Position numbers and translations under genes: made by a program. The notes below the pieces were generated by a model. The model had not been told where the DNA came from and did not search any database. It worked only from the letters and a program-made list of their open reading frames with translations. A stretch of 64,000 bases of DNA, taken from IMG/VR virus record IMGVR_UViG_3300020583_000015, positions 5,668-69,667 of that record; one strand, written 5' to 3'. The DNA comes from a virus. Of this stretch, positions 1 through 64,000 are shown piece after piece (the stretch's first letter is position 1; each line of letters opens with the position of its first letter).

Positions 1-6
1 TAGACT

Positions 7-333
7 ATGAAACGCGCACTTGCAACGCTCGCCCTTACAGCAGCATCACTGTGGGGACAAACGCAGACAGTCCCACAGCCCTCGACTGTTGGACCGCCTT
101 CAAACCTAACCCAGACAACAGCCCGAGAGTGGGTTGATCTCTCAAAGATCACCTTCCTTCGCTTTAGCTGCTACACTGGAAGCGTTGCGTATGGTGGCAG
201 TCTTGCTGTAGGTGGGGTGAATGTAGTTATGACCCCTGACATGGAAGCCTTCCTTCGGAAGTGGTTTGGCATCAACCGCAATTTCGACTGCACAAACCCT
301 GTTGACGACGGTGTGTCCACAATCAACCAGTGA
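7..333 (+). CDS. Hypothetical secreted protein
   Basis: N-terminus MKRALATLALTAASLWG|Q resembles a Sec signal peptide; the stop overlaps the polymerase start (GTGA). Confidence 0.65.
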   Translation: MKRALATLALTAASLWGQTQTVPQPSTVGPPSNLTQTTAREWVDLSKITFLRFSCYTGSVAYGGSLAVGGVNVVMTPDMEAFLRKWFGINRNFDCTNPVDDGVSTINQ

Positions 334-3026
334 CAACTAAACCAGACTTTTGTAGGCTTTGCCCAATCAACACTGTCACTCAAGGCTACGTCCCCCTCAA
401 GCTTGGGAACGGCCCGGCTGAGGGCGGTGAGTTGTGGATTGGCGAAGCCGCAGGTGGAGAGGAGATAGAGAAAGGTGAGCCTTTTGTTGGTGGCGCAGGC
501 GGTTGGCTTAATAGTCTTGCTAGGGCTAGTCGGGTTAGCAGGAGCCGTGTTAATATTATCAATACTATTGGCTGTAGGCCACCTAAAAATGAGTATCCAA
601 CGTCTCCTCAGTTCCCGATTATCGCCCAAGCCGAAACAGGTCACACTGTTTCGCAGGCCGATGGATACGCGGCAGTAGCCTACTGCGCAAAACATCACCT
701 ATGGCCAGCAATCGCGAAGCTAAAGCCCAGCAAGATAATTGCGTTTGGGGATCAGGCGCTTCGGGCAGTCACTAACCGTCAAGGTGTGTTGACGTGGCGT
801 GGCAGTCCGCTCCCCTTGCGGGGGCATGTGGCGGAAGGGCCGCGCGTAGTGCCGACCCTTCACCCCGCATACCTTATGCGGAACGCGGGGCTATTCAGTG
901 TGGCAGCCCAGGACCTTCGGCGATCGTTACGGTTGCCTCCAGAAAACTACAACCTGTGGGGAGGGCCAAAAGATGTTGAAGAATTTCGACTTCAGTTCGC
1001 GGGACAACCCATTAGCTTTGATTTCGAGTGGGATAGTTATGGTAATGTTAGCATTTGTGGACTTTCTGCTCGCACCGGTAGCGCTCTTGTTGTGGATTTT
1101 AATGAATGTAAAGGCGTTCTTAGAGGGTTGTTTGAGTGCGCTGTTGAGCTGATTGGCCATAACATCGTTGGGGCTGACACAAAGTTTTTTGAGAAGTGGG
1201 GGTGGGACGTTGGCGCGCGTTTGACTGACACCATGCTCATCCAACACCTTGTGCAGCCTGACATGAAACATGACTTGGGGTTTGTCGCGTCAGTCTTCAG
1301 CACAAAGGTCTTTTGGAAAGGACGAGGAGAGGAAACAGAAGATGAACACACAGGAGAAATCCGAGCTACTGGCGCTCAATGGAAAACTTGGGACAGTCCT
1401 GACGCAATTCCGAGAGAGTTTGGAGGCTATGGAGGTTGTGCTTCAGCTGATGAAGCGTACCGTCTCTACAACGCAAGAGATACGGATGGGACTCTTCAGT
1501 GTGCTGTTCCCCTCAACATCACTCTCGACAAATACGCCCTGCGCTACACCTACGAAAACGTCAGTGTGCCAGCAGCCTTTATCTGTCGAGAGCTTGGCGA
1601 CACAGGTCTCAGAATTGACAACCGACGAGTTGTTGACATTCGCAAAGATATTGAATCTGAGATTAGCCGCATTCAACAAACATTACCCGAAGGTCTAGCC
1701 CCTTATGACAAACCAATCAAGCGACTCGTTGATGCTCCTCCAAACACTTTCAAGCCTAAGACAAAATACTGTAATGGAAACAAACGTCGCGGATTCGCGA
1801 AGCATCTCAAAACTCCGATTGTTTTTGCTGAGCCAGGTGTTGTGGCTTGTGTGGCTTGCGGTATGCCCGTTGAGTCCGGCGAGCTTCAACAGCTTAAGCG
1901 GATTAAGGTTGATTCAACTCTCACCATCGTTCCCTGGAATAGTGCTGATGCAACCAAGGCCTACGCAGCCAACGTTGGACTGGCCCCATATATTCATGGA
2001 CGAACCGGACGCTCAACCGCCGACAAGAACGCCCGCAAGACCTGGGGTCGTAGCAATATAGAGTTTGCAGCGGTTGATGCACTGAAAAAGCTCAGCACAC
2101 AAAGGAGTAGCTTTGCAAAACCGAAACTTGTGGAAGTCCCTCGGGTATATTTTAACCTTCTTGTTCATGGCACAAGTGAGGGAAGGTTGTCTAGTAGTGG
2201 TAGACGACGCGGGATCGATCCAAACATACAAAATCAACCCAAATCAATTCGTAAAATATTCGTCCCTGATCGAGAAGATTTTGGATTCCTAGACTCCGAC
2301 ATCATCCAAGGCGAGAACATGATCACCGCATGGCTCGCGAAGGATTGGCCACGATGGGAACGCCTCAACACACCGGGGTATGATGAGCATGCAGACATGG
2401 CTTCGGCGTTCTTTAACTGCAACGTCTCGAAAGACAATGAGTTTGCACATCTCCGAGCGCCAGGCAAGGTCATTAACCACGGTCGAAACTATGGCCTAGG
2501 AGTCAAGAAAACCCAAGAATACCTCGCTGTCCAGGGCTTCTTCTACAGCCTAGCTGATATCAAGGAGATGATTGAAATATGGAAAGGTCGCAACGCGCGT
2601 ACCGCCTTGTGGCAACAAGAAACAATCGAAACAGCCGAACGCCAAAGTTACTTGGAGAATGCTTTTCGTCGGAGACGATGGTTCCAGGGACGAGATTTCG
2701 CTACAAAGGCTTTGGCGTTTTTACCTGCATCAACCCTCGCAGACATTGTGCTGCGGTGTATGATCGGGCTTTATCCCGAGCGATTCAAGACGCAGATAGT
2801 AGCGCTTGGACTGGGTGTAACTGGACAGTTACCGCAAGGCTGGTTCTTGAACATCCAGGTCCACGACTCGCTAGTCGGGCAAGGCCCACACACGACTCGG
2901 TATGATGCAGCAGATATCTTTCGGATGGTAATGACTCAGCCCTGGCGGGAGCTAGACAACTTCTGTCTTGGGGTTGAGCAGCAATACAGCAACGTCTCAT
3001 GGGGGGACGTAAAGAAACTTACATGA
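330..3026 (+). CDS. polA: Family A DNA polymerase with N-terminal family-4 uracil-DNA glycosylase-like domain (SPO1-type architecture)
   Basis: UDG4 motifs IGEAAGGEE..GEPFVGGAG, CRPPKN, PTLHPAYLMR. Exonuclease motifs FDFE, GHNIVGAD, YNARD. Polymerase motifs GRLSSS/PNIQN, motif A DSDIIQGE, motif B RAPGKVINHGRNYG, motif C QVHDSL. Confidence 0.95.
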   Translation: MTTKPDFCRLCPINTVTQGYVPLKLGNGPAEGGELWIGEAAGGEEIEKGEPFVGGAGGWLNSLARASRVSRSRVNIINTIGCRPPKNEYPTSPQFPIIAQAETGHTVSQADGYAAVAYCAKHHLWPAIAKLKPSKIIAFGDQALRAVTNRQGVLTWRGSPLPLRGHVAEGPRVVPTLHPAYLMRNAGLFSVAAQDLRRSLRLPPENYNLWGGPKDVEEFRLQFAGQPISFDFEWDSYGNVSICGLSARTGSALVVDFNECKGVLRGLFECAVELIGHNIVGADTKFFEKWGWDVGARLTDTMLIQHLVQPDMKHDLGFVASVFSTKVFWKGRGEETEDEHTGEIRATGAQWKTWDSPDAIPREFGGYGGCASADEAYRLYNARDTDGTLQCAVPLNITLDKYALRYTYENVSVPAAFICRELGDTGLRIDNRRVVDIRKDIESEISRIQQTLPEGLAPYDKPIKRLVDAPPNTFKPKTKYCNGNKRRGFAKHLKTPIVFAEPGVVACVACGMPVESGELQQLKRIKVDSTLTIVPWNSADATKAYAANVGLAPYIHGRTGRSTADKNARKTWGRSNIEFAAVDALKKLSTQRSSFAKPKLVEVPRVYFNLLVHGTSEGRLSSSGRRRGIDPNIQNQPKSIRKIFVPDREDFGFLDSDIIQGENMITAWLAKDWPRWERLNTPGYDEHADMASAFFNCNVSKDNEFAHLRAPGKVINHGRNYGLGVKKTQEYLAVQGFFYSLADIKEMIEIWKGRNARTALWQQETIETAERQSYLENAFRRRRWFQGRDFATKALAFLPASTLADIVLRCMIGLYPERFKTQIVALGLGVTGQLPQGWFLNIQVHDSLVGQGPHTTRYDAADIFRMVMTQPWRELDNFCLGVEQQYSNVSWGDVKKLT

Positions 3027-3253
3027 ACAAAAACACTGCGGCTGACTATGGGCGACTCCTGCTGAATATTCTGGAGTTTTTTGATAATGGGGGCTTGCAC
3101 CCCTCAATTGAGGTGGTGGTAGATAATGAGCTTGTGAGCGGATTCCTACCTCCTGAGTTAGAGGAGTGCGTTGAGGAAGCTTGGGAAGCGATGAGGGACT
3201 TTGACCCAGATGAAACAGAAGAAAGCGGATTCAGTATTATTGAAACTACCTGA
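3023..3253 (+). CDS. Small acidic hypothetical protein
   Basis: ATG overlaps the polymerase stop (ATGA); strongly acidic C-terminal half. Confidence 0.6.
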   Translation: MNKNTAADYGRLLLNILEFFDNGGLHPSIEVVVDNELVSGFLPPELEECVEEAWEAMRDFDPDETEESGFSIIETT

Positions 3254-3408
3254 AGGCAAGCTTCCAAAGTGTTACCGCCTCAATGGTTTTGATGGGTGGT
3301 GTTGTTGGCAACACTGCACGCCAATTGGGCGAGGTGAGTCAATTCACATTGTCGAGCGGCGGCAGTATTGTGAAGGGCATTGTCCGGTTTGTAGTCCAAG
3401 GAAAGTCC

Positions 3409-4377
3409 TTGAGCCTATCAAGAAAAAGCGTTCCAAACGATAGCATCCTACACACATGGCTAGATCAGTTTGCAATCACGGAAGTGCCCCTGAGCTACAG
3501 CATCCTAAGTGGGCTGTCGGTGATTGGCGGCTCACTCCGAAGGCAGCTGTGGATCGATGATGAAGGTCTGCGGGTGTGGCCGAATTTGTCAGTGTTGCTT
3601 ATCGGGCCTCCCGGAATTGGAAAAGACACCATCATTGATGCAGCAACTGAAGTCATTGATCGAGTCCATGCGACCACCCTTATCGCAGGCAAAACAGTTG
3701 AGTACATTGAGGAACAACTGGTCAAGCTTGGGGACCCAGCGGTGTGCTTTACAGGAGTTGGAGAGTTAGCAGCATTCCTTGGGCCTCAAGACTACCAAGC
3801 CGGAAAAATGCAGCGCCTCACGGACATCCTTTCGACTGGACGAAAGGTAGACGTCAGCACGAAAGGCGCTGGCCGCCAGATGATCCTCCACCCGACAATG
3901 ACAATGATCGCGGGCAGCACCCTACCGTGGCTTCGGCACCTTCCAGAAGGCAGCATGACTGGGGGGTTTGTGCCGAGGTTTGTTGTTACACACGAAGACT
4001 ATGGTAAGCGACATGTGGCGTGGGTAAAGTATGATAACTCCCAAAGTGATCTTAAAGCGGCCAGAGCCGCCCGAGTCGCGTTTCCTGAGCTTGTGCGCGC
4101 TGCTGTTGCGCAATGGCATCGAGCCAGAGAAATTGTTCCGACAGCTGATGCCAGAGATGCTTGGCGAAATTGGTACAGAAATCGGTTCGACTATTTTAGC
4201 CGCGACGTACAAGAGTACGCCAATCGTGCCAGGGGCCAAGCCCAAAAGCTTGCGATGTTATGTGCTGCTTCTCGAATGCATGGTTGGCTTGAACAGGAGG
4301 ATTATGAATTCAGTGGGGCAGTGATGACGCATGTAGCATCAAGCATTGAAAAGATTCTCAAGGGAGCAAAACAGTAA
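3409..4377 (+). CDS. DUF3987-like P-loop NTPase (putative replicative helicase of phage primase-helicase type)
   Basis: TEVP..Y.ILSGLSVIGGSLRRQLW, WPNLSVLLIGPPGIGKDT (Walker A) and GGFVPRF. Likely TTG start at 3409 behind an AAGGA RBS (the ORF track starts at 3283). Confidence 0.8.
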   Translation: MSLSRKSVPNDSILHTWLDQFAITEVPLSYSILSGLSVIGGSLRRQLWIDDEGLRVWPNLSVLLIGPPGIGKDTIIDAATEVIDRVHATTLIAGKTVEYIEEQLVKLGDPAVCFTGVGELAAFLGPQDYQAGKMQRLTDILSTGRKVDVSTKGAGRQMILHPTMTMIAGSTLPWLRHLPEGSMTGGFVPRFVVTHEDYGKRHVAWVKYDNSQSDLKAARAARVAFPELVRAAVAQWHRAREIVPTADARDAWRNWYRNRFDYFSRDVQEYANRARGQAQKLAMLCAASRMHGWLEQEDYEFSGAVMTHVASSIEKILKGAKQ

Positions 4378-4383
4378 ACGCCT

Positions 4384-5136
4384 ATGAAACATGTCCTAGT
4401 GTTGCCTGACATCCATTTCCCACATCATGACCAACGAACCCTGAATGCAGTTGAGTCCTACATGGCCGACAACGAGTGGGATGAGGTTGTGTGGCTTGGA
4501 GATCTGATCGACTTTGACTATATTTCTTCTCACGAGCGCGGTAATTTGCGTGGTCGCGTGGTTGCACAAAACGCCATCAGTCGTGATTACAACCTTGTCA
4601 ATAGTGTGCTTGATAGGCACGCTAAGATTGTTGGTCCACATACAAAGCAAACAATAATCCAAGGGAACCATGACTTTCGAGTGGAGAGGTTCATTGACGA
4701 GAACCCCGCGCTTGAGGGGCTTGCGGAGGTTGAGAATGGCCTTCACCTCCGAGATCGGGGCATCCAATGGGTACAGGGTTGGTCAAAGGGTGAGATCTAC
4801 AGGATTGGAAAAGCAGCCTTCGTCCACGGCCTGTACATCACCGAACACCACGCGAAGAAAATGGTGCAGGCGTTTGGAGAGAATGTGTTTTATGGCCACA
4901 CCCATGATATTCAAACCTACAGCCAAACAAAACGCGGAGACAACAACACCATCGTAGGCCAGAGCCTTGGATGTCTGTGTCGGTACGATCAAAAATACAT
5001 GAAAGGCCGCCCTAGCGCTTGGCAGCAAGCCTTTGGCGAGTTCTACATCAAACCAAACGGCCACTTTAACTACTACGTGATTCGAATTGTCAATCACAGT
5101 TTCGTGGCCCCTGACGGAGAAGAATACGCCGGATGA
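4384..5136 (+). CDS. Calcineurin-like metallophosphoesterase
   Basis: Motifs DIH, GDLID, GNHD, HG and GHTH. Confidence 0.92.
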   Translation: MKHVLVLPDIHFPHHDQRTLNAVESYMADNEWDEVVWLGDLIDFDYISSHERGNLRGRVVAQNAISRDYNLVNSVLDRHAKIVGPHTKQTIIQGNHDFRVERFIDENPALEGLAEVENGLHLRDRGIQWVQGWSKGEIYRIGKAAFVHGLYITEHHAKKMVQAFGENVFYGHTHDIQTYSQTKRGDNNTIVGQSLGCLCRYDQKYMKGRPSAWQQAFGEFYIKPNGHFNYYVIRIVNHSFVAPDGEEYAG

Positions 5137-5588
5137 ACGACAAGCAGCATTTTGATTATATGTTTGTAAATGAAGCAACCCCAATAAGCCTTAGTGAAAG
5201 TAACACGCAACTACCTTACGGAACAACATATGTCCTTAAAAACAGCGGTAACAACGTCGAGACCTGCCCGAACGGTGCGGTTCGAGAGGTCAAAACCGAT
5301 CGAGGCAGATTCGACCTTATCTCTCCATACATGGAAGATCGCCTTGCGAAGTGGTATGAAGCGGGCGCTAAAGTCTATGGGGATCGCAACTGGGAAAAAG
5401 GGATCCCGTTCAGTTCGCTACTTTGCAGCGCGAAACGGCATCTCAACCGAATTGCTAAAGGACTTCACGATGAGGATCACGAAGCGGCGACAGTATGGAA
5501 CATAGCCGCGATGATTCACTTCCAGGAGCTTGGACGGACTGACCTCAATGACCTCCCCAAATACAAAGCTGGTGCATTGCTCATATGA
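5133..5588 (+). CDS. dATP/dGTP diphosphohydrolase-like protein (DUF5664 type)
   Basis: GAVR..GRFDLI, GAKVYGDRNWEKG, SAKRHL, EDHEAATVWN pattern. Confidence 0.85.
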   Translation: MNDKQHFDYMFVNEATPISLSESNTQLPYGTTYVLKNSGNNVETCPNGAVREVKTDRGRFDLISPYMEDRLAKWYEAGAKVYGDRNWEKGIPFSSLLCSAKRHLNRIAKGLHDEDHEAATVWNIAAMIHFQELGRTDLNDLPKYKAGALLI

Positions 5589-5741
5589 GGGGTGTGGTGG
5601 CAGACGCCCACACTATGAGAGGCCGTATGAGCAACGTGGGCGGAGGATCCTAAGTGTGGAGGCTTCGCAAGCCGGACCTTGGTATTGTTCAATCGAGTGT
5701 AGTGTGTATGACAAAGCCCAACAGAAGGAGAAACAAAACGT

Positions 5742-6032
5742 ATGAAAAAACTATTTATTGTTAGCGTTCTTTGCGCAGCGAGTTTTGTAGGAGGCGTTGC
5801 CTCCGCTCAAGCAGATGTGTTGCTTGTATTGAGGACCGCCAGCATCCAAGTCACTCAAACAATCACAACGCTTGTCAACCTGACGATGGCGTCTGGCACA
5901 ATCGGCACAGCGGACCTCCAAACAAGCATCAACTTGCTGAATGTCGTGAGTCAAGAGCTAACGCAAGCTGAACAGATTCTAGGTCAAATCCCACCGACGC
6001 CTTGCGACCCGTCTAGCCGTAACTGCCGGTAA
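5742..6032 (+). CDS. Hypothetical secreted helical protein
   Basis: AAGGAG RBS; signal-like MKKLFIVSVLCAASFVGGVASA|Q; ends in PPTPCDPSSRNCR. Confidence 0.65.
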   Translation: MKKLFIVSVLCAASFVGGVASAQADVLLVLRTASIQVTQTITTLVNLTMASGTIGTADLQTSINLLNVVSQELTQAEQILGQIPPTPCDPSSRNCR

Positions 6033-6052
6033 CATCCCCAAGGAGCCTGCCG

Positions 6053-6541
6053 TTGAGACGCATCTTTAGCTTCGACATTGATGGAGTGGTGGCAGACGTT
6101 GGTGAGCTAGCAATCATGGATCGCCAAGTTGGGAGCTATCGTTACGCGAAAGCTTTTGACAAACGCCTCCAGTGGTGGCTAGGGGAGATTGCTCACGAAG
6201 CTGATGTCTACTTCGTCAGTAGTCGAAGCTTCCAAGATGCGCTAAAGGAAACCAAGGAATGGCTCCACTTCAACGCAATCCACCTTGCGGATGTGGCGGG
6301 AGTGTTGTGTAATGTTTGTCCGTCTGACAAAGCCTCAGTTGTGAAGGCCCTCCATGCAACTTACCACTTTGACGATGATCGCCAGATTTGTGCTAGCATG
6401 CCTGCTGGTGTGGGCATCCACTGCTGGACAGAAGTGAAGAACTGGGAGGAGATCTACAAACGCTGTCACGCAACACCTCCACTCCACATCAGCTACGCGT
6501 GTCAGCAAGCGTCGTTGCCGTTTGTTAGTGTTGGGGCTTGA
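6053..6541 (+). CDS. HAD-superfamily hydrolase (5'-nucleotidase-like)
   Basis: FDIDGVVAD, VSSR, K and FDDD HAD motifs; AAGGAG RBS. Last + strand gene, converging on the late operon. Confidence 0.85.
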   Translation: MRRIFSFDIDGVVADVGELAIMDRQVGSYRYAKAFDKRLQWWLGEIAHEADVYFVSSRSFQDALKETKEWLHFNAIHLADVAGVLCNVCPSDKASVVKALHATYHFDDDRQICASMPAGVGIHCWTEVKNWEEIYKRCHATPPLHISYACQQASLPFVSVGA

Positions 6542-7574
6542 GCTTTTCCATCACACCCTTTGAGATGTTTTGGAGGTCGTTGAAGAAGGTTCGAAGCTGG
6601 CCAGGCTGACGATAGCCAAGGCTTCGCGCAATATCCCCAGGCGCCTCATCATTCACCAAGTAGCGAAGTGCGGGAGCGGTCATGCGTCCAGCTGGCGCAA
6701 AGCCCCTTCCAGATGGTTGCTCGCTAATGACTTGTTGGATTGCGTTATGGACAGCTTCAGGATGGATGCCGCCTGCGTTGAAGACTCGGGCAGGGGTGGC
6801 TTTAGTCAGGCCTAACTGCTGGGCCGCTTGTGACGCATCCCGAAAGTCATGGTCATCAAAGCTTTGGTAAGCGTCTCGGAGATTCCGACGTGAGATTCCT
6901 TGAACAAGATTCTTCTGGGCAAGATTCCGGTGGAGTTCATCCAGACCGCTGCCGCCTCCAGGCTTCAGTGCTTGGACTGTGGCTAGAACTTGACGGGCAT
7001 CAGTCGGCATAACAGTCTGGACTGGTTTAGCGCGTTCCGGCGCGATGCCTTTTGAGTATCCTTCGGACGGAGCCCCTGACTTGTCGCTCATCAGTGTGCC
7101 CCCTTCATCAAGGCTCACACCCTCGTGAGAAGCAATTTTCTTGGTTTGCTTCAAGATACCTTCCATATGGCGGCGAGCCACATTCGTGAGGTGTTCCTCA
7201 AGGTCAGCTCCCTGAAGGTGCGCTGGCACACCCTCACTCATATGTTGGAAGCCTTTCATCAAGCCTTCTTGAGAGAGGTCTTCTGCCATGCCAGGGTTCA
7301 TACCGCGCGCAATCTTAGGAAGCTTTTCCATTAGCGAGCTGAGTAGGCTTTCGCTTTCTCCAGCACCTAACGCTCGCAGCGGTGTAGCACCTGTGACAGC
7401 CATCGCAGCAGGGGCTGCGCCCGCAGTCGGGTCATTCATAAACCTCATCGCAAGGCGCTTTAGTGGGGAGGGATTTGAGTGGGACTCCTCATAGGTTGGG
7501 ATCCGTCGAGGATTATCCTGTTGTGGCGGTGCCCAACTATCGCTAACTCCGAATGTGCTGTCTTCTTGAGCCAT
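6525..7574 (-). CDS. Putative internal virion protein with sigma70 region-2 and region-4-like segments
   Basis: Last gene of the ejection block with a low-complexity Ala/Pro N-terminus. AEDLSQEGLMKGF..LEEHLTNVARRHMEGILKQ..VSLDE resembles sigma region 2; LRYLVNDEAPGDIARSLGY resembles the region-4 HTH. Confidence 0.55.
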   Translation of the reverse strand: MAQEDSTFGVSDSWAPPQQDNPRRIPTYEESHSNPSPLKRLAMRFMNDPTAGAAPAAMAVTGATPLRALGAGESESLLSSLMEKLPKIARGMNPGMAEDLSQEGLMKGFQHMSEGVPAHLQGADLEEHLTNVARRHMEGILKQTKKIASHEGVSLDEGGTLMSDKSGAPSEGYSKGIAPERAKPVQTVMPTDARQVLATVQALKPGGGSGLDELHRNLAQKNLVQGISRRNLRDAYQSFDDHDFRDASQAAQQLGLTKATPARVFNAGGIHPEAVHNAIQQVISEQPSGRGFAPAGRMTAPALRYLVNDEAPGDIARSLGYRQPGQLRTFFNDLQNISKGVMEKLKPQH

Positions 7575-7576
7575 AA

Positions 7577-7873
7577 CTAACGCTTATCAGGCACAACCAG
7601 TGCATGAGGAAACGCATACCGAATGATAATATCTAACTTTGCGTCAATCTCTGAGTATTGCTTTTCTAGTGTCGCAGTTCGTTGGTCAAGAGTGTCAAGC
7701 CGATGATTGATGTTCATTGCCCACGCGCCAATCACACTGAACGCTATGCCTGCACAAAGCGTCAGCAACCACCAAACAATCCTTTCGCTAGAGGCCGCGA
7801 TTGACGCCCCGCCTTGTGGGGCTGGTGTTGGATGCTGCGGTATGTCTGGCAATAGTGAGTTTGTTGGTATCAT
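7577..7873 (-). CDS. Small membrane protein (holin-like candidate)
   Basis: One hydrophobic helix (IVWWLLTLCAGIAFSVIGAWAM) followed by a coiled coil. Confidence 0.45.
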   Translation of the reverse strand: MIPTNSLLPDIPQHPTPAPQGGASIAASSERIVWWLLTLCAGIAFSVIGAWAMNINHRLDTLDQRTATLEKQYSEIDAKLDIIIRYAFPHALVVPDKR

Positions 7874-7885
7874 CTTGGGGCCGCT

Positions 7886-10800
7886 TTAAGGGGTGGTGGA
7901 GCTAGCAGACGAAGGTTGGCGTTTGTTGAACTCCCGTTCAAGAGTCTTCTTCAGGAACGGTAGCCGCTTTTCTATGTCCTCTTCGATTGAAGGAAGCGGG
8001 ACTTGAATTTTCGCCACATTTCTAGCAACTTTTGCCACAGGGTCAAGGATTTTTGCGAGCATAAAATGCCGAGCCTCAGGGGTGAGGTTCGCATCCTGGA
8101 GCGTTTTCGCGATAGTATTGGCAACTGTTTCTCCGTTTGCTCCTTTCTTATTTACCAGTATACCAAAGTTACGGCGGATGGCTTCGTTAGCAGTCGCGTC
8201 GCGCGTTGAGGCTCCGATAAGTTGGTTGATGGAGGCTCCAGGGAGCTCTTCAATCAAGGATTGTAGGCGGCTCTTGCCAATCTCAGGAACACCAGTCACC
8301 AGGCGTTTAAGCGGTTTGTCTGTCGTGACTTCAGGCTTACCGTTGTAGGGGCTGTAACGGATTGGTTCAGCAGAAGGATTAGTGATGGTTCTAACGGGCC
8401 CAGTCAGCGGATCGTTCTTGATATCTCGGTGATAGAGGACCTCAGGATGAGGGCTTACAAGTTGAGCCGTCCGCGAAGGTTGACTCACCGGCGTCCCTCC
8501 AACTGCCGCAGGCGGACCTGTCGGAACGTTTAAACCATTCCCATAAACCGCCTGTACTTGTTGGACTGAGTGAAGAAAGGTGGCAATGTAGCCACCAACT
8601 CCTTTCTTCAACATGTTTTCAAACTTGTCTGGGTCGGAGGAATTTTCAGCACTCACTAGGTCCGCAAGCCCAGTAATAGGCACATCATTTCCAAGCTGCC
8701 TGATGCCCGCGACCATCCTCAGAAAGTCATTGATTGGCATTCCATCAAAGCCCTGACCGGTGGTGTAGCGGTGCATGACTTCACCTAACCCCAGCCACGC
8801 TGCATACGGATGGTATCCACTCATGTCTCGAATGCGGTCGTTACCGTCAGCGTCCTTATCGCCAGTGCGGATTTCCCACCATTTATTGCCAGCTAACGCG
8901 GGGTTCGCTCGGATGTTGTAGGCCATGTTAAGGTTGAAGAAACCCTCGACAGCTTTCCCCAGCTGCCTGTGGGCCATCTTGGTTTCAAGGCCGCCTTCAA
9001 CTCCAGCATATAACTTGTCTCGAAAGTCCTTGTCAAAGAGATCAAAGAACAACGCGGGCGAACGCTCCATATTGTAGCGAAGCGCATTGACCATGAAGCG
9101 AGGGAACGGCACAGTCAGGGCTGTCGCGAACGGCACGTAGTTCTTCATTACAGTAATGATTTTTGCGACAGGGCTTTCACTTGGTAGGTAGCTAAAGGTT
9201 TGTTTAAGCGCGTGCTCTGTTGCCTCAGCAACAGCCATCTTTGAATTTTGAGGAAATTCTCCAGAAGAGGGATCAACCTCAGCCCTTAAATCATCAAGAC
9301 TTTTTCCAATCCCCTTTAGATTTGCCTCAAGACGTGTACGAAAACTCAGATGCCGGGCGAGAATTGTTTGGCTACTGTTGAGAATGTTGCCAAGCCCAAT
9401 TAGGCCATCAAGTTTTTCGATGCCTGTTGAGTTTCTTTTTGGGTTAAGATTCTCAATAACATTCAAACGAGCGTCAAGAGCAAGCGGTCCAGCAACTCCA
9501 TTTAGCATGTCTGTGTTAAGGGGAAGGTTTTTTTGAATTTCTTTAAACACCTCACGCCCAGCTGGACTAAGGGTGTCATACAGCCCATGACCAATCCCTG
9601 CAAGATCTCCAAAATATTCCCCAGCAGGCCTCCCATCGTTGTTGAGGTGGCCTGTGATTGACTCCGCAATCCCTGTGGCCGCTGCGTCAAAGATGTTCAT
9701 TACTTGAACATTCCCGAGATGGCTGATGGTGTTACGGACTGTGTTAGGGAGGGTCATCACCAGCGCTCCCAAACGTGTCCTCTCGACCAGTTTGTTTGAT
9801 GCAAGCGAAGCCTTTTGCCAGAGGCCCATGTAGGGCGGGTCAGCTTTACTCACACGGCGTAGCGCCTGAAGCGAGCGTGCTGCTGCCGGATCTCCTGCAT
9901 TTGCTTGATGAAGGAGTTCTGCTTCCATCAGATCCTTTCCATGAGAAAGCGCGGCCTCGTATCGCCCAGCCTCAGTCGAAGACTCGCGAACTTCATTCGC
10001 TAATAGCTTTGAGGCTTCCTCAACTGTCACTCCATGGCGCTCTGCGAGTTGGGTTGCGATGTTGCCAAGCTCCGGTAGCCCGCCTTGCTCAATCACTCGG
10101 GCAACAAGTTCATTTTGACGAATCCCACCCTCCTTTGCAGCACTTGTTAGTACATCATGAAGAATATTGCTTTGAGCAAGGCGGGCCTGAACCGCTGCAA
10201 TCTGGGGGCTGCTTAGAAGTGTTCGCTGTCGGTTGGCTTCAGCTGTCTCAGGACTAATTGTTTGTTGAATCAGGTCGTGGGCTTCTTGGGTGATTCGGCC
10301 TGCAGCCACCCCTGGGGCAGGGGGCGGCTCACCTAGAGCCGTTGGCTCAACTGGGTTGATTGTTGGTGTGCCTTCGACGTTGCCGGTTACGCCAGCGTTG
10401 AATTCGTTGGTGGCCTTAAGGGAGTTTTGGGCCTGTCGGACTTCACCCATGCTGATTGTTTTGCGGACTGTGGCGTCAGAGGGCCCAAGTCCAGCGGGGT
10501 TTTCTTCTCCAAGAGCCGCATGAACCCCTAAGCCCCCAGGCACGCCAAGGCCCTTTGCGATTTGATCTGCAACACTTAGCTTGATTGGACCGGTGATGAG
10601 GCTTTGGCCTAGGTCTTCAGCGGTAGTAGGGCGATAGGTTGTGTTTCCTTGTTCATCAACGCCGGTTTCAGTTCGACCTGTTAGGGCTTGAACAACTTCT
10701 TTCCCTGGTAACAAATCCATTCCAAGGGCTTTAGCTGCGCCTGTGAGACCTGCGTCCCACTTTTGTTCGGTTGTTGCGTTGGCGAGTGTTAGGCCTTTTT

Positions 10801-11233
10801 TCTTTAGCTCCGCATCAGCGCGAGCTTTGATTGCGTCAGGCGCACCGAATTCAGCTGCGTTTGCGATGCGCGAAGCTCGATAGGCAGCGTTCGGCAGATC
10901 AAAATAAGAGTTCGGATCCCCACGCTTGAACTCATCTGTTGCCCCGGGAATTGGTACAGGACTCAACGCTTGCAGCACATTTAGTCCTGACTGGGTAACT
11001 CCACGAACACCGCCAGCGATTCCTTGTCCAACACCCTTTAGAACTCCACCGGGGTTGGTTAGAGCTTGATAGATTGTGGACGCAGGTCCAGGAGCTTGGG
11101 GTTCGTTGTGTAGTGCCCCGCCTGTAGGTCCGTGTTCTTGATTGATTTGTTTCTTCAGCCACTGTAAGACAGGACTTTCCTCAGGGACTGGGCCGAGCCC
11201 GAAAAACTTTTCGAGGCTGAAGTCATCTGCCAT
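7886..11233 (-). CDS. Large internal virion / DNA ejection protein
   Basis: 1115 aa, Ala/Gly-rich and helical. Position after the nozzle, GNAT and smaller ejection genes matches podoviral gene order; VPFPRF..N motif in the C-terminal half. Confidence 0.7.
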   Translation of the reverse strand: MADDFSLEKFFGLGPVPEESPVLQWLKKQINQEHGPTGGALHNEPQAPGPASTIYQALTNPGGVLKGVGQGIAGGVRGVTQSGLNVLQALSPVPIPGATDEFKRGDPNSYFDLPNAAYRASRIANAAEFGAPDAIKARADAELKKKGLTLANATTEQKWDAGLTGAAKALGMDLLPGKEVVQALTGRTETGVDEQGNTTYRPTTAEDLGQSLITGPIKLSVADQIAKGLGVPGGLGVHAALGEENPAGLGPSDATVRKTISMGEVRQAQNSLKATNEFNAGVTGNVEGTPTINPVEPTALGEPPPAPGVAAGRITQEAHDLIQQTISPETAEANRQRTLLSSPQIAAVQARLAQSNILHDVLTSAAKEGGIRQNELVARVIEQGGLPELGNIATQLAERHGVTVEEASKLLANEVRESSTEAGRYEAALSHGKDLMEAELLHQANAGDPAAARSLQALRRVSKADPPYMGLWQKASLASNKLVERTRLGALVMTLPNTVRNTISHLGNVQVMNIFDAAATGIAESITGHLNNDGRPAGEYFGDLAGIGHGLYDTLSPAGREVFKEIQKNLPLNTDMLNGVAGPLALDARLNVIENLNPKRNSTGIEKLDGLIGLGNILNSSQTILARHLSFRTRLEANLKGIGKSLDDLRAEVDPSSGEFPQNSKMAVAEATEHALKQTFSYLPSESPVAKIITVMKNYVPFATALTVPFPRFMVNALRYNMERSPALFFDLFDKDFRDKLYAGVEGGLETKMAHRQLGKAVEGFFNLNMAYNIRANPALAGNKWWEIRTGDKDADGNDRIRDMSGYHPYAAWLGLGEVMHRYTTGQGFDGMPINDFLRMVAGIRQLGNDVPITGLADLVSAENSSDPDKFENMLKKGVGGYIATFLHSVQQVQAVYGNGLNVPTGPPAAVGGTPVSQPSRTAQLVSPHPEVLYHRDIKNDPLTGPVRTITNPSAEPIRYSPYNGKPEVTTDKPLKRLVTGVPEIGKSRLQSLIEELPGASINQLIGASTRDATANEAIRRNFGILVNKKGANGETVANTIAKTLQDANLTPEARHFMLAKILDPVAKVARNVAKIQVPLPSIEEDIEKRLPFLKKTLEREFNKRQPSSASSTTP

Positions 11234-11236
11234 AGC

Positions 11237-12340
11237 TTACCGGATTTGAGATGTTGGCGGAACTGGAGCTTGAGAAGGCGGAGGGTTCCCTGGGAGCATG
11301 CCTCCCCCAATCGCACCACCCAACCCGTTCGGAAAGAGTTGTTTCATTAGGTCGTTTTCCATTCCTTTCATCGGGTCTTCAGGTGCACTTACTGTTCCAA
11401 TCATTTGGTGAGCACGCTCAGCAGCTAGACCTGCAATTGCAGGATGGGTACCAGGAGGGAGCTGAGTTGGGTCTGAAGCAATTCTTGTCACTTCACCATG
11501 AAGGAGCTGAGCCTTTGTGTGGTCGTCGAGCTTGTCCCAATCGGCGTGGTTGGCCTTTAGGTTGCCTTGGGCTTTCTGGAGAAGAGCTGGCGCAACTGTG
11601 GTGGCGTTGTAGTTAAGGCCAGTCATAGGGTTAGCAAGACCCTTTAGCTTGTATAGATTTGCTAACGCGTCATACCGAGCTTTGTGGAACTTATATTCTG
11701 GATCAGTAGGAGCAAGTTGGGTTTGAGCATGCGCCCATCCGTTTAGGATCTTCGCGGTCTCTTGGCTCTCGGTTAGATCTTTTGCAGGCGGAAGCCCAAG
11801 CTGATGTCGAGCTGTATCCTGAAGAAGCTCGTCTTTGTTGTCCTTTACCCACTGCTCGTTTCCGTGTTCTTTGAGGATGTTGGAGACTTTTTCCTGATAG
11901 TCGTTTTCAGTTTGCTTTCGGATGAGGCGAGCAGCGTTCTCGGCTCGTGCTTGCTGTTGTTCAGGAGGGATCGGAACAACCTTCTGGCCCCCAAATGCCA
12001 CACCTTGAGGCTCTTCTCCAGGTCCTTGAAGCTGACCAATCATTCCAGGCATCCCAACTGTTGGTTGGTTTTCAGCAGGCCTCAACACACCCTGGCCAAT
12101 CCCAAGCGCAGCAGCAGCCTCTTGTGCATGCTTAAATTGTTCTTGACGAAGCGCAAGCTCTGCGTCCGCGCGTGTTGATCGGCCTCTTTCGGCCTCCTCA
12201 TTTGCGCGAATCTCCCGCTCCCGAAGGTTGGCATTCTCGTGCTGCTGCGAAAGCTCAGCCCAAAAGTGTTTGTCTGCTTGACGGGCAGCGTGCTTAGCTT
12301 CAACTGCCCGACTGATGGTGTCAAAAAAGTTAACTGGCAT
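11237..12340 (-). CDS. Internal virion / ejection protein
   Basis: Coiled-coil, Gln/Ala-rich; likely start MPVNFF at 12340 by TAATG coupling with the upstream gene. Confidence 0.65.
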   Translation of the reverse strand: MPVNFFDTISRAVEAKHAARQADKHFWAELSQQHENANLREREIRANEEAERGRSTRADAELALRQEQFKHAQEAAAALGIGQGVLRPAENQPTVGMPGMIGQLQGPGEEPQGVAFGGQKVVPIPPEQQQARAENAARLIRKQTENDYQEKVSNILKEHGNEQWVKDNKDELLQDTARHQLGLPPAKDLTESQETAKILNGWAHAQTQLAPTDPEYKFHKARYDALANLYKLKGLANPMTGLNYNATTVAPALLQKAQGNLKANHADWDKLDDHTKAQLLHGEVTRIASDPTQLPPGTHPAIAGLAAERAHQMIGTVSAPEDPMKGMENDLMKQLFPNGLGGAIGGGMLPGNPPPSQAPVPPTSQIR

Positions 12341-13002
12341 TAGAGCATACTCAAGAATCCACCAGCAGCTCCAAGAAGACCTGCCCATGGAGATTGGCTT
12401 TGGTGGGTGGAACTGGTGTTGGTGCTGAAGTTTTGGCTGAATTGGTTGCCGACATTGGAGCCAGTTTGGAAAGTGGAGGTCGGTCCACGTCCAGCAAAAT
12501 TAAGGCCCATAGTGAGCAGAGGATTGGTTAGGTTTGCTTGAGCTTGGCGTTCCTGAAACGGCAGCTGGCTGTAGAAGTTTGTGAGCTGAGCGTTGCGTTG
12601 GTTGCCGATGTCGGTTGCGCCAGCCGCATACGCGCCGCTATTGGAGATTCCACGCTTTGCAAGGTTGTTGTTAAGGCTGTTAATTGAGGAGTTCGCAAGG
12701 CCATTGACATTCGAAAGGAAGCTTGCTTTGGTGGCGTCAGTAAAAACCGGTTGGGTTGACTGTTGAAGCTGTTGAGTTAGGAACGGAAACAACCCATTCC
12801 GGAACTGCGTCAACAGCGGAGACTCATAGGTAGTACTGAATTGGTTGCTAAGGGCGTTAGAGGTGTTGGTAGAGGTACCGCTTGAAGTACCGCTTTGTTG
12901 AGTGTTAGTTGGGAAAGCTGACGCAGCAGCCCCAAGCGCTCCGCCGCCTCCGCCAAAGTAGTCTGGTTGGTAGCCTCCGTTAAGTGTATCCATCAACCCC
13001 AT
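12340..13002 (-). CDS. Small ejection (pilot-like) protein
   Basis: Ser/Thr/Gln-rich, AKRGISNSG motif, Gly-rich hydrophobic C-terminus (WAGLLGAAGG), typical of the first podoviral ejection protein. Confidence 0.65.
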   Translation of the reverse strand: MGLMDTLNGGYQPDYFGGGGGALGAAASAFPTNTQQSGTSSGTSTNTSNALSNQFSTTYESPLLTQFRNGLFPFLTQQLQQSTQPVFTDATKASFLSNVNGLANSSINSLNNNLAKRGISNSGAYAAGATDIGNQRNAQLTNFYSQLPFQERQAQANLTNPLLTMGLNFAGRGPTSTFQTGSNVGNQFSQNFSTNTSSTHQSQSPWAGLLGAAGGFLSML

Positions 13003-13005
13003 AGG

Positions 13006-13584
13006 TTAGGTTTCCTTCGCAGGCCTAAGTAGGCCGTAGTGAACTACAGATTTTGGGACACCGCCCACCATCGCAGCGTTGTCGAATTGACCTTCTAGGC
13101 CCCATCCAAGCCGTCGGTACAGCTGACGGACTGGACTGTTTGTGACTAGTGTCATCCCACTCAACCTCAACAGTTCCGGACACATCTCAAAGATTTGGTT
13201 TGAAGCTGCCGCAACCGCCTGATCCATAAATCCTGCTTCCCAGATCTTCACATTGTTCGTGTTTTTTGTGTAACGTCCAAGCGCTCGTCGGTTGCAGGCG
13301 AAGTTAAGCTTTGCGTTCCACGGCCCGTCAGGTTGGACACTAACCATCCCGATGATTGGCATTTCGTGCTTAAAGCCCAGCACATTAGCTCTGTCAATGA
13401 CTCCATAGGTGTACGCATAGGGAAGAAGCTCTTGGAAGTAGCGGGCATAATCCTCTGGGGTGTGACCTGTCAGGTCAGTTTCAACAAATGATTTGTGAGC
13501 CCGCATCCATCCACACAGGTGGTTAAGGGCGGTCATCGGAAACGGGCAAATTAAATCAACATCAACAGCGCTCAAGATATCCAC
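13006..13584 (-). CDS. GNAT (RimJ/RimL-like) acetyltransferase
   Basis: IIGMVSV, RLSG.T...NSPVRQLYRRLGWGLEG..., YGLLR. Sits at the usual podoviral position before the ejection genes. Likely GTG start at 13584. Confidence 0.75.
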   Translation of the reverse strand: MDILSAVDVDLICPFPMTALNHLCGWMRAHKSFVETDLTGHTPEDYARYFQELLPYAYTYGVIDRANVLGFKHEMPIIGMVSVQPDGPWNAKLNFACNRRALGRYTKNTNNVKIWEAGFMDQAVAAASNQIFEMCPELLRLSGMTLVTNSPVRQLYRRLGWGLEGQFDNAAMVGGVPKSVVHYGLLRPAKET

Positions 13585-13619
13585 GGTAAGCCAACCTAAG
13601 CAAAGTATTGCGTACAAAC

Positions 13620-13645
13620 ATTCTACCAGAAACCACACCCTAATG
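13620..13645 (-). promoter_or_regulatory. Putative promoter: extended -10 (TGGTAGAAT) preceded by the CATTAGGGTGT motif
   Basis: The minus strand reads CATTAGGGTGTGGTTTCTGGTAGAAT just upstream of the GNAT/ejection block. Confidence 0.45.
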
Positions 13646-13665
13646 GGGCTTACGCAACGCCGCGT

Positions 13666-14331
13666 CTATGTGCCTGGAAGTTTCACAGCCAACAGCACAC
13701 TGGTTGGGTTGATACCATTGCCGGTAACGTTCATGCTGCACTTAGCGTACAGCTGAATTGTTGAGGTCCCAACAACCGTCCACACCCCACTTACAGTGTT
13801 TTCAAGAGAACTCACACCGACTGAAGTTTGTCCAAGCGACAGCGCAAATGGTCCGGCTTGGGTGACTGCTGTTGCGTTTGTGTAGAGTTGGATTGACACG
13901 AAGTTTGAGGGCTGAGCGGTTGTGAGTGCAAGACTGATATCAGCCTCTGCAAACACAATCCAAGTCCCAGTTCCCAGCACCAGACTGTAGGAAGTAACCG
14001 GCGCGAAGCTAGTCGAAGTAACACTAAAAAAGCTACTGCTTGTTGCGCTGCTGATAGCTTGAGGTAGGATGGTGTTGGTTTGGGCAAAGAACGCAGCCCC
14101 ACTCTTAACCTGACTCACAGCCTTATCGACATATTGTTTGTTGACTGCATCAAGGGGTGAGACCGGTGCAGTCATGTTTACAACTCGGTGTTGGTTAATA
14201 TCTAAGTCGTTGGCGAGGGTAGCTCCATTGATTTGGGAAGCCATCCGTCTCATTGCAACTGTCACCTGCTGACGGAGTTCGTCAATAGTTGCGACTGGCG
14301 GGATGGTTGGAGCGGTGACGTTGACTGACAA
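13666..14331 (-). CDS. Tail-associated (needle/short fibre-like) protein
   Basis: LDINQHRVVNMTAPVSPLDAVNKQYVD fibre-neck motif followed by a beta-rich C-terminal domain. Confidence 0.6.
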   Translation of the reverse strand: MSVNVTAPTIPPVATIDELRQQVTVAMRRMASQINGATLANDLDINQHRVVNMTAPVSPLDAVNKQYVDKAVSQVKSGAAFFAQTNTILPQAISSATSSSFFSVTSTSFAPVTSYSLVLGTGTWIVFAEADISLALTTAQPSNFVSIQLYTNATAVTQAGPFALSLGQTSVGVSSLENTVSGVWTVVGTSTIQLYAKCSMNVTGNGINPTSVLLAVKLPGT

Positions 14332-14334
14332 AGG

Positions 14335-17300
14335 TTAATCCTTTTCGCTAATGAGCGGTTGCTTACCGTCAATCACACCGTCGGTGGTGACACGACTCAA
14401 GCCCTTCACACCTGTCCGGAGAGTGTCGATAGAGCTGCGCCAAATCTCAATTGGCACATTTGAGATGAGACGCTGACGGAAGAGGTAGCCCCTCATGCCT
14501 GGCGGGAACGGAATCCTGTCTCTCCACTCACGAAGTTGGCCAAAGATCAGGGTGTTGGTTGAAAGAGGATACCCATCTACATCCCAAATGCTGGTGACTG
14601 TAGCGGTTCCTTGATTGGGGTCAAGCTCAAGATCAATTGACCAGAACCGGCCAATGTCAAGCTGGGATGCGCCACCGATCTTTTGGTAAAAGACCGCCCA
14701 GGTATTCTTGCCGAAGGGTTTAGGTAGTGTGTCGAAGGAAGTGTTGTAGTGCTTCAGCAGCGGTACTCCCGCGCCCACCGCTGTGTAGATTGTCGCAAGA
14801 CGGTAGCCTTGTTGGATACGCATGGTTGTGTCAACATCTAACCCAACCCGGTAGGACTGGCGGGTTGTGCCGGTAAAGGTTGCAACCGCAATTTGAACAT
14901 CATTTGCGTACAAGACGCCTGTGCAAGTGCCAAGTGGGTTAAGTTCCGCAATCCAAGTCTTGAGGTAATGTTCAGAAGGAAAGATAAGCTTGTCCAGTTG
15001 CACCTGAGCAAGCCTATCTGGCTCTTGGTCACCTTCGAACCAAGTCTTGTAGTGTTTGAACTTACCGGTTCCGACACAATTGTAGGTGCCATACACAGTC
15101 CTTCCATACAAATCAATCGGAAGGCTGAATGCGTAACTCTGACGGTTGGAACCAGTGATTGTGTAGGTTGCAACCCCAACATTGTCAATGACTGCTGTCG
15201 CCAGAACAGTCGCTCCAAGCGGCGCGATCTCACACTCAAAATGATGCCAGAAGAACTCTTTCTCGCCGCTTCTATCGCTTACATAGTTTGAGAGCCGGTC
15301 GGGTTCGGGCCTGTAGGTGTACCACGTTCCGTAGTGTTTGAAGTATCCCGACTGGGCGTTGTAGACAACATACCCGACTCGTCCGAAGGTGTCATTTGGG
15401 AGTGCGAACGCATAGCTTTGGCGTCCACTGCCTGTGATGGTCGCTGTGCTAACCGCAACAGTATCCACAAAAGCCGTCGCGAGTACAACATTCCCAAAGC
15501 AATTGATGTCAACATCGAATGCGTCCCAAATCGCTTCATGACTAACGCTCCCCCACGCGTGTTGAGCGACTGTTCGGTCGCTTACAAAGTTTGTCCAACG
15601 ATCAGGTTCGGGGCGGAGGTGCCACCAAGTTTTGTAGTGCTTAAAGGCGGTGCCGTTGTGGATGGCGTAGATGGTTCGAGCGTACTCCTCATTCGGGAGT
15701 GCGAAGCTGTATGACTGCCGTAAGCTGCCGGTGGAGGTGTAGGTTCCAACCGCAACGTTGTTGAGAAAGACTGTGGAGGTAAGTGTGCCATTTGGGTTGA
15801 CGTCAATGTCCACCGCATCACAAATCTGTTCTTCTTGGGATTGGATGTCGGTTTTAAAGTAATTGACTCGTGGCGGTTCTGGGCGTGCGTCAAACGCAAA
15901 GTTCCAAGGCTTAAAGAATGTCGAGGGCGAAGCAGTCGACTGATAAATTATGTGGCTAACTCGCCCATAAGTCTCAGGAGGGTAAGCATTAACGAACACA
16001 TGTCGGCCAGCTGTTGGGCCGCTGTAAGTAGTTGTGCCAAGCGCAACACCATCCACAAAAGCAGTTGCCAGCACATTTCCGCTGCCCAGGATTTGAAGGT
16101 CTGCATAAAACGCATCAAAAAGAAATTCCCCTGCCTGCTCCTTTACTTCATAGTCAGCTTTCCAATATTGGACGTGAGCTGGCTCAACAATCGCATCGAA
16201 CTGCACCTGATAGATTGAAGCCTCAGCAGATGAGGTTCCACGGTTCCCAACAAACTGAAACTGAACGTTGTTTGCGACGGTTCCAAGAAACGCAGCCGGT
16301 GTCCAGGTTCGGACGCTAGACGTTAGCGTACCAAGAGTGATGGTTGAGGTGTTGTCGAGGATCGCAAGGGCGGTTCCGCCACTACCTTTGTATTCAATAA
16401 GTGCGTTCTCCAAAACCGCATCATTTGGAGAGGTCCATTGTCGGGTCGTGAAGTTCCACTGAATGTTGGAGCCGTTGTCGGTTGTGCCATGTTCGATCTG
16501 GACAATCCGTCCGTCGGTGGTGCCAGCCAGCAGTGTGTTCCCTACCCAATCCCAAAACAGCGAAGCAAAGCTAAAGCCGTAGGTGTAACTTTGTATTTGT
16601 TGGGTGCGGAAGTCCAGCACAAACAATGTGTTTGGGTAAGTGCTAGAGCCAGTCGGCACGCCAAAGTAAATCTTCTGATCGTTGTAGGCAGCACAACTCA
16701 GGTAGATGTTGCCAATGTTGATAGCTGGGATCCGATTGCCTTTGAGAGCAGCGGGATCTGTGCTGAGGTTTCCTCGCCACGCATCAGCCATCTTTTCCAT
16801 AGCCCAGGTGATTGGAGTGTCGATTCCTTGGCCGGGATTATAGAGGCTGAGACCATTGTAGTTGACAAGGAAGATCCCATAGGGGGTCTTGATGATGCTA
16901 TTGTGAGCAATCGAGCCTTGCCGACATCCAGTCCGCACAATCGAGAAGTCGCTGTTGGGGCCTTCAAAAATCGTCCCGACCATCTCATACACACTGTTGT
17001 CGTTGACGATGATCATGACCGGCATCCACACAATTAACTTCTGGATGTTGTCACCGAAGTTGCTAATGGTAGCGAAGCTGTCAAATGGAAACAGATCTGG
17101 TTGGGCTGGTAGGCTCCACTGAAGAACATTCTGACCGTTGCTGATGAAGATCCGATCGAAGTAAGCTTGGTCAGCAACAACGGAGTTGCCTGGGAAGTTT
17201 GCGCTGCTCAGTACATTGTTCTGAAGAATGAAGTTCTGACTCAGTGCACTGATGTCATCAAGCCCATCCACATACACATTTTGGGTAACAGTGTAGGTCG

Positions 17301-18630
17301 CTACCGCATAGGCATCCTGAAGGTATCCGCCCTGGCGATAGAGGATTTTGTGCGTGATGTCGTTCTTGGAACTGACGGTTGTGTTGGTATCGCTAACAAT
17401 CATCGCACCGGCTTGAATCTGGAAGCGTGTGGAGGCAGGGCTCGGCGCACTCTCCCCAACTTTGTTTCCGTTTGAGTCAAGCTTCGCGTAGGTCTGCCAA
17501 TAGGCGATCCCAACATTTGGATCGTGAAGTGGGTGAACTGTGTCACCACTAACGATCCAATTCGTTAGCTTAACTGTCACTGGCCCTGTAGCTTGGATCA
17601 CCACCCTCGCTGCTTGAATGTTTGTCCAGTCAACAGGAGCAGCCGCGATGTTGACAAGAAAGAAGTTTGGTTGTTGGGTGGCCCAGGTGTTAGCGCTGTT
17701 GCGGGCTCCGCTGAGGCCTGACGCGCCGTTGATGGTTGAGGCAGCATCATTTAGCATCTGACGGCGGGTCTGCAAGTCAATGTTTGTGCTGGAGCCCGTC
17801 CCTATGCTGACTTGATTTGCGATGAGCTGAGATGCGAGAGCAAAGCTCGTACCAAAATTTTCTGTGCTAGGTAGCTCCGTATGAAAATAGTTGGTATAGG
17901 AGTTGTCTCCAATGCTATAGTCACAACTGACGTTAGTAACAACATTGGGATTGTCAAAAGACAACTGCAAGCTGTAGATGCCGTATTGACCAATAGTGTT
18001 GAAACCGTTGGTGTTGAGATTTGTTTGGAGTAGGATGGCATCGAATTGGATGGCATTGGTGACAGCGTCGCTGGAGGCTGTTGCGGTTGTGGTGTTGGTT
18101 GCGCTGCCGTTAGTGAAGGAGCCTTCACTACAAGTCCAAGCGGTTGAGACTTTGATTGGAGGACGGGTGCTGACAGCTAGGGTTGGCGCTCCAGGCGGGG
18201 CGAGCTTCACCCAGTCAGTGGTTTGGGTGCCGTCGTCTTTGATGGCTCCGCCAACAGTGCCATTTGGTAGGTATGCGTATTGTCGGTAGCTACACATAAA
18301 GCCACCATTGACGCCACCTGTAGCGATAGCTGTCCACACGCCACCAGTTCCGGAGTAGACTTTTGTTGCGTTGTCAATCACATAGAATGGATTGCTATTG
18401 ATTGAGAACTGCTGGTTGTAGTTGCGGTAGATGTCAGTGATGATGCTAGTAGTGTCAGTGCTGACAACGCTGAAGACAGTCCACCCTCGGCGAGCTTCAG
18501 CTGCTCCACGCTCCAGGGTGAAGTCGATGTTGGTGGCAGCTGCGACTTCGTTAGAGGCAACTAGGTGCGGGGAGGCCTGGGCGTTGACCCCTCCGCCAAA
18601 ATCCATCTGAACTGTGCGAGAGATGGCCAC
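14335..18630 (-). CDS. Tail nozzle / stabilisation protein (T7 gp12 / P22 gp10-like) with C-terminal tandem domain repeats
   Basis: DFGGGVN..NIDF..G...RRG N-terminus, GESAPSP, RIFI..LQWS.P..PD.F propeller motifs; about 95-aa repeats near the C-terminus. Confidence 0.8.
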   Translation of the reverse strand: MAISRTVQMDFGGGVNAQASPHLVASNEVAAATNIDFTLERGAAEARRGWTVFSVVSTDTTSIITDIYRNYNQQFSINSNPFYVIDNATKVYSGTGGVWTAIATGGVNGGFMCSYRQYAYLPNGTVGGAIKDDGTQTTDWVKLAPPGAPTLAVSTRPPIKVSTAWTCSEGSFTNGSATNTTTATASSDAVTNAIQFDAILLQTNLNTNGFNTIGQYGIYSLQLSFDNPNVVTNVSCDYSIGDNSYTNYFHTELPSTENFGTSFALASQLIANQVSIGTGSSTNIDLQTRRQMLNDAASTINGASGLSGARNSANTWATQQPNFFLVNIAAAPVDWTNIQAARVVIQATGPVTVKLTNWIVSGDTVHPLHDPNVGIAYWQTYAKLDSNGNKVGESAPSPASTRFQIQAGAMIVSDTNTTVSSKNDITHKILYRQGGYLQDAYAVATYTVTQNVYVDGLDDISALSQNFILQNNVLSSANFPGNSVVADQAYFDRIFISNGQNVLQWSLPAQPDLFPFDSFATISNFGDNIQKLIVWMPVMIIVNDNSVYEMVGTIFEGPNSDFSIVRTGCRQGSIAHNSIIKTPYGIFLVNYNGLSLYNPGQGIDTPITWAMEKMADAWRGNLSTDPAALKGNRIPAINIGNIYLSCAAYNDQKIYFGVPTGSSTYPNTLFVLDFRTQQIQSYTYGFSFASLFWDWVGNTLLAGTTDGRIVQIEHGTTDNGSNIQWNFTTRQWTSPNDAVLENALIEYKGSGGTALAILDNTSTITLGTLTSSVRTWTPAAFLGTVANNVQFQFVGNRGTSSAEASIYQVQFDAIVEPAHVQYWKADYEVKEQAGEFLFDAFYADLQILGSGNVLATAFVDGVALGTTTYSGPTAGRHVFVNAYPPETYGRVSHIIYQSTASPSTFFKPWNFAFDARPEPPRVNYFKTDIQSQEEQICDAVDIDVNPNGTLTSTVFLNNVAVGTYTSTGSLRQSYSFALPNEEYARTIYAIHNGTAFKHYKTWWHLRPEPDRWTNFVSDRTVAQHAWGSVSHEAIWDAFDVDINCFGNVVLATAFVDTVAVSTATITGSGRQSYAFALPNDTFGRVGYVVYNAQSGYFKHYGTWYTYRPEPDRLSNYVSDRSGEKEFFWHHFECEIAPLGATVLATAVIDNVGVATYTITGSNRQSYAFSLPIDLYGRTVYGTYNCVGTGKFKHYKTWFEGDQEPDRLAQVQLDKLIFPSEHYLKTWIAELNPLGTCTGVLYANDVQIAVATFTGTTRQSYRVGLDVDTTMRIQQGYRLATIYTAVGAGVPLLKHYNTSFDTLPKPFGKNTWAVFYQKIGGASQLDIGRFWSIDLELDPNQGTATVTSIWDVDGYPLSTNTLIFGQLREWRDRIPFPPGMRGYLFRQRLISNVPIEIWRSSIDTLRTGVKGLSRVTTDGVIDGKQPLISEKD
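14400..16470 (-). repeat. Six to seven tandem ~95-aa domain repeats within the nozzle protein
   Basis: Recurrent VLATAFVD.V...T.TG..RQSY.F.LP...YGR..Y...FKHY.TW...PEPDR; boundaries approximate. Confidence 0.85.
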
Positions 18631-19403
18631 TATCGAAACCTCAATCCAGTCCTCACGTTCCCACCCTGTGCTCCAGTAAAGGTATCGCCAGGTCGCATGC
18701 GTCGGATGTTGTGAGATTGTTGGTTGCGAAGTCGCACTCGAAGTTCGTTGATGCTTTCTAAGGCCATTTTGTTTAGGGTGTCAGCAAGCTCAGGCAGGGT
18801 GTTCTCCAACAGTATGGCTGCGCTGTAGTACGCAAGCGCACGTTTATAGAGCCTTGCAGCTGCTGGCACATCTTGGAAGCTAGGACTAAACTCACAAGGC
18901 CATCCAATCCCTACCATCAAAAACCGATAGGTTGCATCTGGCGATGGGAACGGCCTGACATGCCCCACATCCCACAGCACCAGGTGCTTTGGGAAAGCCG
19001 GGAACTGTTCTTTCCAATCCCGAAGCCATTCTTCAAGTTGGGCGTGGGTTGTAAAGAAGTACCGATTGTATCCGAGGCTTACCCCATTCACAACGTTTGA
19101 AGGATTCGTTCCAAGATAGTACTGCGGAATCATCAGGCTTGACGGAATGGGTGTGATATCCGCGCCTTGCGTCAGCGTCAGGGTTGCTGTGGTTGTAGCG
19201 AACTTTATCTCCCCAAACAAAAAGATCTGGGCCTCATTCATCGCGTCATACACTTGTTGGTCAGTCCAAAAGGTTCCGCCGGTTGGCTCATCAACAAGCG
19301 TCCGCACAAGCTGAAAGACTGTGAGGTTGCTGTTGGTAGTAACAACCGTTGGGCCTTGGTTAAAGCCCCCACGATTCCACCCAAACTGATTGAAGCCGCC
19401 CAT
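18630..19403 (-). CDS. Head-tail adaptor protein (paralog 2)
   Basis: VRTLVDEP....WTDQQVYDAMNEAQ, W......P.....W....RPFPSPD, ALAYY pattern of podoviral adaptor proteins. Confidence 0.7.
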   Translation of the reverse strand: MGGFNQFGWNRGGFNQGPTVVTTNSNLTVFQLVRTLVDEPTGGTFWTDQQVYDAMNEAQIFLFGEIKFATTTATLTLTQGADITPIPSSLMIPQYYLGTNPSNVVNGVSLGYNRYFFTTHAQLEEWLRDWKEQFPAFPKHLVLWDVGHVRPFPSPDATYRFLMVGIGWPCEFSPSFQDVPAAARLYKRALAYYSAAILLENTLPELADTLNKMALESINELRVRLRNQQSHNIRRMRPGDTFTGAQGGNVRTGLRFR

Positions 19404-19412
19404 TGTCGAGGC

Positions 19413-21503
19413 CTACTTTAAGTAAAGCTTTCCGCCCAACACACGCCCCACTAACGGAACGTTTTGAGTGGAGGTGATTGTGTTACCGATTGTTGTGCCT
19501 GCGGTGAAGACCACAGCCCCATCGGTTGTGATGATCTCTAGCCGTCGGCCTTCGTACAGGCCTGTGATTGTTCCGACACCTGTGGTGCCAGTCACCTTGA
19601 AAAGTGTGTAGCCTGGAGTAAGACTGATGCTTGAGGCACTCGCGACAGTCTGCGGCACATTGTCAGCACCGTTGTTGTTTTCAATTACCCCTGATGCTGG
19701 TGTTGCAGTGAAGTGAAACCCAGCAGTCGAATAGTTACCAAAGTTATTGCCAGTCACTGTCAGGTTTGGAATCGCTGCTGTGAATTCTATATCGTATGTT
19801 GGAGTTGCACCAAGACCTACATACCAGTTGTTGTTTGTAAAGGTCATGATGTTTCCAGCAGCGATCGTCATGCTTGCGATGCCGTTGGAGGTGTTAATGA
19901 TGTTGTTGTTGGAGAACACCAGGCTTGTAGCTTGGCCGGTATCCCCAGCTCCGTCAAAAATCTTCGTGCTTCCAAGATTCACAAACCGACTGTTGGAGAT
20001 CTGAAGACCCGCAACAGTCACCAGAAACCTAAACACTGGGTTTGTGTTTGAGCCACTGTTAGAGATGCTGGAAGCGTCTATGTTGATGTTGGTAGGCAGG
20101 AGTGTGCCTCCAAACTTAAAGGCCGGGCCACCCGTCCAAGAATCAATCTGAAGATCCACCCAAGAAGTCAAATCAGAAAGACACCCTGTACAGCTCGGCA
20201 CAGAATAAAGAATCTGGGCGCTAGTGACTGGTCCACCAATCAGCGTCCGGTTGAAGAACGCGCCGTTTGTGAAGCCAAGAAGAATTATTTCTCCGGGGGT
20301 GTAGCTAACAGTGTAGAGGCCTCCGGCTTGGGCGATGATGTAATTAAACAAATCACTTGTGCCTTGGAATCCAATAAGCGCAGCGTTGGCCGCGCCCTCC
20401 ACGGAAATGTTATCCATGTAGATGGTGGAACAATTGCCGAGGGTCGCCCCGTTAATGCAGCCGGTTGTGGCAGAAGTTGTGCCAAGGGTGTTGACTCCAT
20501 TCCAGTTGTGACGAAGCCAGAGGTTTGTAAGATAGACTGCAGACGACCCATACACTCCAATCGTGTCACCATTAGAGGGAAGCGTACTGTAGCCGTTTAC
20601 TCGGTAAACGCCAAAGTCCTTTAGTGTGACGTTGTTTAGGCCGTTGATGGTAATTACATTACCGCTATTGAAGTCAGCCTGAATAAAGCTTACGCCCTCA
20701 CCAAGCCCAAGAAGTGAACTGCTGCTGAATGGGATTGTAAGGTTTGCTTTAGTATGAGTGATGCCTGCTGGCAATACACAAGACCCAAGCGTGCCTCCAG
20801 ACTCAAGGCACTCAAAGATTCCACCTGATCCACTAGTAAGTGTCCAACTTCCACTGTGGCTAAAGGTAGGAGTAAAGATGACTGTGCCAGTTCCGATTGA
20901 AGCACAAGTACCGCCTTGAATCAGCACCGCTTCGGCCGTCCCGACTCCATTCGATACATACAAATAATGCCCAGTATCGCTACCGTTGACGCCTGTTGGA
21001 CAGGGGTTCATTGTGACTGTTGCTCCAACTCCGCCTGTCAGTGTGCCGCCTGGGGTTTGGGCGGGGAAGTTGTAGATCGAGGCTGTGAACGGGCTGGTTG
21101 TGAGGATGTTTGTTTCGATTGCTTTGATTTCAGCAGCAGCTTGATTGTGATAGCCTGCGACAATAAAGAAGTTGACAGCAGTTCCGTTAGAGTGAGAGGC
21201 AGCAGCCGTGCCATCAAAACCCCTTCCGTTAGGACATATCCCAAACGAAGTAGAGGTCTTGGTGCATGCCAAAAGTATCTCACTATCAATACTAAGTGCA
21301 GTAGGAACTAAGATGCCTGCAGTCGTAACGACATTGATTGTTGTGTCGCCGCCTGCTACCGACGCGCTAAGGTTTGTAATGACGTTGTTGGAGGCAACCA
21401 TCAGGTCTGTATCGGTTGCGGCCCGTCCAGGAAACACAGCGGTCTTGGGGTTCTGGGCAAATGCAGCCCCCACCAACATCAGCGCTAATAGTAGTTTTTT
21501 CAT
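19413..21503 (-). CDS. Tailspike-like beta-helix protein with N-terminal signal peptide
   Basis: AAAGGA RBS; MKKLLLALMLVGAAFA|Q; fibre-anchor domain (RGFDGTAAASH..EIKAIE); LPAG..LLGLGEG pectate-lyase-like start and Asn-ladder beta-helix repeats. Confidence 0.75.
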   Translation of the reverse strand: MKKLLLALMLVGAAFAQNPKTAVFPGRAATDTDLMVASNNVITNLSASVAGGDTTINVVTTAGILVPTALSIDSEILLACTKTSTSFGICPNGRGFDGTAAASHSNGTAVNFFIVAGYHNQAAAEIKAIETNILTTSPFTASIYNFPAQTPGGTLTGGVGATVTMNPCPTGVNGSDTGHYLYVSNGVGTAEAVLIQGGTCASIGTGTVIFTPTFSHSGSWTLTSGSGGIFECLESGGTLGSCVLPAGITHTKANLTIPFSSSSLLGLGEGVSFIQADFNSGNVITINGLNNVTLKDFGVYRVNGYSTLPSNGDTIGVYGSSAVYLTNLWLRHNWNGVNTLGTTSATTGCINGATLGNCSTIYMDNISVEGAANAALIGFQGTSDLFNYIIAQAGGLYTVSYTPGEIILLGFTNGAFFNRTLIGGPVTSAQILYSVPSCTGCLSDLTSWVDLQIDSWTGGPAFKFGGTLLPTNINIDASSISNSGSNTNPVFRFLVTVAGLQISNSRFVNLGSTKIFDGAGDTGQATSLVFSNNNIINTSNGIASMTIAAGNIMTFTNNNWYVGLGATPTYDIEFTAAIPNLTVTGNNFGNYSTAGFHFTATPASGVIENNNGADNVPQTVASASSISLTPGYTLFKVTGTTGVGTITGLYEGRRLEIITTDGAVVFTAGTTIGNTITSTQNVPLVGRVLGGKLYLK

Positions 21504-21665
21504 CTTAGTCCTTTGCGAGCAACAGCCCAATCAACGCAATCACCGCTAACACATTATCAGGGGAAGCAAAAAAGTGCGAGGGGTGTGTCGCCAGCAGCGT
21601 CAGCCCTGTGATACCAGCAATCGAAGTGACACGATTCTTAAGGATTCGGTCGAGAATATTTTTGA

Positions 21666-22508
21666 TCATGGGATTAGCGGGGTTTTTGGATTGAGGATGT
21701 TGCCTTCATAGTTGTTGCCGAATCCACCAAGGTTGACTGGCTTCAGATGGGGTGCCCGATCACTAAAGATGTTTGCCTTCAGCGCGTGGTAACGAATACA
21801 CTGCGCAAGGAACTTTTGCTTTCGCTTCATTGCCTTCGCGATATCCTGGTTAGGACCAGCACGAAGATAAGCACGATAAGTGCAGTAGTTATTGACACTG
21901 TATTTTGTCCAGGCAGGCACAGCCATAAGGTCTGTGTCAGCAATCAGGTTTAGGACCTTCGGATATTCAAATACCGCTGTGCCAGTATTGATAGGAGGCG
22001 GATAGAGGCTACATCGGGTTGAATCATCCTGGTAGACAATCCGGGGCTCATACATATCAAAGACGCTACGCCACTGATGACGCAGAATGTCAAGCTCTTC
22101 AATGCTGCGTCCCACAAGCCTCCGACTGTAGGGTTGAGTTGGGCTACTCCAATACACCGCATCCAGCCTCATCATGTTTGGGTCGATTGCAGCTAACGCG
22201 ATAGTTGATGTGCCTGAGCCGAGTGTGACTGTCGCTGTGCCCCACACAAACTCAAACCGCTCTTGAAGTTCATCTTGCCAGTCCTGGATGTAGTTGTTGA
22301 GTTCTGTGTCTGTCCACCAACGTCCGGTTGTGGTAGAGGTGGTGGTGACGTAGATGCCTGTGTCAAGCAACTCCCTCCGCACCATATTCCGAAGCGTCAC
22401 AAGATTAAACGGATAGTTAACTGTTTGACATCCACCAACACCACCGTCATCAAAAAGCGGTGCGTCAAAAACACTAGAATCAAAGATTCCTGTGGGTTGG
22501 GTGGACAT
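21666..22508 (-). CDS. Head-tail adaptor protein (paralog 1)
   Basis: LRNMVRREL..WWTDTELNNYIQD.Q, LYPPP, YCTYRAYL pattern; similar to 18630-19403. Confidence 0.7.
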   Translation of the reverse strand: MSTQPTGIFDSSVFDAPLFDDGGVGGCQTVNYPFNLVTLRNMVRRELLDTGIYVTTTSTTTGRWWTDTELNNYIQDWQDELQERFEFVWGTATVTLGSGTSTIALAAIDPNMMRLDAVYWSSPTQPYSRRLVGRSIEELDILRHQWRSVFDMYEPRIVYQDDSTRCSLYPPPINTGTAVFEYPKVLNLIADTDLMAVPAWTKYSVNNYCTYRAYLRAGPNQDIAKAMKRKQKFLAQCIRYHALKANIFSDRAPHLKPVNLGGFGNNYEGNILNPKTPLIP

Positions 22509-22563
22509 GGCTAGACAAATCCAATTATAACAAACTTGGCTAGCGGGGCGGGCTTAGGACGGC

Positions 22564-24063
22564 TTAGATAAGTTGGGTTGAGAAATGTCGCCCCATGACT
22601 TCTTCAAGTCGGGTGATGAGACGTTCGCCTTGAATTGCACCCATCGCACACCGGGGGCCGCTTGCAACTACAACTCCTTCGGGATTCAGGATCTGTGTAC
22701 AAGGACAACTCTCAGGTGTGTAGTGGAGCTGATGACACGGATAGCATGGCGCAAGCTCCACGTCAGGCGCAAGGCAATAGTCGTTTTTCCAGTTTGCGCA
22801 AAGATTCTGGTGGGTGCTGTGGCTTAGCAGCGGGATCTTTGGCGTGTCAAAACATCCCGCTGCGTTGATCACTACACTCTCCACCCCCACCACACACTGC
22901 ACAAACTTCGTCAGCGCTAGAGTATGTCGTAGCGTTTGGGCCCCCGCCCGGGGAATGAGCTGGGGGTGTTGGAACTCCATGCAATTAGCTCGGGCGTCTC
23001 CGACGGTAATGATTCGGGCTTTGGGGTTTCGGTCAAGGAACTCTGTGACAACTGGTTGGAAGATCCCATAAACTTTATGGTAGCTACTACCATTGAGCGC
23101 CCAGAGGATGTTGTAAGAGCCTCCAAACTGCTTGAGAAAGTCTTTCGCGGCTCGCTCTTCTGCAGGGCTGAAATACAACTCTCCGCGCGATCCAACAACG
23201 TCTGAGTACCCTCCGAGTCGGAGAGTGAAATCATAATAATTGTGGCTTCCGCATTGGGCGCGACGCCACTCGCTTGTGGTGTAGAACTCCCTACGGCCTT
23301 CGACTTTGAGAAGCGAGCCTTCGCAGCTTTCGCTGAGGTTGATGTATTTGTCATAGTGTGGTCTCCAAAAATCCCAGTACTCACTAAGATCGATGTTTGG
23401 GATTGCGTCCTTTTCCTGCAACAGGAGGTTATCTACAAACGGGTTGTACTCCACAACCGGAGCGCTGTAGTTGGTGATGTTGAGGGTGACGTGGTAGCCA
23501 TCCTCGTGAAGCCTTCGAAGGAGTGGTGTGAGGATAATCATATCCCCAAGCGCACCATATCGGCACACGCACGCGCGAGGGCGAACATCAGCTGAAGGTT
23601 TGACTTCTATGCCTTTGGGCCCGTTCTTCTTTTTGTAGACTTGAACAAAATATCCCTCCTCGTGTTCAAGCTCCAACACCTTACGCCAGCTGCCTTTTGT
23701 AGCGATTCGCTCTTGCATGGTGGTGGGTGTTAGGATCGAGTCAGTCTTTTGAAGACTAATCAGATAGCCTCCAACCTTCAGCTTACTGACCGCCTCCGCT
23801 AGGTAGCCTGAGGGGTTGTCCTGCAGAAACAGCCGGTCTCCTACAAACACATAGTCAAAATAATTCTGAGCAAACGCCGCTAGATCCGCTGCGCACACAC
23901 TGATTTTTGGGTGGGGGGTGCTGTCTGCGTAAGCAGCAAACACATTGAGGGCTGTTGCGTTAGTGGGGAAGATCTCCTGGTTAGCGGTCGCTACTAGACC
24001 CTTTCCCCTCAAATAACAAACTGACGCGAAACGTGCCCATTTAGAGACATTTCCGAGCGCCAT
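22564..24063 (-). CDS. GT9 (ADP-heptose heptosyltransferase-like) glycosyltransferase with an N-terminal methyltransferase-like domain
   Basis: RYGALGDMIILTPLLRRL, NPFVD, GSSYHKVY, VVGVES.V.NAA, PCYPC are GT9/RfaF motifs. N-terminal FDYVF..LKVGGYL resembles a class-I SAM-MTase fragment. Confidence 0.85.
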   Translation of the reverse strand: MALGNVSKWARFASVCYLRGKGLVATANQEIFPTNATALNVFAAYADSTPHPKISVCAADLAAFAQNYFDYVFVGDRLFLQDNPSGYLAEAVSKLKVGGYLISLQKTDSILTPTTMQERIATKGSWRKVLELEHEEGYFVQVYKKKNGPKGIEVKPSADVRPRACVCRYGALGDMIILTPLLRRLHEDGYHVTLNITNYSAPVVEYNPFVDNLLLQEKDAIPNIDLSEYWDFWRPHYDKYINLSESCEGSLLKVEGRREFYTTSEWRRAQCGSHNYYDFTLRLGGYSDVVGSRGELYFSPAEERAAKDFLKQFGGSYNILWALNGSSYHKVYGIFQPVVTEFLDRNPKARIITVGDARANCMEFQHPQLIPRAGAQTLRHTLALTKFVQCVVGVESVVINAAGCFDTPKIPLLSHSTHQNLCANWKNDYCLAPDVELAPCYPCHQLHYTPESCPCTQILNPEGVVVASGPRCAMGAIQGERLITRLEEVMGRHFSTQLI

Positions 24064-24069
24064 TGAATG

Positions 24070-24525
24070 TTAACCGTTCTCTTCGAATGCCTCGTCAGCT
24101 GCGGTTTCGTAGTCACGTTTGATGGTGACATTAAAGTGTCCGCCTTCTTTGACACGCCGAGATTTGCCTGCGTGAGGTTTCATACAGGCGTCCAGGTGGT
24201 TTGAGTGGAATGGGAGTTGCTTGTCACAGATCTCACAGCGGAAGTCCACCGCCTCAAGACCCGCCTCTGCGAGCTGATCCCAAAGCTTCACAGGCTTATC
24301 GCTTCGCCGAAGGCTCAGCATAATTCCGCCTCCACAAGCTGCAGCATGTCGCGCGATTGCTTCTGCGCTGAGCGTCAGCCTGGTGTGGCAGGACGGATCT
24401 ACTTTGTGGTAGGGAGGGTAGGCCTGGCAAAGAATCTCAGTCGGATAGAAATTCTTCAGTGCTTCCCATTTTGTTCGGCTCCGCTGGGGAGTCTGAGGTG
24501 TGTTGGTTTGAGTTGGTGCGGGCAT
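24070..24525 (-). CDS. Hypothetical Cys/His-rich (possible Zn-binding) protein
   Basis: C..C and H motifs (FRCEICD, HLDACMKPH). Confidence 0.6.
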   Translation of the reverse strand: MPAPTQTNTPQTPQRSRTKWEALKNFYPTEILCQAYPPYHKVDPSCHTRLTLSAEAIARHAAACGGGIMLSLRRSDKPVKLWDQLAEAGLEAVDFRCEICDKQLPFHSNHLDACMKPHAGKSRRVKEGGHFNVTIKRDYETAADEAFEENG

Positions 24526-24551
24526 AATCGTCTAGAAAGCGTTTGTTACAC

Positions 24552-24599
24552 CACAGGGGGAGCTAGGAGAGGAGGTCAGGTGGGACTAACTCCCCTGTG
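24552..24599 (-). terminator. Stem-loop downstream of the capsid operon (terminator or processing site)
   Basis: CACAGGGG(G)A ... TCCCCTGTG inverted repeat; no strong U tract. Confidence 0.4.
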
Positions 24600-24631
24600 G
24601 CAGATTGGCGCGACCCTAAGGCCGCAAACCT

Positions 24632-24805
24632 TTAACTACGACATCCTGTTGGCCAACAGCTTGGCGGCGCAGGAGGCCTTGGGGCAGGAGGAAGAGGTTG
24701 GGGTTCAGTCCAACATTCCGGAGGACAATACGGATCAGGCGGCCACATTGGACCATCCGCAAAAGCCCCCGCTGCAAGCAGCCCTACCCACAACAACCGA
24801 CGCAT
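24632..24805 (-). CDS. 57-aa secreted Pro/Cys-rich peptide (below the ORF-track cutoff)
   Basis: Hand translation MRRLLWVGLLAAGAFA|DGPMWPPDPYCPPECWTEPQPLPPAPRPPAPPSCWPTGCRS; TAATG coupling to the upstream gene. Confidence 0.7.
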   Translation of the reverse strand: MRRLLWVGLLAAGAFADGPMWPPDPYCPPECWTEPQPLPPAPRPPAPPSCWPTGCRS

Positions 24806-25230
24806 TAGGTTGGCTGCTCCTGCTCTTCGAAGTAGATGTTGTAAGAACCAAATACTCCGTTAGCGCTGGACGTGCCAGTGCCAACCACGTTGACTGTCGG
24901 ACCAGCGTTCGCGCTGAAAGTCGCGCTCGCAAGTGTCATTACACCTGTCAACACCTGCCCAGCAGTACAGCTGGCAAGCGCAACAGTAGCGAAGGTTGAA
25001 GTGCCATTCAGAAAGACAGCTGCAAGCGTTCCGTTAGTGGAGTTAGCCGCAACTGTACAAATCATCCTGACGTTGTTGATGACGGTCTTACGGAAGTACT
25101 GCGGAAGCTGACACACCGCGCTGGATGTGACAACCGCTCCGTTAGAGCCGTAAGTGCCAGTTCCAAGATTCGTGCCAAAGGCGATCGCCTGGCAAGGCCG
25201 GTCGTAAAACTTTTGATCAGAATAAGCCAT
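24805..25230 (-). CDS. Putative capsid decoration/cement protein
   Basis: Directly after the major capsid gene; beta-rich, Thr/Gly/Ala-rich; AAGGAG RBS. Confidence 0.6.
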   Translation of the reverse strand: MAYSDQKFYDRPCQAIAFGTNLGTGTYGSNGAVVTSSAVCQLPQYFRKTVINNVRMICTVAANSTNGTLAAVFLNGTSTFATVALASCTAGQVLTGVMTLASATFSANAGPTVNVVGTGTSSANGVFGSYNIYFEEQEQPT

Positions 25231-25241
25231 ATTTGTTCTCC

Positions 25242-26189
25242 TTAGGCACTCGTCACGTACACGATGTGTTGCTCAGAGTCGACTGTGAAATTCCATACAA
25301 TCTTGAACCCAAGCAACGCATACCATGCAATTCCAAGATCACGACCGTAGTCAAGGGAGACTTTGATTCGGATCTCCTCGGGCACGCTTACTGCCTCGTA
25401 CACATTGTCAGAACCAAAGAACACGCCCTGACCATAGCTGGAGGCATTACCGATGGTGTTGCTGAAGAAACCAGTCTCTTCAACAAACCTCGTGTGGTAG
25501 TAGGTCCCAAGCTCACCGTTGAAGATGTTGGGAGCAAACGTCACAGTGTATTTGCTGACGTCAACCCAACCCCCTGCAGCAGTGTCGCTGAACATTCCGC
25601 TTAAGAAGGTAACACTCCCTATGCAGGCGTAGGTGTTACCGATGCGCGGAACCAGCTTTTTCTTCATGAAGTCCACAATCTGACGGGTGTTGCTACCTGT
25701 CAGGTTGGACGTAGCAACCGCTGTCGCAGTGCCGTTGGTTGTGAAGATTGTGTTGCCAGACGCGCTCAGAACCGCCACAAACTCTGTGGCTGTGAAAGCC
25801 GTGCCAGCCGCTGACTCCAGCACTTTCACCTGGTCATCCTTCAGCTTACGTTCTGTGACAGGTTCAATCTCAAACTGTCCCAACGTCTGAAGTTTCCCAG
25901 TAAAAGGCACGCTGTTACCGTACTCTGTAATGGAGCCAGTCCCTTGGTTCGTTACAAAGTTGGTCTCAGGAATGGTGTTTGTTTCGACGAGGGTTCCACC
26001 CTGAGTCGCAACGTTACCAGCTTTATCAAACAGCCAAGTGTCGCCTCGGCCTTTACCAACAGCTTCTCGCACATCAAGAAACTGCCGGAAACGGAACTCT
26101 GGCTGAGCCACAAACCGGATCTTTTGGGAAAGATACGGCGCGGTCCAGTTTCCGCCCAGAGTACTGATACTATATACTTGTCCAGGCAT
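25242..26189 (-). CDS. Major capsid protein (N4 gp56-like, HK97 fold)
   Basis: F.FRQF, GKG.GDT..F, ITEYGN, IFNGELG.Y...RFVE, FFG...EA, DYGR..GIAWY pattern; follows the scaffold gene. Confidence 0.9.
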   Translation of the reverse strand: MPGQVYSISTLGGNWTAPYLSQKIRFVAQPEFRFRQFLDVREAVGKGRGDTWLFDKAGNVATQGGTLVETNTIPETNFVTNQGTGSITEYGNSVPFTGKLQTLGQFEIEPVTERKLKDDQVKVLESAAGTAFTATEFVAVLSASGNTIFTTNGTATAVATSNLTGSNTRQIVDFMKKKLVPRIGNTYACIGSVTFLSGMFSDTAAGGWVDVSKYTVTFAPNIFNGELGTYYHTRFVEETGFFSNTIGNASSYGQGVFFGSDNVYEAVSVPEEIRIKVSLDYGRDLGIAWYALLGFKIVWNFTVDSEQHIVYVTSA

Positions 26190-26213
26190 TGTTCGGTACC
26201 TTCGTTAGTGTCG

Positions 26214-27125
26214 TTAGGTTGCTGGAACAAACATGCCATGCATCTTTTCCGCAGCCGTTTTACGCTTGGTAATATAGTCCATTGCGGACTCAAGCGGAGG
26301 GTTCTGCGGTGTGGATGTTCGATCGACATTCGGAGAGTTGGGTGTCATTGGTGTGGAACTCAACACTTCGGTTTTGATCGTCAGGCCTGCTTGCTTTCCA
26401 GCCGCACGAATAGACTGGACAATTTTTCGTGCATCTTCAGTAGCTTCGTTGACGCTGGTTTTGTAGAACTTCACGTAATCGGAGGTGTTCTTGATTTTAC
26501 CGCTGTCATGGGCTACTTGAATTTTTGCCGCAGCCTTTGAGGCAATAAGTTCTTCCAAAGGCAGAAGCTCAGCATTCTTGCTGCGAAGGTCGGCTACAAA
26601 GTCAGAAATTTCTCGCTCAACTCTCATGGACTCAACAGCCTCAGACCGCGCCTGACTAGAGGCACGTCGGGCTGCTTCATTGGCTTGAAGATCAAACGCT
26701 TCTTTGATCTTGCCTTCACGAATGAGGTTAAGCCATTGGGTCTCAACAGGATCTGTCGATCCCGGCAATTCAGGAGCCTTCGGAGGCTCAGTGAGCTTTG
26801 AGAGGAGCTCTGTCATCCTTCCAAGGGAGGCTTCCACAGAAGCCAAACGGTCCTCAGTCGGAGGTGTGGCGGAGGTTACAACAACATCGCCAGCAGGAGG
26901 TGCAGCAGGGTCCGCGTTCGCTGCGGCCTGATTATCTGGCTGATCCTCGGTGGACGTTGGAGTCCCTCCATAAAGTTCCTGGTACTTAGCAGCAATCGCT
27001 GCACGGTCAGTCACCTGAGAGGGGTTGGCGTTGTTAGGAGGAGCAGTCTGGCCAGAATCGATCTGGGACGTGGGTGTTGCGGGCTGACCCGTAGTATCGG
27101 GGTTAACGATGGGAGATGTTGCCAT
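26214..27125 (-). CDS. Scaffolding protein
   Basis: Pro/acidic disordered N-terminus, helical core, DYITKRK C-terminal capsid-binding-type motif; directly upstream of the capsid gene. Confidence 0.75.
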   Translation of the reverse strand: MATSPIVNPDTTGQPATPTSQIDSGQTAPPNNANPSQVTDRAAIAAKYQELYGGTPTSTEDQPDNQAAANADPAAPPAGDVVVTSATPPTEDRLASVEASLGRMTELLSKLTEPPKAPELPGSTDPVETQWLNLIREGKIKEAFDLQANEAARRASSQARSEAVESMRVEREISDFVADLRSKNAELLPLEELIASKAAAKIQVAHDSGKIKNTSDYVKFYKTSVNEATEDARKIVQSIRAAGKQAGLTIKTEVLSSTPMTPNSPNVDRTSTPQNPPLESAMDYITKRKTAAEKMHGMFVPAT

Positions 27126-27133
27126 AAAAGTAA

Positions 27134-27159
27134 GTACCTACAGAATACCACACCCTAGG
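27134..27159 (-). promoter_or_regulatory. Putative late promoter upstream of scaffold/capsid
   Basis: The minus strand reads CCTAGGGTGTGGTATTCTGTAG, sharing TAGGGTGTGGT with the 13.6 kb site. Confidence 0.4.
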
Positions 27160-27475
27160 AGCCGGGTGCTGTTATATTTACGCCGAAAGACTTAAGAGCA
27201 TCAAGGCTCCTGCCGCCCCTCCGAAGGATATCCTCCACCAACTCCACCACAAACGCCAAGCCATAAGCCCGGCCTGCGAGCTGAGCGACTGTCACAACCT
27301 GACCATGAGCGTCAGTTGGGGCGTTGCCAAGGGTCGCCTGAACAAGCTGGCCTTCAAAGGTAGCTTTCGCTTTGAGAAGTGCTGGCTTCAGGGTTTCTGT
27401 CCAAGCGATGTGGTCTAGCAGGTTCTGGAGATCTTCTGCCCTGGCGACGTTTTCTACTGCGGAGTTGACATTCAT
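27155..27475 (-). CDS. Small portal-scaffold-linked protein (Bbp19-like position)
   Basis: L..LL....W...L.P.L...G.A..L..V pattern typical of the gene between portal and scaffold. Confidence 0.55.
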   Translation of the reverse strand: MNVNSAVENVARAEDLQNLLDHIAWTETLKPALLKAKATFEGQLVQATLGNAPTDAHGQVVTVAQLAGRAYGLAFVVELVEDILRRGGRSLDALKSFGVNITAPGS

Positions 27476-27484
27476 AAGAGTGCG

Positions 27485-30400
27485 TTAGTTTGTGTCGGAT
27501 TCAGCTACACTGTTAGCAAGCACATTACCGCTGGAGTCCTTGATGCGGTAGCTCCAGGGGGTGGTGCCGGTTGGGGTGTAGACGGTGATGGGGGCACAAG
27601 CCGGACTACAGGCGCTAGAGGCCATGAAGTTAGTGGCTGAGCCATATCGAAGCTCAAGCGTCGCAGCCGAAGGCGGGGTGTTAGCCCCGTTCCAGCCACT
27701 AATTGTTCGGGTTTTGAAGGTCCCACAGCTATTGGTGAAGGTGATGACATGTGGGTTTGGTTGAAGACCTCCCTCGTGATAGACTGTGTAGACGTTGGCG
27801 CTAGTCTTGATGATCGGTTGATCTGGACACCAAGTGCCAATAAGCCCACTCAGGTCGATTGTGCGGGTGGAGGGGGTCATGCCGCTGATAGTGGCAACGA
27901 TTGTGGAGCTGCTGACTTGAGCCAACTCCCCTGGACCACCACTAAGTTTAAGGCCGTTGAAGGTCTGAGTTGAGCTGTCAAACACATCCAGCACAACCAA
28001 CCCGCCACTTGTGGTGTAGGTGTAGAAGCTGCCGCCTGCCGCAGGCACACACTCAGTTGAGCTAACCGGACTGGTTGTTACGACCTGAACTCCACAAGCT
28101 GGGTTTGTGATGGTTCGGCTCGGAACGGAGCTCTTAAGATACGGCCCAAACACTGTAGTGAAGCTTCCGCTGTCGTTGACCTTCAGGATTGCCACGCGCT
28201 CTCGGAAACAAGGTATCACACTTCCGCTAGTGTAGGAACCGCTGAGTCCGCTAAAGTCTCCGTTGTTAGTTTTGAAAGTCACAACATTCCCGCTGACTGC
28301 GCTGACGCTAGGTCCAACATTCCCAACCCCGTTACAGCTTGCATTGGAGTTGACATTCCCGCTTCCAACAAACCCGCTTGTTGAGGCTTGATCCCCGACA
28401 ACGTAGTTGTGGGAGTTTGCAGCAAAGGTGATTTGGAGGTGGGTTGCGTCAGCAGCCACCGCGTTGGTGATGCCGCCTCCAGACTGGGTAAGGGTCTGCG
28501 CGGCTTTGTATTGGCTATCAGTAATAGAGTCTTCACACATATGACCCCACCCTGCCACCGCATATTGGGCTCCGCTTGTCCCACGAACAATCCAGATGTC
28601 ACTGTTGATGCCGTTACCCGCGAGGTTCGGCATGTTTTGGCCCTTCACGTTGAACGCCTGAATACCGCTTCCAAGACCTGTAGCAGTGCCCGCACTTGGA
28701 AACACGCTAGGAGGAGCTGCTGGACCTTCGCTTACGCACTGGGTTGTGTGGGTTGCGTCAGTCACAGGGGTTACGTTCCCGCTAGGTGTGGTGACGCTTG
28801 TACTGTCATACAGCAGGTTGAATTGGATTGTTTTGCTTGCGCCAGCGTTTGTTCCGGAAGGAAAAGTGTCATACACACCAAACAGCGGGAACGCTGGGTT
28901 TCCGTTTGTTAGGACCACACACCTTTTCCAAACGGTTGTGTCGGAGTTGGTGTAGGTTTGGCAACTGTAGGAGCTGTAAGTGAAGTTCAACACTTCTGTC
29001 TGGGCGGTTGCTCCAACAGCCGCGAAGTTTGTGGAAGAGCTGCCCCCGGCTGTCTGGACTGGGTCGTACATACTGGTTGGGGCTCCGTACCAAGGATACG
29101 AGGCGTTTTGGGTGTTGGAGGTGAATTCACTGCTGTAGATGAGGGCGCTGTGGCAAATCCGTCCTGGGCAATCAGGCTGATAGATATTGCTGCTGAGGTC
29201 CACAACCAGCGGAACATTGTGGAAGTAGCTAACAAACGAACCTCGGTCAGCCTGCGCATGGTCGCTATAGAACTCCCCATTCAAAACCATGTACCAATTC
29301 TCGTGGGTTGAGTTCTGATTAAAGCGTCCTGCTGTATAGTAGCCTGGGGCGTTGTAGGTTGAGAGGGTTGGCATCCCAGGGTTTGTGAGGGTTGTGTCGA
29401 TCGAGATGATTGGTGGCCCAAAGAAAGAATTGAAGTTCAGAAGCGTTGGGGTATTTTGATTGTACCAACTTCCCATGTCAGTATTAGTCCCGTAGAGACT
29501 TGCAAGGAACCCTGGTTGCTGAACAGCGGTGTAGGTGGCTTCGCCAATTGCAGGCAGCTTCCGGACATTCCCCCACCGTGGGTCAGGCGGAGCAATATAG
29601 TTTGAAAGGAAGTTGTAGTATAGCGGTAGCGTTGGGTAGCTACTGGAGTTGAATCCCGCAAGATTCTGATTCAGTGCAAGCAGATTCAGGAATGTTTGGT
29701 CGTTTGTGCCAAGGTAAGAAGCGCTTGAAGCGCCAGTCCCGGACCCGTTGATTGTTGCTTGCACAACCTGTTGGTTGGTAGTGAGGGCATTCGCGGTGTA
29801 TTTACCGATGTAGGGATGGGACGGAAAGAACGTCGCGGCCTTCGAAACCAGACTGTTGTAACCGTTGGTCTGATTAAAGGTTCCGCCTTGATCCCCGCAC
29901 ACACAAACCCCGTTTGGAAACAGCGGTGTGAAGTTCGGATCAACAATCAACGATCCAATCCAGCCCGCGTAGTTTTTGAAGGAGGTCTTTTGGGTACCTG
30001 AAATGAAGGATGTTTGGAGCGCGTAAGCTGCGTTGGCGATGTGTTGACCAGCGAAGTTTAGCAGCTCAGACCCAAAGCAATTCCCGTCGTAGATACCGTC
30101 GTACTCGGCAATTCCAACTCCACAATCCTGGACTTTTGGAATGAGGCTTGACAAAATCGCGTCAAGACATCCAGAAGCTTGACTTACAAAACAAGTCAGG
30201 ATGTTTGCGCTGTAGCTGTCTCCGGTTAGGCTGACTGTGCTGTCTACAATTGTTTTAAAGCCTGCAACATTGTTTTTGTAGTTGTTCGCGATTGTTGCAA
30301 GATGCGCGGTTGGGATATACGGGGACTGGAACCCTCCAGCCGGGTCTGGGAAGTTCAGCAGGTTCCAACTGTATTGTTCTGTAAGGCTAATGCCAGCAGT

Positions 30401-32794
30401 GTGGTTTTGTTCAAGACTCACTGCGTTGGCGGTTTGGGGGTTCGCAACTGTGATACCAGCCTTTGTGCCACTCCAGATCCCAAACTGACGATGGTTGTTT
30501 GGAGCAAAGGTTGGGATGTTCGCGGCACAATTCGCAATCACAGGAGCGGTGTTAGTTTGCTGATAGCATGGCATACTAACAAAATAAATCGCCGCACCCT
30601 GGGCACTTGTTGAAAATAGGTTGTTTGAGGTTTGCCACCCCATAACATCCGCCACGGCATTCAACTGGACTCCAGCTTTACCTGTGTACATTGCAACTGC
30701 TGGTGCCCCACTAGACGCAGATGCATTAAAAAGCTGTTGCCAATTCCCGCCTGTGTTGGAGGAATTCCAAACACTCAGCGGATCGCGGCTTCCGCCTCCG
30801 CACCCAGCGGTAACAATTGTCCCAGTGTAGCTGATGGTTTCTGTGTAGGTTGTAAGGCGACTTTGGTTGTTAGAGGTATTTGGAATTATGTAGCTAGCGC
30901 TGTTGGCGTTGTAAGTGCCGCCTGTGGTGTTGGCGTTCACACTCAGTGTGTTGCTGTCAACCACTGTGTAGGAGAGTCCACTTGCGTTGAGGGCTGTGAT
31001 TGCGCCTGTGCCTGTTGCACCGCTAACTGTGAGGGCTCCTCCAACACCATTCAAGCTGTGGTTTGGAGCTGTCACAAGCGTTGGGTTTCCGACTGTGACG
31101 GCTGTGATTGTTTGGGGTCCCCACACCCCACACCCATTGTTTGGAAGCCCGTCAGTGCGGCGTTGGATGGTGTCAGGCGGCGAAGCTCCCCACGTCCCAT
31201 ACACATCCCACATATGCCCGATGTTCATTCCACCATCATCGATGTCAACCAAAAAACTACTTTGGTTAGCATACATTGTGAAAGTCATGGTGTATTTGGC
31301 GGAAGTGGTGGCGACAGAACCAGCTAGGTTACTAATGCCAGACTTGGTGTATACAGGCCTGTTGAGGGTGTAGGTTGTTTGGATGGTAGTTTTGCCGGGG
31401 CCAAAATCTATATAAAACAACTGATAGTTTGTGGCCATCATCAACTTCACCGGCAGGCTGTTGCTGCCGTTCATGTTATCAAGTGCGCTACCAGAGGTTG
31501 AGCCGGAGGTCTCGCCCTGCCAAAGCCGACCACCTGTCGCAACCCAATTACCGTTTGTAAGACGGAAGCCCTGAAACGCATCGACACTCAAGTCAGCGTT
31601 GATGATGGTGAGATTGGGGTTGTTGGTCGTGTTGTAGGTGTCGTTTGAAAGCCCGCTTTGACCGGTGACTGTGAAGGTGTTGGTTGTGACACTTGCGAGT
31701 GTGAAGACCCCACACGGTCCAAAGTTGCTATTTGCGTAGGAGGTCGCACAGCCACTGATGGAGATTGTATTGCCGCCACTCAGTCCATGCCCCGCAACTG
31801 TACAAACAATTGTTTGGGTTGGGGCACTACCACTAATTACACAAGACGGATTGCCGTTTGAGGCATTGAAGGTTTTGGTGGGGTTGGTTTGTTGAGCAAC
31901 TCGGATTGCCACAAGCCCGTTGTCGCAGGTTATATAAGACGCACTGGTTGTACAAACAATCGGATTGGTGAAGGTTGCAGTTGGGGTTGTGAGACTCTGG
32001 AGCGTGTGCGTCCAATCAAAGATAACTTTGTTGAGGGCGTTGTTGATATTGTCAAGACCAGTAATTGCCGAGCCCCCGACTGTCGCGGATATCTGAAACG
32101 TTCCTGCCCCAACATTCAGGTTTGTGACGTAGTAGTTTGTGTCGGCAGTCAGCTGCGAGGGGATTGTTCCCTCAAACTGAATCGGATCTCGGTTCGCTAG
32201 GTAGGTTGCGACAGTTGGAGCGGTAAAGACATTCGACGCGACTTGGAAGCCTGTGTAGGTGAGGCTTGGTAACGACACCGCACAATTGGTTGTGGTGAGG
32301 GCACTTCCACCGGGAGTCGCGCTAAACGACAGCGAAAGATATGGTGAGCCTCCGCTTGGCACCAGCGTGTAGTTCTTAACAAAGTAATCGTCTGTATCTG
32401 TTAGGCCGCAAGGCGCGCTACTGGATGGCACACTGAGGCGTACAAGTTGGTTGACTGGAAAGCTATATTCGTAGCCTGGCCACTGGATACTTGTTGAGCT
32501 TGGGGTGATTGGAGTGCCAGCAGCCTGATAGGTTGTGTAGACAGTTGAGGCCGGAAGATGACAAGGAAACGCAATATAACCATTTCGAAGGAGCTGAAAG
32601 GGTTCCTGATCAACTCCGTTTGGCGCAAGCAGTGCTGTTGTAGAAAGCGTCAGCTTTGCGCCTGTGTAGGGAACTTCGCACATTTGGTTTGTGTGAAACA
32701 CCCCTACCAACTCCTTCAACTCAAACGTCGCAAGAGTTGATTGGGCAAACGTCAGTGAAGTTAGGCCAAACAACAATCCTAGAAGTTTTTTCAT
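27485..32794 (-). CDS. Very large secreted-type spike/fibre protein with heparinase II/III-like lyase region
   Basis: Likely start MKKLLGLLFGLTSLTFA|Q at 32794. Repeated beta modules (TVAGHGLSGGNTISISG; TAPNHSL; NSHNYVVGDQ). SDHAQADRGSF....VPLVVD and WKRCVVL resemble heparinase II/III C-terminal motifs. Confidence 0.65.
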   Translation of the reverse strand: MKKLLGLLFGLTSLTFAQSTLATFELKELVGVFHTNQMCEVPYTGAKLTLSTTALLAPNGVDQEPFQLLRNGYIAFPCHLPASTVYTTYQAAGTPITPSSTSIQWPGYEYSFPVNQLVRLSVPSSSAPCGLTDTDDYFVKNYTLVPSGGSPYLSLSFSATPGGSALTTTNCAVSLPSLTYTGFQVASNVFTAPTVATYLANRDPIQFEGTIPSQLTADTNYYVTNLNVGAGTFQISATVGGSAITGLDNINNALNKVIFDWTHTLQSLTTPTATFTNPIVCTTSASYITCDNGLVAIRVAQQTNPTKTFNASNGNPSCVISGSAPTQTIVCTVAGHGLSGGNTISISGCATSYANSNFGPCGVFTLASVTTNTFTVTGQSGLSNDTYNTTNNPNLTIINADLSVDAFQGFRLTNGNWVATGGRLWQGETSGSTSGSALDNMNGSNSLPVKLMMATNYQLFYIDFGPGKTTIQTTYTLNRPVYTKSGISNLAGSVATTSAKYTMTFTMYANQSSFLVDIDDGGMNIGHMWDVYGTWGASPPDTIQRRTDGLPNNGCGVWGPQTITAVTVGNPTLVTAPNHSLNGVGGALTVSGATGTGAITALNASGLSYTVVDSNTLSVNANTTGGTYNANSASYIIPNTSNNQSRLTTYTETISYTGTIVTAGCGGGSRDPLSVWNSSNTGGNWQQLFNASASSGAPAVAMYTGKAGVQLNAVADVMGWQTSNNLFSTSAQGAAIYFVSMPCYQQTNTAPVIANCAANIPTFAPNNHRQFGIWSGTKAGITVANPQTANAVSLEQNHTAGISLTEQYSWNLLNFPDPAGGFQSPYIPTAHLATIANNYKNNVAGFKTIVDSTVSLTGDSYSANILTCFVSQASGCLDAILSSLIPKVQDCGVGIAEYDGIYDGNCFGSELLNFAGQHIANAAYALQTSFISGTQKTSFKNYAGWIGSLIVDPNFTPLFPNGVCVCGDQGGTFNQTNGYNSLVSKAATFFPSHPYIGKYTANALTTNQQVVQATINGSGTGASSASYLGTNDQTFLNLLALNQNLAGFNSSSYPTLPLYYNFLSNYIAPPDPRWGNVRKLPAIGEATYTAVQQPGFLASLYGTNTDMGSWYNQNTPTLLNFNSFFGPPIISIDTTLTNPGMPTLSTYNAPGYYTAGRFNQNSTHENWYMVLNGEFYSDHAQADRGSFVSYFHNVPLVVDLSSNIYQPDCPGRICHSALIYSSEFTSNTQNASYPWYGAPTSMYDPVQTAGGSSSTNFAAVGATAQTEVLNFTYSSYSCQTYTNSDTTVWKRCVVLTNGNPAFPLFGVYDTFPSGTNAGASKTIQFNLLYDSTSVTTPSGNVTPVTDATHTTQCVSEGPAAPPSVFPSAGTATGLGSGIQAFNVKGQNMPNLAGNGINSDIWIVRGTSGAQYAVAGWGHMCEDSITDSQYKAAQTLTQSGGGITNAVAADATHLQITFAANSHNYVVGDQASTSGFVGSGNVNSNASCNGVGNVGPSVSAVSGNVVTFKTNNGDFSGLSGSYTSGSVIPCFRERVAILKVNDSGSFTTVFGPYLKSSVPSRTITNPACGVQVVTTSPVSSTECVPAAGGSFYTYTTSGGLVVLDVFDSSTQTFNGLKLSGGPGELAQVSSSTIVATISGMTPSTRTIDLSGLIGTWCPDQPIIKTSANVYTVYHEGGLQPNPHVITFTNSCGTFKTRTISGWNGANTPPSAATLELRYGSATNFMASSACSPACAPITVYTPTGTTPWSYRIKDSSGNVLANSVAESDTN

Positions 32795-32795
32795 C

Positions 32796-35700
32796 TTAGA
32801 GCGCTTCAACCTTGATATGCAACTCATACACCATTGTTGTACCGGTTGAACTGTAGCCAAAGGCGTATGTCACGCCAACCCCAGTCTTAGCATAAATCAC
32901 CGCGCTTCCAGTGAGGGTAGCTTGGGTGGTGTTGGTGGTGTTGCCGGTCCCGACGGATAAGGCTGTTCCGGCTTGGTTGTCTTCAGGGAGCGTGAATGCA
33001 GTTTGAGCAACGCTATCAGTGCCGTCTGTGTAGGCTAGCACGAGGCCTGTTGTGCCCCCAAGAATTGAGCTTGTCCCCGCTGTTGTGACCTTCGCGTAGT
33101 AGCTAACTCGGTAGAGTTGGGTGGCGGCTGGAGTCCAAAGAGCAGTAGCGCTAATTGCTGCTGATTGAGTTGTGAGGTCGATTGAGGCAATCGAGCCAAC
33201 AAGTTTGTTGGTAGTGGATAGAACTGGTGTGTAGCCGATTGTGTTGTTGATGTTGTATTTGATGCAAGCCAGTCCCGGTCCCGCAAGACAAGTCCCAGAG
33301 GTTGTGATGGCAGGGTGTGTGCCAGCAGCTGCATCAAACCATCCAGCCACAGCATCAGTCAGCGCAGCAGGCCCCGCGCCTGTCAGAGACGGATTCCTGA
33401 AACGTATATAATCAAGCCGTGTAACTGTTTGGGCTGTTGCGGCATCCAAATGCGGAATCAAATCAAGCCCGCCAGCCATGCTATCAGCAACAGTCGCGGT
33501 GATAGTTTGTTTTGCCATCAGCGTCAATGCGGCGCTGCTAATAGCTGAAGGATTGTACCCACCTTTACAGTCTGCTCCAATACAAATAGACTGCATGCTG
33601 TTGGAGGTATTAGCTGGGGTTTCGCTAAAGAACTGCAGTCCTGTATTACCGGATGAGTCTTGAATTGAGGTGCGGGCGTTAGAAGGCGTAGCACCTCCAC
33701 TCGCGTCTCCCTGTAAAACTAGGTTTGTGTTGGATTCAAGTCCTGCAAAGTTTGTGTTGTTTGCAGCATTCATAATAAAAACAGTATCACCGGAATTAAC
33801 CCATGTAGCGCGGAAGACCTGATTTCCATTAGGCCCAATGAACTTAAATGGGGTAGCGTTGGAGCCCCACTTTCCGCAAAGCACATCTTGGCTATCGCCG
33901 CCAGTGTAGGAGCTAGTGCCGAAGTTGAACACACAAGAAGTAGAATTAGATGGAGGAGTTGTCGAAAGAGCCAGAAGGCCAGCAGCTGGACTGCTAGAGT
34001 TGGCAAGTGCTTGGAAGGTTGTGCTATTTAGTCGGAGTTGAATTTCAGACCCTGAACCCGCAGGGCTCGCCCCACCCCCAATCGCTGCCCAGGTATTAGT
34101 GGCAGTACAACCTTTAAAGGATGTGCTAGTGGAGTTGAACTCAAACTGCCCGGCTGTACAGGTCCCAGGGTCGCTACTGTGGACTGGGGCAAGAAAATCT
34201 GCTGCGCTGAAGCTTTGGAGGCCGGTTGTCCAGGTGTTGGCGGCGTTTGTACAAACCCCATTCACAACATCAGTACACTGGATGTTGCCAAAGGCCGCAG
34301 CCCCACTCACCCACGCAAGGTACTGGCCGTTAGTGTGGGTGCTTATTGAGGAGGTCGCAAAGTTACTACCCGCCAACAGTATATCCCCTGAGGTTGCAGC
34401 ACTACCGCTAATCCCATAGTAGGGCTTTATCCACTGGCTACTGTTGTTGCGCATTGCGATTGTGTAGTCAGATTGATCGCACGCAAGATCCCCAACACCA
34501 AGGTTCACAGTGAAGAGTGTTGAGCACACAAGCCGAAGTCCGGCCTGACCTGTGACCGCCCCACCCGCCACAGACCACTTCCCAAGGATTGTTTGGTTCC
34601 CGCTCAGGACTGCTGTGTAGGTTGAGTCAACTGTAAAGTTAGTGCCGCTGAGGGTGATGCCGTTTGAGGCGGTGTAGGAGGTTGCGTTTGAGGCAAGACT
34701 CAGGCCATTTGAGGCTGGGGTGATTGTAATACCGCTGCCCGCCACCAATGGCGCTGTCGCAAGATAGTTTGTGCCGTCACTCCACACCTGCGCCCATTGG
34801 TATTGCTGGAGGGTGATGTTGGAGGTGCCACCGTTGATGGTTAGGGTGTTGCGCGCAATCGTCAGCGCGGAAGCATTGAGGTTGAGGATTGTTGCGCACC
34901 AAGGAGCTGCAGGCGCAGGCGCTGGGAGCGTGGCAGTTAGGCTTGCACCATTCTCAGTAACAAGCTTGTTGTTGTCTCCACTCACAAGCGGATAGCTACT
35001 GGTTTGGGCATTCACGCCACCTCCCGCACATCCAATTGACCCGGTACTACCAAGATTCACAGTCACGCCATTGTAGGTGAGGCTTGGGTTGGCGAGGTTT
35101 GCGTTTGGAATGCCAGTCGGCAGATCCCCAGGCTGAATCGCATCATACCCAGGGGCAGCGGTTGAGCCGCTGTTGTTACCCCAATACTTGTGGGCTCCTA
35201 CTGTCGCAAGACTTATTGTGACTGTGCCACTGCTATTGATGTTGTTGATGAGGGTTCCATCACCACTGAAGGTTGTGACGCCAGACCCGCTACCTGACGG
35301 AACTGCCCACGCGCCATCAGCCCTCAGAAAGTTCGCTGTACCGCCACCAGAGCCAGGAACCGTGCCTTGGAGGGTGTTTGTAAAGAGGCTAACTTTTGTG
35401 CCAGCTAACGATGTGATCCAGGTCGGGTTTGCATAGGAGCCAGTTGGTAAAATGATGTTTGCGCCATTCACACCAAGGAACTGCTCAATCGCCTCAATCT
35501 CTAGCGATCTGGTGTTTACATACCAAGCGATGATGTTGGATCGCACGCTAGCGCCGTTGTTGTGGTTGGAGGCGGAGGTGCCCCCAAACCCACGTCCAGA
35601 CGCACAAACCACAAACTGTGTGCCACTTGCGTTACTACAAAGCTGCACATGCTCATTGTCAATTGTAACGACTGTTGGGAACGCAACAAAACTTGAAGTC

Positions 35701-35879
35701 GAAGCAACATTCACAACCAGGTCACTGATGCCCATGTTGCTAGTCAGGGTTGTTGCGGCTTGGTCAGACGCCTTTAGCAGCTGGCTGTCTGTAACAATCG
35801 CGCTTGGGAATTGCGCGGTTTGAGCCAGTAGCGCGGATGTTGCTACCGCAAAAACAAAAAGCTTTCTTATAAGGTTCAT
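32796..35879 (-). CDS. Tail fibre-like protein with N-terminal signal peptide
   Basis: MNLIRKLFVFAVATSALLA|Q; anchor domain paralogous to 19413-21503; fibre motifs GSYANPTWITSLA, FLRADGAWAVP, YTASNGITLSGTNF, GSGSEIQ. Confidence 0.8.
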   Translation of the reverse strand: MNLIRKLFVFAVATSALLAQTAQFPSAIVTDSQLLKASDQAATTLTSNMGISDLVVNVASTSSFVAFPTVVTIDNEHVQLCSNASGTQFVVCASGRGFGGTSASNHNNGASVRSNIIAWYVNTRSLEIEAIEQFLGVNGANIILPTGSYANPTWITSLAGTKVSLFTNTLQGTVPGSGGGTANFLRADGAWAVPSGSGSGVTTFSGDGTLINNINSSGTVTISLATVGAHKYWGNNSGSTAAPGYDAIQPGDLPTGIPNANLANPSLTYNGVTVNLGSTGSIGCAGGGVNAQTSSYPLVSGDNNKLVTENGASLTATLPAPAPAAPWCATILNLNASALTIARNTLTINGGTSNITLQQYQWAQVWSDGTNYLATAPLVAGSGITITPASNGLSLASNATSYTASNGITLSGTNFTVDSTYTAVLSGNQTILGKWSVAGGAVTGQAGLRLVCSTLFTVNLGVGDLACDQSDYTIAMRNNSSQWIKPYYGISGSAATSGDILLAGSNFATSSISTHTNGQYLAWVSGAAAFGNIQCTDVVNGVCTNAANTWTTGLQSFSAADFLAPVHSSDPGTCTAGQFEFNSTSTSFKGCTATNTWAAIGGGASPAGSGSEIQLRLNSTTFQALANSSSPAAGLLALSTTPPSNSTSCVFNFGTSSYTGGDSQDVLCGKWGSNATPFKFIGPNGNQVFRATWVNSGDTVFIMNAANNTNFAGLESNTNLVLQGDASGGATPSNARTSIQDSSGNTGLQFFSETPANTSNSMQSICIGADCKGGYNPSAISSAALTLMAKQTITATVADSMAGGLDLIPHLDAATAQTVTRLDYIRFRNPSLTGAGPAALTDAVAGWFDAAAGTHPAITTSGTCLAGPGLACIKYNINNTIGYTPVLSTTNKLVGSIASIDLTTQSAAISATALWTPAATQLYRVSYYAKVTTAGTSSILGGTTGLVLAYTDGTDSVAQTAFTLPEDNQAGTALSVGTGNTTNTTQATLTGSAVIYAKTGVGVTYAFGYSSTGTTMVYELHIKVEAL

Positions 35880-38242
35880 GATTGTCCTTGCGGCACAGCT
35901 TGCAAAGCCTGACCCTGTTGGTCGAGGTTTTGTTGGTTGTGTTGGCGATCGATAATGTCCATTGCGTTTTGGTGATGGTCCTGGGCAACTTGGTGGGTGT
36001 GTTGGGCAGCTGCGAGTTGTTGTTGTTGGTTCTGTTGAGCTGCGGCTTGGGCAGTATCATTTTGTTGCTTTTGGACGTTGTGAGCCATCTCCGCCAGCTG
36101 CGGGATCATCCGCAACATCTCTGGCGTGAGCGTCGCTGCTTCCTGCGCAGCTTTGTTAGCAGCAACCGTTGCGGGATCAGCGATAATTTTTTCAATATCG
36201 TGGAGGGCCGGACGGAAGCTCTCAAGGATGCGTCGTAGGAGTTCATCTTGGTTGAGGTACGGAAGCCATGCTTCAGGGTTCTGGCCGATGATGTTCATCA
36301 GCTGCACAAGGTTTTGGAGGATCTCAGCTTTTTGGATTTGCTGGGTGATGCCAGTCACTTTGATCTCATAGTTGCCGACAATCAGCTCAGTCAACTCTTC
36401 CTTTGACATGCCCGCAATCACACCCGCGTCTACCCCCAATATTGACGCAACGCGGGGATCATTGGCAGTATCAATAAACTGAAGTATAAGATCAGTAGCG
36501 AGATCAACAATAGGCAGCAGTGCTTCTTGTTCGATAGTTGTGGCCATCGCGCCAAAAAAGGAGTTTTGGTTTTCAGCTTTTTGGTTGATTTCTGTTGCGC
36601 TTTGGACACCCCGGAACCTTGGGATGCCTTGCTGGATTTCACTTACAAACGCTCCCTCTTGGTGCGCTCGATCCAACTCAGCACTAACTTGTACCGCCCC
36701 AGTCGAAATGTCTTGAAACTCAATGGGGTTAATCCCGGGCTGTCCCATGTAAGCGTTATTCCGACGGAACATTTTCCCGGGCGACATGCCTGTTTCAAAA
36801 TCTTCAGGATTCTCATAAGCGTTCATGTTTACTTCAAACAGCGGCATCAACCGGAACATCAGCGTGTCGACGCTCAGGTTAGCGATGCGCGAGAGGCCTT
36901 TATTGATCTCACGCACCATTTCAATAATGCCCACACCATCAACCCGAAAAGGGAGAATCAGCGGGCTAAAAGCCACATACGGAGGCTTTCGCGTCCACAT
37001 AGGGTTGGAGTTGTTGATGAGGATTACATTGTCGTTTGCGATGATGACGTGCCCAAAACGAGTCAGCTCCTGGTCTTCGATGATGATTGGGCCATAATAC
37101 TCAGTAATCTTCACCACACCTGTGTTAACATCAGGGCCATTGTAGGTTTGAGTACGCTCACTCCACCGTAGCATACTCTGGCGTGTCCACTCATCAAGCT
37201 GCATAGGTTTGATTTGGCGGACTTTCTCGACCCCATCATCCCCAAACACCCCATCCTCCGCCATGTGCATTAGTTCCCACTTAGGAACTTCAATCTCTTC
37301 AAGCGTGCCTGTCCACTGATTAAAGCGGCTTCCAGGCAGCCAGTAGAAGTTGTAAGGGTCTACAGGCCGAATAAACAGCTGGCCCTCAAGGACTTCCTCC
37401 GACACAATTTGTTTTTTCATGTACACTTGGGCTGGGATTGCTCCACCCGGTTGAGGTGGGCCACCCAATACCCCAAGTGCTTCGTTCGGCAATTGCGTAG
37501 GATACAACGACGCATCCTGTCGCTGGAGTTGGCGAGGAAGTTGACCAACCGGCAAAGGACTACCAATAGAGGGAGGGGCTTCACGAGGAATCCCCCCCGC
37601 AACATCAGCCTGGCTGATGCCCTGAGACACACTTCTAGGATCTGCAAAGTTAGGCGGCTGGATTGAACCAAGACCTCCCGCCATAGGCGGCTGGCCCGGC
37701 ATCTGATACGGAACATTCTCAACGCGAACCCGCTTCCGAGGGACGAGCCCCCACCATTCTTTCCACACCCCCACCCCAATCATGAAGCCACATTCAAGGC
37801 CCTCCCCAAACCACCGGGTGTACTTCGCGCGCTCAAGAAAGACTTTCGTTAAGGCTGTCATGCGCTCCGCGCGTTGGATCTCTACCAGGTCGTTGGGGTT
37901 GTAGGCCTCATGTTGCCAGGCGTTCTTTGTGGTTGTGAGGAGGCGTTGGATAACGTTTGTGGCTTGCTTAACGCTGCTGAAAGCCTTCGGAACAATGATC
38001 TTGCTTTGCCAATCTTCTTTCGAGCTCCAATCCTCCAGCCCCCGATACAGCTGCCAACATTCATTCCAGATGTTTTGTTTATCAAGCCTGGCGTTCCGCA
38101 ACATATAACGCCAGTTCTGGATGTACTTTATGATTTGGCCATCGTAAGGTTTTCGTCCATCAGGCAACCGAGGCTCTGCAGCATCCTTCGGGTCCGGTGG
38201 GACCATTTCAATCGGAATACTGTCTCGGTAACTTTCAGGCAT
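35876..38242 (-). CDS. Portal protein (P22/podovirus type)
   Basis: W.ECWQLYRG..W.SK, VDPYNFY, ITEYYG, P.RVDGVGI.E, SATEI motifs; Gln-rich C-terminal barrel. Confidence 0.92.
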   Translation of the reverse strand: MPESYRDSIPIEMVPPDPKDAAEPRLPDGRKPYDGQIIKYIQNWRYMLRNARLDKQNIWNECWQLYRGLEDWSSKEDWQSKIIVPKAFSSVKQATNVIQRLLTTTKNAWQHEAYNPNDLVEIQRAERMTALTKVFLERAKYTRWFGEGLECGFMIGVGVWKEWWGLVPRKRVRVENVPYQMPGQPPMAGGLGSIQPPNFADPRSVSQGISQADVAGGIPREAPPSIGSPLPVGQLPRQLQRQDASLYPTQLPNEALGVLGGPPQPGGAIPAQVYMKKQIVSEEVLEGQLFIRPVDPYNFYWLPGSRFNQWTGTLEEIEVPKWELMHMAEDGVFGDDGVEKVRQIKPMQLDEWTRQSMLRWSERTQTYNGPDVNTGVVKITEYYGPIIIEDQELTRFGHVIIANDNVILINNSNPMWTRKPPYVAFSPLILPFRVDGVGIIEMVREINKGLSRIANLSVDTLMFRLMPLFEVNMNAYENPEDFETGMSPGKMFRRNNAYMGQPGINPIEFQDISTGAVQVSAELDRAHQEGAFVSEIQQGIPRFRGVQSATEINQKAENQNSFFGAMATTIEQEALLPIVDLATDLILQFIDTANDPRVASILGVDAGVIAGMSKEELTELIVGNYEIKVTGITQQIQKAEILQNLVQLMNIIGQNPEAWLPYLNQDELLRRILESFRPALHDIEKIIADPATVAANKAAQEAATLTPEMLRMIPQLAEMAHNVQKQQNDTAQAAAQQNQQQQLAAAQHTHQVAQDHHQNAMDIIDRQHNQQNLDQQGQALQAVPQGQS

Positions 38243-38258
38243 TAGGTGTCCTTAGACG

Positions 38259-39134
38259 TTAGTTCATCCAGCGTTCGTACATTTTTGGCAACAACAGTTT
38301 TGTGTTGGTAGGCATGGGATTACTGTTCATAAAGTACTTACAATCATCCAGCGCGTGGTTGTTTTTACTAACAATCTCCTCACTATATTTGTTAACTGTC
38401 GCCTGCTGACGCTCACTGATTGAACCAAACACTGCCCCCTCAAACTCTCGAATCATATTCGGACAGCAATCATAAATCCTAAAAGTAGGATCACCAGGAT
38501 TCCGCCAGTGATCCCGCATGATACCCAGCCAAGCTGTTTCGTCAATGTTCCCGGGAATGAGTTTGTAGATGCCCTCTGCCTCAAACAAGCTTCCAACCGT
38601 GACGACACCCAGTTTGGTTTGTTGGGTCTTATTGCGCAGCATTGTAGGATCAGCAGCAATGTAACGAAGCCGGTCGTAATAAGGACAACTTCGTAGGGTT
38701 GCGCAGAACTCCACAATGTTCTTACAAGGCTCATACAGTTCCCACACAGCATACGTCACTCCATCAAGGATAGTGTAAACATGGAAACTAGAAGGATTCC
38801 GAGCACCATAATCGAGCCCGCCCCAGCAAACGGCGCTGTCAGGCACATCAGGCAAAGGGCTGCCCACGACAATTTCATTCCTGTGGGTTGCGATTTCCGG
38901 AAAAACTTTCTCACCAAAAAGCGCGGTGTATTCAATTTCATATTCTTTGGCCCACTCAGCCCCGCTCAAGCCTGACTTTGCTTCCTCTCGCCACTCAGGA
39001 CTGCGCTTCGCAGGGTCGGCAAAGTAGAAGAGCGTCACGACCACGAAACCGTTTTTTCGGTTTCGTCGAATCCGCAGCCCTTCAGACTCGTGAAGGATCT
39101 CAGGCGTCAGACTTAAGGTTGTTGGGGATGCCAT
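38259..39134 (-). CDS. Terminase large subunit, C-terminal RNase H-like nuclease half
   Basis: ADP.KR..EW, WAKEYEIEY, GLDYGARNPS, IAADP, CPNMIREF, NHALDDCKY; immediately upstream of portal; no Walker motifs. Confidence 0.88.
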   Translation of the reverse strand: MASPTTLSLTPEILHESEGLRIRRNRKNGFVVVTLFYFADPAKRSPEWREEAKSGLSGAEWAKEYEIEYTALFGEKVFPEIATHRNEIVVGSPLPDVPDSAVCWGGLDYGARNPSSFHVYTILDGVTYAVWELYEPCKNIVEFCATLRSCPYYDRLRYIAADPTMLRNKTQQTKLGVVTVGSLFEAEGIYKLIPGNIDETAWLGIMRDHWRNPGDPTFRIYDCCPNMIREFEGAVFGSISERQQATVNKYSEEIVSKNNHALDDCKYFMNSNPMPTNTKLLLPKMYERWMN

Positions 39135-39658
39135 ACAAACAGTTTGTCAGCTCTTACAAGTGTTAGTTGAGGTTGCGTTAGCAACCATTCGTCAGTCGCT
39201 TTCGTAGCTCCTTCCACATTCCCATAGTCATCCAACACAACTTTCGCCCCATCAACGGCAAATCTCGGCAGCGCTCCCAACACCTGTCGATACGATTCGT
39301 ATAAGTCGCAATCAACATAGACCAATGCCACAGGATCAGAAAAATACGAAAGCGTCTCGACAAATCTTCCCCTCACTGGAACAATATTCGGGAAGCCTTC
39401 AAATAGGTCTTCAACTCTTTTGTGCGGGATGAATTTACCGGGTGGGTTCTGGAAGTCCAGCGCTTCCTGATAGTCCAGTGGCGGTATGCCTTCGTATGTG
39501 TCGAATGCCCAAACAACCCGGTTTGGACAAAGCGCTGCGAGCTGGCGTGTACTACCACCGTTGTATACACCAAACTCAGCAACATTCCCATCGGGCAGAC
39601 CTTCGTTAACGAGACGCTCAAAGAGCTGTTGGTGGTCGTTAACAGGCCCGAGACTCAT
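39113..39658 (-). CDS. TylF/MycF-family O-methyltransferase
   Basis: AEFGVYNGGS, FDTYEG, GRFVETL, VDCDLYES, LDDY motifs. Confidence 0.9.
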   Translation of the reverse strand: MSLGPVNDHQQLFERLVNEGLPDGNVAEFGVYNGGSTRQLAALCPNRVVWAFDTYEGIPPLDYQEALDFQNPPGKFIPHKRVEDLFEGFPNIVPVRGRFVETLSYFSDPVALVYVDCDLYESYRQVLGALPRFAVDGAKVVLDDYGNVEGATKATDEWLLTQPQLTLVRADKLFVWHPQQP

Positions 39659-39660
39659 AC

Positions 39661-39900
39661 CTAGGCAGCCGCCGGAGGAGGGCTGAGCACCGCGATTTCA
39701 GCAGCAACAGCTGTCTGCAGCGCTTGAAAAGCTGCCAACGCAGACGCTTGCGAGGCGGTCTGAGCGGATTGATCTGCAGCGATTGTCGCCTGAAGCGAAG
39801 CAAGCTTTCCTTGGTCGGAAGCAGTTTGGGTTTGGGCGTTTGTCAGGCTTGTCAGAGCATTCTCTGCAGCCGTTGCGAGATCCGAGATGTTTTGGGCCAT
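39661..39900 (-). CDS. Ala/Gln-rich coiled-coil hypothetical protein
   Basis: Likely start MAQNISDL at 39900 after an AAAGGA RBS. Confidence 0.5.
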   Translation of the reverse strand: MAQNISDLATAAENALTSLTNAQTQTASDQGKLASLQATIAADQSAQTASQASALAAFQALQTAVAAEIAVLSPPPAAA

Positions 39901-40027
39901 GGTTAGGTTTTGTCCTTTTTGGGTGTTACAACACCCTTTCCGATGAACTGCTGTCGAGTCACATCTGTTCCCCGAGGAACCACAAACGTGGTGGTAGTGC
40001 GGACAACTTTTGTAGGTTTCTTCATAA

Positions 40028-40462
40028 CTACTTTGCTCCGGCTCCTTCAATCAATTCAAGACAAATGTTATCTGCAGCATCGTATTGGCCGTTTCGCGCA
40101 TTACGTTGCCAAACACCAGCCAACACCCCAGCAGGAATGCTAACTCCATTTGGCCATACTAAACTAAAATACGGCGGTAGTGTGCCTGTAGAGGGTTGAT
40201 CAGGCCCACCCACACCAGGATAAGCGCTTGTTATAATTCGTCCAAGCGGATCATACTTCGCCTGAATATGCTGAACTGTCTCAAGTGTTGGGAAGTTTGT
40301 AATATCAATCGCCTGCTGCATCTCGCCTGTGGCGGTTGGCTCAACCACAAATTGCTGAGGCGCAAACGTCGGAGTCCAAGGGGCGTTCTTCTGGGGCGGC
40401 ATCGCGGGCTCAAACAACGCCCACATCCAATCAGGCATTCCGCCAGGGTTCGGGAGGCTCAT
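40028..40462 (-). CDS. Pro-rich hypothetical protein
   Basis: AAGGA RBS; in the operon between the terminase halves. Confidence 0.6.
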   Translation of the reverse strand: MSLPNPGGMPDWMWALFEPAMPPQKNAPWTPTFAPQQFVVEPTATGEMQQAIDITNFPTLETVQHIQAKYDPLGRIITSAYPGVGGPDQPSTGTLPPYFSLVWPNGVSIPAGVLAGVWQRNARNGQYDAADNICLELIEGAGAK

Positions 40463-40467
40463 TTTCG

Positions 40468-40713
40468 TTAGGTTCCTTTCGGCGGCGTAGACGCCGTTTG
40501 AAGTGGATCAATATGCAGCTTGTCATTTAACTTCTTGATGATCGCGTTGAATGGGGCTGTGAGTTCCAGAAAGTTAGCAATGACCGCTTGCTTTTCAGCG
40601 TCAGTCGCTGCTGTGTTAAGGGTGTTGATGACTTGAGCAATCGACGCAATTGCGTTGCTGACTGCTGTGATGGTTGTGGAGACTGGATCTCCGATGGTTA
40701 TTCCAAGTGCCAT
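40468..40713 (-). CDS. Small amphipathic hypothetical protein (holin-like candidate)
   Basis: Likely start MALGITIGDP; lies next to the two cell-wall hydrolase candidates. Confidence 0.4.
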   Translation of the reverse strand: MALGITIGDPVSTTITAVSNAIASIAQVINTLNTAATDAEKQAVIANFLELTAPFNAIIKKLNDKLHIDPLQTASTPPKGT

Positions 40714-40717
40714 AGTG

Positions 40718-41335
40718 TTAAGTAGTGACGTTGACAGAACCCCAATGATCGAGACTTGATAGGGGCCTACCGCAAATTTGAATTGGCGGCTGGTAGATAT
40801 TGAATCTGGAAGCATCCTCAGGAGAGGTTTCGGCAGCATCCACGCCCAAACTAACCACCCCAGCCGCTTTGTTGAGGAGTGTTGCCAATTCAGAACAATA
40901 CTCATCGTTGGTTTGTTCATGATTCATGAAATCTTCGCCCACAATCGGCAACTTGACAAGTGGTTCGAAGATCATCCGGAGCATCTGGCGATAGTCGTAG
41001 GGTTTGCCAAGGAGGGTCTCGGCGAGTGCGTGCCAAGCGTCCCAATTCCCACGGGCTCGAACCTCAGGCTTCAATAATGCCACCACACACAAACCCCCTC
41101 CAACAACATGGTCCTGAACTCTCCCTACAAGATCTGATAGTTGTACTCCTGTAAAGGTCCCTGTTTCTGTGGACTCAATCAGCTGCATAGTGCTGTAGAC
41201 TGAGGCCATGTGGCTAAAGTTACTGCGTGTAACGGTTCTGATTGCCCAACTAAGGAAGCCACCAGAGGTAAAAAACATCGCATCCCCGATCTGGAGATGT
41301 GGCAAAACATCAGCAAGGGTTGCCTGAGTGATCAT
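40718..41335 (-). CDS. Permuted papain-like amidase (YaeF/YiiX, NlpC/P60 superfamily)
   Basis: LQIGD, SWAIRTVTRSNFSH, GKPYD, YCSEL, SPED motifs. Confidence 0.85.
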   Translation of the reverse strand: MITQATLADVLPHLQIGDAMFFTSGGFLSWAIRTVTRSNFSHMASVYSTMQLIESTETGTFTGVQLSDLVGRVQDHVVGGGLCVVALLKPEVRARGNWDAWHALAETLLGKPYDYRQMLRMIFEPLVKLPIVGEDFMNHEQTNDEYCSELATLLNKAAGVVSLGVDAAETSPEDASRFNIYQPPIQICGRPLSSLDHWGSVNVTT

Positions 41336-41355
41336 TCGATACCCACTATTGTAGC

Positions 41356-41856
41356 TTAGATGGTGACGTTTGCGCTGATATAGTTGGCAAGATGGAGCCA
41401 GTCAGGGCAAGGCAGGCCCGGCTTTGGGGCTTTTTTCCAAGGCTCCCGAACCCCTGCTACTTCACTAACCAAATCAATAAGAGGAGTATAGGGGTCAATA
41501 CCAAGGTTACCAGCAACATTGTTACAATACCGAAGCGGATCATTGTCTGCGTCTCCCACTGGACAATAGATGTTGATTGTTTCGTAGAGGTTCAGGCCTC
41601 GTTTGATCTTTGCATCCAGATCATTCTCTAGTGCCGCCCAACCAATAAGCCAAGAAGGAAACCGACAATAAGGGCCGTCCTTAATGCCCTGCACGAACCT
41701 CGTGGGAGCCCACTCCAAATCTCCCGGATTGTTATCTCGCTGAGGTCTATTGAGGCCATGAATTGTGCTGTTAAACCACCCTTCCTGTTCCGCAAACGCC
41801 AGTGCAAGCCCTACCCGACTAATTTTCTGTGGTGTGTTGTTTGACAATTCGATCAA
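41356..41856 (-). CDS. Lysozyme-fold protein (endolysin or virion muramidase candidate)
   Basis: QEG, RDNNPGDL, F.S...G..AL, YCP..DNDP..Y motif set. Confidence 0.7.
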   Translation of the reverse strand: MIELSNNTPQKISRVGLALAFAEQEGWFNSTIHGLNRPQRDNNPGDLEWAPTRFVQGIKDGPYCRFPSWLIGWAALENDLDAKIKRGLNLYETINIYCPVGDADNDPLRYCNNVAGNLGIDPYTPLIDLVSEVAGVREPWKKAPKPGLPCPDWLHLANYISANVTI

Positions 41857-42334
41857 TTACCTCCGAGGTGTGAAGACCACTCCGCACAAACATCTTGGGG
41901 ATTGACGGAAAGCGTGTTGGTTTGTCCCGGTATTCAATCCCTTGGACCCTGAGGTCAGGCTTCAACGCAGCAATCAACCGTCGAAACTCACTGTCAGTGT
42001 CTACCTCCACTAAATAGTCAATCGGCGTATAGCCTAGTGCTGTCGCGCGCTCTACAAATGTCATTATCGGACGGGAGGGGCCTTTGGTGCGCTTAAGTTT
42101 TGCGTCACTATCAAGCGCACACACAAGGCTAGTGGCGTGATCCCTAGCAGCACTAATGAGACGTAGGTGAGAGACTGTAAGAAGATCAAATCCACCGTTG
42201 ATAAGCACAACAGGCCGAGGAAGCTCAAGTTTCGCCAAACCAGGAATCCGTAACCACGGCATCTCATCGCTCTCACCAGAGCGGTTCCGGGCAAGAAAAT
42301 AATGTTCAATTCTTTTTGCAGCCTGTCGTCCCAT
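41819..42334 (-). CDS. RfaE/HldE domain II-like sugar-1-phosphate nucleotidyltransferase (HldC-like)
   Basis: NGGFDLLTVSH, ALDSD..LKRTKGPSRPI...ER, PD..VQG.EY, HTSEVIDR. Confidence 0.88.
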   Translation of the reverse strand: MGRQAAKRIEHYFLARNRSGESDEMPWLRIPGLAKLELPRPVVLINGGFDLLTVSHLRLISAARDHATSLVCALDSDAKLKRTKGPSRPIMTFVERATALGYTPIDYLVEVDTDSEFRRLIAALKPDLRVQGIEYRDKPTRFPSIPKMFVRSGLHTSEVIDRIVKQHTTEN

Positions 42335-42357
42335 AGCGTTAGCGTTCGTTGTGTGCG

Positions 42358-43218
42358 TTAGTTTTGGGCTTCGTCTGTAAGATCCGCTGTCGCGAGGTAG
42401 AACCAGCTTGGGTTCGCGGAGCTGACTGCCGTAAACCTACCCCCAGCCTGAATAGCAGGTTTAATAGCTCTGAAAGCAGCACCCGCCTCCATTTGGAAAG
42501 CTGCTTCGTCCTGGAACACTCCCGACGGATGGTACTGTCTAATTTGGTCTGGACCTTGCGGGAAACCAAGAATTTCGGAATTAAGAGATGGAAGGAGTAG
42601 CTGTCCTGCTCGTCCCACTCCAGCTCCGAAGACGGCCTTATGGACATCTCGAAGAAACTTCGGTTGATTTTTGTAAATGAAATTTGCACGTTTCACCAAC
42701 TCTTGGGTTTTCATGCCATCTTCAGATTGAAAAATGTTTTGGCGACCTTCATGAAAAAGCGTGTCCCAGGTGTACATCGCAACAGTCAGCCAGGTTGCCA
42801 TCATATCGCGACTCTTCTCGATGAAGACGAATTGCTCGCTGAGCCAAGTGTCAATAATAGGTGGCATGTAAGGCATAACTGTGAAGCTCCTAACGGTGGA
42901 GAGTTCTGTGAAGTAGGCTGCAATCTCCTGGAATCCCTTCACATGAACCCCATGACGGGCTTCAAGATGGTCACTGCGTTTGTTGAAGTGGTATGTTGCG
43001 TTGTCTTTGCACAACAAACACACATGCAGTGGGTGAGGATCTTGGGTGTAGACGTAGGTCATCCACGGGTGGCGGCTGGTGTCAAGCCAATAGAGCATGT
43101 CTCGGCTACACTTTTGCCACTCTTGCTCACCAATCCGCTTCAACAGTGACGCTCGTTGTTTGCCTGGAAGCGTGCCGATCTTCGCGAGCAGCTCTTTTGT
43201 GAGGAGAATTTCACTCAT
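42358..43218 (-). CDS. Terminase large subunit, N-terminal ATPase half (with C2H2-like insert)
   Basis: EKSRDMMATW (Walker A region), VFQDEAAF (Walker B) and VSSAN coupling motif; ends about 15 aa later. Confidence 0.88.
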   Translation of the reverse strand: MSEILLTKELLAKIGTLPGKQRASLLKRIGEQEWQKCSRDMLYWLDTSRHPWMTYVYTQDPHPLHVCLLCKDNATYHFNKRSDHLEARHGVHVKGFQEIAAYFTELSTVRSFTVMPYMPPIIDTWLSEQFVFIEKSRDMMATWLTVAMYTWDTLFHEGRQNIFQSEDGMKTQELVKRANFIYKNQPKFLRDVHKAVFGAGVGRAGQLLLPSLNSEILGFPQGPDQIRQYHPSGVFQDEAAFQMEAGAAFRAIKPAIQAGGRFTAVSSANPSWFYLATADLTDEAQN

Positions 43219-43420
43219 CTTCGTTAGGGGAAGTTGGAGGCCAGGCAGGGGGCGGGGGTTCAGGGGTTATAAACCAATCTGCTAGGAGCGCTCGAATCGA
43301 TTGTCCAATTGCTTCAAGACCCTCCCCAACCATCTGAAGTGGCAGCCCCACCAACGCAAGCGGCAGCACCAACAGAAACACCGCTACATTGTAGGTGAAG
43401 TTCGGAAACGGCCTTGTCAT
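43211..43420 (-). CDS. Small membrane protein
   Basis: Hydrophobic helix plus a Pro-rich tail; overlaps both neighbours. Confidence 0.5.
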   Translation of the reverse strand: MTRPFPNFTYNVAVFLLVLPLALVGLPLQMVGEGLEAIGQSIRALLADWFITPEPPPPAWPPTSPNEDE

Positions 43421-43794
43421 AGTTTTTTACTGTCCTCAATCCTCACTACATCAAGATCATCGTGGGGTGTTGAAGTCTCAACAATTGTTGCCCACTCTTC
43501 AAACGGATTACTAAAACGGTGTGCCCACCCAGGCAGAATCTCCACACTATGAGGCAGGTCCTCATGAAGTGCGTATTCATTTGGAGGAAAAGTCGTGATG
43601 TCATTTGAGGCCCACAATTCAAGAATCACCGCGCCTTTGATAACGCTAAAGGTCTCCCGCTTCAACGGGTGGTAGTGGATGCTACAGGCATAGCCTGGCC
43701 GAATCCGCAGGAGCTTCCCACAATACTGCTCATTGTTCGCAAGCCACTCTTCAAATCCCCATAGTTTTGTCACAATTTTGTTTTCTAAAGGCAT
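43417..43794 (-). CDS. Cupin-fold sugar isomerase-like protein (mannose-6-P isomerase / D-lyxose isomerase type)
   Basis: KLWGFEEW, SIHYHPLKRETF, PGWAHRF, ETST..D.VR; AAGGAG RBS at MPLENK. Confidence 0.85.
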   Translation of the reverse strand: MPLENKIVTKLWGFEEWLANNEQYCGKLLRIRPGYACSIHYHPLKRETFSVIKGAVILELWASNDITTFPPNEYALHEDLPHSVEILPGWAHRFSNPFEEWATIVETSTPHDDLDVVRIEDSKKL

Positions 43795-44554
43795 CTTGGA
43801 TCTCCTTGTCTGAAACAGTTGAGGTGTAGGGTTTTTGGACTGCGACTGCTGCAGCAACATTCGCGTACCACAGTGCGTGTTGGACGGTGTAACCCCTTTC
43901 GATTGTTGCATATGCGAACGCTGCAATCACCGTGTCGCCAGCTCCATTCACACTTCGCACAAACTCCGCCCGAGCTGGAAGCTTGCTGAACTCAAGCGCC
44001 CCTTTCCCAAAGTAACAAAGGCCCTCGGCTCCTTGCTTTAGCACCACATTCTTTTGAGCCTGATACGCCCCAAGGTGTTGATTATATTCAGTTTGGTTGG
44101 GAAAGTAGGTGGCGGAAGCCCAAAAATCCCAGGGACTGCGTTTGGTATCAATAAAACTGATTCCAGCAGGGATGTCCGCCATCACCGATATCGCAGCTCG
44201 GTCAATTGAGCCTTTGTTGTAGTCAGCCACCACCAGCGCATCCGCCTGCTCCAACGCTACATTAAGCTCAATTAAATCAACAGGTTCACACCAGTCATGC
44301 TCATCCCATCGGGCGACTTGGGTGTCTCCGACCATCAACCTGTTTTTTGTGGGCTGCCCTTGCCCAAACACCTCAATCACTGTCGCGCCCAGTGCGCGAA
44401 GGTTCGCCGCGACGTTTGCAGCCCCTCCAGGGCACACCAGGCCTGAACTGACCTTCACTACCGGGATTGGGGCCTCAGCGCTAAGGCGGTCAGCGCTACC
44501 ACACCAATAGCGATCCTGGAGCGCATCCCCCACCACCACAAAAGTTTTACTCAT
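43751..44554 (-). CDS. RfaE/HldE domain I-like PfkB sugar kinase (HldA-like heptose-7-phosphate kinase)
   Basis: VVGD..DRY..G...RLSAEAPIPVV, GGAANVAANL, DYNKG, PN..E, GAGDTV; AAGGAG RBS. Confidence 0.92.
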   Translation of the reverse strand: MSKTFVVVGDALQDRYWCGSADRLSAEAPIPVVKVSSGLVCPGGAANVAANLRALGATVIEVFGQGQPTKNRLMVGDTQVARWDEHDWCEPVDLIELNVALEQADALVVADYNKGSIDRAAISVMADIPAGISFIDTKRSPWDFWASATYFPNQTEYNQHLGAYQAQKNVVLKQGAEGLCYFGKGALEFSKLPARAEFVRSVNGAGDTVIAAFAYATIERGYTVQHALWYANVAAAVAVQKPYTSTVSDKEIQDAFRKQNCDKTMGI

Positions 44555-44821
44555 TTTAGTCTCCTTCCTGGGAACCAAGGTCCTCGCGGGTAAAGTTTAC
44601 ATCTATCGCACCGGTAGGGAGCGGCTTCGCCTCGCTTAAGCGCGTAGCGGCAACCACAATCCCGGCACTGCCGGAGGCGTTCGACTGGTTCAGACACGTC
44701 AGCTTTCGTCATATGGCTCCCAACCCAGTTGATCAAGCCAATCTTGGCAATCAACACACATACTCTGATCTGGCTAGTCTGGTATAAACCTCAACCCACA
44801 ATCGCTACAAATTCGTGAATC

Positions 44822-44944
44822 ACACCCTAATGAATTTTGGGGCATCAAAACCCCTTATCACACCCTAATGAAACGTTGATTCCCTAGGGTGTAAACCGAC
44901 TTTTTCGCAATCACACCCTAATAAACCCCTTTTACACCCTAATG
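44822..44944. repeat. Cluster 1 of ACACCCTAAT(G) repeats (iteron/operator-like)
   Basis: Direct copies at 44822, 44860, 44913 and 44934 plus an inverted copy in TCCCTAGGGTGT (44881-44892). Confidence 0.9.
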
Positions 44945-45212
44945 AAAGCACCCTCCTAGGGGGTAGGTTTTTGGGCTTTTTCAGGTGCGTGTCGGAGGAG
45001 GGCCTTCGGCCCCCTCCTCACACGCTTACCTGAAGTTAAAAGCGCCTTACCGCTAGAAACCGCTACCACAACCCCAGTGACGAAATCCAAACAGTTATCA
45101 CACCAAGGAAAGTCCTGGTCGTCGGCCTCCCCCCAACCGGGCTTTGACGCCAGCTGACGGCGGCAATTCTCACAAACCAGACGTTCGTCAGGCTTACAAA
45201 CTGGCCAGTAGG

Positions 45213-45363
45213 TCATCCGTTGTGTTTGAAGTACTCCACCTGACGCAGCCGTTTTGCAGCCGCTTCTTTAGTTTTGTAAGGGCCGCCGAGGTTCTTTCGC
45301 TTACCGTCAGAACCCTTGCTTTCGGAAACCACATGGTAGCCTCCGGCTCTTTTCACGATCATA
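45213..45363 (-). CDS. Small basic phage protein
   Basis: MIVKRAGGYHVVSE..KNLGGPYKTKEAAAKRLRQVEYFK; AAGGAG RBS. Confidence 0.7.
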
Positions 45364-45406
45364 GTCTTTCTCCTTATATACTTACGTAAGTTTACAAACA
45401 CCCACG

Positions 45407-45712
45407 TCAGCTCAACTTTGGTGCCTCAATCGCCTCAGGCTCACCCCAGCTAATTGGAGCGTGCCTATCGCTCCAACTCAACACTTTCTTCCCCTCATAC
45501 CGAATGTGCAGCGGCTGAAGGTGGCCAGACTCAGCCTTCACCTCCACCTCATCCCACTCATTCGAAAGGACTTCGAGGCCAATGACACGCTCCAGATACG
45601 GATTCACACCCGCGCTTTTTAGCTCCCCATCCAGCGGCAGCGCTCCATCACTGTAGTGAGTCAACAGCTTTAGCAGACTGTTTGCATCAAACACCACTAA
45701 ACGCTTTGCCAC
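45407..45712 (-). CDS. Hypothetical protein (paralog of 45997-46239)
   Basis: Shares the R.V......L....Y.....P.D.......V.P......L.V.S pattern with the nearby gene. Confidence 0.65.
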   Translation of the reverse strand: MAKRLVVFDANSLLKLLTHYSDGALPLDGELKSAGVNPYLERVIGLEVLSNEWDEVEVKAESGHLQPLHIRYEGKKVLSWSDRHAPISWGEPEAIEAPKLS

Positions 45713-45713
45713 C

Positions 45714-46004
45714 TTACTGCACCGGCCCAGTTGGGTTGAAATTTGCCAGCAGATCCTTTAGGTCAGGCTTTGGTTCTTGCGCCAGCCTTTGTGCAAGCTC
45801 CACAGCCACCTTTTCAGCCGGTGCCCCACTCAACACAATCACCGCAAGCTTCTCCCGCTGCTCACCAATCGCCACATCCGCGATCTGATAGGCAACGCCT
45901 CCGCCTGACTCCAGGACTGTGACAATCATCCCCACCACAGTCTCTCCAAACTTCTCCAGCCCTACTCGTTCAGGTGCGTTAGGCACCTCCACCACTTCAC
46001 TCAT
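45714..46004 (-). CDS. Hypothetical protein
   Basis: In operon; likely start MSEVVE after GGGAGG. Confidence 0.55.
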   Translation of the reverse strand: MSEVVEVPNAPERVGLEKFGETVVGMIVTVLESGGGVAYQIADVAIGEQREKLAVIVLSGAPAEKVAVELAQRLAQEPKPDLKDLLANFNPTGPVQ

Positions 46005-46239
46005 TTGAAGGCCCTCCCAGGCCATACACACGTCTCAAGTCAAAATTCACCATCAGCGGATCAAGGCCAGGCTTGATGGAGTCTGACTGTATCACCAACG
46101 CAAACTTCCCCTGTTCACTTGGCTTAACCATCAATCCAGTCACAATCGCGTCAGTCGGAATGTACTCCTCAGTGAGGTAGTCCTTGAAAATCTCCAACAC
46201 CGTCATCGCGGTCGTTATGACCATTCGAGGCTTTTGCAT
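45997..46239 (-). CDS. Hypothetical protein (paralog of 45407-45712)
   Basis: Likely start MQKPRMV; shares the pattern described for its paralog. Confidence 0.6.
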   Translation of the reverse strand: MQKPRMVITTAMTVLEIFKDYLTEEYIPTDAIVTGLMVKPSEQGKFALVIQSDSIKPGLDPLMVNFDLRRVYGLGGPSNE

Positions 46240-46332
46240 CCTACCGTATCCATCCAATCACAATGTTGATGAAGTTTCCTAAAAAGAATAAACTCCCAAA
46301 CAACAAAAACGCGTCTTGTAAGTGTCCCATCG

Positions 46333-46695
46333 TTATTTTTCTCCTCTCTTAAGCTTTATGAACGCCACAGCCAGCGCCTCCACAGTCTGCTCCATCTGGG
46401 TGTCAGGTAGCTTCAGCGTGTCAATCGCGTCATTCCACGGCCAAAGATGGATATGGAGCATCTCATGCACAAGGGTCCCTTCAATATCGCGGTTGATTTC
46501 ATCCACAGTGTGGAGGTCTAGTGGCGCGAGAATCTTGATTGTCGCCTGACGTAGGTTCTGGATTGTGCTGCATTCCCCGCAACATCCCTCCCCAAGGTCG
46601 TTGGCCCGAGCAAAGCGGGTGCTGATTCGCCAATCCTTAAGCTGGAGTCGGCTTTGCCACTCTCGGCTGAGTTTTGTTAGCTCTCGTGAAGTCAC
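46333..46695 (-). CDS. HExxH zinc metallopeptidase-like protein
   Basis: W...L.L.DW.I, A.IKI, TLVHEMLH, later EQ.V. Confidence 0.75.
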   Translation of the reverse strand: MTSRELTKLSREWQSRLQLKDWRISTRFARANDLGEGCCGECSTIQNLRQATIKILAPLDLHTVDEINRDIEGTLVHEMLHIHLWPWNDAIDTLKLPDTQMEQTVEALAVAFIKLKRGEK

Positions 46696-46798
46696 TCAAG
46701 CACGTCCTTTACAAACTTCGCAATCAACAGCGACACAAAAATCGCGCCTATTGACCCCACAAAACACGCCATCATAACTGAAAAGAACTCATCAGGGC

Positions 46799-47200
46799 TC
46801 ATTTGACCTCCTTTGGCGGCACACCTGTCGCCAGCGTCTTCATCCGAATTGCGTGCTCAATCGCGGGATCCTGGGAGTTTGCCTCAGCCTGACAATAATG
46901 CTCTCGCTTCATCGTCACCTGAAGCACTTCTGCGAAATTCATCTGACCCAAACACTGCGCACTGATGCCTCCCCCCTTCATCACATGGTCAGCGCGGAGC
47001 ACTAGCTGTGCTGTGGGCTCATTACAGATTGGGCAATTCTCCATCAGCCCCACCAGCACCGGAGCCTTGCAGCCTGGACATTCCCCAAGTGCGAGCGTTG
47101 CTTGCCACTGATGACCATTCAAGCAAGCGTTGTAGGTACACGGCTGTATGCGGCGGGTCTGCGGCCACTCAAGTGAAGCTTCTTTAATGTCATCTGGCAT
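46799..47200 (-). CDS. Cys-rich zinc-finger-like protein, first gene of the minus-strand block
   Basis: CLNGH, CPGC and CPIC motifs. Confidence 0.7.
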   Translation of the reverse strand: MPDDIKEASLEWPQTRRIQPCTYNACLNGHQWQATLALGECPGCKAPVLVGLMENCPICNEPTAQLVLRADHVMKGGGISAQCLGQMNFAEVLQVTMKREHYCQAEANSQDPAIEHAIRMKTLATGVPPKEVK

Positions 47201-47249
47201 GATTATTTTGAATTAATTTGGTTTTGGTAGGCTTCTGACTTCACTCATC

Positions 47250-47278
47250 ATTGTACCACAAAGTTCTTTAAGAATCAA
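47250..47278 (-). promoter_or_regulatory. Sigma70-type promoter driving the minus-strand block
   Basis: Minus strand TTGATT-17 nt-TACAAT with an extended TG, about 50 nt upstream of the 47200 start. Confidence 0.75.
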
Positions 47279-47839
47279 CAACCTAAGTCAAATGAAGTAC
47301 TTCATTTAGCAAAGGGCTCTACGCAATTAATTTGTAGTTATTTCGAATTAAATTTCGGTAGTAACGATGAGTTTTATAAAAAATTTTTTCTATAATTCGT
47401 TTTTTAAGTCCTTTAGATACAGCTAGATAGCGCCCACACTGGGCATGGGCCATGGCTGCAACAAAGTGACCCGTCCACGTCAACAAACGCATACCTAGAC
47501 AGACTAGGCATAAGAGGGCTAAGTCCTTTGCTATCAACCACATACAAGCCCTCACCACGCGAAGCATGCCCTAGCCTTCAACCAACCATCGCCTACGCCC
47601 ACGGCCCACGCGCGGATAAATACGATGGCGTTCACACCAGCAAACCGCGGCTAACTGCCGTCGAATCAATCGTTTGGCCCGACGGCCCAAATCGGCGCGG
47701 CCGATGCAAATGCCGGGCAAAACCAGCCCGACGAAAGGCAGACGGGACATGAGAAGCGCAACAGACTGTGGTGGTAATAGCTCTACGGGAGTTCGACCAC
47801 AGCCTGTTAGGCTTATCAGCCTGAAAAGGGAGAAACAAC

Positions 47840-48151
47840 ATGGCACTCGATAACGCGAAGATTGACAGTAAGCTCTTTGGGGCAGACGATAGCGCTGCGC
47901 CAGAGAAAAACCCGAAGATTGGGGCAACAGCACGGTTTGAGGACAACGGCAATGACGTGGTCTTTACCATCAGCGCGAAGATGCCCAGAAAGCAGTTCCT
48001 GGAGCATCTCCGTGAGACGAAGACTGGCAACATCGGCTTTGAAGTCGTGATAACTGACCCATTCGCAGTCAGCTTCAAGCGGCCTGACGGCACAACCGCC
48101 AAGCGTGTCGGTCAGCCCAACTGGCGGGGACTGTGGGTGACGATCAAGTAG
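47840..48151 (+). CDS. Hypothetical early protein
   Basis: AAGGGAG RBS; first gene of the + strand early block. Confidence 0.75.
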   Translation: MALDNAKIDSKLFGADDSAAPEKNPKIGATARFEDNGNDVVFTISAKMPRKQFLEHLRETKTGNIGFEVVITDPFAVSFKRPDGTTAKRVGQPNWRGLWVTIK

Positions 48152-48243
48152 CAAGCCAACACCTGACGGCATGAGCCGTCCCTCGAATACCACACTCCAC
48201 ACAGCAAGCCTCCTGTGGAGTGTGCAGTTGGAGGTAACACAGC

Positions 48244-48426
48244 ATGACCAACGGCAAGTTCAACAAAGCGGGACTCATTCGTGAGTTCTTTGGGCTTAGC
48301 GGTACCGAAGCCATCGCCCAAATCAAGGCCCTACCAGAGCCTGACAGATTACAGCTTGGGTCTGCCATCGCTCGGGAGAAGGGCTTGAATCCAGCGGATT
48401 TGGATTTTGAGCTCTGCGCTTACTGA
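48244..48426 (+). CDS. Hypothetical early protein
   Basis: GGAGGT RBS after a hairpin. Confidence 0.7.
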   Translation: MTNGKFNKAGLIREFFGLSGTEAIAQIKALPEPDRLQLGSAIAREKGLNPADLDFELCAY

Positions 48427-48529
48427 ACAGCGCGCTTCGGGGACTCGCTGTACCCCGAACAACAGCCCTAAGCGTTATTAGCTCTTGCAGCCAATGTGGG
48501 AGCTAGGCTAGTTAAATCCTAGCGGGCTG

Positions 48530-49105
48530 TTGTTGGAGGTACAGCTTACGAAGACAATCCGAGACATCTCGCAGCTAGAGGCAGCACTCGCCCAAGCTGA
48601 CAGCATCGTGCGAATCAATCGTGACGAAACGGCTCGACTAGGCCGTAACCCACGGTTCAACACCACCGTGACGCAAGGCCGTCACATCGCGAAGGTCAAG
48701 GGGCATGGTGGGGGCGGAAGCTTTACTCACCGTCAACGCCAACCGGTGCGAGTCCCACAGGGGTTTTGGAGCAAGTGTCCCACCACGCCCACGCTAGCTG
48801 ACAGCGGCACGACAGTGCTTGACGATTTGACAGGGCTAAGGCCTTCAAGCGGCAGCAATCGGGTTTGGTGTGTGATGATTGAGGCTGACGGACATCGGTA
48901 TGTGGCCTACACCGAAGAATCGCGAAGCGCTTGTGAAGGCATTGCGGATTGGCTCTGGAGGGTCTACGATCAATCCGTTAACAACCCATGGGGACGAAGC
49001 CTAGCACCAGCCTACAAACTCGCCCTAGAGTCTGCGAAGTTCAACACCGACGTAATGGGCCTGGAGCGAGCAACACACGACTTTGGGGCACGGCAGCTTA
49101 CCTGA
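48530..49105 (+). CDS. Hypothetical early protein (start uncertain)
   Basis: 191-codon ORF; a GGAGGT RBS lies inside the annotated start. Confidence 0.55.
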   Translation: MLEVQLTKTIRDISQLEAALAQADSIVRINRDETARLGRNPRFNTTVTQGRHIAKVKGHGGGGSFTHRQRQPVRVPQGFWSKCPTTPTLADSGTTVLDDLTGLRPSSGSNRVWCVMIEADGHRYVAYTEESRSACEGIADWLWRVYDQSVNNPWGRSLAPAYKLALESAKFNTDVMGLERATHDFGARQLT

Positions 49106-49240
49106 AGGGACGCCTTCAGCCCTGTCTGCTGAGCCTATAAAGTCCACTCTTACCGTTGGCTTAGGGAGAGTGGGCCTCAAATCAAGCCCATGGCCGTCGA
49201 ATCCTAGGTCGCTGTGGGCTTGTTTGGAGGTATGACCCGT

Positions 49241-49423
49241 ATGTACGAAGACTTTGACAGTGCTTACGAAACGATGGTAGCGTATCTGGCTATCATGAAC
49301 GCGCATGAAGATGAACGCTATGTGCAAAACCCCCAAGAGTGTGCTATTGACGAATATCGCCAAGAGCCACACGACCACGAAATCGCCGCTTGGGAAGGTG
49401 AGGGTGGCGCATGCAACAGCTAA
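49241..49423 (+). CDS. Small acidic early protein
   Basis: GGAGGT RBS; Asp/Glu-rich. Confidence 0.6.
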   Translation: MYEDFDSAYETMVAYLAIMNAHEDERYVQNPQECAIDEYRQEPHDHEIAAWEGEGGACNS

Positions 49424-50223
49424 CCCCTGCAAGCTTTAGCCTTGTTGGGTATTGGATTGGGCTGATGTTTGTGGCCCTGACGATTTATCACGCGCGTTAT
49501 CCACGCGCTTAAAGAGCTCCTTTGTGAGGGACGATCGCACCTGATAGCGATGCTCCGAGCTTTCTCCACTCAATATCACGGATATCATTACCGACACAGG
49601 TTTGCCGTATGAGTGTGAGTGGGGAAGGCTAGGCGCAAGGCGCAAAGCGCCAAACAACGCTTATGACTACAATACGAATCTTCATAGGTTTGTTCGTGAT
49701 TGGAGGACTGGTGATGTTTTTGCTGGCCCTCCACAACAACGATCCAATCGCAGCAATCGCCTGGGTTTTGTGGGCGAAGTTTTGGAATGAGGCGGTATGA
49801 CACCGCCAGAAGTCTTTGTACTGGGGTTTTGTGTTGGGTGGATGGTTCGTTTCGCCCAGAACATCCTGAGGTGGTTAGGAAAATGACTCTTACCGAGTTG
49901 TGCTTGTTAGTGTTTTGTGTCGGTTACATTATAACCGATATGATATTACGCATTCGGGATAAATCGGAATGAGCATTCACAAACTCCTCTGTAGGTGGGG
50001 CCTGCACTTCCCCCAACGCATTCGTAGCGGCATCGCAGGAGATCAGTTTTTGATCCGACGTGACTACAAGCTTTGTGTGGTGTGTCGGAAGTTTTACTTT
50101 TGGTATTGACGCTTACGTCGGCTTACGTAAGCTACAGCCTGTTTTTGTCCAATGCCCAAGCCTTGCCTCCCGGTAAGCCATAATAGACTGCCGGGAGGCG
50201 TTTTCCCCGAACAGGAGCAAACG

Positions 50224-50700
50224 ATGGCTCATGGATTTTTAGTAAAAACTTCAGCATTTACATACCCAGACGGGTATAAAGCCCCAGCTTACGAAAGGTT
50301 CAAGCACCTTAAGTCTGAGCCTGACTTTGGCGATGACTGGGGTCAACGTGAAGCGATGGCTGACCAAACCGCATCCATCGACTACGGATGTGATTTTCGC
50401 GACGGACAGTGCAAAGCCCAACGCTCCACCAAAGCTCAACAGGATATAGAAAGCTGGTGCTGTGGTCCGATGGGATGTTGCATTAGGTGTGCGTCTGCTG
50501 TTGGCTATCTTGACGCACTTCCAGCATACGCGTTAAAGGCTGTAGCAAGGCTATGGAGTACCAAAACAGGTTTCTGGCGCAAATCCAAAGGCTGTGTATT
50601 GCCGCGTAAATGGCGTTCACACACGTGCCTTGGCTTCACCTGTAGCGTGATTCCCCGCAAGCCAGTTCAAGACAAACTAGTTCAGATTGGGGTATTGTGA
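50224..50700 (+). CDS. Cys-rich hypothetical protein (metal-cluster-like)
   Basis: AGGAG RBS; C..GQC, CC..C, GCVLPRKWRSHTCLGFTC. Confidence 0.7.
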   Translation: MAHGFLVKTSAFTYPDGYKAPAYERFKHLKSEPDFGDDWGQREAMADQTASIDYGCDFRDGQCKAQRSTKAQQDIESWCCGPMGCCIRCASAVGYLDALPAYALKAVARLWSTKTGFWRKSKGCVLPRKWRSHTCLGFTCSVIPRKPVQDKLVQIGVL

Positions 50701-52443
50701 TGCTAAAGCGTTGGTGGGCAAGGCGTAAACTACGTCAGCTTGGTTGGTGTCTGATTCACAACATCAAAATGAACGATTGGGGGTGTTGTGACAAATGCGA
50801 TGAAGCTGTTTGGAGAGCCGCTGCCGCAAAACGCCAACACGACATCGACAAATATCGGACTTGGTTATGACGTCACCAATGTTTGCCTGTCCAATTTGTT
50901 TTGGAGTCATCAGCCTCGTAACGTTAGCGCTAAAGTGGCTTCACACACGCTTAAGGAGATTCTTATGAGTTCTCACGACAGACCCAAACCTCACAAACGC
51001 GTTAACCGAAGTGCTCGCCTAAAGCGTCCTAACCGGCGCTGCCCGACCTGCACCAACGCAGTCAGCACCCCACATGAAGAGTGGTGTAACTATTGGAAAC
51101 AGCTCCAAACGGAAATGAGGGGCTTAAAATGACTCGCGACTACCTGATTGCCGCAATTGACCAAAATCTCACTCGCCGCTACAAAATGGTAGGGCGTGTG
51201 AATGCTGCTGAGCGCAAAGTGTGGCTCACAGAATACAAGCAGCTCCAAGCCCAACTAAAAGCTGCTTCAACACCAACGCAAAACCTGATTGATGAAACAC
51301 TGGAGGCTTCAAATGAAGCGCACTAACGCTAACAATCCTAGCTAACAATTGACGACGGCCCGGCAACATCGAGACTCTTTTGTGTTTTGCCTACCGCACT
51401 TACTCCAACGGCTGCCAACATTGGTGCACTGTGGTGAGTGCGTGAGGGGAGAGCACAAACAAATGAAAGTCTACATTGTTGTGTCTGACGGTAGACCAGC
51501 TCCAGGAGTGAACGTCGAGGCTGTGTTTATCAACAAAGAAACAGCTCAAGCCTGGATTGATTGGCATACTTTCGCAGGGACCGTTACAATTCAAGAATGG
51601 AGGCTTCAGTGACCATCTCAGTCGCTAACCAACGTGCGCTAGAGACACTGCTCGCAACTACCCCAACAGAAATTGTGTTGAGTGAAATTGCAGCGCACTG
51701 TCGCTCACTGGCCAAAACCGAACGGGAGTTGTGGGACAACACATCGCGCGCCACAGCTTACGAAAACACTGCGGAGTGGTTGCAAGCTTCGACTCGGTTG
51801 TTACCAACCTACAACTGCAAGCGGGATGTTGAGTGTGATTCGTTGGGAGGCTAACGGTATGTTCTTTGATTTTATTGCTGACCTCATTGACGATCACTTC
51901 ATTGCAACCATTGTTGTGATTGTCGTGCTGTTTGGGAGTGGTGTGTGGTGGTATGAAAGCGCCCATCCCTGCCTGAAGTACAGCCCAACCAAAACTTTGC
52001 AGTACATGCAACAGGTAGGAAATGTAATAATTCCTGTTTACGGACATGATTGTCTTGAAAGGAAATAAGCTATGTACAACATCGAATACTTCGAGCCATC
52101 CGACGACAAATGGCATCATCTTGGGACGCCCCTTACAAACAAATCCGACATCGGGCGTAGCCTCGCCAACTACGCGGTTTGGATGCCAACAGAAACCTTC
52201 CGGGTGATGACTCCACGCTTCACCGCGCCAATTATGAGCGTTCAGCCCAAGGCGGCACTGTAAGATGTACGTGATACTTTCACGAAACAACAGAAATCAT
52301 GGGTACTTGATTGGAAAGTTTGTGTTTGAGAGTCGGGCTGACGCATTCAAGTGGCGCGCGGCCCACCACTTTCAAGCAAGAGCAATCATCAAGCGGCTGA
52401 AGGTCTTTAGGGATCTTTCGAAGGTAGCCACCGTCAGTTGAGA

Positions 52444-52578
52444 TTTGTGCTTTGTAAGCCCTCGTTCAAAACCAACACCCACCCCAACATGCCGCCATCA
52501 ACAACACGCTAAGCGTGCGTATGGTGCTGTTGCCCAACTTTAGATGTTGCAAGTGAGTGGGGGCTTACAAAACACAAA
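52444..52578 (+). ncRNA. Inverted-repeat-closed structured RNA element (candidate)
   Basis: TTTGTGCTTTGTAAGCCCTC (52444-52463) pairs with GGGGGCTTACAAAACACAAA (52559-52578). Confidence 0.45.
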
Positions 52579-52595
52579 CAAAAACGGAGACTTAC

Positions 52596-52979
52596 ATGAA
52601 CACACCTATTATCGAGCCCTGGAGACCTACAGCTATCTCAGTTACTGAGGTGTATGGAGAGAACTTTCATCCGCCCTCAGGTTATGAACTAACTGGAGAA
52701 TTCCGCCCAGCTGCGGGCATGGAGTTGTGGTTGGATCAAGACACCGGCACACAAGTAAACAACTGGGCTACACACGGACCCCGTTTGATTCTCCGCAAAA
52801 TCCAACCTCGGAAACGAGTGTTTATGGAACATTCTCGGTTCAAGGTGGGCGAAGCGGTGGCGGGGCCGTGTTACTACAGCTTTGATTATTCAGACAACAA
52901 AGCTATATACTTTAACTCGTTTGGGTTGATGCACCCTAATCATAATGGGGTTCGTTGGACACTCCAAGAGGAGGAATAA
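52596..52979 (+). CDS. Hypothetical early protein
   Basis: GGAG RBS directly after the 52444-52578 stem; start MNTPIIE. Confidence 0.65.
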   Translation: MNTPIIEPWRPTAISVTEVYGENFHPPSGYELTGEFRPAAGMELWLDQDTGTQVNNWATHGPRLILRKIQPRKRVFMEHSRFKVGEAVAGPCYYSFDYSDNKAIYFNSFGLMHPNHNGVRWTLQEEE

Positions 52980-53248
52980 CACCGTGCTTTCTCCTCATGA
53001 CGAACATGTGATGTTGGCGCTGTTTCTGAGCGCGATTCTCGCCACAATTGCCGCGTGTATGTGGATGTTGAAGCTATTGAGAGTGCTGCCATTATGAAAC
53101 GCCTTGCGAAGCTCACACCACTTGAGCACCGAATCTACACCCATGTGGTTGAGGCGTTTGTCCGAAGCGCGCAAGAGCCTCCGAAGACTCAACGTCACCT
53201 GGCGAAAGCAGCCCGAAAGATCGCGAAGATTGTTGGAGACTGACGATC

Positions 53249-53656
53249 ATGTACAAATGCAGCCTTTGTCAAGCAGATGTAACAGCCAGAGAAAAAGAAT
53301 GCTACACAACCCTTACTGGGGATGTTGTTTGTAACTGTGGAGAGGTGTTGTGGAAAGTTTGGACGCTAGGGAAAGGCGGTTGTGTTCGAGGATTCGCCTC
53401 GAACAAAGCGATCTATATCGAAACCGACCCAGCACGAATTGCTGCAGACGCCTGGCGCGCTGCCCAAGAGGTTGCTAAGAGGAAAGCCGAAGAGCTTTTC
53501 AGACAAAAACTCACTTCCCAACCCCAACACACCCAAGACATCTACGAAAAACTTGAGGCAATGTTGTGGGAACTTAACATCGCGGAAGGCTCCCACATCG
53601 ACACGGACATCCTGTTAAGGGTTGCGATTGACATCGCTACTCTTGGCGAAGGCTAA
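53249..53656 (+). CDS. Hypothetical protein with N-terminal Zn ribbon
   Basis: CSLC ... CNC motifs followed by a helical region. Confidence 0.6.
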   Translation: MYKCSLCQADVTAREKECYTTLTGDVVCNCGEVLWKVWTLGKGGCVRGFASNKAIYIETDPARIAADAWRAAQEVAKRKAEELFRQKLTSQPQHTQDIYEKLEAMLWELNIAEGSHIDTDILLRVAIDIATLGEG

Positions 53657-53661
53657 CAATC

Positions 53662-54945
53662 ATGCAAATCACCACTTTCAAAGAACTTCAGGCGTTGCCG
53701 CCAAACACGCTGGTTAACTCACCGATTTGTGGGAATATTCTGATTGAGTCCCCAGCTCACGCTTTTAAAGACGGCACTAACATTCGCCTGTCTGGTTATC
53801 CTGAACAATCTGTTGGGCGAAGAGGGTATGTGGTTACTCTCAGTAAAACCTACCCATTTGAGGTAATTCAAGACCCAAAACGGACAGAAAAAATCCTGGC
53901 AATCATCTCAAAACTCGGCAGCACCAACCATCTGCCAAGATCCAGTGAATTCACCTCCTACTACAGCGGTTGTGATCCTGAGATTTTTGTGACTGACGCC
54001 GCTGGCGAAGTGATCCCCGCGTGGACATTTTTGCCGTCGAAGGACAAAAAGGCCTTCAGCAGTGCGTTTTGGGACGGCTTCCAAGCGGAGTTCACACCCC
54101 CTCCAAACAGTTGTGTGTCGTTTCTTACAGACAGCGTTCGACAGGGGTTGGTAGTGGTGTTGAATGCGGCTACCAAAACTAACGCCGGTGCGAAGCTCAC
54201 ACCTGCCCCTTGCCTTCCAGTGTCAAGGGAACTCCTTGCGACTGGCGCAGACGAACACATCCAATTTGGCTGTAATCCCTCCTTCAACGCCTACGATAGT
54301 TGTGGGGTTGGGGTTGAGGGGCGGGATCTGGCTTGGCGGTTTGCAGGGTCACACAAACATTTCGGCCTGAAAGGCCTAGGTCTCACTCAAGAAACCGCAA
54401 TACCAATTGTCAAGACCCTTGATAAAATCTATGGAGTGACGACAGTCAGCTTGTTTGGGGATCTTGACAGCCCCATCCGAAGGCTCTACTACGGACGCGC
54501 TGGTGAGTATCGGCTTCCATCCCATGGCCTGGAGTATCGAACTATTAGCAGCATTGATCTTTGTCATCCAGCGATCTACCACCTGAGTTGGGATCTAGCG
54601 CGGATGGCACTTCATCTCTACCTTCATGGGTTGCAAGACCAATGGAGCTGTTCTGACGACGAAGCCCAGGACATCATCAACAACTGTGATACAGACGGCT
54701 CCAGAAAGGTGTTGCAGCGTAACAAACCAATGCTGATGGACTTGCTCAACAACATCTACAACAACGGCTACAGCGGTGGAGACAAGTCTCTCAAAGCCTA
54801 CAACACCATCACAAACAGCCTGAAGGCTTTTGTGGCTGATCCGTTTGATGTCGCTAATAACTGGCATCTTGCAGGTGGTTGGACAAGCCACACTAACAAC
54901 AACGCTTATGACTTTGCACACGCCCCGGCGGAGGTGGTGTGGTAG
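53662..54945 (+). CDS. phiEco32-like COOH-NH2 ligase type 2
   Basis: GCDPEIF, DGFQAEF, FGCNPSFNAY, RFAGSHKHFG, RRLYYGRAGEYR...HGLEYRTIS. Confidence 0.9.
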   Translation: MQITTFKELQALPPNTLVNSPICGNILIESPAHAFKDGTNIRLSGYPEQSVGRRGYVVTLSKTYPFEVIQDPKRTEKILAIISKLGSTNHLPRSSEFTSYYSGCDPEIFVTDAAGEVIPAWTFLPSKDKKAFSSAFWDGFQAEFTPPPNSCVSFLTDSVRQGLVVVLNAATKTNAGAKLTPAPCLPVSRELLATGADEHIQFGCNPSFNAYDSCGVGVEGRDLAWRFAGSHKHFGLKGLGLTQETAIPIVKTLDKIYGVTTVSLFGDLDSPIRRLYYGRAGEYRLPSHGLEYRTISSIDLCHPAIYHLSWDLARMALHLYLHGLQDQWSCSDDEAQDIINNCDTDGSRKVLQRNKPMLMDLLNNIYNNGYSGGDKSLKAYNTITNSLKAFVADPFDVANNWHLAGGWTSHTNNNAYDFAHAPAEVVW

Positions 54946-55084
54946 CGGTTTTGAAGGCCGGTGCGGTCCAGTCGGGTTTTCTGTTAAACCTGGTGGGCCT
55001 GGTGTGTATCACAACGGCAGCCACTGGGCAATTTTCTTTTGGTACAACCCGGAAGTTGAGGAGATGTTTTGTTGAGGTAAAGTA

Positions 55085-55897
55085 ATGCACATTCAACAAC
55101 ATAGTTTTGATGTCACAAAAGTGTTGGCTTTCCTTGGAAAAGGAGAGCTGAAGCTTGGAGTGGAGTTGGAGGTTGAGACCTCCCGGGACAAAGCTCTTGC
55201 TGCCAAAAGCGTGCTTGAGGCGCTCAACCCTAGCGATAGCCCGTTTGTTTGTTTGAAGGCAGACGGCTCGCTCCAAAATGGCTTCGAGATTGTCACCGCC
55301 CCAGCGACACTTCTAGTTCACAAACGGCGATGGCAGCCGTTTTTCGCGGGAGTTGAGGCTTCGACGTTGGATGTCGGCTCTACCACTCGCTGTGGATTGC
55401 ATGTACACTTCGGTCGGAACATCCTTACCAAAACTCAACTCATCAAATACGTCAACTTCATCAACGAGCCAGCACGTAAAAAGTTCATGGTAGCGGTTGC
55501 TGGACGGGAGTCTGTTACTTTTGCGGTGTTGGCAAAGAAAGCCCCCGAGGCGATTGGACATCTTTGTAAGGATGGTGGGTGTCAGATGGTGCCTGATTGG
55601 GCAGGTTCGTCCAGTAAACACTGTAGACTCCAACGGCTTAACCAACGCTATGAGGCGGTGAACCTCACCAACCCCAAAACAATCGAAACGCGGCTGTTTG
55701 CCTCAACCACAAACAAAGAAGCCTTCTTTAGCAGGCTTGAGTTTGTGGTAGCGCTCATTCGGCAGTGTCAGCTTGCAGGCGACGCTGACATCAGTCAGGC
55801 TGCGTTTTGTGAGTATGTGGCGGCACGCAAGGCATACCCGAATTTGTTGACATTCTTGCAGGAGAAGGACTATATCAAATGTGGCTCGAAACCCTAA
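55085..55897 (+). CDS. Putative amidoligase (amidoligase-2 family)
   Basis: GVELEV, DGSL..GFEIVT, CGLHVH, RYEAVN, TIETRLF. Confidence 0.88.
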   Translation: MHIQQHSFDVTKVLAFLGKGELKLGVELEVETSRDKALAAKSVLEALNPSDSPFVCLKADGSLQNGFEIVTAPATLLVHKRRWQPFFAGVEASTLDVGSTTRCGLHVHFGRNILTKTQLIKYVNFINEPARKKFMVAVAGRESVTFAVLAKKAPEAIGHLCKDGGCQMVPDWAGSSSKHCRLQRLNQRYEAVNLTNPKTIETRLFASTTNKEAFFSRLEFVVALIRQCQLAGDADISQAAFCEYVAARKAYPNLLTFLQEKDYIKCGSKP

Positions 55898-56086
55898 TTG
55901 TAGAGCTTCAAAAAATTGAGCAAAAATACGGCAACATTCCTACGACAGTTGTTATGAACCCAAACCACGATCGCACTTGGTTTGAGTTAGAGTCAGTGGG
56001 ATATGAGCCCCGGCTCAAACCCTGCACTAATTCCCATGCAATGATTGTGATTGGGGCAAATAAAAACTATTTTGCTTAAACGACCT

Positions 56087-56286
56087 TGCTCAAACTCAAA
56101 TAAACCCGGCCCCTTATAGCGCAGTGGATGAGCACTCAATCAATGACCAATTGCTCTTGAGTTGCCACACAATTGCCGGCTACATTCAGAACGCTCACCT
56201 CTGTGATGCGACTGTGCCTGAGTGTCATGATGGGTTGGAAAAGCGGCGGGAAAGCACAGAGACTTGACTCTGCCTGAGTTTGAGCA
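56087..56286 (+). ncRNA. Inverted-repeat-closed structured RNA element (candidate)
   Basis: Perfect 12-bp inverted repeat TGCTCAAACTCA / TGAGTTTGAGCA enclosing nested stems CCGGC/GCCGG, GAGCA/TGCTC and CTCTGTG/CACAGAG. Confidence 0.55.
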
Positions 56287-56313
56287 TCCACCTCAAAAGG
56301 AGAACTAAACAGT

Positions 56314-56910
56314 ATGATTAAATACGGATTTGAAGGAGAGTTTTTTGTTGCCTCTCTTGCTGATGGAGTTCTTCAGCCAATTTCGGCTGATATTCCCCAC
56401 GACAGCTGTGGGTATCTTGCTGAGGCCCGAGGTGTGCCAGATAGTGATCCTCTTGTAGCAAGTTATCTTTACAAAGCAGCAGTCGCGAAGCTCGAAGCGG
56501 TTGTTGCGAAGAAGAATCTGAAGCTGATTCAAGAGGCTATTGCTCCGGTTCCTGCTGACACACTCCGAGCCGCGAGACGGCTGTTTGGGAAGGGTCCAAC
56601 AAAATACAATAACATCTATGGGCTCGACTACAAGCCCTCAGACAGAACCCGGCGAGCTGGACTGCATATCCACATCAGCGACGAAACAGTATTCAGATAC
56701 GAAAAGAACAAGGAATTCAAGTACACAAACCAGCTTGATTTTCCTCCAATCATTCAGGCTTTTGACAAGGCCTTTAAGGAAGAAATTAAGTCTACTAAGC
56801 GTTTGCCGGGGTTTTACGAAATGAAGCCTTATGGATTTGAGTATCGATCCCTTCCGGCGACAGCATCGTTGGAAAAGATTGTAGAGGTTCTTAGCAAATT
56901 GGGCCTCTAA
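56314..56910 (+). CDS. Second, compact COOH-NH2 ligase type 2-like protein
   Basis: YGFEGEFF, D..G.LAEAR, RAGLHIHIS, R.PG.YE.KPYGFEYRSLP; AAGGAG RBS. Confidence 0.82.
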   Translation: MIKYGFEGEFFVASLADGVLQPISADIPHDSCGYLAEARGVPDSDPLVASYLYKAAVAKLEAVVAKKNLKLIQEAIAPVPADTLRAARRLFGKGPTKYNNIYGLDYKPSDRTRRAGLHIHISDETVFRYEKNKEFKYTNQLDFPPIIQAFDKAFKEEIKSTKRLPGFYEMKPYGFEYRSLPATASLEKIVEVLSKLGL

Positions 56911-56916
56911 CCGACC

Positions 56917-57179
56917 TTAACCCAAAGCCTACCAATTTCAACCAGAGTGTTGACTTTGTTAAGCCTGACCGCTCCGTGGAGATGTCATCACACAACATAC
57001 GCACATCAGTAGTGGCGATAGGCGGGAGTGTGGTGCCTAGACGCAAGGGCATAGAGATGTGCGCCTTGGAATGTTGTTCTGTCCTTGACTAGATAAGACG
57101 GTCAAAGCCGGGGCCTTCGTGCTCCGTGGACCCTCCCTAAGACAAGGCTTCTCTCGTATGTTAGGCGGCTTTGGGTTAA
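56917..57179 (+). ncRNA. Inverted-repeat-closed structured RNA element (candidate)
   Basis: Perfect 13-bp inverted repeat TTAACCCAAAGCC / GGCTTTGGGTTAA enclosing stems ACAACAT/ATGTTGT, CGCACATC/GATGTGCG and TGACC/GGTCA. Confidence 0.55.
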
Positions 57180-57205
57180 ACAAAACTGACTTTGGAGTGT
57201 GATTT

Positions 57206-57547
57206 ATGCCTGTTGAAAAAAACGGTAACAGTTGGTATTGGCATCTTGACGGAAACTTCATGACCATCCCAACGCATCTACTCAAGACTATTGAGCCAAC
57301 CTCTGTGTGGCAAGAGGTAAAAGCCCGGATGCTTGGGGACAACAAAAACTGCTATCACTGCCTTCGGCCTGGCACAGAAAGCATCACTCAAAAAGTCTAC
57401 CTTGATCGTGCCTATCGAACCGTCACTATGGTGGGGTGTCGAAGGTGCCAAAGAGTGTCTGCGAGAATCGCTAAAACAGCCTCATCCCCTGCGGTTGTGT
57501 TAATGACAACAGAGATAACAGTTCCTGCTGTTGAAGGTGGTTTATGA
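57206..57547 (+). CDS. Hypothetical Zn-binding protein
   Basis: CYHC ... CRRC; GGAG RBS. Confidence 0.6.
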   Translation: MPVEKNGNSWYWHLDGNFMTIPTHLLKTIEPTSVWQEVKARMLGDNKNCYHCLRPGTESITQKVYLDRAYRTVTMVGCRRCQRVSARIAKTASSPAVVLMTTEITVPAVEGGL

Positions 57548-58221
57548 AATTCTACAAACTGAAACATGACATTGACGGGAACCGCCTAAAGAGCCCGCCG
57601 ATGGACGTGGTGTTTTTTACTCTCACCGAGCCTGAACGCCAGGAGCTGATGTGGTTTGGAGAATACACCAACCTTGTTGGGCAGGGAGTAGGAGTGAGGC
57701 TTCGAAAACACCAACACTTCTACCGTCAACTCGGCAACCACCAAGGTTACTACGGCCCAATGCCCCCAACATACGATCACTTCGGCCAGAATGAAGTGTT
57801 TATTTCGTTTTTGAAGGCTCCTTTGGAGCCGGGGCTTAGTCTGTATGCAATAAACACAACCCTTATTGCCGCCTTGGGAGAGCAAGTGATTTCGCCAGAG
57901 GTCTACGTCAGTCAGGTGTTGGGTCGCCTCAAGCCAGCACCATACCAAGGAAAGGTGTTCAAGGATTTTTGGAAGAACTTGTCTTTTGCGGCTATTAACA
58001 TTCCAGGGTTGTATTCCCTAACGCTTGGACCAACGACTATGGATGTCCTTCGCGTGGTCCACACACACCCCTCCATCAAAATGCTGCTGGTTGTTCCGCC
58101 TGACTTAGAACAATTCTTCGCTGAATCTTCAGCACTCTTAAGCAAACTTTCAAACGGGAGTCGCCCTTCAGAACTAAAGCTGTTTTTGAGGAAACTCCCT
58201 CAAGGTCTGGTGAACGCATGA
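57544..58221 (+). CDS. Hypothetical protein inside the ligase cluster
   Basis: ATGA overlaps with both neighbours; no motif recognised. Confidence 0.7.
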   Translation: MKFYKLKHDIDGNRLKSPPMDVVFFTLTEPERQELMWFGEYTNLVGQGVGVRLRKHQHFYRQLGNHQGYYGPMPPTYDHFGQNEVFISFLKAPLEPGLSLYAINTTLIAALGEQVISPEVYVSQVLGRLKPAPYQGKVFKDFWKNLSFAAINIPGLYSLTLGPTTMDVLRVVHTHPSIKMLLVVPPDLEQFFAESSALLSKLSNGSRPSELKLFLRKLPQGLVNA

Positions 58222-59726
58222 GTAAAACCAAACTCAAAAAACGTCACGAATGCGAATACTGCAGTGAACGAGTCGGTAGGCAAACTTTCCACACCGGCCC
58301 AGTCGTTAGCTGCAGTAGTTGTGGCAGGTGCAAACGGTGGTGCACTGGCACAAGCCTAGTTAATGGCCGGAGGTTTGTTAACTCTTGCCATCGGAGGCCT
58401 GGCACGCAGGTAAGCAAACCGCTGGTTCCTACTACCGCCAACAAGCTCCTGAATCCCCTTCCTCGACGCCTTGGGCTAGAAGTCGAGATCGGTGATTGGA
58501 AAACCTTCACTCCCCGCAACCTCAAACAATCCTCTGGCACCATGATGCGGGACGGAAGTGTCCAACCAAGCGCTCATGAGTTGGTGCTTGAGCCGCTGTA
58601 TGGGCGGCAGTATGTGCTGGGGGTGACTGAGCTTGCACAACAACTCCACATCCACCATGCAACCGTCAACCACACTTGTGGATTTCATGTGCATGTGGAC
58701 GCTACAGATCTGGATTGGTTTAGCCTACGACGCCTCACCAAGATCTACCTTGATTTAGAGTCTGAGCTGTACCGGTGTCTGGTAGATCCGTCCCGTCTGG
58801 CTAACAGATTTTGTTGTCCAGTAGACAAAGACTTCCGAAAGGAAGCCGCTGCGCTGTGGACCTTCCACAAACAATCTGAGATTCGCCGAGGCCTATTTTA
58901 CATGGTGTATGGAGTTGATCCAAAGACTCACGGACAATTTACCAAAGAGCAAATCGACAGTCGAGTTAAGCAAGCGATTACTGAGGCTGTCGATTTTGTT
59001 CCATCAACGCCGCGTTTGAGGAATGTCCGGGATCCTATAACAGGAGAATATAGGGCAGTTTTGGTTCAACCGCCTCCTGTCGCGAAGCCCGACCCCAAGG
59101 CCCTTCGAAGGCTCTTTGTTGACCAAGCTAGCAAAGGCCTACGCAACACCTTCAAACAACTAAAGCACAACAAATATGGTGAGATTGGGAACCGTGCCCA
59201 TCTAATCAGGTATTTTGGTCTAAACCTCCACAGTCTGTTCTTTCGGGGCACAGTGGAGTTTCGAATGAAAGAAGGCGTCACAGACCTGGAGTCTTTGATG
59301 TTGTGGCCGCTGTTTTGTGGGTGGCTGGTTGAAGGCGCATCGCGAGCGTCTGACTCGGATGTGTTAAAGTACCCCGCAACGCTTGTTGAGTTTAGTCAGA
59401 GATGGATGCCTCCGGCGATTGCGGAGTGGGTGCTGAAGAAAGTCACATCTGCACCAACTCAAACAGTCACACCACCAAATGAAGGAGCTGTAGGGACTGG
59501 TCCGCTTCCGCATTACACTGATATTGTCTATGGTGCACAACTTCGGAGAGACCTTGAAGGGCGTGCTCAACAAACCGCTGCTGCTAATGCTGCACAGCAG
59601 CAAGCCGCTCAACACTTCGGTGGCCTAAGAAACATGACAGGCGGCCTATTCAGAGAACCTATTTGGGTCACACACCCACTAGCAGAGCCAGCGCCGATTG
59701 CTGACGACCCAACTATCGACTTTTAA
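58218..59726 (+). CDS. Putative amidoligase (amidoligase-2 family) with Cys-rich N-terminus
   Basis: LGLEVEI, DGSV..ELV, CGFHVHVD, R..NRFC, RYFGLN, GTVEFR. Confidence 0.88.
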   Translation: MSKTKLKKRHECEYCSERVGRQTFHTGPVVSCSSCGRCKRWCTGTSLVNGRRFVNSCHRRPGTQVSKPLVPTTANKLLNPLPRRLGLEVEIGDWKTFTPRNLKQSSGTMMRDGSVQPSAHELVLEPLYGRQYVLGVTELAQQLHIHHATVNHTCGFHVHVDATDLDWFSLRRLTKIYLDLESELYRCLVDPSRLANRFCCPVDKDFRKEAAALWTFHKQSEIRRGLFYMVYGVDPKTHGQFTKEQIDSRVKQAITEAVDFVPSTPRLRNVRDPITGEYRAVLVQPPPVAKPDPKALRRLFVDQASKGLRNTFKQLKHNKYGEIGNRAHLIRYFGLNLHSLFFRGTVEFRMKEGVTDLESLMLWPLFCGWLVEGASRASDSDVLKYPATLVEFSQRWMPPAIAEWVLKKVTSAPTQTVTPPNEGAVGTGPLPHYTDIVYGAQLRRDLEGRAQQTAAANAAQQQAAQHFGGLRNMTGGLFREPIWVTHPLAEPAPIADDPTIDF

Positions 59727-59744
59727 AAAGGAGCAACAACACAC

Positions 59745-60665
59745 ATGTGTGGAATACTGGGGTTTGGTTCAGCCAACGAAGACACACGCCTCATAACTCC
59801 ATTTCTTGCGCTTGCAATGCAAGAGCGGGGAAGGGACAGCTGGGGCGCAACAGACGGAAATAAAATCGTCAAGAAGCTCGGCCCAATTGTGGAGTCCTTC
59901 AGTATCAAGGACTTTGAGAACTTTGAATCAGGGATCATCCACACTCGCGCAGCCTCAAAGGGCTCAGTAACTGTGGACAACGCCCACCCATTTAGCTTTC
60001 AAAAGACCGACGGCAGCTTCATCACCGGCGTCCACAACGGCTGCCTCACCAACCACGAAGAACTCAACCGCAAGTATGAGCGTGCGTTTGAAGTCGACAG
60101 CATGCACATCTTCAAACACATCGCGGAAGATCGAGAGCTGAAGGAAATCTACGGTTGGGGCGCAGTCGTGTGGTATCACGACAACCAAATCAACTTCACT
60201 CGCTTCAACATGCAAGACCTGCATGCTGTGAAGCTTGCGTCTGGGCCGATTATGTTTTGTTCGAATCTTGGTCCGCTTAAAACCGCAGCACGTCTCGTGG
60301 GGGCTGAAATCTCCGTCGTCTACGAAATCCACAACGAATACCGGTACTACATCCGAAAGGAGGCTGACGGCTCTGACTGCCTTATGAAGGCAGAACAAAT
60401 GCCGTTCGGGTTTCGTCATGCCCCGTCGACACCCACGACCTTCCAAGCTAACCAAGCACGCCAAGGCCAAAGTGGGCCGGTTGTTTATCCGGGGTGGGGT
60501 GCGAACTGCGGCAGCAGTCTCGACGACATTGGACGCAACAAGCGCACCAAAGGCGAGTGTGTTCGGTGCAACACGCAAATCAACCGGAAGAAGAAAACGC
60601 TCTGTGACAAATGTGTCGAGGCGATCAGGGCGCTCCTGACGGGACAGTGTGAAATCTATGAATAA
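59745..60665 (+). CDS. Class II (Ntn) glutamine amidotransferase
   Basis: N-terminal MCGILG, RGRDSWG, HTRAAS.G, NAHPF, HNG, VDS; C-terminal CxxC..CxxC. Confidence 0.93.
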   Translation: MCGILGFGSANEDTRLITPFLALAMQERGRDSWGATDGNKIVKKLGPIVESFSIKDFENFESGIIHTRAASKGSVTVDNAHPFSFQKTDGSFITGVHNGCLTNHEELNRKYERAFEVDSMHIFKHIAEDRELKEIYGWGAVVWYHDNQINFTRFNMQDLHAVKLASGPIMFCSNLGPLKTAARLVGAEISVVYEIHNEYRYYIRKEADGSDCLMKAEQMPFGFRHAPSTPTTFQANQARQGQSGPVVYPGWGANCGSSLDDIGRNKRTKGECVRCNTQINRKKKTLCDKCVEAIRALLTGQCEIYE

Positions 60666-60752
60666 CGATAGCTTGCTTGAGACTCTCAAGGCAACAGCCT
60701 TTGCGGTAGTTGTAGTTGGACTGCTGTATGCAGGATTGAGGTACTTTTTCGG

Positions 60753-61094
60753 ATGAGCGACACAAATGAAGACACTCCAGCACGCGGCAGACCAGCAGGC
60801 AGCATCCAAACGCCTAAGTCTTTGTTGCGGTCTGACATCACATCCACAATCAAGCTCAACACCCGCATTCGCAGCTTGATTGACACAATCATCACGGACC
60901 TCACAAAGCAAACCTCCAATCCAGAGACGCCGGTTCAGGCCCGCCTCAACATCATTGTTTCGTTGAGTCAGGCACTGAACGCCTCAACTAAAACCATCGA
61001 GACGGTTGTGAAGATGCTTGAGGATTCGCCAAAGGCAGAGACCCAACCCGAGCGGGAGGAGTCAGTTGAGGACATATTGAAAGGACTAAAATGA
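60753..61094 (+). CDS. Helical protein with RGRPAGS motif (terminase small subunit-like candidate)
   Basis: GRP.GS N-terminal motif, helical core and a ...VEDILKGLK tail. Confidence 0.4.
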   Translation: MSDTNEDTPARGRPAGSIQTPKSLLRSDITSTIKLNTRIRSLIDTIITDLTKQTSNPETPVQARLNIIVSLSQALNASTKTIETVVKMLEDSPKAETQPEREESVEDILKGLK

Positions 61095-61390
61095 CAAATC
61101 TAATAGAAGTTGTTTGGGACCTTATACCTTTGGGAGTCGGGTGCTTGATTATTCTTCTTTTGGTTATGGGCGCGTGTGGGCTTGTTGGTCTGGGGTGGCT
61201 TTTCTTTAAGGCAATCCTAAAAGGAGATTGGTTCGACCGTTAAAATGAAACAAACCACTGAATTCATTAGCGACTTTTTGCTTGTTGGGTTTGGGCTGTC
61301 GCTGTGCGTGTTCGTGACTGCTGTACTGGCTTGTGGGATCTATGGCTTGTCTAAGTTAGTGAAAAGTGCCTTGAAAGGAGATTTGTTGTG

Positions 61391-61912
61391 ATGGCAGACG
61401 TACATTTTAAAACAACTTTCGTTGGAAGCGAAGCAAAAATTCGCGAGTTCAATGAAGCGATGCTGGAGTTGGACGCGGATTGGCCCTATGCGGACAAGGG
61501 CCGCCGCCCACTTAAGCGCATGAATTGTGTGAAGTGCGGAGGGAAGCTTTATGCGAACCCTTTCTACACCGCCTCCGACATCAAGCGCCTTGCGCGACAA
61601 TTTGGGGTTGATGTCCACATCCGGCATTTTGGCTTTAGCTTTCGGTGTAAGGACGAAAAAAGCGGAGCGATTGAGTATCGCCCGGATCTGAAGCTCGCAC
61701 CAAAACCAACAGACGCAAAACCAACACCAACCGTTAGCAGCGGACAGGTGTTTGAGCTGCCCTCAAGCCAACACCCCTATGGATGGACGCCAGCACAAAC
61801 AACACCAGTCGCTACACCGCCTTTTGTTTCTACTAGCGTCAGCCCTGCTGAGGCAGCTAACATCGAGGAGGAAGCGCTAGCAGCGATGGCGCTTGAAGGA
61901 TGGGTGAACTAA
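61391..61912 (+). CDS. Hypothetical protein with Zn-ribbon-like motif and Pro/Thr-rich tail
   Basis: AAGGAG RBS; CVKCGG. Confidence 0.65.
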   Translation: MADVHFKTTFVGSEAKIREFNEAMLELDADWPYADKGRRPLKRMNCVKCGGKLYANPFYTASDIKRLARQFGVDVHIRHFGFSFRCKDEKSGAIEYRPDLKLAPKPTDAKPTPTVSSGQVFELPSSQHPYGWTPAQTTPVATPPFVSTSVSPAEAANIEEEALAAMALEGWVN

Positions 61913-61913
61913 C

Positions 61914-62606
61914 ATGCAAGTTGTTGGCCCTCACAATAGCGCAAGCGCAGCTCAACTCAAGGAAGCTCTCGCAAGCCTTGAGACTAGCTGGAAACTCAAT
62001 TGGGGATGCAGCCCTCAGGCTGGCGACCATTGGCTTGCAAACACACCTCGCAAGGACGCAATTGAACAACTCCAGGCCTTTCAAGGTGTGCCTACGATTG
62101 AGTGGACGCGGTTCTTGGAGACTGCCCGCGCGTGGGTTGATTGTGGTTGGTTGGTGTTTGGTCGGAGGCGTGTCCACAGCCAAGGCACAGACATAGTTGG
62201 ACCTCGCCATCGGGACTTTGCTCGACGCGACTATTGGGTGAAGGTTGTGCCAAATGTTGTGCAGGAGTGGCGACTCCACATCTTTCGTGGGCGCTGTATC
62301 GCCCGGGGTTTGAAGACCCAAGTCGAGCCGCCTCACCGGGTGATGCCAGTTCGGAACCGTGCGAACGGTTGGAGAATGGTCCATGATGTTGAGCCGACAG
62401 AAGAGTTGCGTGCGACTGCGAAAGCTGCGGTCAAAGCGGTCGGATATGAGCTTGGAGCAGTTGATATGCTAGTGGATAACTCCAATAAAATCTATGTGTT
62501 AGAGGCTAACCGCGCGCCAGGCCTCGACGACTACACCCTAGGTCAATACGTAAAAGCCATCACAAAATTCGTGAGCCACCCCCGAAATCGGGTTGTGGTA
62601 TCATGA
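61914..62606 (+). CDS. ATP-grasp (RimK/glutathione-synthetase-like) ligase
   Basis: EWRLHIF, VRN..NGW, LGAVD, VLEANRAPGL. Confidence 0.88.
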   Translation: MQVVGPHNSASAAQLKEALASLETSWKLNWGCSPQAGDHWLANTPRKDAIEQLQAFQGVPTIEWTRFLETARAWVDCGWLVFGRRRVHSQGTDIVGPRHRDFARRDYWVKVVPNVVQEWRLHIFRGRCIARGLKTQVEPPHRVMPVRNRANGWRMVHDVEPTEELRATAKAAVKAVGYELGAVDMLVDNSNKIYVLEANRAPGLDDYTLGQYVKAITKFVSHPRNRVVVS

Positions 62607-62840
62607 CAGTAGGAGAACCCCCAAACGTATGATTAGAATCAACATCAGCGAAGACCACCTCAAAGAAGTCATTGATGGGTTGGTAATTGCTGCTACAACA
62701 CGCTTCGAGTATGCTGACCGTTCTGACGTCAGCGCGACTGCAAAAGAACGCTACCGAAAGGTTGGCGATAGCTTCCTAGATCGAGCAAAGGATCTTCGGG
62801 GAGCGCTTGAAGAAGGTCTGTAAGTTAGGTTCTTTGCGCA

Positions 62841-62929
62841 ACACCCTAATTTTTGTTGAGGTCCCTAGGGTGTGTACCTAATGCACACCCTAATGGAACA
62901 CCCTATGAACATCAATAAACACCCTAATG
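62841..62929. repeat. Cluster 2 of ACACCCTAAT(G) repeats
   Basis: Copies at 62841, 62885, 62898 (variant) and 62919 plus the inverted TCCCTAGGGTGT at 62862-62873. Confidence 0.9.
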
Positions 62930-62963
62930 AAAGTTAACTTACATAGAGTCTAAGAGGTTTCTG

Positions 62964-63470
62964 ATGAGCACCTACATCACACTTCGCGAAACAACGCTGA
63001 CACAGCTTGGCCCGAAGTGTGTACAGTGTGGCTACAACAGCGATCTTCGGGCACTAGACATCGTGAACTTTGCAGGACGTGGTTCAGACCTAAAGCGAAG
63101 CATGGACAGAGGCTCCTACCTGATGCGAGTCCTTCGGGAGCATGCATCTGGCTCTGCCGAGTGGGGTGTGTTGTGTGCGAATTGCAACAGGATTCGGATG
63201 CGCCAAAACCGCCAGAAGGTAGCTGACGAACGCCCTCCTAAGCCTGGGCCTTGCGTGGTGTGGGCCCCTGATCTTGAGGAAGCAGACGTGTTTGTGCCTC
63301 ACAAATGGCTTAAAGATCGGGCTGCAGGGCGTGAAATTTTTGTGCTGTGGCGTGGAAATGTTTATGACTATCTCCTCAAAGCCTTGGTTGCAGCGTGCTG
63401 GAAGGACTTCGCTGCTGGACGAGGTATTAGTTTGGAAGAGCCAACAGAACCGGTTACTGACTATGAGTGA
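62964..63470 (+). CDS. HNH-fold Zn-binding protein (catalytic His not evident)
   Basis: LGPKCVQCGY..D.RALD ... VLCANCNR. Confidence 0.7.
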   Translation: MSTYITLRETTLTQLGPKCVQCGYNSDLRALDIVNFAGRGSDLKRSMDRGSYLMRVLREHASGSAEWGVLCANCNRIRMRQNRQKVADERPPKPGPCVVWAPDLEEADVFVPHKWLKDRAAGREIFVLWRGNVYDYLLKALVAACWKDFAAGRGISLEEPTEPVTDYE

Positions 63471-63984
63471 TAACAACCCTAACGAAAGCTCACCCCAGCC
63501 CCAGCCTACAACTCCGACTGGGACCGTCGACGCGCCTGAGATGGTTGTGTACAAACAAAAGGACCTGAACAATCTTCCAGGCCTACGGATTGAATTCATC
63601 TCTCACCAAACAATCCTCCAAAGCGCAGCGATTGTAAAGCTTGTGCCGTGTACGTTGCGCGGGACACTTGATGGGAAGTACAGCTCCAAACTAGAGGAGC
63701 TGATCTTCACAAAGCTCGACAGTGGTTACATCCGAGAAAAACTCAACAACAACGGACGCTGCAATTTGGTGTTGGACTCGCCGGTTGTGCTGAACAAGAG
63801 CAGTAGTGGTCTAACAGGTATGGCGCTGTTGTTGCCAACCAGTTGGCTTCATGGGGCTCGAATCACAGAGTCCGACTTTGATCGGATGCTTTGGTCAGCG
63901 TTGGCAGCGATCCGAAAGATGGGCCTCAAAACAATGGCGGCGATTGATCTTGGGGCATTCCAGTTTTTGGACTCTCGATCCTAA
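63463..63984 (+). CDS. Possible divergent Macro-domain-like protein
   Basis: C-terminal L.SALAAIRKMGLKTMAAIDLGA resembles the end of the Macro fold; likely start MSDNNPNE. Confidence 0.4.
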   Translation: MSDNNPNESSPQPQPTTPTGTVDAPEMVVYKQKDLNNLPGLRIEFISHQTILQSAAIVKLVPCTLRGTLDGKYSSKLEELIFTKLDSGYIREKLNNNGRCNLVLDSPVVLNKSSSGLTGMALLLPTSWLHGARITESDFDRMLWSALAAIRKMGLKTMAAIDLGAFQFLDSRS

Positions 63985-64000
63985 GACGACAGCTTGACTC

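What the first reader, a model, noticed from the sequence alone, without database searches (positions are those of the whole stretch)
19413..35879. Tail fibres/spikes carrying Sec signal peptides: possible periplasmic maturation of virion appendages
Seen in the sequence: the three fibre/spike-like proteins in the morphogenesis operon (starts 21503, 32794, 35879) all begin with a Lys-containing hydrophobic leader ending A|Q (MKKLLLALMLVGAAFA|Q, MKKLLGLLFGLTSLTFA|Q, MNLIRKLFVFAVATSALLA|Q). Two of them continue into the same ~120-aa phage fibre-anchor-like domain, and all contain many closely spaced Cys pairs. Capsid, portal, adaptors and nozzle have no such leader. Established knowledge: tailed-phage virions normally assemble in the cytoplasm, so exported fibres are unexpected. 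Inference: these appendages are exported, disulfide-bonded and possibly Gln-cyclised or glycosylated in the periplasm, then dock onto particles at lysis. Alternatively they remodel or mask the host surface for superinfection exclusion.
Basis: partly seen in the sequence, partly recalled or inferred. Interest (0 to 1): 0.85.

Follow-up and report, generated by a model that had tools for sequence, protein, structure and literature searches.

The report
Phage tail fibres carrying export signals
An uncultured 70-kb short-tailed soil phage puts ordinary bacterial secretion signals and paired cysteines on its only tailspike- and fibre-like proteins, so its host-recognition parts probably fold in the periplasm, apart from the rest of the particle.

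Summary
Three minus-strand genes (19413-21503, 27485-32794, 32796-35879) of a 69,667-bp phage genome begin with Sec/signal-peptidase-I-type leaders ending A|Q. Their start codons are well supported.

None of 16 other proteins of the structural block has such a leader; a 57-aa peptide does.

- The 696-aa protein is a beta-helix tailspike. It lies between two SU10-type adaptor genes, just before the nozzle-like gene.
- The 1027-aa fibre shares its roughly 120-aa N-domain.

This N-domain lies beside adaptor genes in 79 of 83 related loci. It occurs both leaderless and leader-bearing, and the predicted cut falls where leaderless proteins begin.

A cysteine pair inside the domain occurs in 15 of 21 leader-flagged variants and 0 of 70 leaderless variants.

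The +1 Gln matches secreted proteins of an Acidobacteriota genome that holds a related fibre.

Export is well supported by sequence. Late docking onto particles is inference. Glycosylation sequons are not enriched.

I found no paper describing this for tailed phages. This scan has noted the same on many other phages.

SignalP could not be run, and nothing was tested experimentally.

The parts
35876..38242 (-). Portal gene. It has no leader, and its stop overlaps the start of the leader-bearing fibre (ATGA).
   Evidence: phrog_332 5.9e-24 and phrog_1216 1.1e-16; sequence; N-terminus
32796..35879 (-). P0003, a 1027-aa fibre with 16 Cys: leader, shared N-domain, long body and exchangeable C-terminal tip.
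35823..35879 (-). Leader of P0003 (19 aa, cut predicted LLA|Q)
35460..35822 (-). Shared fibre N-domain of P0003 (residues 20-140), with Cys81/Cys92
32799..33194 (-). C-terminal tip of P0003 (residues 896-1027). It is 54-76% identical to the tips of four other proteins, all of which bear a leader.
27485..32794 (-). P0002, a 1769-aa leader-bearing protein with 34 Cys and no shared N-domain. It is possibly a heparinase II/III-like lyase (a lead only).
32744..32794 (-). Leader of P0002 (17 aa, cut predicted TFA|Q)
25242..26189 (-). Major capsid protein, no leader, 1 Cys
   Evidence: phrog_1357 2.3e-19
21666..22508 (-). Adaptor paralogue A (280 aa), no leader
   Evidence: Pfam PF24175 SU10_adaptor, 54.0 bits against a cut-off of 27
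21505..21669 (-). 54-aa ORF with two hydrophobic stretches. Its start overlaps the adaptor A stop (ATGA) and it ends 1 nt before the tailspike ATG.
   Evidence: sequence read; not analysed further
19413..21503 (-). P0001, a 696-aa tailspike with 10 Cys: leader, shared N-domain, neck helix and right-handed beta-helix.
21456..21503 (-). Leader of P0001 (16 aa, cut predicted AFA|Q)
21090..21455 (-). Shared fibre N-domain of P0001 (residues 17-138), with Cys80/Cys90
19584..21086 (-). Beta-helix (depolymerase-like) body of P0001, about residues 140-640
   Evidence: AF2 model; Foldseek matches to phage depolymerases and tailspikes; profile hit to 7chu pectin lyase, 2e-6
18630..19403 (-). Adaptor paralogue B (257 aa), no leader
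   Evidence: Pfam PF24175 SU10_adaptor, 35.6 bits against a cut-off of 27
14335..18630 (-). 1431-aa nozzle-like protein, no leader. It is called a nozzle by position only.
   Evidence: no Pfam or PHROG hit; same position as the 1414-aa ORF in L065

Best explanation
The three proteins are the phage's receptor-binding gear: a beta-helix tailspike, a long fibre, and a large partner that is probably sugar-cutting.

Inferred pathway, step by step:
1. Each protein is made with a genuine Sec signal peptide.
2. It is threaded unfolded across the inner membrane.
3. Host signal peptidase I cuts it at A|Q. This exposes a Gln that the host may cyclise. It also creates the same short N-terminal docking peptide that leaderless relatives have from their start codon.
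4. The protein folds and trimerises in the oxidising periplasm, where its sequential cysteine pairs become disulfides.

Heads, portal, adaptors and nozzle are built in the cytoplasm. The spikes would join the adaptor/nozzle only once holin lesions or lysis merge the two compartments. This is the same last-step, in-vitro-capable addition known for P22 tailspikes and T4 fibres (recalled).

Shown here: the leaders, their modularity, the cysteine pattern, the tailspike fold and the synteny.
Inferred: export, cleavage, disulfides, pyroglutamate and late docking.
For: 1. Signal features. Each leader has an n-region with K/R, an uncharged h-region of 13-14 residues (too short for a membrane anchor) and small residues at -3/-1. 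None has a lipobox Cys or a twin-Arg.

2. The leader is a separable module.
- In 80 viral loci with the N-domain, 11 have such a leader ending [AG]|Q, 0-6 residues before the conserved [FY]P. The rest lack one, and 10 of those have an in-frame stop within 3 codons upstream of their Met.
- Both homologues of P0002 have a leader.
- All four proteins that share P0003's tip have a leader.
- Among the 150 best of 11,963 profile hits, 103 are N-terminal copies, and 45 of those were flagged as leader-bearing.

3. The mature end matches the leaderless start. P0001 would begin 7 residues before FP, as M-A-T-P-T-P-V-FP does. P0003 would begin 4 residues before FP, as other leaderless forms do.

4. Cysteines.
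- A pair inside the N-domain occurs in 15 of 21 leader-flagged sequences and 0 of 70 leaderless sequences.
- At least two Cys lie in that segment in 31 of 45 leader-flagged versus 2 of 58 leaderless proteins. Both exceptions look like truncated leaders.
- Extra Cys-flanked loop insertions occur only in leader-bearing rows.
- Sequential close pairs occur in all three window proteins.
- The core virion proteins are Cys-poor: portal 2, capsid protein 1, scaffold 0.

5. Virion role.
- P0001 has the tailspike fold.
- Its gene lies between two SU10-type adaptor genes and ahead of the nozzle-like gene.
- An adaptor-like ORF lies beside the fibre in 79 of 83 loci: 69 of 69 leaderless and 10 of 14 leader-bearing (Pfam confirms 4 of 10 tested).
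- Residues are invariant across both classes.
- No other clear fibre gene exists in the window.
- In SU10, the fibres dock by their extreme N-termini (PMC9509320, passages).

6. Host match.
- Related fibres lie in Acidobacteriota bins.
- In the Solibacteraceae bin G001, 15 of 15 CarboxypepD_reg proteins examined have [AGS]|Q.
- In G001, 15 of 45 unselected leader-like ORFs have +1 Gln, the commonest residue.
- G001 encodes a Glu_cyclase_2 protein, 2e-92.
Against: - No trained predictor and no experiment were available. Export, cleavage and disulfides are all inferred.
- The leader/cysteine link is phylogenetically clustered. The leader label needs 6 changes on the N-domain tree, but only 2 are forced by supported branches. 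Independent contrasts gave only 2 usable pairs, which is not significant.
- Leaderless relatives of the same N-domain family also have many Cys overall (for example 15, 13 and 10).
- Even Cys counts occur in only 12 of 22 leader-flagged homologues versus 16 of 27 others. The even counts in the window may therefore be chance.
- Four to five leader-bearing N-domains lack the Cys pair.
- The N-domain core is also a common repeat in giant proteins, so it is not by itself proof of a docking function.
- The nozzle call rests on position only.
- Host assignment rests on metagenome bins. Only 7 of 301 Acidobacteriota genomes had any match, and most of those were partial.
- Joining exported fibres to cytoplasmic particles has no published precedent that I found.
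Confidence: 0.5

Rival explanations
1. The proteins are exported but are not, or not mainly, virion parts. They would act as free or envelope-bound enzymes and adhesins in the infected cell. Possible jobs are cutting exopolysaccharide or O-antigen from within to free progeny, destroying receptors, or blocking superinfection.
For: The same leader evidence applies. P0001 has a depolymerase-type beta-helix. P0002 has no fibre N-domain and gives a weak lead to heparinase II/III-like lyases. The phage encodes further small exported proteins. A paper on Porphyromonas phages reads its Q-rule signal-peptide proteins as host-surface modifiers (PMC10367356, passages).
Against: The conserved docking-type N-domain and neck are kept in leader-bearing lineages, with the same invariant residues as in leaderless fibres. 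The gene keeps the adaptor-fibre-adaptor position. Without these three proteins, the window holds no clear receptor-binding protein.
Confidence: 0.25
2. The hydrophobic N-terminus is not used for translocation, or is not cleaved. It would be a structural or tethering helix, for example one buried in the adaptor or holding fibres at the inner face of the membrane, and the fibres would assemble in the cytoplasm as usual.
For: Tailed-phage assembly is cytoplasmic in every studied case (recalled). AF2 draws residues 2-14 as a helix. Signal-like N-termini on phage capsid proteins have been read as protease-removed segments (PMC10367356, passages).
Against: The h-regions are only 13-14 residues long. 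All 20 leader-bearing N-domain sequences have [AGS]|Q just before the domain, which mirrors the host-lineage secreted proteins. Leader sequence is not conserved while its hydrophobic profile is. The Cys pairs and Cys-flanked loops go with the leader. Leaderless homologues do without any such helix.
Confidence: 0.15
3. It is an artefact: wrong start codons, or a chance run of hydrophobic residues.
For: My leader scan is permissive and flags many spurious ORFs.
Against: The ribosome-binding sites and ATGA/TAAgATG coupling fit these starts. No alternative start lies before the conserved domain. Leaders recur in homologues from unrelated contigs.
Confidence: 0.02

Closest known systems
Tail of Escherichia phage SU10 (Kuravirus): adaptor gp11, long fibre gp12/gp13, short fibre gp16, nozzle gp17 (PMC9509320; abstract and passages read)
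   Same: Two genes of the window pass Pfam's SU10_adaptor cut-off. A fibre/spike gene sits beside the adaptor and just before a very large nozzle-position gene. Both are short-tailed phages, and phiEco32-type ligase genes are also present.
   Different: The SU10 fibres were modelled from residues 1-90 and 3-6, so they keep their N-termini and dock with them. Here the fibres carry a cleavable-looking secretion leader. There are two adaptor paralogues. The nozzle-like protein has no family hit. The portal is only about 22% identical to that of any catalogued phage.
Podovirus tailspikes and depolymerases (HK620 and P22-type tailspikes, Klebsiella phage depolymerases 7vul and 7w1c, phi29 gp12)
   Same: The fold is a right-handed beta-helix body behind a small N-terminal domain and neck (Foldseek E 2.5e-6 to 1e-3).
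   Different: No sequence similarity was detected. TM-scores are low (0.19-0.32). Those proteins are made and assembled in the cytoplasm without leaders (recalled, not tested here).
Q-rule signal-peptide proteins of Porphyromonas gingivalis phages (PMC10367356, passages) and the Bacteroidetes Q-rule (PMC5837995, abstract)
   Same: These are phage-encoded proteins whose predicted signal peptidase I cut exposes an N-terminal Gln, matching the host's own secreted proteins.
   Different: Those are five proteins of unknown function, read as host-surface modifiers, and tail parts are not mentioned. The Q-rule is described as specific to Bacteroidetes, whereas here the best host lead is Acidobacteriota.
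Leader-bearing 'structural protein' gp082 of cultured Cellulophaga phage phi46:3 (KC821622, Pachyviridae)
   Same: The record annotates gp082 as a structural protein, and its N-terminus is a leader ending LNA|Q. The neighbouring gp083 also has a leader.
   Different: It is unrelated in sequence. The annotation is by similarity to a phi18:3 protein. The proteomics paper behind it was not held, so virion presence is not verified here.
Filamentous phage coat proteins (pIII, pVIII); also SAR endolysins and spanins
   Same: They are phage proteins that use the host Sec pathway. In filamentous phages these are virion proteins (recalled).
   Different: Filamentous virions assemble at the membrane by extrusion. 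Endolysins and spanins are not virion parts. Here a tailed, portal-bearing capsid is involved.

Membership tests
Sec/signal peptidase I signal peptide | Positively charged n-region | tested here: met
   MKK-, MKK- and MNLIRK-
Sec/signal peptidase I signal peptide | Uncharged hydrophobic h-region of about 7-15 residues, shorter than a membrane span | tested here: met
   13-14 residues; maximum 10-residue hydropathy 2.83, 1.95 and 2.27, against 1.4 or less for 15 of the 17 other genes of the block
Sec/signal peptidase I signal peptide | Small residues at -3 and -1; no lipobox Cys at +1; no twin-arginine | tested here: met
   A-F-A|Q, T-F-A|Q and L-L-A|Q
Sec/signal peptidase I signal peptide | Positive call by a trained predictor (SignalP or DeepSig) | not testable with these tools
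   No such tool was available; only my own heuristic was used
Sec/signal peptidase I signal peptide | Demonstrated export and cleavage | not testable with these tools
   Needs experiment
Podovirus tailspike (beta-helix depolymerase) | Right-handed parallel beta-helix body | tested here: met
   AF2 model with pLDDT 70; Foldseek matches to phage depolymerases and tailspikes; profile hit to 7chu, 2e-6
Podovirus tailspike (beta-helix depolymerase) | N-terminal particle-binding domain that docks on the tail | tested here: inconclusive
   The conserved N-domain lies next to adaptor genes in 79 of 83 loci, but binding itself is not shown
Podovirus tailspike (beta-helix depolymerase) | Glycan-cleaving activity; trimer | not tested
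   No catalytic residues were identified
SU10/Kuravirus-type tail module | Adaptor protein of family PF24175 | tested here: met
   54.0 and 35.6 bits against a cut-off of 27
SU10/Kuravirus-type tail module | Homologous nozzle protein | tested here: inconclusive
   The 1431-aa ORF has no Pfam or PHROG hit; the call rests on position only
Q-rule substrates (N-terminal Gln after the cut, cyclised by the host) | +1 Gln on the phage proteins and on host secreted proteins | tested here: met
   3 of 3 in the window; 20 of 20 leader-bearing N-domains; 15 of 15 and 15 of 45 in bin G001. 10 of 15 in G002, which is unpublished.
Q-rule substrates (N-terminal Gln after the cut, cyclised by the host) | Host glutaminyl cyclase; pyroglutamate on the mature protein | tested here: inconclusive
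   Glu_cyclase_2 at 2e-92 in G001, none found in G002. Pyroglutamate cannot be tested, and the host identity is not certain.
Heparinase II/III-like polysaccharide lyase (for P0002) | Match to Hepar_II_III families or fold | tested here: inconclusive
   Language-model neighbours score 0.90-0.91. There is no Pfam hit even at E 5. The AF2 model has pLDDT 28.6 and is unusable.

The most novel reading that the evidence does not exclude
A large group of soil short-tailed phages builds its virions in two compartments. Heads, portal, adaptors and nozzle are made in the cytoplasm. The whole receptor-binding apparatus is exported by Sec, trimmed to an N-terminal (pyro)Gln and disulfide-stapled in the periplasm. 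It is clipped onto the particles only when holin lesions or lysis merge the compartments. The same phages would then reveal a Q-rule outside Bacteroidota, in Acidobacteriota.
Probability: 0.4. Interest if true: 0.85.

Novelty: new variant of a known kind. Interest (0 to 1): 0.7.

Why it matters
Textbook tailed-phage assembly takes place entirely in the cytoplasm.

If receptor-binding proteins are routed through the periplasm, several things follow:
- They can use disulfides and N-terminal capping for stability in soil.
- Their production depends on the host's Sec, signal peptidase and Dsb machinery. These become new host factors and new points of resistance.
- Particles must acquire their fibres late.
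- Signal peptides would stop being a reason to exclude a protein from virion annotation.
- Recombinant depolymerases from such phages would need periplasmic or oxidising expression.

The leader's +1 Gln also offers a host-prediction clue for uncultured phages.

Tried and rejected
Searches for relatives
I therefore could not see the 380-kb contig that holds the P0002 homologue P0055.
- The portal-based scan of viral contigs found no relative.
- The window DNA has no match in catalogued phages. The portal's only hit is 22% identity to Mastigocladus phage CHP58.
- P0002 relatives were not found in metagenome contigs or viral contigs.
- Sequence searches of solved structures with P0002 and P0003 gave nothing.

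P0002 function
- Pfam gave nothing for the P0002 centre or its homologues at E 5.
- The AF2 model of P0002 residues 650-1350 failed (pLDDT 28.6). The lyase idea stays a lead.

Docking
- Complex prediction with two adaptors plus three copies of the P0001 N-domain gave no verdict (score 0.02 against a mark of 0.32). This counts neither for nor against docking.

Other ideas tested
- Glycosylation sequons are not enriched.
- Phylogenetically independent contrasts of leader against Cys-richness were underpowered (2 pairs).
- Cys-count parity across homologues shows no difference.
- Dual starts, which could make both a cytoplasmic and an exported form, were considered. An internal Met or TTG exists in P0001 and P0002 but not in P0003 or in homologues, so I rejected the idea.
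- Host test in 301 Acidobacteriota genomes: only 7 had a match, and apart from G001 these were partial. This is uninformative.

Literature
- Four searches for exported tail fibres or tailspikes (listings read) found no description. I also read passages of PMC3556154 and PMC5723332, with the same result.
- The Cellulophaga proteomics paper was not held.


Full report
WHAT THE WINDOW IS

The window is bases 5668-69667 of a single 69,667-bp virus contig. It carries these genes:
- a family A DNA polymerase fused to a uracil-DNA glycosylase domain, a DUF3987 helicase-like gene, and phiEco32-type ligase and amidoligase genes;
- a long minus-strand morphogenesis block with the portal (35876-38242; phrog_332, 5.9e-24) and the major capsid protein (25242-26189; phrog_1357, 2.3e-19).

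It has no DNA match among catalogued phages. Its portal finds only one distant hit. It is therefore an uncultured, deeply divergent short-tailed phage.

THE OBSERVATION

The start codons are sound:
- The P0003 ATG overlaps the portal stop (ATGA) behind an AAGGA.
- The P0002 ATG follows the P0003 stop by one base.
- The P0001 ATG has AAGGA five bases upstream and follows a small coupled ORF by one base.
- No other in-frame start lies between the leader and the conserved mature sequence.

Each leader has K/R near the start, 13-14 uncharged hydrophobic residues, and A at -1 with A, T or L at -3. None has Cys at +1 or a twin-arginine.

In my own crude scan of all ORFs of the genome, the three scored highest among ORFs of 200 aa or more (34.7, 31.1 and 27.2; the next best was 19.6).

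I checked the N-termini of 20 genes of the structural block. Apart from these three, only a 57-aa peptide (24632-24805) is leader-like. A 210-aa ORF is also flagged, but its start is doubtful. The portal, scaffold-like protein, capsid protein, both adaptors, the nozzle-like protein and the large proteins downstream are not leader-like.

P0001 and P0003 share a domain of about 120 aa directly after the leader, at 37% identity. Both hit phrog_7578.

The three proteins have 10, 34 and 16 Cys. The portal, capsid protein and scaffold-like protein have 2, 1 and 0. The cysteines lie in sequential close pairs more often than random placement gives. SignalP could not be run.

WHAT THE PROTEINS ARE

P0001:
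- An AF2 model (21-row alignment, mean pLDDT 70) shows four parts: a leader helix, a small beta-rich N-domain (pLDDT about 90), a neck helix (residues 116-136) and a long beta-helix.
- Foldseek matches Klebsiella phage depolymerases, the HK620 tailspike, phi29 gp12 and many viral 'pectate lyase superfamily' tailspikes. TM-scores are low.
- The family profile hits a pectin lyase structure at 2e-6.

The two genes flanking P0001 (21666-22508 and 18630-19403) both pass Pfam's cut-off for the SU10 adaptor family. The 1431-aa gene that follows sits where SU10 has its nozzle, but it has no family hit.

In SU10, both fibre types dock on the adaptor and nozzle through their extreme N-termini (PMC9509320, passages).

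P0003 is a 1027-aa fibre. Its last 130 residues are 54-76% identical to the tips of four other proteins.

P0002 (1769 aa) lacks the N-domain. It has only two homologues. Language-model neighbours point to heparinase II/III-like lyases. Pfam and an AF2 model gave nothing usable.

By analogy with SU10's proximal and distal long-fibre genes, P0002 may ride on P0003. This is inference only.

THE LEADER IS A MODULE, AND THE FIBRE IS THE SAME VIRION PART WITH OR WITHOUT IT

A scan of viral contigs with an N-domain alignment gave 80 loci. Reading upstream of the domain in each locus gave three classes:
- 11 loci have a hydrophobic leader ending [AG]|Q, 0-6 residues before the conserved [FY]P.
- Many begin M-(A/S)-T-P-T-P-V-F-P. 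Ten of these have an in-frame stop within three codons upstream of the Met, so they cannot have a leader.
- The rest have a 20-30-residue extension that is not hydrophobic.

The predicted mature end of P0001 (Q-N-P-K-T-A-V-FP) is as long as the leaderless start. The mature end of P0003 (Q-T-A-Q-FP) matches other leaderless starts.

Both homologues of P0002 and all four proteins sharing P0003's tip also carry leaders. The leader sequences differ but their hydrophobic profiles are alike.

A profile search of 1.84 billion representatives found 11,963 proteins at E of 0.001 or better. I examined the best 150:
- 103 have the domain at the N-terminus.
- 45 of those were flagged as leader-bearing, and 43 of the 45 have [AGS]Q at the end of the leader.
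- 58 have no leader.

With an HMM of six adaptor sequences, an adaptor-like ORF lies next to the fibre gene in 79 of 83 loci. That is all 69 leaderless loci and 10 of 14 leader-bearing loci. Three source loci and their duplicates match by construction.

Pfam confirmed SU10_adaptor above its cut-off for 4 of 10 flanking proteins tested. Two of these flank the leader-bearing fibre of L065, which is followed by a 1414-aa ORF.

So the leader-bearing genes occupy the position of ordinary virion fibres. They also keep the residues that are invariant in both classes.

CYSTEINES GO WITH THE LEADER

I compared 91 distinct N-domains:
- The Cys pair of P0001 and P0003 is present in 15 of 21 leader-flagged rows.
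- One of those flags is a false positive, and one further row has the pair but was misaligned.
- The pair is present in 0 of 70 leaderless rows.

In the representative set, the segment holds at least two Cys in 31 of 45 leader-flagged proteins and 2 of 58 leaderless proteins. Both exceptions look like leaders cut short by the gene call.

Some leader-bearing rows carry extra loop insertions flanked by a second Cys pair.

In a second N-domain family attached to the same beta-helix, leaderless members have 0-2 Cys. Leader-bearing members have 8-25 Cys and gain two conserved Cys in the domain.

Against this:
- The trait is clustered on the tree. It needs six changes, but only two are forced by supported branches.
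- Independent contrasts gave two usable pairs.
- Leaderless members of the first family can also be Cys-rich.
- Even Cys counts are no commoner in leader-bearing homologues (12 of 22 versus 16 of 27).

HOST MATCH

Close N-domain relatives occur in a Solibacteraceae bin, in another Acidobacteriota bin, and on one 10-kb contig binned as Mycobacterium.

In the Solibacteraceae bin (G001):
- All 15 examined CarboxypepD_reg-type proteins have a leader ending [AGS]|Q.
- In nine other contigs, 15 of 45 leader-like ORFs have Gln at +1 by the script's own cut. Gln is the commonest residue there, with Ala next at 10.
- The bin encodes a Glu_cyclase_2 protein (2e-92).

In the second bin (G002, unpublished), 10 of 15 have +1 Gln and no cyclase was found.

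The Q-rule paper calls the rule specific to Bacteroidetes. Its main text does not mention Acidobacteria.

The host remains uncertain. The evidence is by binning, and only 7 of 301 Acidobacteriota genomes had any match. A Bacteroidota host is not excluded.

MECHANISM AND RIVALS

The best reading is that these are the phage's receptor-binding proteins. They would be exported by Sec, cut at A|Q, oxidised and trimerised in the periplasm, and added to cytoplasm-built particles when holin lesions or lysis merge the compartments.

Late addition of spikes and fibres is classical for P22 and T4 (recalled). What would be new is the separate compartment.

The main rival keeps export but denies the virion role, making them free depolymerases or surface modifiers. 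The retained docking-type domain, the conserved synteny and the lack of any other fibre gene argue against it.

A second rival is an uncleaved structural helix. It fits poorly with the short h-region, the host-like cut site and the leaderless homologues.

COMPARISON WITH PRINT AND WITH THIS SCAN

Four literature searches found no description of Sec leaders on fibres or tailspikes of tailed phages.

The nearest paper reports Q-rule signal peptides on unknown proteins of Porphyromonas phages.

This scan has noted the same pattern on many other phages. A word search returned 396 notes in at least 358 genomes, among them a soil Acidobacteria podophage. A later check of one such report kept the observation but gave the bold reading about 10 in 100.

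I followed up one lead from those notes. The record of cultured Cellulophaga phage phi46:3 annotates gp082 as a structural protein, and its N-terminus is a leader ending LNA|Q. I could not read the underlying proteomics.

VERDICT

Export is well supported by sequence. Two-compartment assembly is plausible but unproven. It is a new variant of a known kind (tailspikes and fibres). It would be of high interest if confirmed, and it is easy to test at the bench.

Noticed in passing
L084-L112 and L118-L126 (bin G001); L116: Secreted proteins of a Solibacteraceae metagenome bin follow a +1 Gln rule: 15 of 15 CarboxypepD_reg proteins, and 15 of 45 unselected leader-like ORFs. The bin also encodes a Glu_cyclase_2 enzyme. 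The published Q-rule is described as specific to Bacteroidetes.
   Followed up: partly
window 21505-21669 (-): A 54-aa ORF with two hydrophobic stretches. Its start overlaps the stop of adaptor A (ATGA), and it ends one base before the exported tailspike's ATG. It may be a small membrane protein coupled to the spike.
   Followed up: no
window 7-333 (+), 5742-6032 (+), 24632-24805 (-); genome 3850-4185 (+): Further small leader-bearing proteins. One ends SLWG|Q. One is a 57-aa Pro/Cys-rich peptide inside the capsid operon. One, just outside the window, looks like a lipoprotein (LALGC).
   Followed up: partly
proteins P0068-P0102 and others: The core of the fibre N-domain (profile positions about 20-95) also occurs as up to 30 tandem copies in giant proteins of up to 7,980 aa.
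   Followed up: no
L023, L039; protein P0190: Upstream of the N-domain, the open frame reads like a twin-arginine leader (TRR-x-ILF plus a hydrophobic run). A downstream Met could be the true start instead.
   Followed up: no
proteins P0025-P0048: A second N-terminal domain family (KLQGW...) sits on the same beta-helix. Leaderless members have 0-2 Cys. Leader-bearing members have 8-25 Cys, and their +1 residue is mostly Arg, not Gln.
   Followed up: partly
window 39113-39658, 41819-42334, 43751-44578 (-): A TylF-type methyltransferase, a cytidylyltransferase-like gene and a PfkB-type sugar kinase lie among the late genes, between the two terminase-like pieces.
   Followed up: no
window 38259-39134 (-): A 291-aa ORF gives only weak hits to the C-terminal part of large terminases (phrog_5653, 8e-6).
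   Followed up: no
window 330-3026 (+): A family A DNA polymerase is fused to an N-terminal uracil-DNA glycosylase superfamily domain.
   Followed up: no
L065 2143-4447; L076 801-6210; L078 3516-4268; L028 5274-8084: Other phages with leader-bearing fibres carry further leader-bearing proteins (231 to 1296 aa) between the capsid and tail genes.
   Followed up: no

Follow-up and report, generated by a model that had tools for sequence, protein, structure and literature searches.

A conserved set of putative heptose activation and transfer genes in the late region of an uncultured phage lineage

Introduction

Why would a bacteriophage carry, among the genes for its terminase, portal and capsid, enzymes resembling those by which bacteria activate heptose and transfer it? 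This question is raised by the complete 69.7-kb genome of an uncultured virus (IMG/VR record IMGVR_UViG_3300020583_000015), of which a stretch of 64,000 nucleotides, hereafter the window, was analysed. A preliminary description of this DNA proposed that five genes, encoding an RfaE-I-like kinase, a cupin, an RfaE-II-like nucleotidyltransferase, a TylF O-methyltransferase and a methyltransferase-like/GT9 fusion, constitute one functional kit for activated heptose and its transfer. In our judgement there is an even chance that these genes form a heptose glycosylation system of the phage, which is expressed together with its late structural genes and has a virion protein as its most likely acceptor.

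Gene content and order

An ORF check of the window recovered the five genes on the minus strand (Table 1), inside the late/structural block. As had been described, they run in the same direction as the terminase, capsid and adaptor genes; the terminase is encoded in two pieces, the adaptors are of the SU10 type, and the portal gene is on this strand too. The G+C content was even along the window (0.48-0.54), giving no sign of a recent island.

Table 1. Positions in the window of the kit genes and of neighbouring features discussed in the text.
Feature	Coordinates	Strand	Length	Matches and remarks
Methyltransferase-GT9 fusion, putative heptosyltransferase with O-methyltransferase domain	22564..24063	-	499 aa	C-terminal four-Cys finger
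Cys/His-rich protein	24070..24525	-	151 aa	Directly upstream of the GT9 gene
Ser/Thr-rich protein, candidate decoration protein and candidate acceptor	24805..25230	-	141 aa	Directly after the capsid gene; candidate by position only
Terminase large subunit, nuclease half	38259..39134	-	291 aa	Separate polypeptide; phrog_5653
TylF-family O-methyltransferase	39113..39658	-	181 aa	Variable methyltransferase slot; PF05711 E 4e-17; PF13578 9e-8
Window-specific cargo between the terminase halves	39661..41856	-		Lysozyme-like, 166 aa (41356-41856; phrog_2276/873); permuted papain-like, 205 aa (40718-41335; YiiX/YaeF-type matches); three small ORFs
HldC-like nucleotidyltransferase, putative heptose-1-phosphate adenylyltransferase	41819..42334	-	171 aa	TIGR02199 E 2.6e-19; CTP_transf_like 9e-7
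Terminase large subunit, ATPase half	42358..43218	-	286 aa	Separate polypeptide; phrog_5989, phrog_2
Small metal-binding cupin, putative sedoheptulose-7-phosphate isomerase (GmhA analogue)	43417..43794	-	125 aa	PF14667; rival assignment sugar-nucleotide epimerase
HldA-like kinase	43751..44554	-		TIGR02198 rfaE_dom_I E 1e-44; PfkB 4e-17

Conservation of the kit extends over a large uncultured phage lineage. Its members have the kinase and cupin genes first, followed by the ATPase half of the terminase, the nucleotidyltransferase, a methyltransferase belonging to one of three families, the nuclease half of the terminase and the portal. The kinase and cupin genes were found directly upstream of the ATPase half in all nine viral contigs with a locus long enough to show it. 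Of the 11 contigs with a locus covering the gap between the terminase halves, 10 have the nucleotidyltransferase there; the contig fragment L002 presented the cupin and no transferase in its gap. The terminase large subunit is itself split, with kit genes sitting between its halves. In all relatives the ATPase half has a stop codon of its own, and its orthologue profile matches the T4 gp17 ATPase (E 4e-9), while that of the nuclease half matches residues 258-416 of TerL 5oe8 (E 1e-5) and also the SPP1 nuclease 2wbn. No homologues of the cargo ORFs that share this gap in the window were found in the loci of the relatives.

A methyltransferase occupied the terminase gap in eight of nine Pfam-scanned loci, being of the FkbM type (Methyltransf_21) in four and of the Methyltransf_11 type in four, and the Pfam scan of gap ORFs found none in locus L102. 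The window brings this slot to three methyltransferase families, since the TylF assignment held: the protein passes PF05711 with 62.6 bits against a cut-off of 23 bits, covering profile positions 78-242 of 264. The GT9 gene has a conserved setting of its own, in which the major capsid protein gene, two small genes, the GT9 gene and an adaptor follow one another. Every relative has the GT9 gene between capsid and adaptor genes, even a distant one whose capsid identity is 42%. The kinase was present in six of the seven complete GT9-bearing records, the exception being a 43.5-kb phage whose GT9 stands alone.

The co-occurrence of the five genes in related phages, which had been put forward as a check, was in this way borne out in part. 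The order of kinase, cupin, transferase and methyltransferase was kept, and the methyltransferase-GT9 fusion was found in the three complete relatives first tested (3/3); however, the methyltransferase family varies, and two relatives (G006 and G008) carry neither cupin nor transferase. The kept gene order and the co-presence in relatives nevertheless support the proposal of one functional kit.

Enzymes of sugar activation

The kinase proved to be HldA-like, in agreement with its first naming. It matches TIGR02198 with 153 bits, under the 345-bit equivalog cut-off, in a match split into two stretches, and falls some 45 residues short of the model's length. Its closest solved relative is HldA 4e84 (E 9e-23), with which it has in common the N-terminal stretch VGDxxxDRYWxGxxxRxSxEAPxPVV. 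This kinase family is defined by the motifs GAGD, which provides the anion hole and the base, and NxxE, together with the HldA-type N-terminal substrate stretch; both PfkB motifs (G204-A205-G206-D207, and N153 with E156) were invariant among seven orthologues.

The nucleotidyltransferase was likewise confirmed as HldC-like, TIGR02199 (rfaE_dom_II) being its best-scoring family even at 69.5 bits, under the cut-off of 181.5 bits. Its sole PDB match at E <= 0.001 was 5x9q, deposited as a 'putative cytidylyltransferase' (E 6e-9), which we take to be B. pseudomallei HldC. The family is marked by an (H/T)xGH signature and a C-terminal ISxT-like motif. The signature reads T-V-S-H in the window and H-A-G-H in four of seven orthologues, its last His is invariant, and so is T156. 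As both kinase and transferase fall below the NCBIfam equivalog cut-offs, they might act on a different sugar phosphate, for example mannose-6-phosphate.

The preliminary description had found GmhA and GmhB unrecognisable, and a six-frame search of the complete genome found neither of them, with no match to TIGR00441 (GmhA). The genome also encodes no HldD-like SDR, so that the D,D form is as far as the phage enzymes alone would take the sugar, and no SDR oxidoreductase or dehydratase for making a keto-sugar. A HAD-like ORF (6053-6541) has a counterpart in only two of five relatives, and no phosphatase role was assigned to any phage gene.

The cupin as a candidate first enzyme

The AlphaFold model of the cupin (pLDDT 96.3) shows a jelly-roll fold instead of the SIS fold, which rules out a true member of the GmhA family. 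Its His/His/Glu/His metal site (H40, H42, E47 and H92) was invariant in 63 sequences. The window protein passes PF14667 (29.3 bits, cut-off 28.7) and stays under the cut-offs of PF01050 (17.4 vs 23.6 bits) and PF07385 (18.6 vs 20.8 bits), PF01050 being passed by the orthologues of L002 and L003 with 30.7 and 33.4 bits. It also gave weak matches to phosphomannose isomerase (PMI) and lyxose-isomerase profiles; E was 7e-5 for the C-terminal region of TIGR01479. NF047837 was matched with E 6e-5. The top PDB sequence match was the D-lyxose isomerase 2y0o (E 8e-5), and its sequence relatives in the PDB are D-lyxose and L-ribose isomerases, that is, aldose-ketose isomerases yielding manno-type sugars. 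By structure, the best match was the cupin domain of CapF (Z 16.8, rmsd 1.8 over 117 residues), and the T. kodakarensis PMI 7zvy (Z 15.1) and D-lyxose isomerase (Z 14.0, 30% identity) were also matched.

It had been suggested that the cupin may change the identity of the sugar, but it probably replaces GmhA as the first enzyme of the pathway, because it and GmhA-like proteins exclude each other and because its family is found fused to the partner enzymes. Fusions to HldA-like kinases occur in both domain orders (TIGR02198 301-328 bits), and a fusion to an HldC-like transferase also exists. Cupin and GmhA-like protein were never found together in the eight kinase-bearing genomes (8/8), which comprise that of the window, five cupin-bearing relatives, and G006 and G008. 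A SIS_2 domain was absent from all five cupin-bearing relatives, while G006 and G008 each encode a GmhA-like protein that exceeds the cut-off of PF13580 and matches TIGR00441 (E 3e-24 and 3e-37). Since cupin and transferase were gained or lost together across these whole genomes, the exclusion may reflect one or two evolutionary events in a small sample. A comparable role is played by type II PMI/GMP-PMI and by small cupin PMIs such as 7zvy, metal cupins that turn a ketose phosphate into a manno sugar phosphate and are linked to a nucleotidyltransferase, and the likeness extends to the TIGR01479, 7zvy and PF01050 matches given above. The partners of the phage cupin, in contrast, are of the heptose type, so that its predicted substrate would be a seven-carbon sugar phosphate.

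It appears unlikely that the cupin acts instead as a CapF-like sugar-nucleotide or keto-sugar epimerase, with host GmhA performing the first step and the product being a heptose other than D-glycero-D-manno-heptose, or a hexose. CapF is indeed the top structural match, and the PF14667 and NF047837 matches point the same way, but the PDB sequence relatives are isomerases, and no SDR oxidoreductase or dehydratase that could supply the keto-sugar is encoded in the window genome. The homologous cupin of the cyanophage P-SSM2 (34% identity, E 2e-19) adjoins an SDR epimerase gene, which would fit an epimerase, as would the transferase-cupin fusion; the kinase-cupin fusions in both orders and the exclusion of GmhA-like proteins in 8/8 genomes argue for the GmhA stand-in.

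The methyltransferase-GT9 fusion

For the 499-aa protein, sequence evidence alone was weak (Methyltransf_11 E 0.0016; heptosyltransferase III E 0.0064), and PF01075, without a match in the window protein, is matched by four of 36 family members (best E 3.7e-6); the family profile matches the GT9 structure 3tov at E 0.008. The proposed fusion was confirmed by its AlphaFold model (pLDDT 91.8), in which residues 158-495 match the GT9 structures 3tov (Z 24.3), WaaF 1psw (Z 23.1), TibC 4rap (Z 20.4) and WaaC 6dfe (Z 20.4), compared with Z about 13 for other GT-B folds. Foldseek gave the GT9 fold match an E of 9e-13, and residues 1-148 match class I methyltransferases (Z about 14). Four cysteines just before the last helix (C440, C443, C453 and C472) were invariant in 36/36 sequences. 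At least 461 homologues exist, the related clusters are virus-dominated, and many homologues are labelled 'ADP-heptose:LPS heptosyltransferase' by JGI; no cultured phage record yielded a GT9 like that of the 499-aa protein. The GT9 domain would use ADP-heptose as donor, to judge from the co-conserved HldA/HldC-like genes.

Between the capsid and GT9 genes, the 141-aa protein (22% Ser+Thr) belongs to a family that is conserved among relatives and whose N-G-T motif is invariant, and the Cys/His-rich protein has homologues at the same position in five relatives (E 1e-41 to 4e-19).

Comparison with known systems

The split bacterial ADP-heptose pathway (GmhA, HldA, GmhB, HldC and HldD, followed by WaaC/WaaF) is paralleled by the HldA-like kinase, the HldC-like adenylyltransferase and the GT9-fold transferase of the phage. 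The phage set differs in lacking GmhA, GmhB and HldD, in having a cupin where GmhA would act, in the fusion of its GT9 to a methyltransferase with a Cys4 finger, and in the location of the genes in a phage late operon.

By sequence similarity, the trio of kinase, transferase and cupin is already present in cultured cyanomyophages such as P-SSM2, whose sugar cluster (PSSM2_309-313; also in S-CAM3 and S-SSM7) has adjacent genes for an HldC-like transferase, an HldA-like kinase (~30% identity) and the homologous cupin. Unlike the window phage, P-SSM2 is a myovirus whose terminase is intact, and it also encodes an SDR epimerase, a carbamoyltransferase and a small HAD-like phosphatase that is annotated as 'phosphoheptose isomerase', matches 9iqw (E 1e-10) and carries a DxDGT motif.

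With respect to the glycosyltransferase, mycobacteriophages offer a parallel: Freeman et al. (Cell Host Microbe, 2023) reportedly found that glycosyltransferases encoded with the structural genes modify capsid and tail proteins, a placement shared by the phage GT9. These enzymes are said to belong to other glycosyltransferase families and to use host nucleotide sugars, and we know of no heptose activation kit or GT9 in mycobacteriophage virion glycosylation.

The autotransporter heptosyltransferases (BAHT) TibC and AAH (4rap/4rb4) share the GT9-like GT-B fold. TibC is a protein O-heptosyltransferase that uses ADP-D,D-heptose and carries a four-Cys iron finger, Cys339/342/358/370 of 406 residues (PMC4358343). 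The cysteines of the phage protein (440/443/453/472 of 499) likewise lie shortly before the C-terminal helix, a likeness in position and spacing between unaligned sequences, and the donor of TibC is the form that the phage could make without HldD (PMC4358343). The phage GT9, however, has only 8-9% identity to TibC (rmsd 8.6). BAHT enzymes are further marked by an N-terminal beta-barrel, a beta-hairpin thumb and assembly into a dodecameric ring, whereas the N-terminus of the phage protein is a class I methyltransferase fold and no beta-barrel.

Possible acceptors

A virion protein is favoured as acceptor because the GT9 gene lies in the head block and because the enzyme has four invariant cysteines placed much like the finger of TibC; the lack of an HldD-like SDR points the same way. 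The main alternative is the host LPS or another envelope glycan: the same enzymes would make ADP-heptose, the GT9 would remodel the LPS core or envelope glycan during infection, and the virion would be unglycosylated. We hold this to be rather improbable, although it has much to build on. GT9 enzymes classically act on LPS, as do two of the best structural matches, WaaF and WaaC, and TibC scores no better than WaaC; the JGI naming of many homologues points in this direction, and the relatives without cupin and transferase must draw on the host heptose pathway. Cell-surface alteration was also proposed for the P-SSM2 sugar genes by Sullivan et al. 2005 (PMC1079782). An enzyme devoted to the host envelope fits poorly, however, with a virus-dominated family whose gene keeps its head-block position even in the distant relative. 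To our knowledge, neither a fused methyltransferase nor an invariant Cys4 finger, both found in the phage GT9, is a feature of WaaC or WaaF.

That the kit modifies phage DNA, with an activated sugar being put on bases around packaging, seems highly improbable. This would explain the interleaving of kit genes with the terminase halves, since in all relatives the genes for kinase, cupin, transferase and methyltransferase are found beside or between the two terminase genes, and the DNA glucosyltransferases of phage T4 also have the GT-B fold. The GT9 gene, however, is 14 kb away among the head genes, and we know of no GT9 that acts on DNA. The genome does encode a PolA with a UDG-like domain, a dATP/dGTP diphosphohydrolase-like gene and amidoligases, but Pfam and PHROG scans of the ORFs revealed no hydroxymethylase or thymidylate-synthase-like gene to provide an attachment point.

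Proposed pathway and implications

In the favoured pathway, leading to a heptosylated virion protein, the cupin would take the place of the usual first enzyme (the GmhA step), and the HldA-like kinase, by homology, would form the beta-1,7-bisphosphate, from which host GmhB or an unrecognised phage phosphatase may remove the 7-phosphate. After activation, the GT9 domain, whose fold is that of known heptosyltransferases, would transfer the heptose, and O-methylation of the sugar may fall to the methyltransferase domain fused to it and to the stand-alone TylF-type enzyme. The likeliest acceptor would be a co-produced virion protein, for instance the Ser/Thr-rich small protein encoded after the capsid gene.

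A more specific reading is put forward only tentatively: this large, wholly uncultured lineage might O-heptosylate proteins on the surface of its own capsid, the sugar being O-methylated D,D-heptose, by means of a virus-specific methyltransferase-GT9 with a BAHT-like metal finger and a donor made via a new, cupin-type sedoheptulose-7-phosphate isomerase, with methyltransferase swaps diversifying the virion glycan. Were the host LPS the target instead, its remodelling could block superinfection or keep progeny from sticking to debris. If the heptosylation of virion proteins is true, these phages would provide the first heptose-glycosylated virus particle, and their cupin would add a new enzyme class at a step much studied as an antibiotic target.

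Gene Content and Genome Layout

The window covers bases 5668-69667 of a single viral contig of 69,667 bp (completeness of 100% by CheckV), and its G+C content is uniform, ranging from 0.48 to 0.54. A minus-strand gene run leads from ~49.6 to 6.5 kb through small late genes, the sugar genes, terminase, portal, capsid, adaptors, and large tail proteins, and both window ends carry plus-strand replication and nucleotide-metabolism genes. Promoter and terminator scans revealed nothing above shuffled expectation that would divide the sugar genes from the structural ones. No DNA-level match was found for window positions 38000-45000 in a blastn search against cultured phages, and the portal had only distant relatives, with 22-24% identity, in HMO-2011-like pelagiphages, cyanobacterial podoviruses, and Sinorhizobium phage phiM6.

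The five genes of the preliminary description, namely an RfaE-I-like kinase, a cupin, an RfaE-II-like nucleotidyltransferase, a TylF-type methyltransferase, and an MTase-like/GT9 fusion, were all found as described and where they had been placed (Table). The kinase also matched the HldA structure 4e84 (E 9e-23), with which it has the HldA-type N-terminal stretch in common, and the sole solved relative of the nucleotidyltransferase was 5x9q, deposited as a putative cytidylyltransferase, which we take to be B. pseudomallei HldC. GmhA and GmhB had been reported as not recognisable, and a search of the whole genome bore this out, since neither these two enzymes nor an HldD-like epimerase is encoded. 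The observation itself was thus confirmed, and its interpretation, in which the phage decorates its virion or alters host LPS with heptose-like glycans, was supported in part and sharpened.

Table. Features of the window discussed in the text.
Feature	Position	Strand	Evidence or content
HldA-like kinase	43751-44554	-	Best model TIGR02198 (heptose-7-phosphate kinase), E 1e-44, below equivalog cut-off
Cupin	43417-43794	-	Classical two-motif metal site
Terminase large subunit, ATPase half, 286 aa	42358-43218	-	Profile matches T4 gp17 ATPase, E 4e-9
HldC-like nucleotidyltransferase	41819-42334	-	Best model TIGR02199, E 2.6e-19, below cut-off
Phage-specific cargo	39661-41856	-	Small ORFs within the terminase gap
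TylF-type methyltransferase, 181 aa	39113-39658	-	Over Pfam TylF threshold
Terminase large subunit, nuclease half, 291 aa	38259-39134	-	Profile matches nuclease region of TerL 5oe8 (E 1e-5) and SPP1 nuclease domain
Two Ser/Thr-rich giant proteins	27485-35879	-	Between portal and scaffold-like genes
Ser/Thr-rich protein, 141 aa	24805-25230	-	After the capsid gene
Cys/His-rich protein, 151 aa	24070-24525	-	Conserved, always directly upstream of the GT9 gene
MTase-GT9 protein, 499 aa	22564-24063	-	Fold of structural model
Small HAD-type phosphatase	6053-6541	+	D-I-D-G-V motif, weak NT5C match
Ligase cluster	53662-62606	+	Amidoligase and ATP-grasp genes
DNA polymerase and diphosphohydrolase-like genes	330-3026 and 5133-5588	+	Replication and nucleotide-metabolism genes

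Other features of the genome were observed in the course of the analysis. The two Ser/Thr-rich giants, of 1791 and 1027 aa with 23-24% Ser+Thr, had no family or PDB match, and at their position relatives carry no gene or far smaller ones. The plus-strand ligase cluster contains two Amidoligase_2 proteins together with a phiEco32-type COOH-NH2 ligase, and its ATP-grasp gene matches a PHROG with the label 'ribosomal protein S6 glutaminyl transferase'; this content suggests that a peptide-like metabolite or modification is synthesised, and homologues of this cluster occur in the related genomes G006 and G008. A family A DNA polymerase with an N-terminal uracil-DNA-glycosylase-like domain lies near a dATP/dGTP diphosphohydrolase-like gene, and neither PurZ nor a hydroxymethylase was noticed alongside them. 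Regarding the host, two phage-like contigs of this lineage sit in microbial MAG bins, one labelled Thaumarchaeota (L018) and the other Candidatus Thioglobus autotrophicus (L019). A binning artefact probably explains the 63.6-kb contig in the archaeal MAG, and the Thioglobus-binned one might be a hint that the host is a gammaproteobacterium.

A Proposed Replacement of GmhA by a Cupin

Several observations point to the cupin as the catalyst of the GmhA step, in which sedoheptulose-7-phosphate would be converted to heptose-7-phosphate in the first reaction of the ADP-heptose pathway. Its sequence relatives of solved structure are D-lyxose and L-ribose isomerases, and its orthologues exceed the threshold of the type II phosphomannose isomerase model; such isomerases yield a manno-type C2 configuration, as does GmhA. 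The metal ligands H40, H42, E47, and H92 were invariant in 63 sequences. A word-based search recovered two relatives of the cupin, and an exhaustive profile search recovered 9100, whose best 150 were examined. Among these 150 were three kinase-cupin fusions, one cupin-kinase fusion, and two further, shorter kinase-cupin proteins, together with one transferase-cupin and one methyltransferase-cupin protein. HldA-model scores of 301-328 bits were obtained for the fused kinases, and an HldC-model score of 112 bits for the fused transferase.

Moreover, cupin and GmhA were mutually exclusive in eight kinase-bearing genomes. The cupin was present and a SIS/GmhA match absent in the window and in G001, G002, G003, G007, and G009; the remaining two, G006 and G008, lacked the cupin and each encoded a GmhA-like protein of 190 aa, with PF13580 over its cut-off and TIGR00441 at E 3e-24 and 3e-37, respectively, the two being just 31% identical to each other. 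By chance this pattern would be 1 of 28 arrangements. However, the genomes are related and neither G006 nor G008 has the transferase, so that as few as one or two events may underlie it. A 227-aa ORF beside GmhA in G006 was considered as a transferase and rejected (hhalign probability 0.2, no PDB match).

The structural model of the cupin (pLDDT 96.3) brings in another reading, in which the protein would be a keto-sugar epimerase like CapF, whose cupin domain was the top structural match (Z 16.8); it outscored both a small archaeal phosphomannose isomerase (Z 15.1) and, at 30% identity, D-lyxose isomerase (Z 14.0). An epimerase role is therefore kept as a less probable reading. However, such an epimerase requires a keto-sugar, and the genome has no SDR enzyme able to supply one. 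The word 'cupin' was absent among the matches listed on sedoheptulose 7-phosphate/GmhA in the open-access literature.

Related Sugar Genes in Cyanophages

Genes ~30% identical to the kinase were found in 36 records, chiefly T4-like cyanophages. In one of them, P-SSM2, the neighbouring genes encode a transferase, a kinase, a 114-aa protein, a 118-aa cupin, and an SDR epimerase, and, as in the window, no recognisable GmhA lies within the cluster. The P-SSM2 cupin, annotated as 'cysteine dioxygenase', was 34% identical to that of the window (E 2e-19). The 114-aa protein (PSSM2_311, positions 6710-7054 of the P-SSM2 region L103), annotated as 'phosphoheptose isomerase', had no SIS match, displayed a DxDGT motif, and matched the small capsule-biosynthesis protein 9iqw (E 1e-10); from its sequence it looks like a HAD phosphatase for a GmhB-like step, and both public annotations seem to be wrong. 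Since the P-SSM2 cluster holds a transferase, a kinase, and a homologous cupin, this trio already exists in cultured phages, piecemeal and partly mis-annotated. The P-SSM2 sugar clusters were proposed by Sullivan et al. (2005; PMC1079782) to alter the host cell surface.

No counterpart of the P-SSM2 mini-HAD was found by phmmer among the six-frame ORFs of this genome or of the relatives' loci. The small HAD-like ORF at positions 6053-6541 was likewise not assigned as the phosphatase of the kit, as it had neither a PDB relative nor similarity to the P-SSM2 protein and occurred in only two of five complete relatives; it may act as a nucleotidase, or else supply the heptose bisphosphate phosphatase that the pathway lacks.

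A Split Terminase with a Variable Methyltransferase Slot

The sugar genes are interleaved with a terminase large subunit whose halves lie 3.2 kb apart. In all relatives the split is kept, each half has its own start and stop codon, and 1-3.5 kb of variable cargo lies in between; the distant relative phiM6 has an intact terminase and no kit. The ATPase half bears an N-terminal Cys/His motif, and a tblastn search with the nuclease half matched no cultured phage. The phrase 'split terminase' was absent among the matches listed in the open-access literature.

Co-occurrence in related phages had been suggested as a check, and the order kinase, cupin, ATPase half, transferase, methyltransferase, nuclease half, and portal was indeed kept in 12 related viral contigs and two further genomes, as was the order of the GT9 block in every relative examined. 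In all nine contigs reaching that far (the two further genomes not counted), the kinase and cupin genes are found immediately upstream of the ATPase half. Of the 11 contigs spanning the gap, 10 carry the transferase within it, the exception (L002/L007) being a 19-kb fragment. A Pfam scan of gap ORFs identified a methyltransferase in eight of nine relatives' loci, with none in L102; it is of the FkbM type in L002, L003, L013, and L101 and of the Methyltransf_11 type in L004, L008, L009, and L014, so that the TylF type of the window represents a third family for the slot. Among TylF and FkbM relatives, sugar and natural-product O-methyltransferases are known. Because three families occupy one slot, the methylation pattern is suggested to be what varies.

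The gap of the window also holds phage-specific cargo, comprising three small ORFs besides a 166-aa ORF resembling lysozyme and a 205-aa permuted papain-like ORF of the YiiX/YaeF type. In the relatives L003 and L009, Endonuclease VII-type genes were found in the gap or just past the nuclease half, which hints that the terminase gap is a hot spot for mobile insertions.

The MTase-GT9 Protein and Its Possible Acceptors

By sequence, the 499-aa protein gave only marginal matches, evidence too weak for a GT9 call, which therefore relied on fold. At least 461 homologues were recovered, of which 36 were aligned, and the structure was modelled at pLDDT 91.8. Residues 158-495 matched GT9 structures at Z 20-24, the next GT-B families reaching ~13, and residues 1-148 form a compact class I methyltransferase fold (Z ~14), so that the fusion proposed earlier proved correct. 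In the ESM Atlas the family is mostly viral, in both stand-alone and MTase-fused forms, and a tblastn search against cultured phage records matched none. Among the GT9-bearing records at least 90% complete (n = 7), the kinase was present in six, the cupin in five, and the transferase in five; the lone record with none of the three belongs to a 43.5-kb phage whose GT9 stands alone.

The gene order in all relatives examined was capsid, a Ser/Thr-rich protein of ~140-170 aa, a Cys/His-rich protein of ~150-165 aa, MTase-GT9, and adaptor, and a distant phage (42% capsid identity, binned with a Thioglobus MAG) carries a GT9-only form at the same position. MTase-GT9 is thus a core gene of the head block. 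The 151-aa Cys/His-rich protein had no family match and may be part of the head or serve as a zinc-binding partner.

As for the acceptor, GT9 enzymes classically modify LPS. Nonetheless, a virion protein is tentatively put forward here, at a little short of an even chance, considering that the GT9 gene is fixed inside the head block, that the kit is co-directional with the structural genes, that the family is virus-specific, and that a conserved Ser/Thr-rich candidate decoration protein lies beside the capsid gene. The invariant Cys 440, 443, 453, and 472 of the 499-aa protein, compared by spacing and position only, are reminiscent of the TibC iron finger (Cys 339, 342, 358, and 370 of 406). 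TibC is a protein O-heptosyltransferase with ADP-D,D-heptose as donor (PMC4358343). A pathway lacking HldD would yield precisely this donor. However, the TibC fold scored no better than that of the LPS enzyme WaaC (Z 20.4 each), a point that, like the classical GT9 substrate, is neutral or counts against a virion protein. A host envelope glycan is considered the less likely acceptor, with a share of similar size left unassigned, and DNA a very unlikely one. Tandem repeats recalling those of autotransporter passengers were absent from the large Ser/Thr-rich proteins. No title on a phage-encoded heptosyltransferase appeared among the matches listed in the open-access literature.

Significance

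The system is a variant of phage sugar auxiliary genes and phage-encoded glycosylation, kinds that are already known; its notable testable points are the putative cupin-type GmhA replacement, the virus-specific MTase-GT9 in the head block, and the variable methyltransferase slot within a split terminase. ADP-heptose serves as a building block of LPS and also as a signal in innate immunity, and GmhA, the first enzyme of its synthesis, has been studied as a drug target; if the cupin does perform the GmhA step, it would be a second, unrelated solution. A terminase in separately encoded ATPase and nuclease halves offers a natural experiment on packaging motor assembly. The interchange of three methyltransferase families suggests selection for glycan diversity, and the at least 461 MTase-GT9 homologues, nearly all of viral origin and absent from cultured phage records, suggest a common, unstudied phage glycan route. 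If the glycan is carried on the virion, it would matter for how stable the phage is, how it adsorbs, and how hosts or grazers recognise it.

Follow-up and report, generated by a model that had tools for sequence, protein, structure and literature searches.

The 64-kb window analysed here, by which we mean the whole stretch of DNA under study, comprises bases 5668-69667 of a 69,667-bp IMG/VR virus record that is rated 100% complete. The G+C content of the genome is ~51%, and its termini carry a common 145-bp repeat with 99.3% identity between the copies. Phage genes for a DNA polymerase, a primase, a portal and a major head protein were identified, all of them distant from known phage families, and no DNA-level match to 55000-58300 was found by blastn against 50,697 phage records. 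The two intergenic spacers E1 and E2 sit in a plus-strand gene block, an amidoligase gene cluster, on both sides of a small ligase-like gene. The features of the locus are as follows.

55879 to 56079, plus strand: g66, the upstream gene, 66 aa; its TAA stop opens the first motif copy
56077 to 56087, plus strand: motif copy 1, TAAACGACCTT, the TAA stop codon with CGACCTT
56080 to 56313: E1 spacer, upstream of g198
56087 to 56098, plus strand: E1 5' arm, TGCTCAAACTCA, 12/12 complementary
56099 to 56274, plus strand: E1 interior, 176 nt, with direct repeats at 56210-56223 and 56266-56279
56275 to 56286, plus strand: E1 3' arm, TGAGTTTGAGCA, pairing with the E1 5' arm
56314 to 56910, plus strand: g198, a small COOH-NH2-ligase-like protein between E1 and E2, 198 aa
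56908 to 56918, plus strand: motif copy 2, TAACCGACCTT, a TAA stop with CGACCTT
56911 to 57205: E2 spacer, downstream of g198
56917 to 56929, plus strand: E2 5' arm, TTAACCCAAAGCC, 13/13 complementary
56930 to 57166, plus strand: E2 interior, 237 nt, with GCTCCGTGGA at 56971 and 57121
57167 to 57179, plus strand: E2 3' arm, GGCTTTGGGTTAA, pairing with the E2 5' arm
57206 to 57547, plus strand: g113, the downstream gene, 113 aa, with CxxC...CxxC
same plus-strand block: a COOH-NH2 ligase, 427 aa, PF14395
same plus-strand block: two Amidoligase_2 proteins, 270 and 502 aa
same plus-strand block: a class-II glutamine amidotransferase, 306 aa
same plus-strand block: several orphan genes

Neither g66 nor g113 matched a family in Pfam or PHROG. 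Both are called proteins in a collection of 15 billion proteins, where g66 forms a singleton cluster. A first-pass annotation of the sequence had described each spacer as opening with CGACCTT directly after a TAA stop, running into a perfect inverted repeat of 12 or 13 bp, carrying an internal direct repeat and closing shortly before the next ribosome-binding site, and all four statements were borne out. CGACCTT starts at 56081 and 56912, and the arms pair perfectly (56087-56098 with 56275-56286, and 56917-56929 with 57167-57179). The direct repeats are GACT(G/C)TGCCTGAGT in E1 (56210 and 56266, 56 nt apart, 13/14 identical) and GCTCCGTGGA in E2 (150 nt apart, 10/10 identical). The 3' arms end 10 nt before the Shine-Dalgarno sequence AAGGAG (56297-56302) of g198 and 14 nt before the GGAG (57194-57197) of g113, and neither Shine-Dalgarno sequence is part of a helix or sequestered by one. 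All pairs in the two closing helices are Watson-Crick, with no G-U pairs. The layout is near-identical in E1 and E2, running from the stop through 6-7 nt to the first arm, and from the second arm through 26-27 nt to the ATG; the prefix TAAnCGACCTT, which contains the upstream stop codon, is common to both. The genome had also been described as otherwise packed with overlapping genes. We found that its genes mostly abut, but other gaps of 160-290 nt are present, for example at 61095-61387 and 48369-48529.

The closing helices were then compared with chance expectation. The window contains 10 perfect inverted repeats of 12-mer length within 500 nt; 30 Markov shuffles gave 2.1 on average and 6 at most. 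In 1,098,418 bases of unrelated viral loci, originally collected for another purpose and used here as an empirical background, perfect repeats with arms of 12 bp or more and a spacing of 100-420 nt number 33 (1.92 per 64 kb); the span was mostly non-coding in 1/33, corresponding to 0.058 per 64 kb. The window holds four repeats of at least 12 bp at this spacing. Two of them are coding, in agreement with the background prediction, and the other two are the adjacent spacers E1 and E2. By a crude measure of the share of the span in long open frames, E1 scores 0.01 and qualifies as non-coding; E2 scores 0.54 by the same crude measure, not below 0.2, owing to an overlapping minus-strand frame without stops (57037-57345). 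Exact copies of the motif are found twice, both at the elements, against ~0.12 expected in 128 kb over both strands by our own arithmetic, and when up to one mismatch is allowed there is no enrichment (4 matches versus 2.68 expected). The closing helices are beyond chance, and such repeats around non-coding DNA are rare.

The closing helices are also the only standout feature of the two elements. When the arms were removed, the interiors folded no better than dinucleotide shuffles, with z-scores of -0.78 (plus strand) and +0.21 (minus strand) for E1 and of +0.68 (plus) and -1.09 (minus) for E2. The first-pass annotation had proposed that about 175 and 237 nt of nested stems are enclosed; the spacing is as described (176 and 237 nt), but the stems are no more stable than those of shuffled sequence. 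With the arms included, the z-scores were -2.56 (plus) and -1.07 (minus) for E1, and -1.67 (plus) and -3.11 (minus) for E2, so that the whole of E2 folds better on the minus strand. These scores differ in the strand they favour, and thermodynamics therefore leaves the strand unsettled. In a sense transcript of ~550 nt (541 nt of context for E1), both helices are predicted to form with pair probabilities of 0.78-1.0; in the antisense context the E2 helix is out-competed, with a pair probability of 0.05-0.06. By this prediction only, the transcript would carry a double-stranded helix of the sort found at RNase III processing sites.

E1 and E2 had been called similarly built. Their ends are indeed alike, but no similarity in sequence or in covariance models extends beyond the motif. 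The best local alignment between them consists of the motif alone, with a score of 17 versus a shuffle mean of 17.2, and the candidate explanation that they are paralogues was rejected on that score.

We also examined whether the spacers could be occupied by ordinary small protein-coding genes, given that open reading frames of 34-53 codons are present on both strands (56124-56267 and 56976-57092 on the plus strand, 56891-57052 on the minus strand). GTG or TTG serves as the start codon in most of these frames. None is preceded at normal spacing by a Shine-Dalgarno sequence, whereas the flanking genes have one. A tblastx search with E1 and E2 as queries found nothing better than an E-value of 0.52 in 41 related loci. 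Six frames were looked up among the called proteins of the 15-billion-protein collection and none was there (0/6); the look-up was exact and may have missed frames with GTG or TTG starts if these were translated as V or L. On this evidence, small genes in the spacers are extremely unlikely.

Next, relatives and known RNA families were sought. An Rfam 15 scan, which the first-pass annotation had suggested as a check, matched no family at gathering thresholds in the whole window; its scope included riboswitches, ribozymes, 6S, tmRNA, RNase P, Y-RNA-like RNAs, group I and II introns and phage RNAs. At E-values up to 10, only chance matches of snoRNA, lncRNA or viral type were obtained, at 10-15 bits. 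ARAGORN found no tRNA or tmRNA gene in the 64 kb, and the AGCGCAGTGGA of E1, which resembles a D-loop, lacks a partnering T-arm. A group I intron with the ligase as its intron ORF was considered and rejected, as Rfam gave no match and the ORFs on both sides are whole genes. For a type III antitoxin or a mimic of CRISPR repeats, tandem or regular repeats of ~30-36 nt were looked for in the elements and were absent; the only repeats are the pairs of 14 nt and 10 nt described above.

Searches for homologues of the elements were equally negative. Comparison of E1 and E2 with 41 loci carrying ligase homologues by blastn and nhmmer gave nothing below an E-value of 1, and BLAST of 56080-57205 against five related IMG/VR records gave short chance matches only. 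Single-sequence covariance models of E1 (R1) and E2 (R2) returned only self-matches in the window and the 41 loci and nothing in the five IMG/VR records, and neither model found the other element. The arm-pair patterns of both elements had no match in IMG/VR, and that of E2 had none in 185,579 species genomes (GTDB). The E1 arm pair matched two MAG contigs in GTDB (L163 and L164), where it lies inside homologous conserved genes of ~460 aa, and these matches were dismissed as one chance event. Also discarded were the two matches to the GCTCCGTGGA pair pattern, which are tandem coding repeats, and the matches to the TGCCTGAGT pair pattern, which occurred at more than 118 loci and were all noise. 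Both elements are single copy in their own genome. Thus no homologue was found by any of the search methods, and neither conservation nor covariation of the elements was seen.

We further searched the locus for regulatory signals and targets. A scan of both strands of 55700-57500 gave no sigma-70-like promoter, which counts as weak evidence, and there was no terminator-like site inside E1 or E2. A common intergenic promoter motif was rejected, in that no 10-mer shared among 18 intergenic regions covers both elements. Complementarity of E1 and E2 to the rest of the phage genome was not in excess, with 7 and 8 complementary 11-mers versus ~8.8 expected and 0 and 1 complementary 12-mers versus ~2.2 expected, and antisense targets within the phage were rejected on these counts.

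The gene between the spacers was studied through its homologues. g198 alone had no direct match in Pfam or PHROG. It has 178 homologues, and PF14395 was matched by 3/44 aligned family members; an hhalign comparison of the family with the phage's own 427-aa COOH-NH2 ligase gave a probability of 90.7% and an E-value of 1.3e-6. Because of these homologues, Pfam matches and profile alignment, the label "ligase gene" is fair, and by sequence comparison the g198 family is a distant relative of COOH-NH2 ligases. Its nearest homologues (P0002 and P0003), 57-58% identical, lie on contigs of 1.6-1.7 kb. The comparison set described here consists of 41 loci with homologues at 30-49% identity, and gaps were counted only next to a neighbouring ORF of 60 aa or more. 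Upstream of the ligase homologue the gap was at most 60 nt in 22/29 loci and at least 150 nt in 5/29, and downstream it was at least 150 nt in 3/28. The larger gaps contain small ORFs, and none of them in these related loci is bracketed by an inverted repeat of at least 9 bp. Around the ligase the order of genes varies, and in nearly all related loci its neighbours are different ones. IMG/VR single-protein locus searches with the ligase and with the 502-aa and 270-aa amidoligases found none. The earlier proposal that the RNA elements are linked to the ligase was not supported, in that the homologues mostly abut their neighbours and the larger gaps are without bracketing inverted repeats. As judged from these sequences, E1 and E2 are no general companion of g198-type ligases.

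One possibility is that the spacers are recombination scars. The 11-bp direct repeats TAA(A/C)CGACCTT, 831 bp apart, would mark a microhomology insertion of a unit made up of E1 and the ligase gene, and the spacers would be neutral leftovers, like PeSL cassettes. The exact motif indeed occurs at these two sites only and flanks the ligase unit, the ligase moves as a module among differing neighbours, and the interiors show neither structure nor conservation. PeSL-mediated gene shuffling is documented (PMC2839356). However, PeSLs combine a strong sigma-70 promoter with a local terminator hairpin and occur in many copies, neither feature being found here, and the scars leave unexplained two independent, alike-placed, perfect long-range helices as well as the RNA-library contig described below. 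We consider an origin as scars very unlikely.

A second possibility is that E1 and E2 are purely cis elements of the mRNA. The helix would bring the stop and the next ribosome-binding site within ~35 nt of each other and so allow translational coupling, or it would create a site of processing or stability by which the ligase mRNA becomes independent of its neighbours, with any accumulating fragment as a by-product that has no role itself. The geometry of stop and start is the same in both elements, the helices are predicted near probability 1 in the sense transcript, the interiors resemble unselected sequence, and no excess complementarity hints at an antisense target, all of which fits this explanation. 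It does not explain why spacers of ~180-240 nt are retained where genes mostly abut, and it sits poorly with related loci that are without such spacers and with Shine-Dalgarno sequences that stand free of the helices. A function in cis only is, in our judgement, unlikely.

Evidence from RNA was sought in public sequencing data. Two public runs contain sequence of this DNA. One, the DNA run X1, is probably where the record came from; the other, X2, is a soil metatranscriptome of a different study, in which 17% of the sampled words are present. Its contigs were compared over 55800-57600, with the following result.

56935 to 57173, strand unspecified: X2 contig, 239 nt, depth 11.9, 0 mismatches, no joints or loose ends
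57232 to 57382: X2 contig, 151 nt, in g113, depth 2

The 239-nt contig lies wholly within E2, starting 6 nt inside the 5' arm and ending 7 nt into the 3' arm. No X2 contig covered E1 or the ligase gene, which in such a small run was not taken as absence. The contigs come from one run, carry neither RNA ends nor strand, give one depth figure each and may include DNA carry-over; read in this way, the 239-nt contig fits a discrete, helix-bounded E2 RNA that is more abundant than the adjacent mRNA and whose ends were lost in assembly. With that start, the contig does not demonstrate that the helix is retained. The contig-bounded piece of E2 is not detectably structured (z +1.04 on the plus strand, -1.24 on the minus strand). 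A circular RNA was considered and rejected, since the X2 contig has no joint. The first-pass annotation had put forward small RNAs excised at the closing stem; this idea gains from helices that are real and non-random and from an E2 contig that fits it, but loses from interiors that are unstructured and from the lack of homologues.

The depth figures also bear on the explanation that E1 and E2 act at the level of DNA, either as invertible promoter segments whose repeats are used by a host recombinase or as relics of small transposable insertions. G-U-free inverted repeats of 12-13 bp around intergenic segments of 176 and 237 bp directly upstream of genes would suit such elements, as would unstructured interiors, and a contig that ends near the repeats could reflect a graph branch at an invertible segment. 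On the other hand, serine and tyrosine recombinases (PF00239 and PF00589) and reverse transcriptase (PF00078) are absent from the complete 69.7-kb phage genome, although a host enzyme is conceivable, and the lack of a sigma-70-like promoter in 55700-57500 counts weakly in the same direction. In the X1 DNA assembly, whose contigs drop rare variants, both elements are spanned in one orientation. The arm pairs recur nowhere else in IMG/VR, nor in GTDB for E2, and the two GTDB matches of E1 are coding. No clean target-site duplication was seen: E1 has none, and the outer TTAA of each E2 arm could be read as a 4-bp duplication but belongs to the palindrome. E1 and E2 are mutually unrelated. A depth of 11.9 inside the element against 2 in the next gene is unlike the effect of inversion alone. 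We regard DNA-level elements as distinctly unlikely.

Based on these results, the reading that we prefer is that E1 and E2 are stem-closed RNA modules in a polycistronic transcript of the sense strand, and that at least one of them, E2, builds up as an RNA species of its own. We hold it tentatively, with a rough probability of 0.4. According to this reading, both elements would be carried as non-coding modules in the sense (plus) transcript of the amidoligase cluster. The sequence just after each stop would pair with the sequence 26-27 nt before the next start to form a helix of 12-13 bp, and ~180-240 nt would be looped out. The helix may bound a discrete RNA of ~200 nt in the case of E1 and of 240-263 nt in the case of E2, serving either as a processing site for a double-strand-specific (RNase III-type) enzyme or as a shield of paired ends against exonucleases, and the E2 RNA, at least, would outlast the flanking mRNA. 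In this picture the choice of the sense strand, the cutting of the RNA out of a longer transcript, the enzyme involved and any action in trans are inferred.

The RNA reading draws support from the position of the helices at the spacer edges, the common layout, the rarity of such repeats, the pairing predicted in the sense context and the E2 contig. It is also supported by spacer ORFs that are without a Shine-Dalgarno sequence and by the precedent of DicF, to which we return below. Against it stand interiors that look like shuffles, the absence of homologues and the better fold of E2 on the minus strand. In addition, perfect, G-U-free helices fit a DNA-level or a recent origin equally well, and the RNA evidence consists of one run of contigs without ends or strand. 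In a bolder version, E2 would be the first example of a class of phage small RNA not described before, and E1, being built alike, would belong to it too. Such RNAs, ~200-260 nt long, would be released by their helix from an early polycistronic transcript, reach levels well above the neighbouring mRNAs in a natural soil infection and act in trans on a host or phage factor; we think this doubtful.

To our knowledge, very few non-coding RNAs are known for phages of uncultured hosts. An abundant environmental RNA cut from an operon would, if true, be a candidate for host takeover or counter-defence, and helix-bracketed spacers could serve as a guide to such RNAs in singleton genomes, which are out of reach of covariation methods. 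Should the elements act at the level of DNA or in cis only, they would be an ordinary curiosity of one phage. Because there are no relatives and the RNA evidence is at contig level from one run, E1 and E2 are a reasonable lead rather than a discovery.

Finally, we compared the two elements with known systems. In rRNA precursor stems and at the RNase III sites of T7 early mRNA, the latter intercistronic, the flanks pair into a helix that marks the site of release. These helices are ~20 bp or longer, or are local hairpins, whereas E1 and E2 have helices of 12-13 bp that enclose 176-237 nt with no detectable structure. Classical RNase III substrates span about two helical turns, and helices of 12-13 bp are shorter than that. 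Invertons such as fimS are intergenic segments of a few hundred bp with short perfect inverted repeats upstream of a gene. E1 and E2 are likewise intergenic, flanked by inverted repeats and next to a gene, but differ in that the phage has no recombinase, no promoter-like site was found and the DNA assembly shows one orientation. The msr-msd RNA of retrons is ~200 nt long, and its ends pair through the inverted repeats a1 and a2. E1 and E2 resemble it in their perfect terminal repeats of 12 and 13 bp, while the phage lacks a reverse transcriptase and the gene downstream of E1 is ligase-like. MITEs share with the elements the presence of terminal inverted repeats, but copies with the same ends are found neither in the phage's own genome nor in IMG/VR, nor in GTDB for E2.

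Two further systems lie closer to phage gene organization. PeSL cassettes of T4-type phages consist of a sigma-70 promoter and a local terminator stem-loop present in many copies (PMC2839356). The likeness is that short repeated intergenic signals flank accessory genes in a gene-shuffling phage region (PMC2839356; PMC4122927); the difference is that here two copies of an 11-nt motif are combined with long-range helices, with no promoter or terminator match. DicF is an RNA of ~190 nt produced in an RNase III-dependent manner from a prophage polycistronic mRNA (bioRxiv 10.1101/2023.04.14.536235). As described there, it resembles E1 and E2 in being a non-coding RNA between protein genes of a phage-derived operon without a promoter of its own. 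It differs in that the elements match it neither in sequence nor in Rfam, and in that the ends of DicF are not joined by a long-range helix. By analogy, DicF provides a precedent for an operon-processed RNA, with the processing of E1 and E2 being putative. If real, E1 and E2 would be new phage non-coding RNAs that stand outside every curated family, yet belong to a familiar kind, the small RNAs processed from operons.

The two stem-closed spacers E1 and E2, together with the mini-ligase gene between them, lie in a dense amidoligase gene cluster (window 53662-60665), with the following members:

COOH-NH2 ligase, 427 aa
Mini-ligase, 198 aa
Two Amidoligase_2 proteins, 270 and 502 aa
Class-II glutamine amidotransferase, 306 aa

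No family was matched by either of the genes flanking the elements, and each of the two formed a singleton cluster at 90% identity in a collection of 15 billion proteins:

55879-56079, flanking gene, 66 aa
57206-57547, flanking gene, 113 aa, CxxC...CxxC

We also considered other gaps in the window:

48369-48529, gap of 161 nt separating divergent minus- and plus-strand gene blocks
61095-61387, spacer of 293 nt without long ORFs, same gene block as the amidoligase cluster
62824-63016, spacer of 193 nt without long ORFs, same gene block

The 161-nt gap was more stable than its shuffles on both strands (fold z, stability relative to shuffled sequence, -2.67 and -1.96), and it is likely a control region. 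A bracketing inverted repeat was absent from both the 293-nt and the 193-nt spacer, for which fold z was -0.59 and -2.13, respectively.

The longest perfect inverted repeat of its type in the window was found within an ORF:

7886-11233, minus strand, 1115-aa ORF
10078-10092 and 10172-10186, perfect 15-bp inverted repeat within this ORF, 79 nt between arms

This repeat and the start of E1 have in common the 10-mer CCTTGCTCAA, which occurs three times in the window (0.26 expected).

Moreover, we identified the 12-nt inverted-repeat pair of E1, with similar spacing, in a conserved gene present in two MAGs, one of Bacteroidales and one of Pseudomonadales:

L163:2798-4180, minus strand, and L164:5870-7246, plus strand, conserved gene of ~460 aa

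These matches, which lie inside the coding sequence, were judged coincidental.

At the genome ends, the first and last 145 bases of the record share 99.3% identity:

G000:C1:1-145 and 69523-69667 (numbering of the whole record), terminal match

Either the genome carries a direct repeat at its termini, or it is circular or permuted and its assembled ends overlap.
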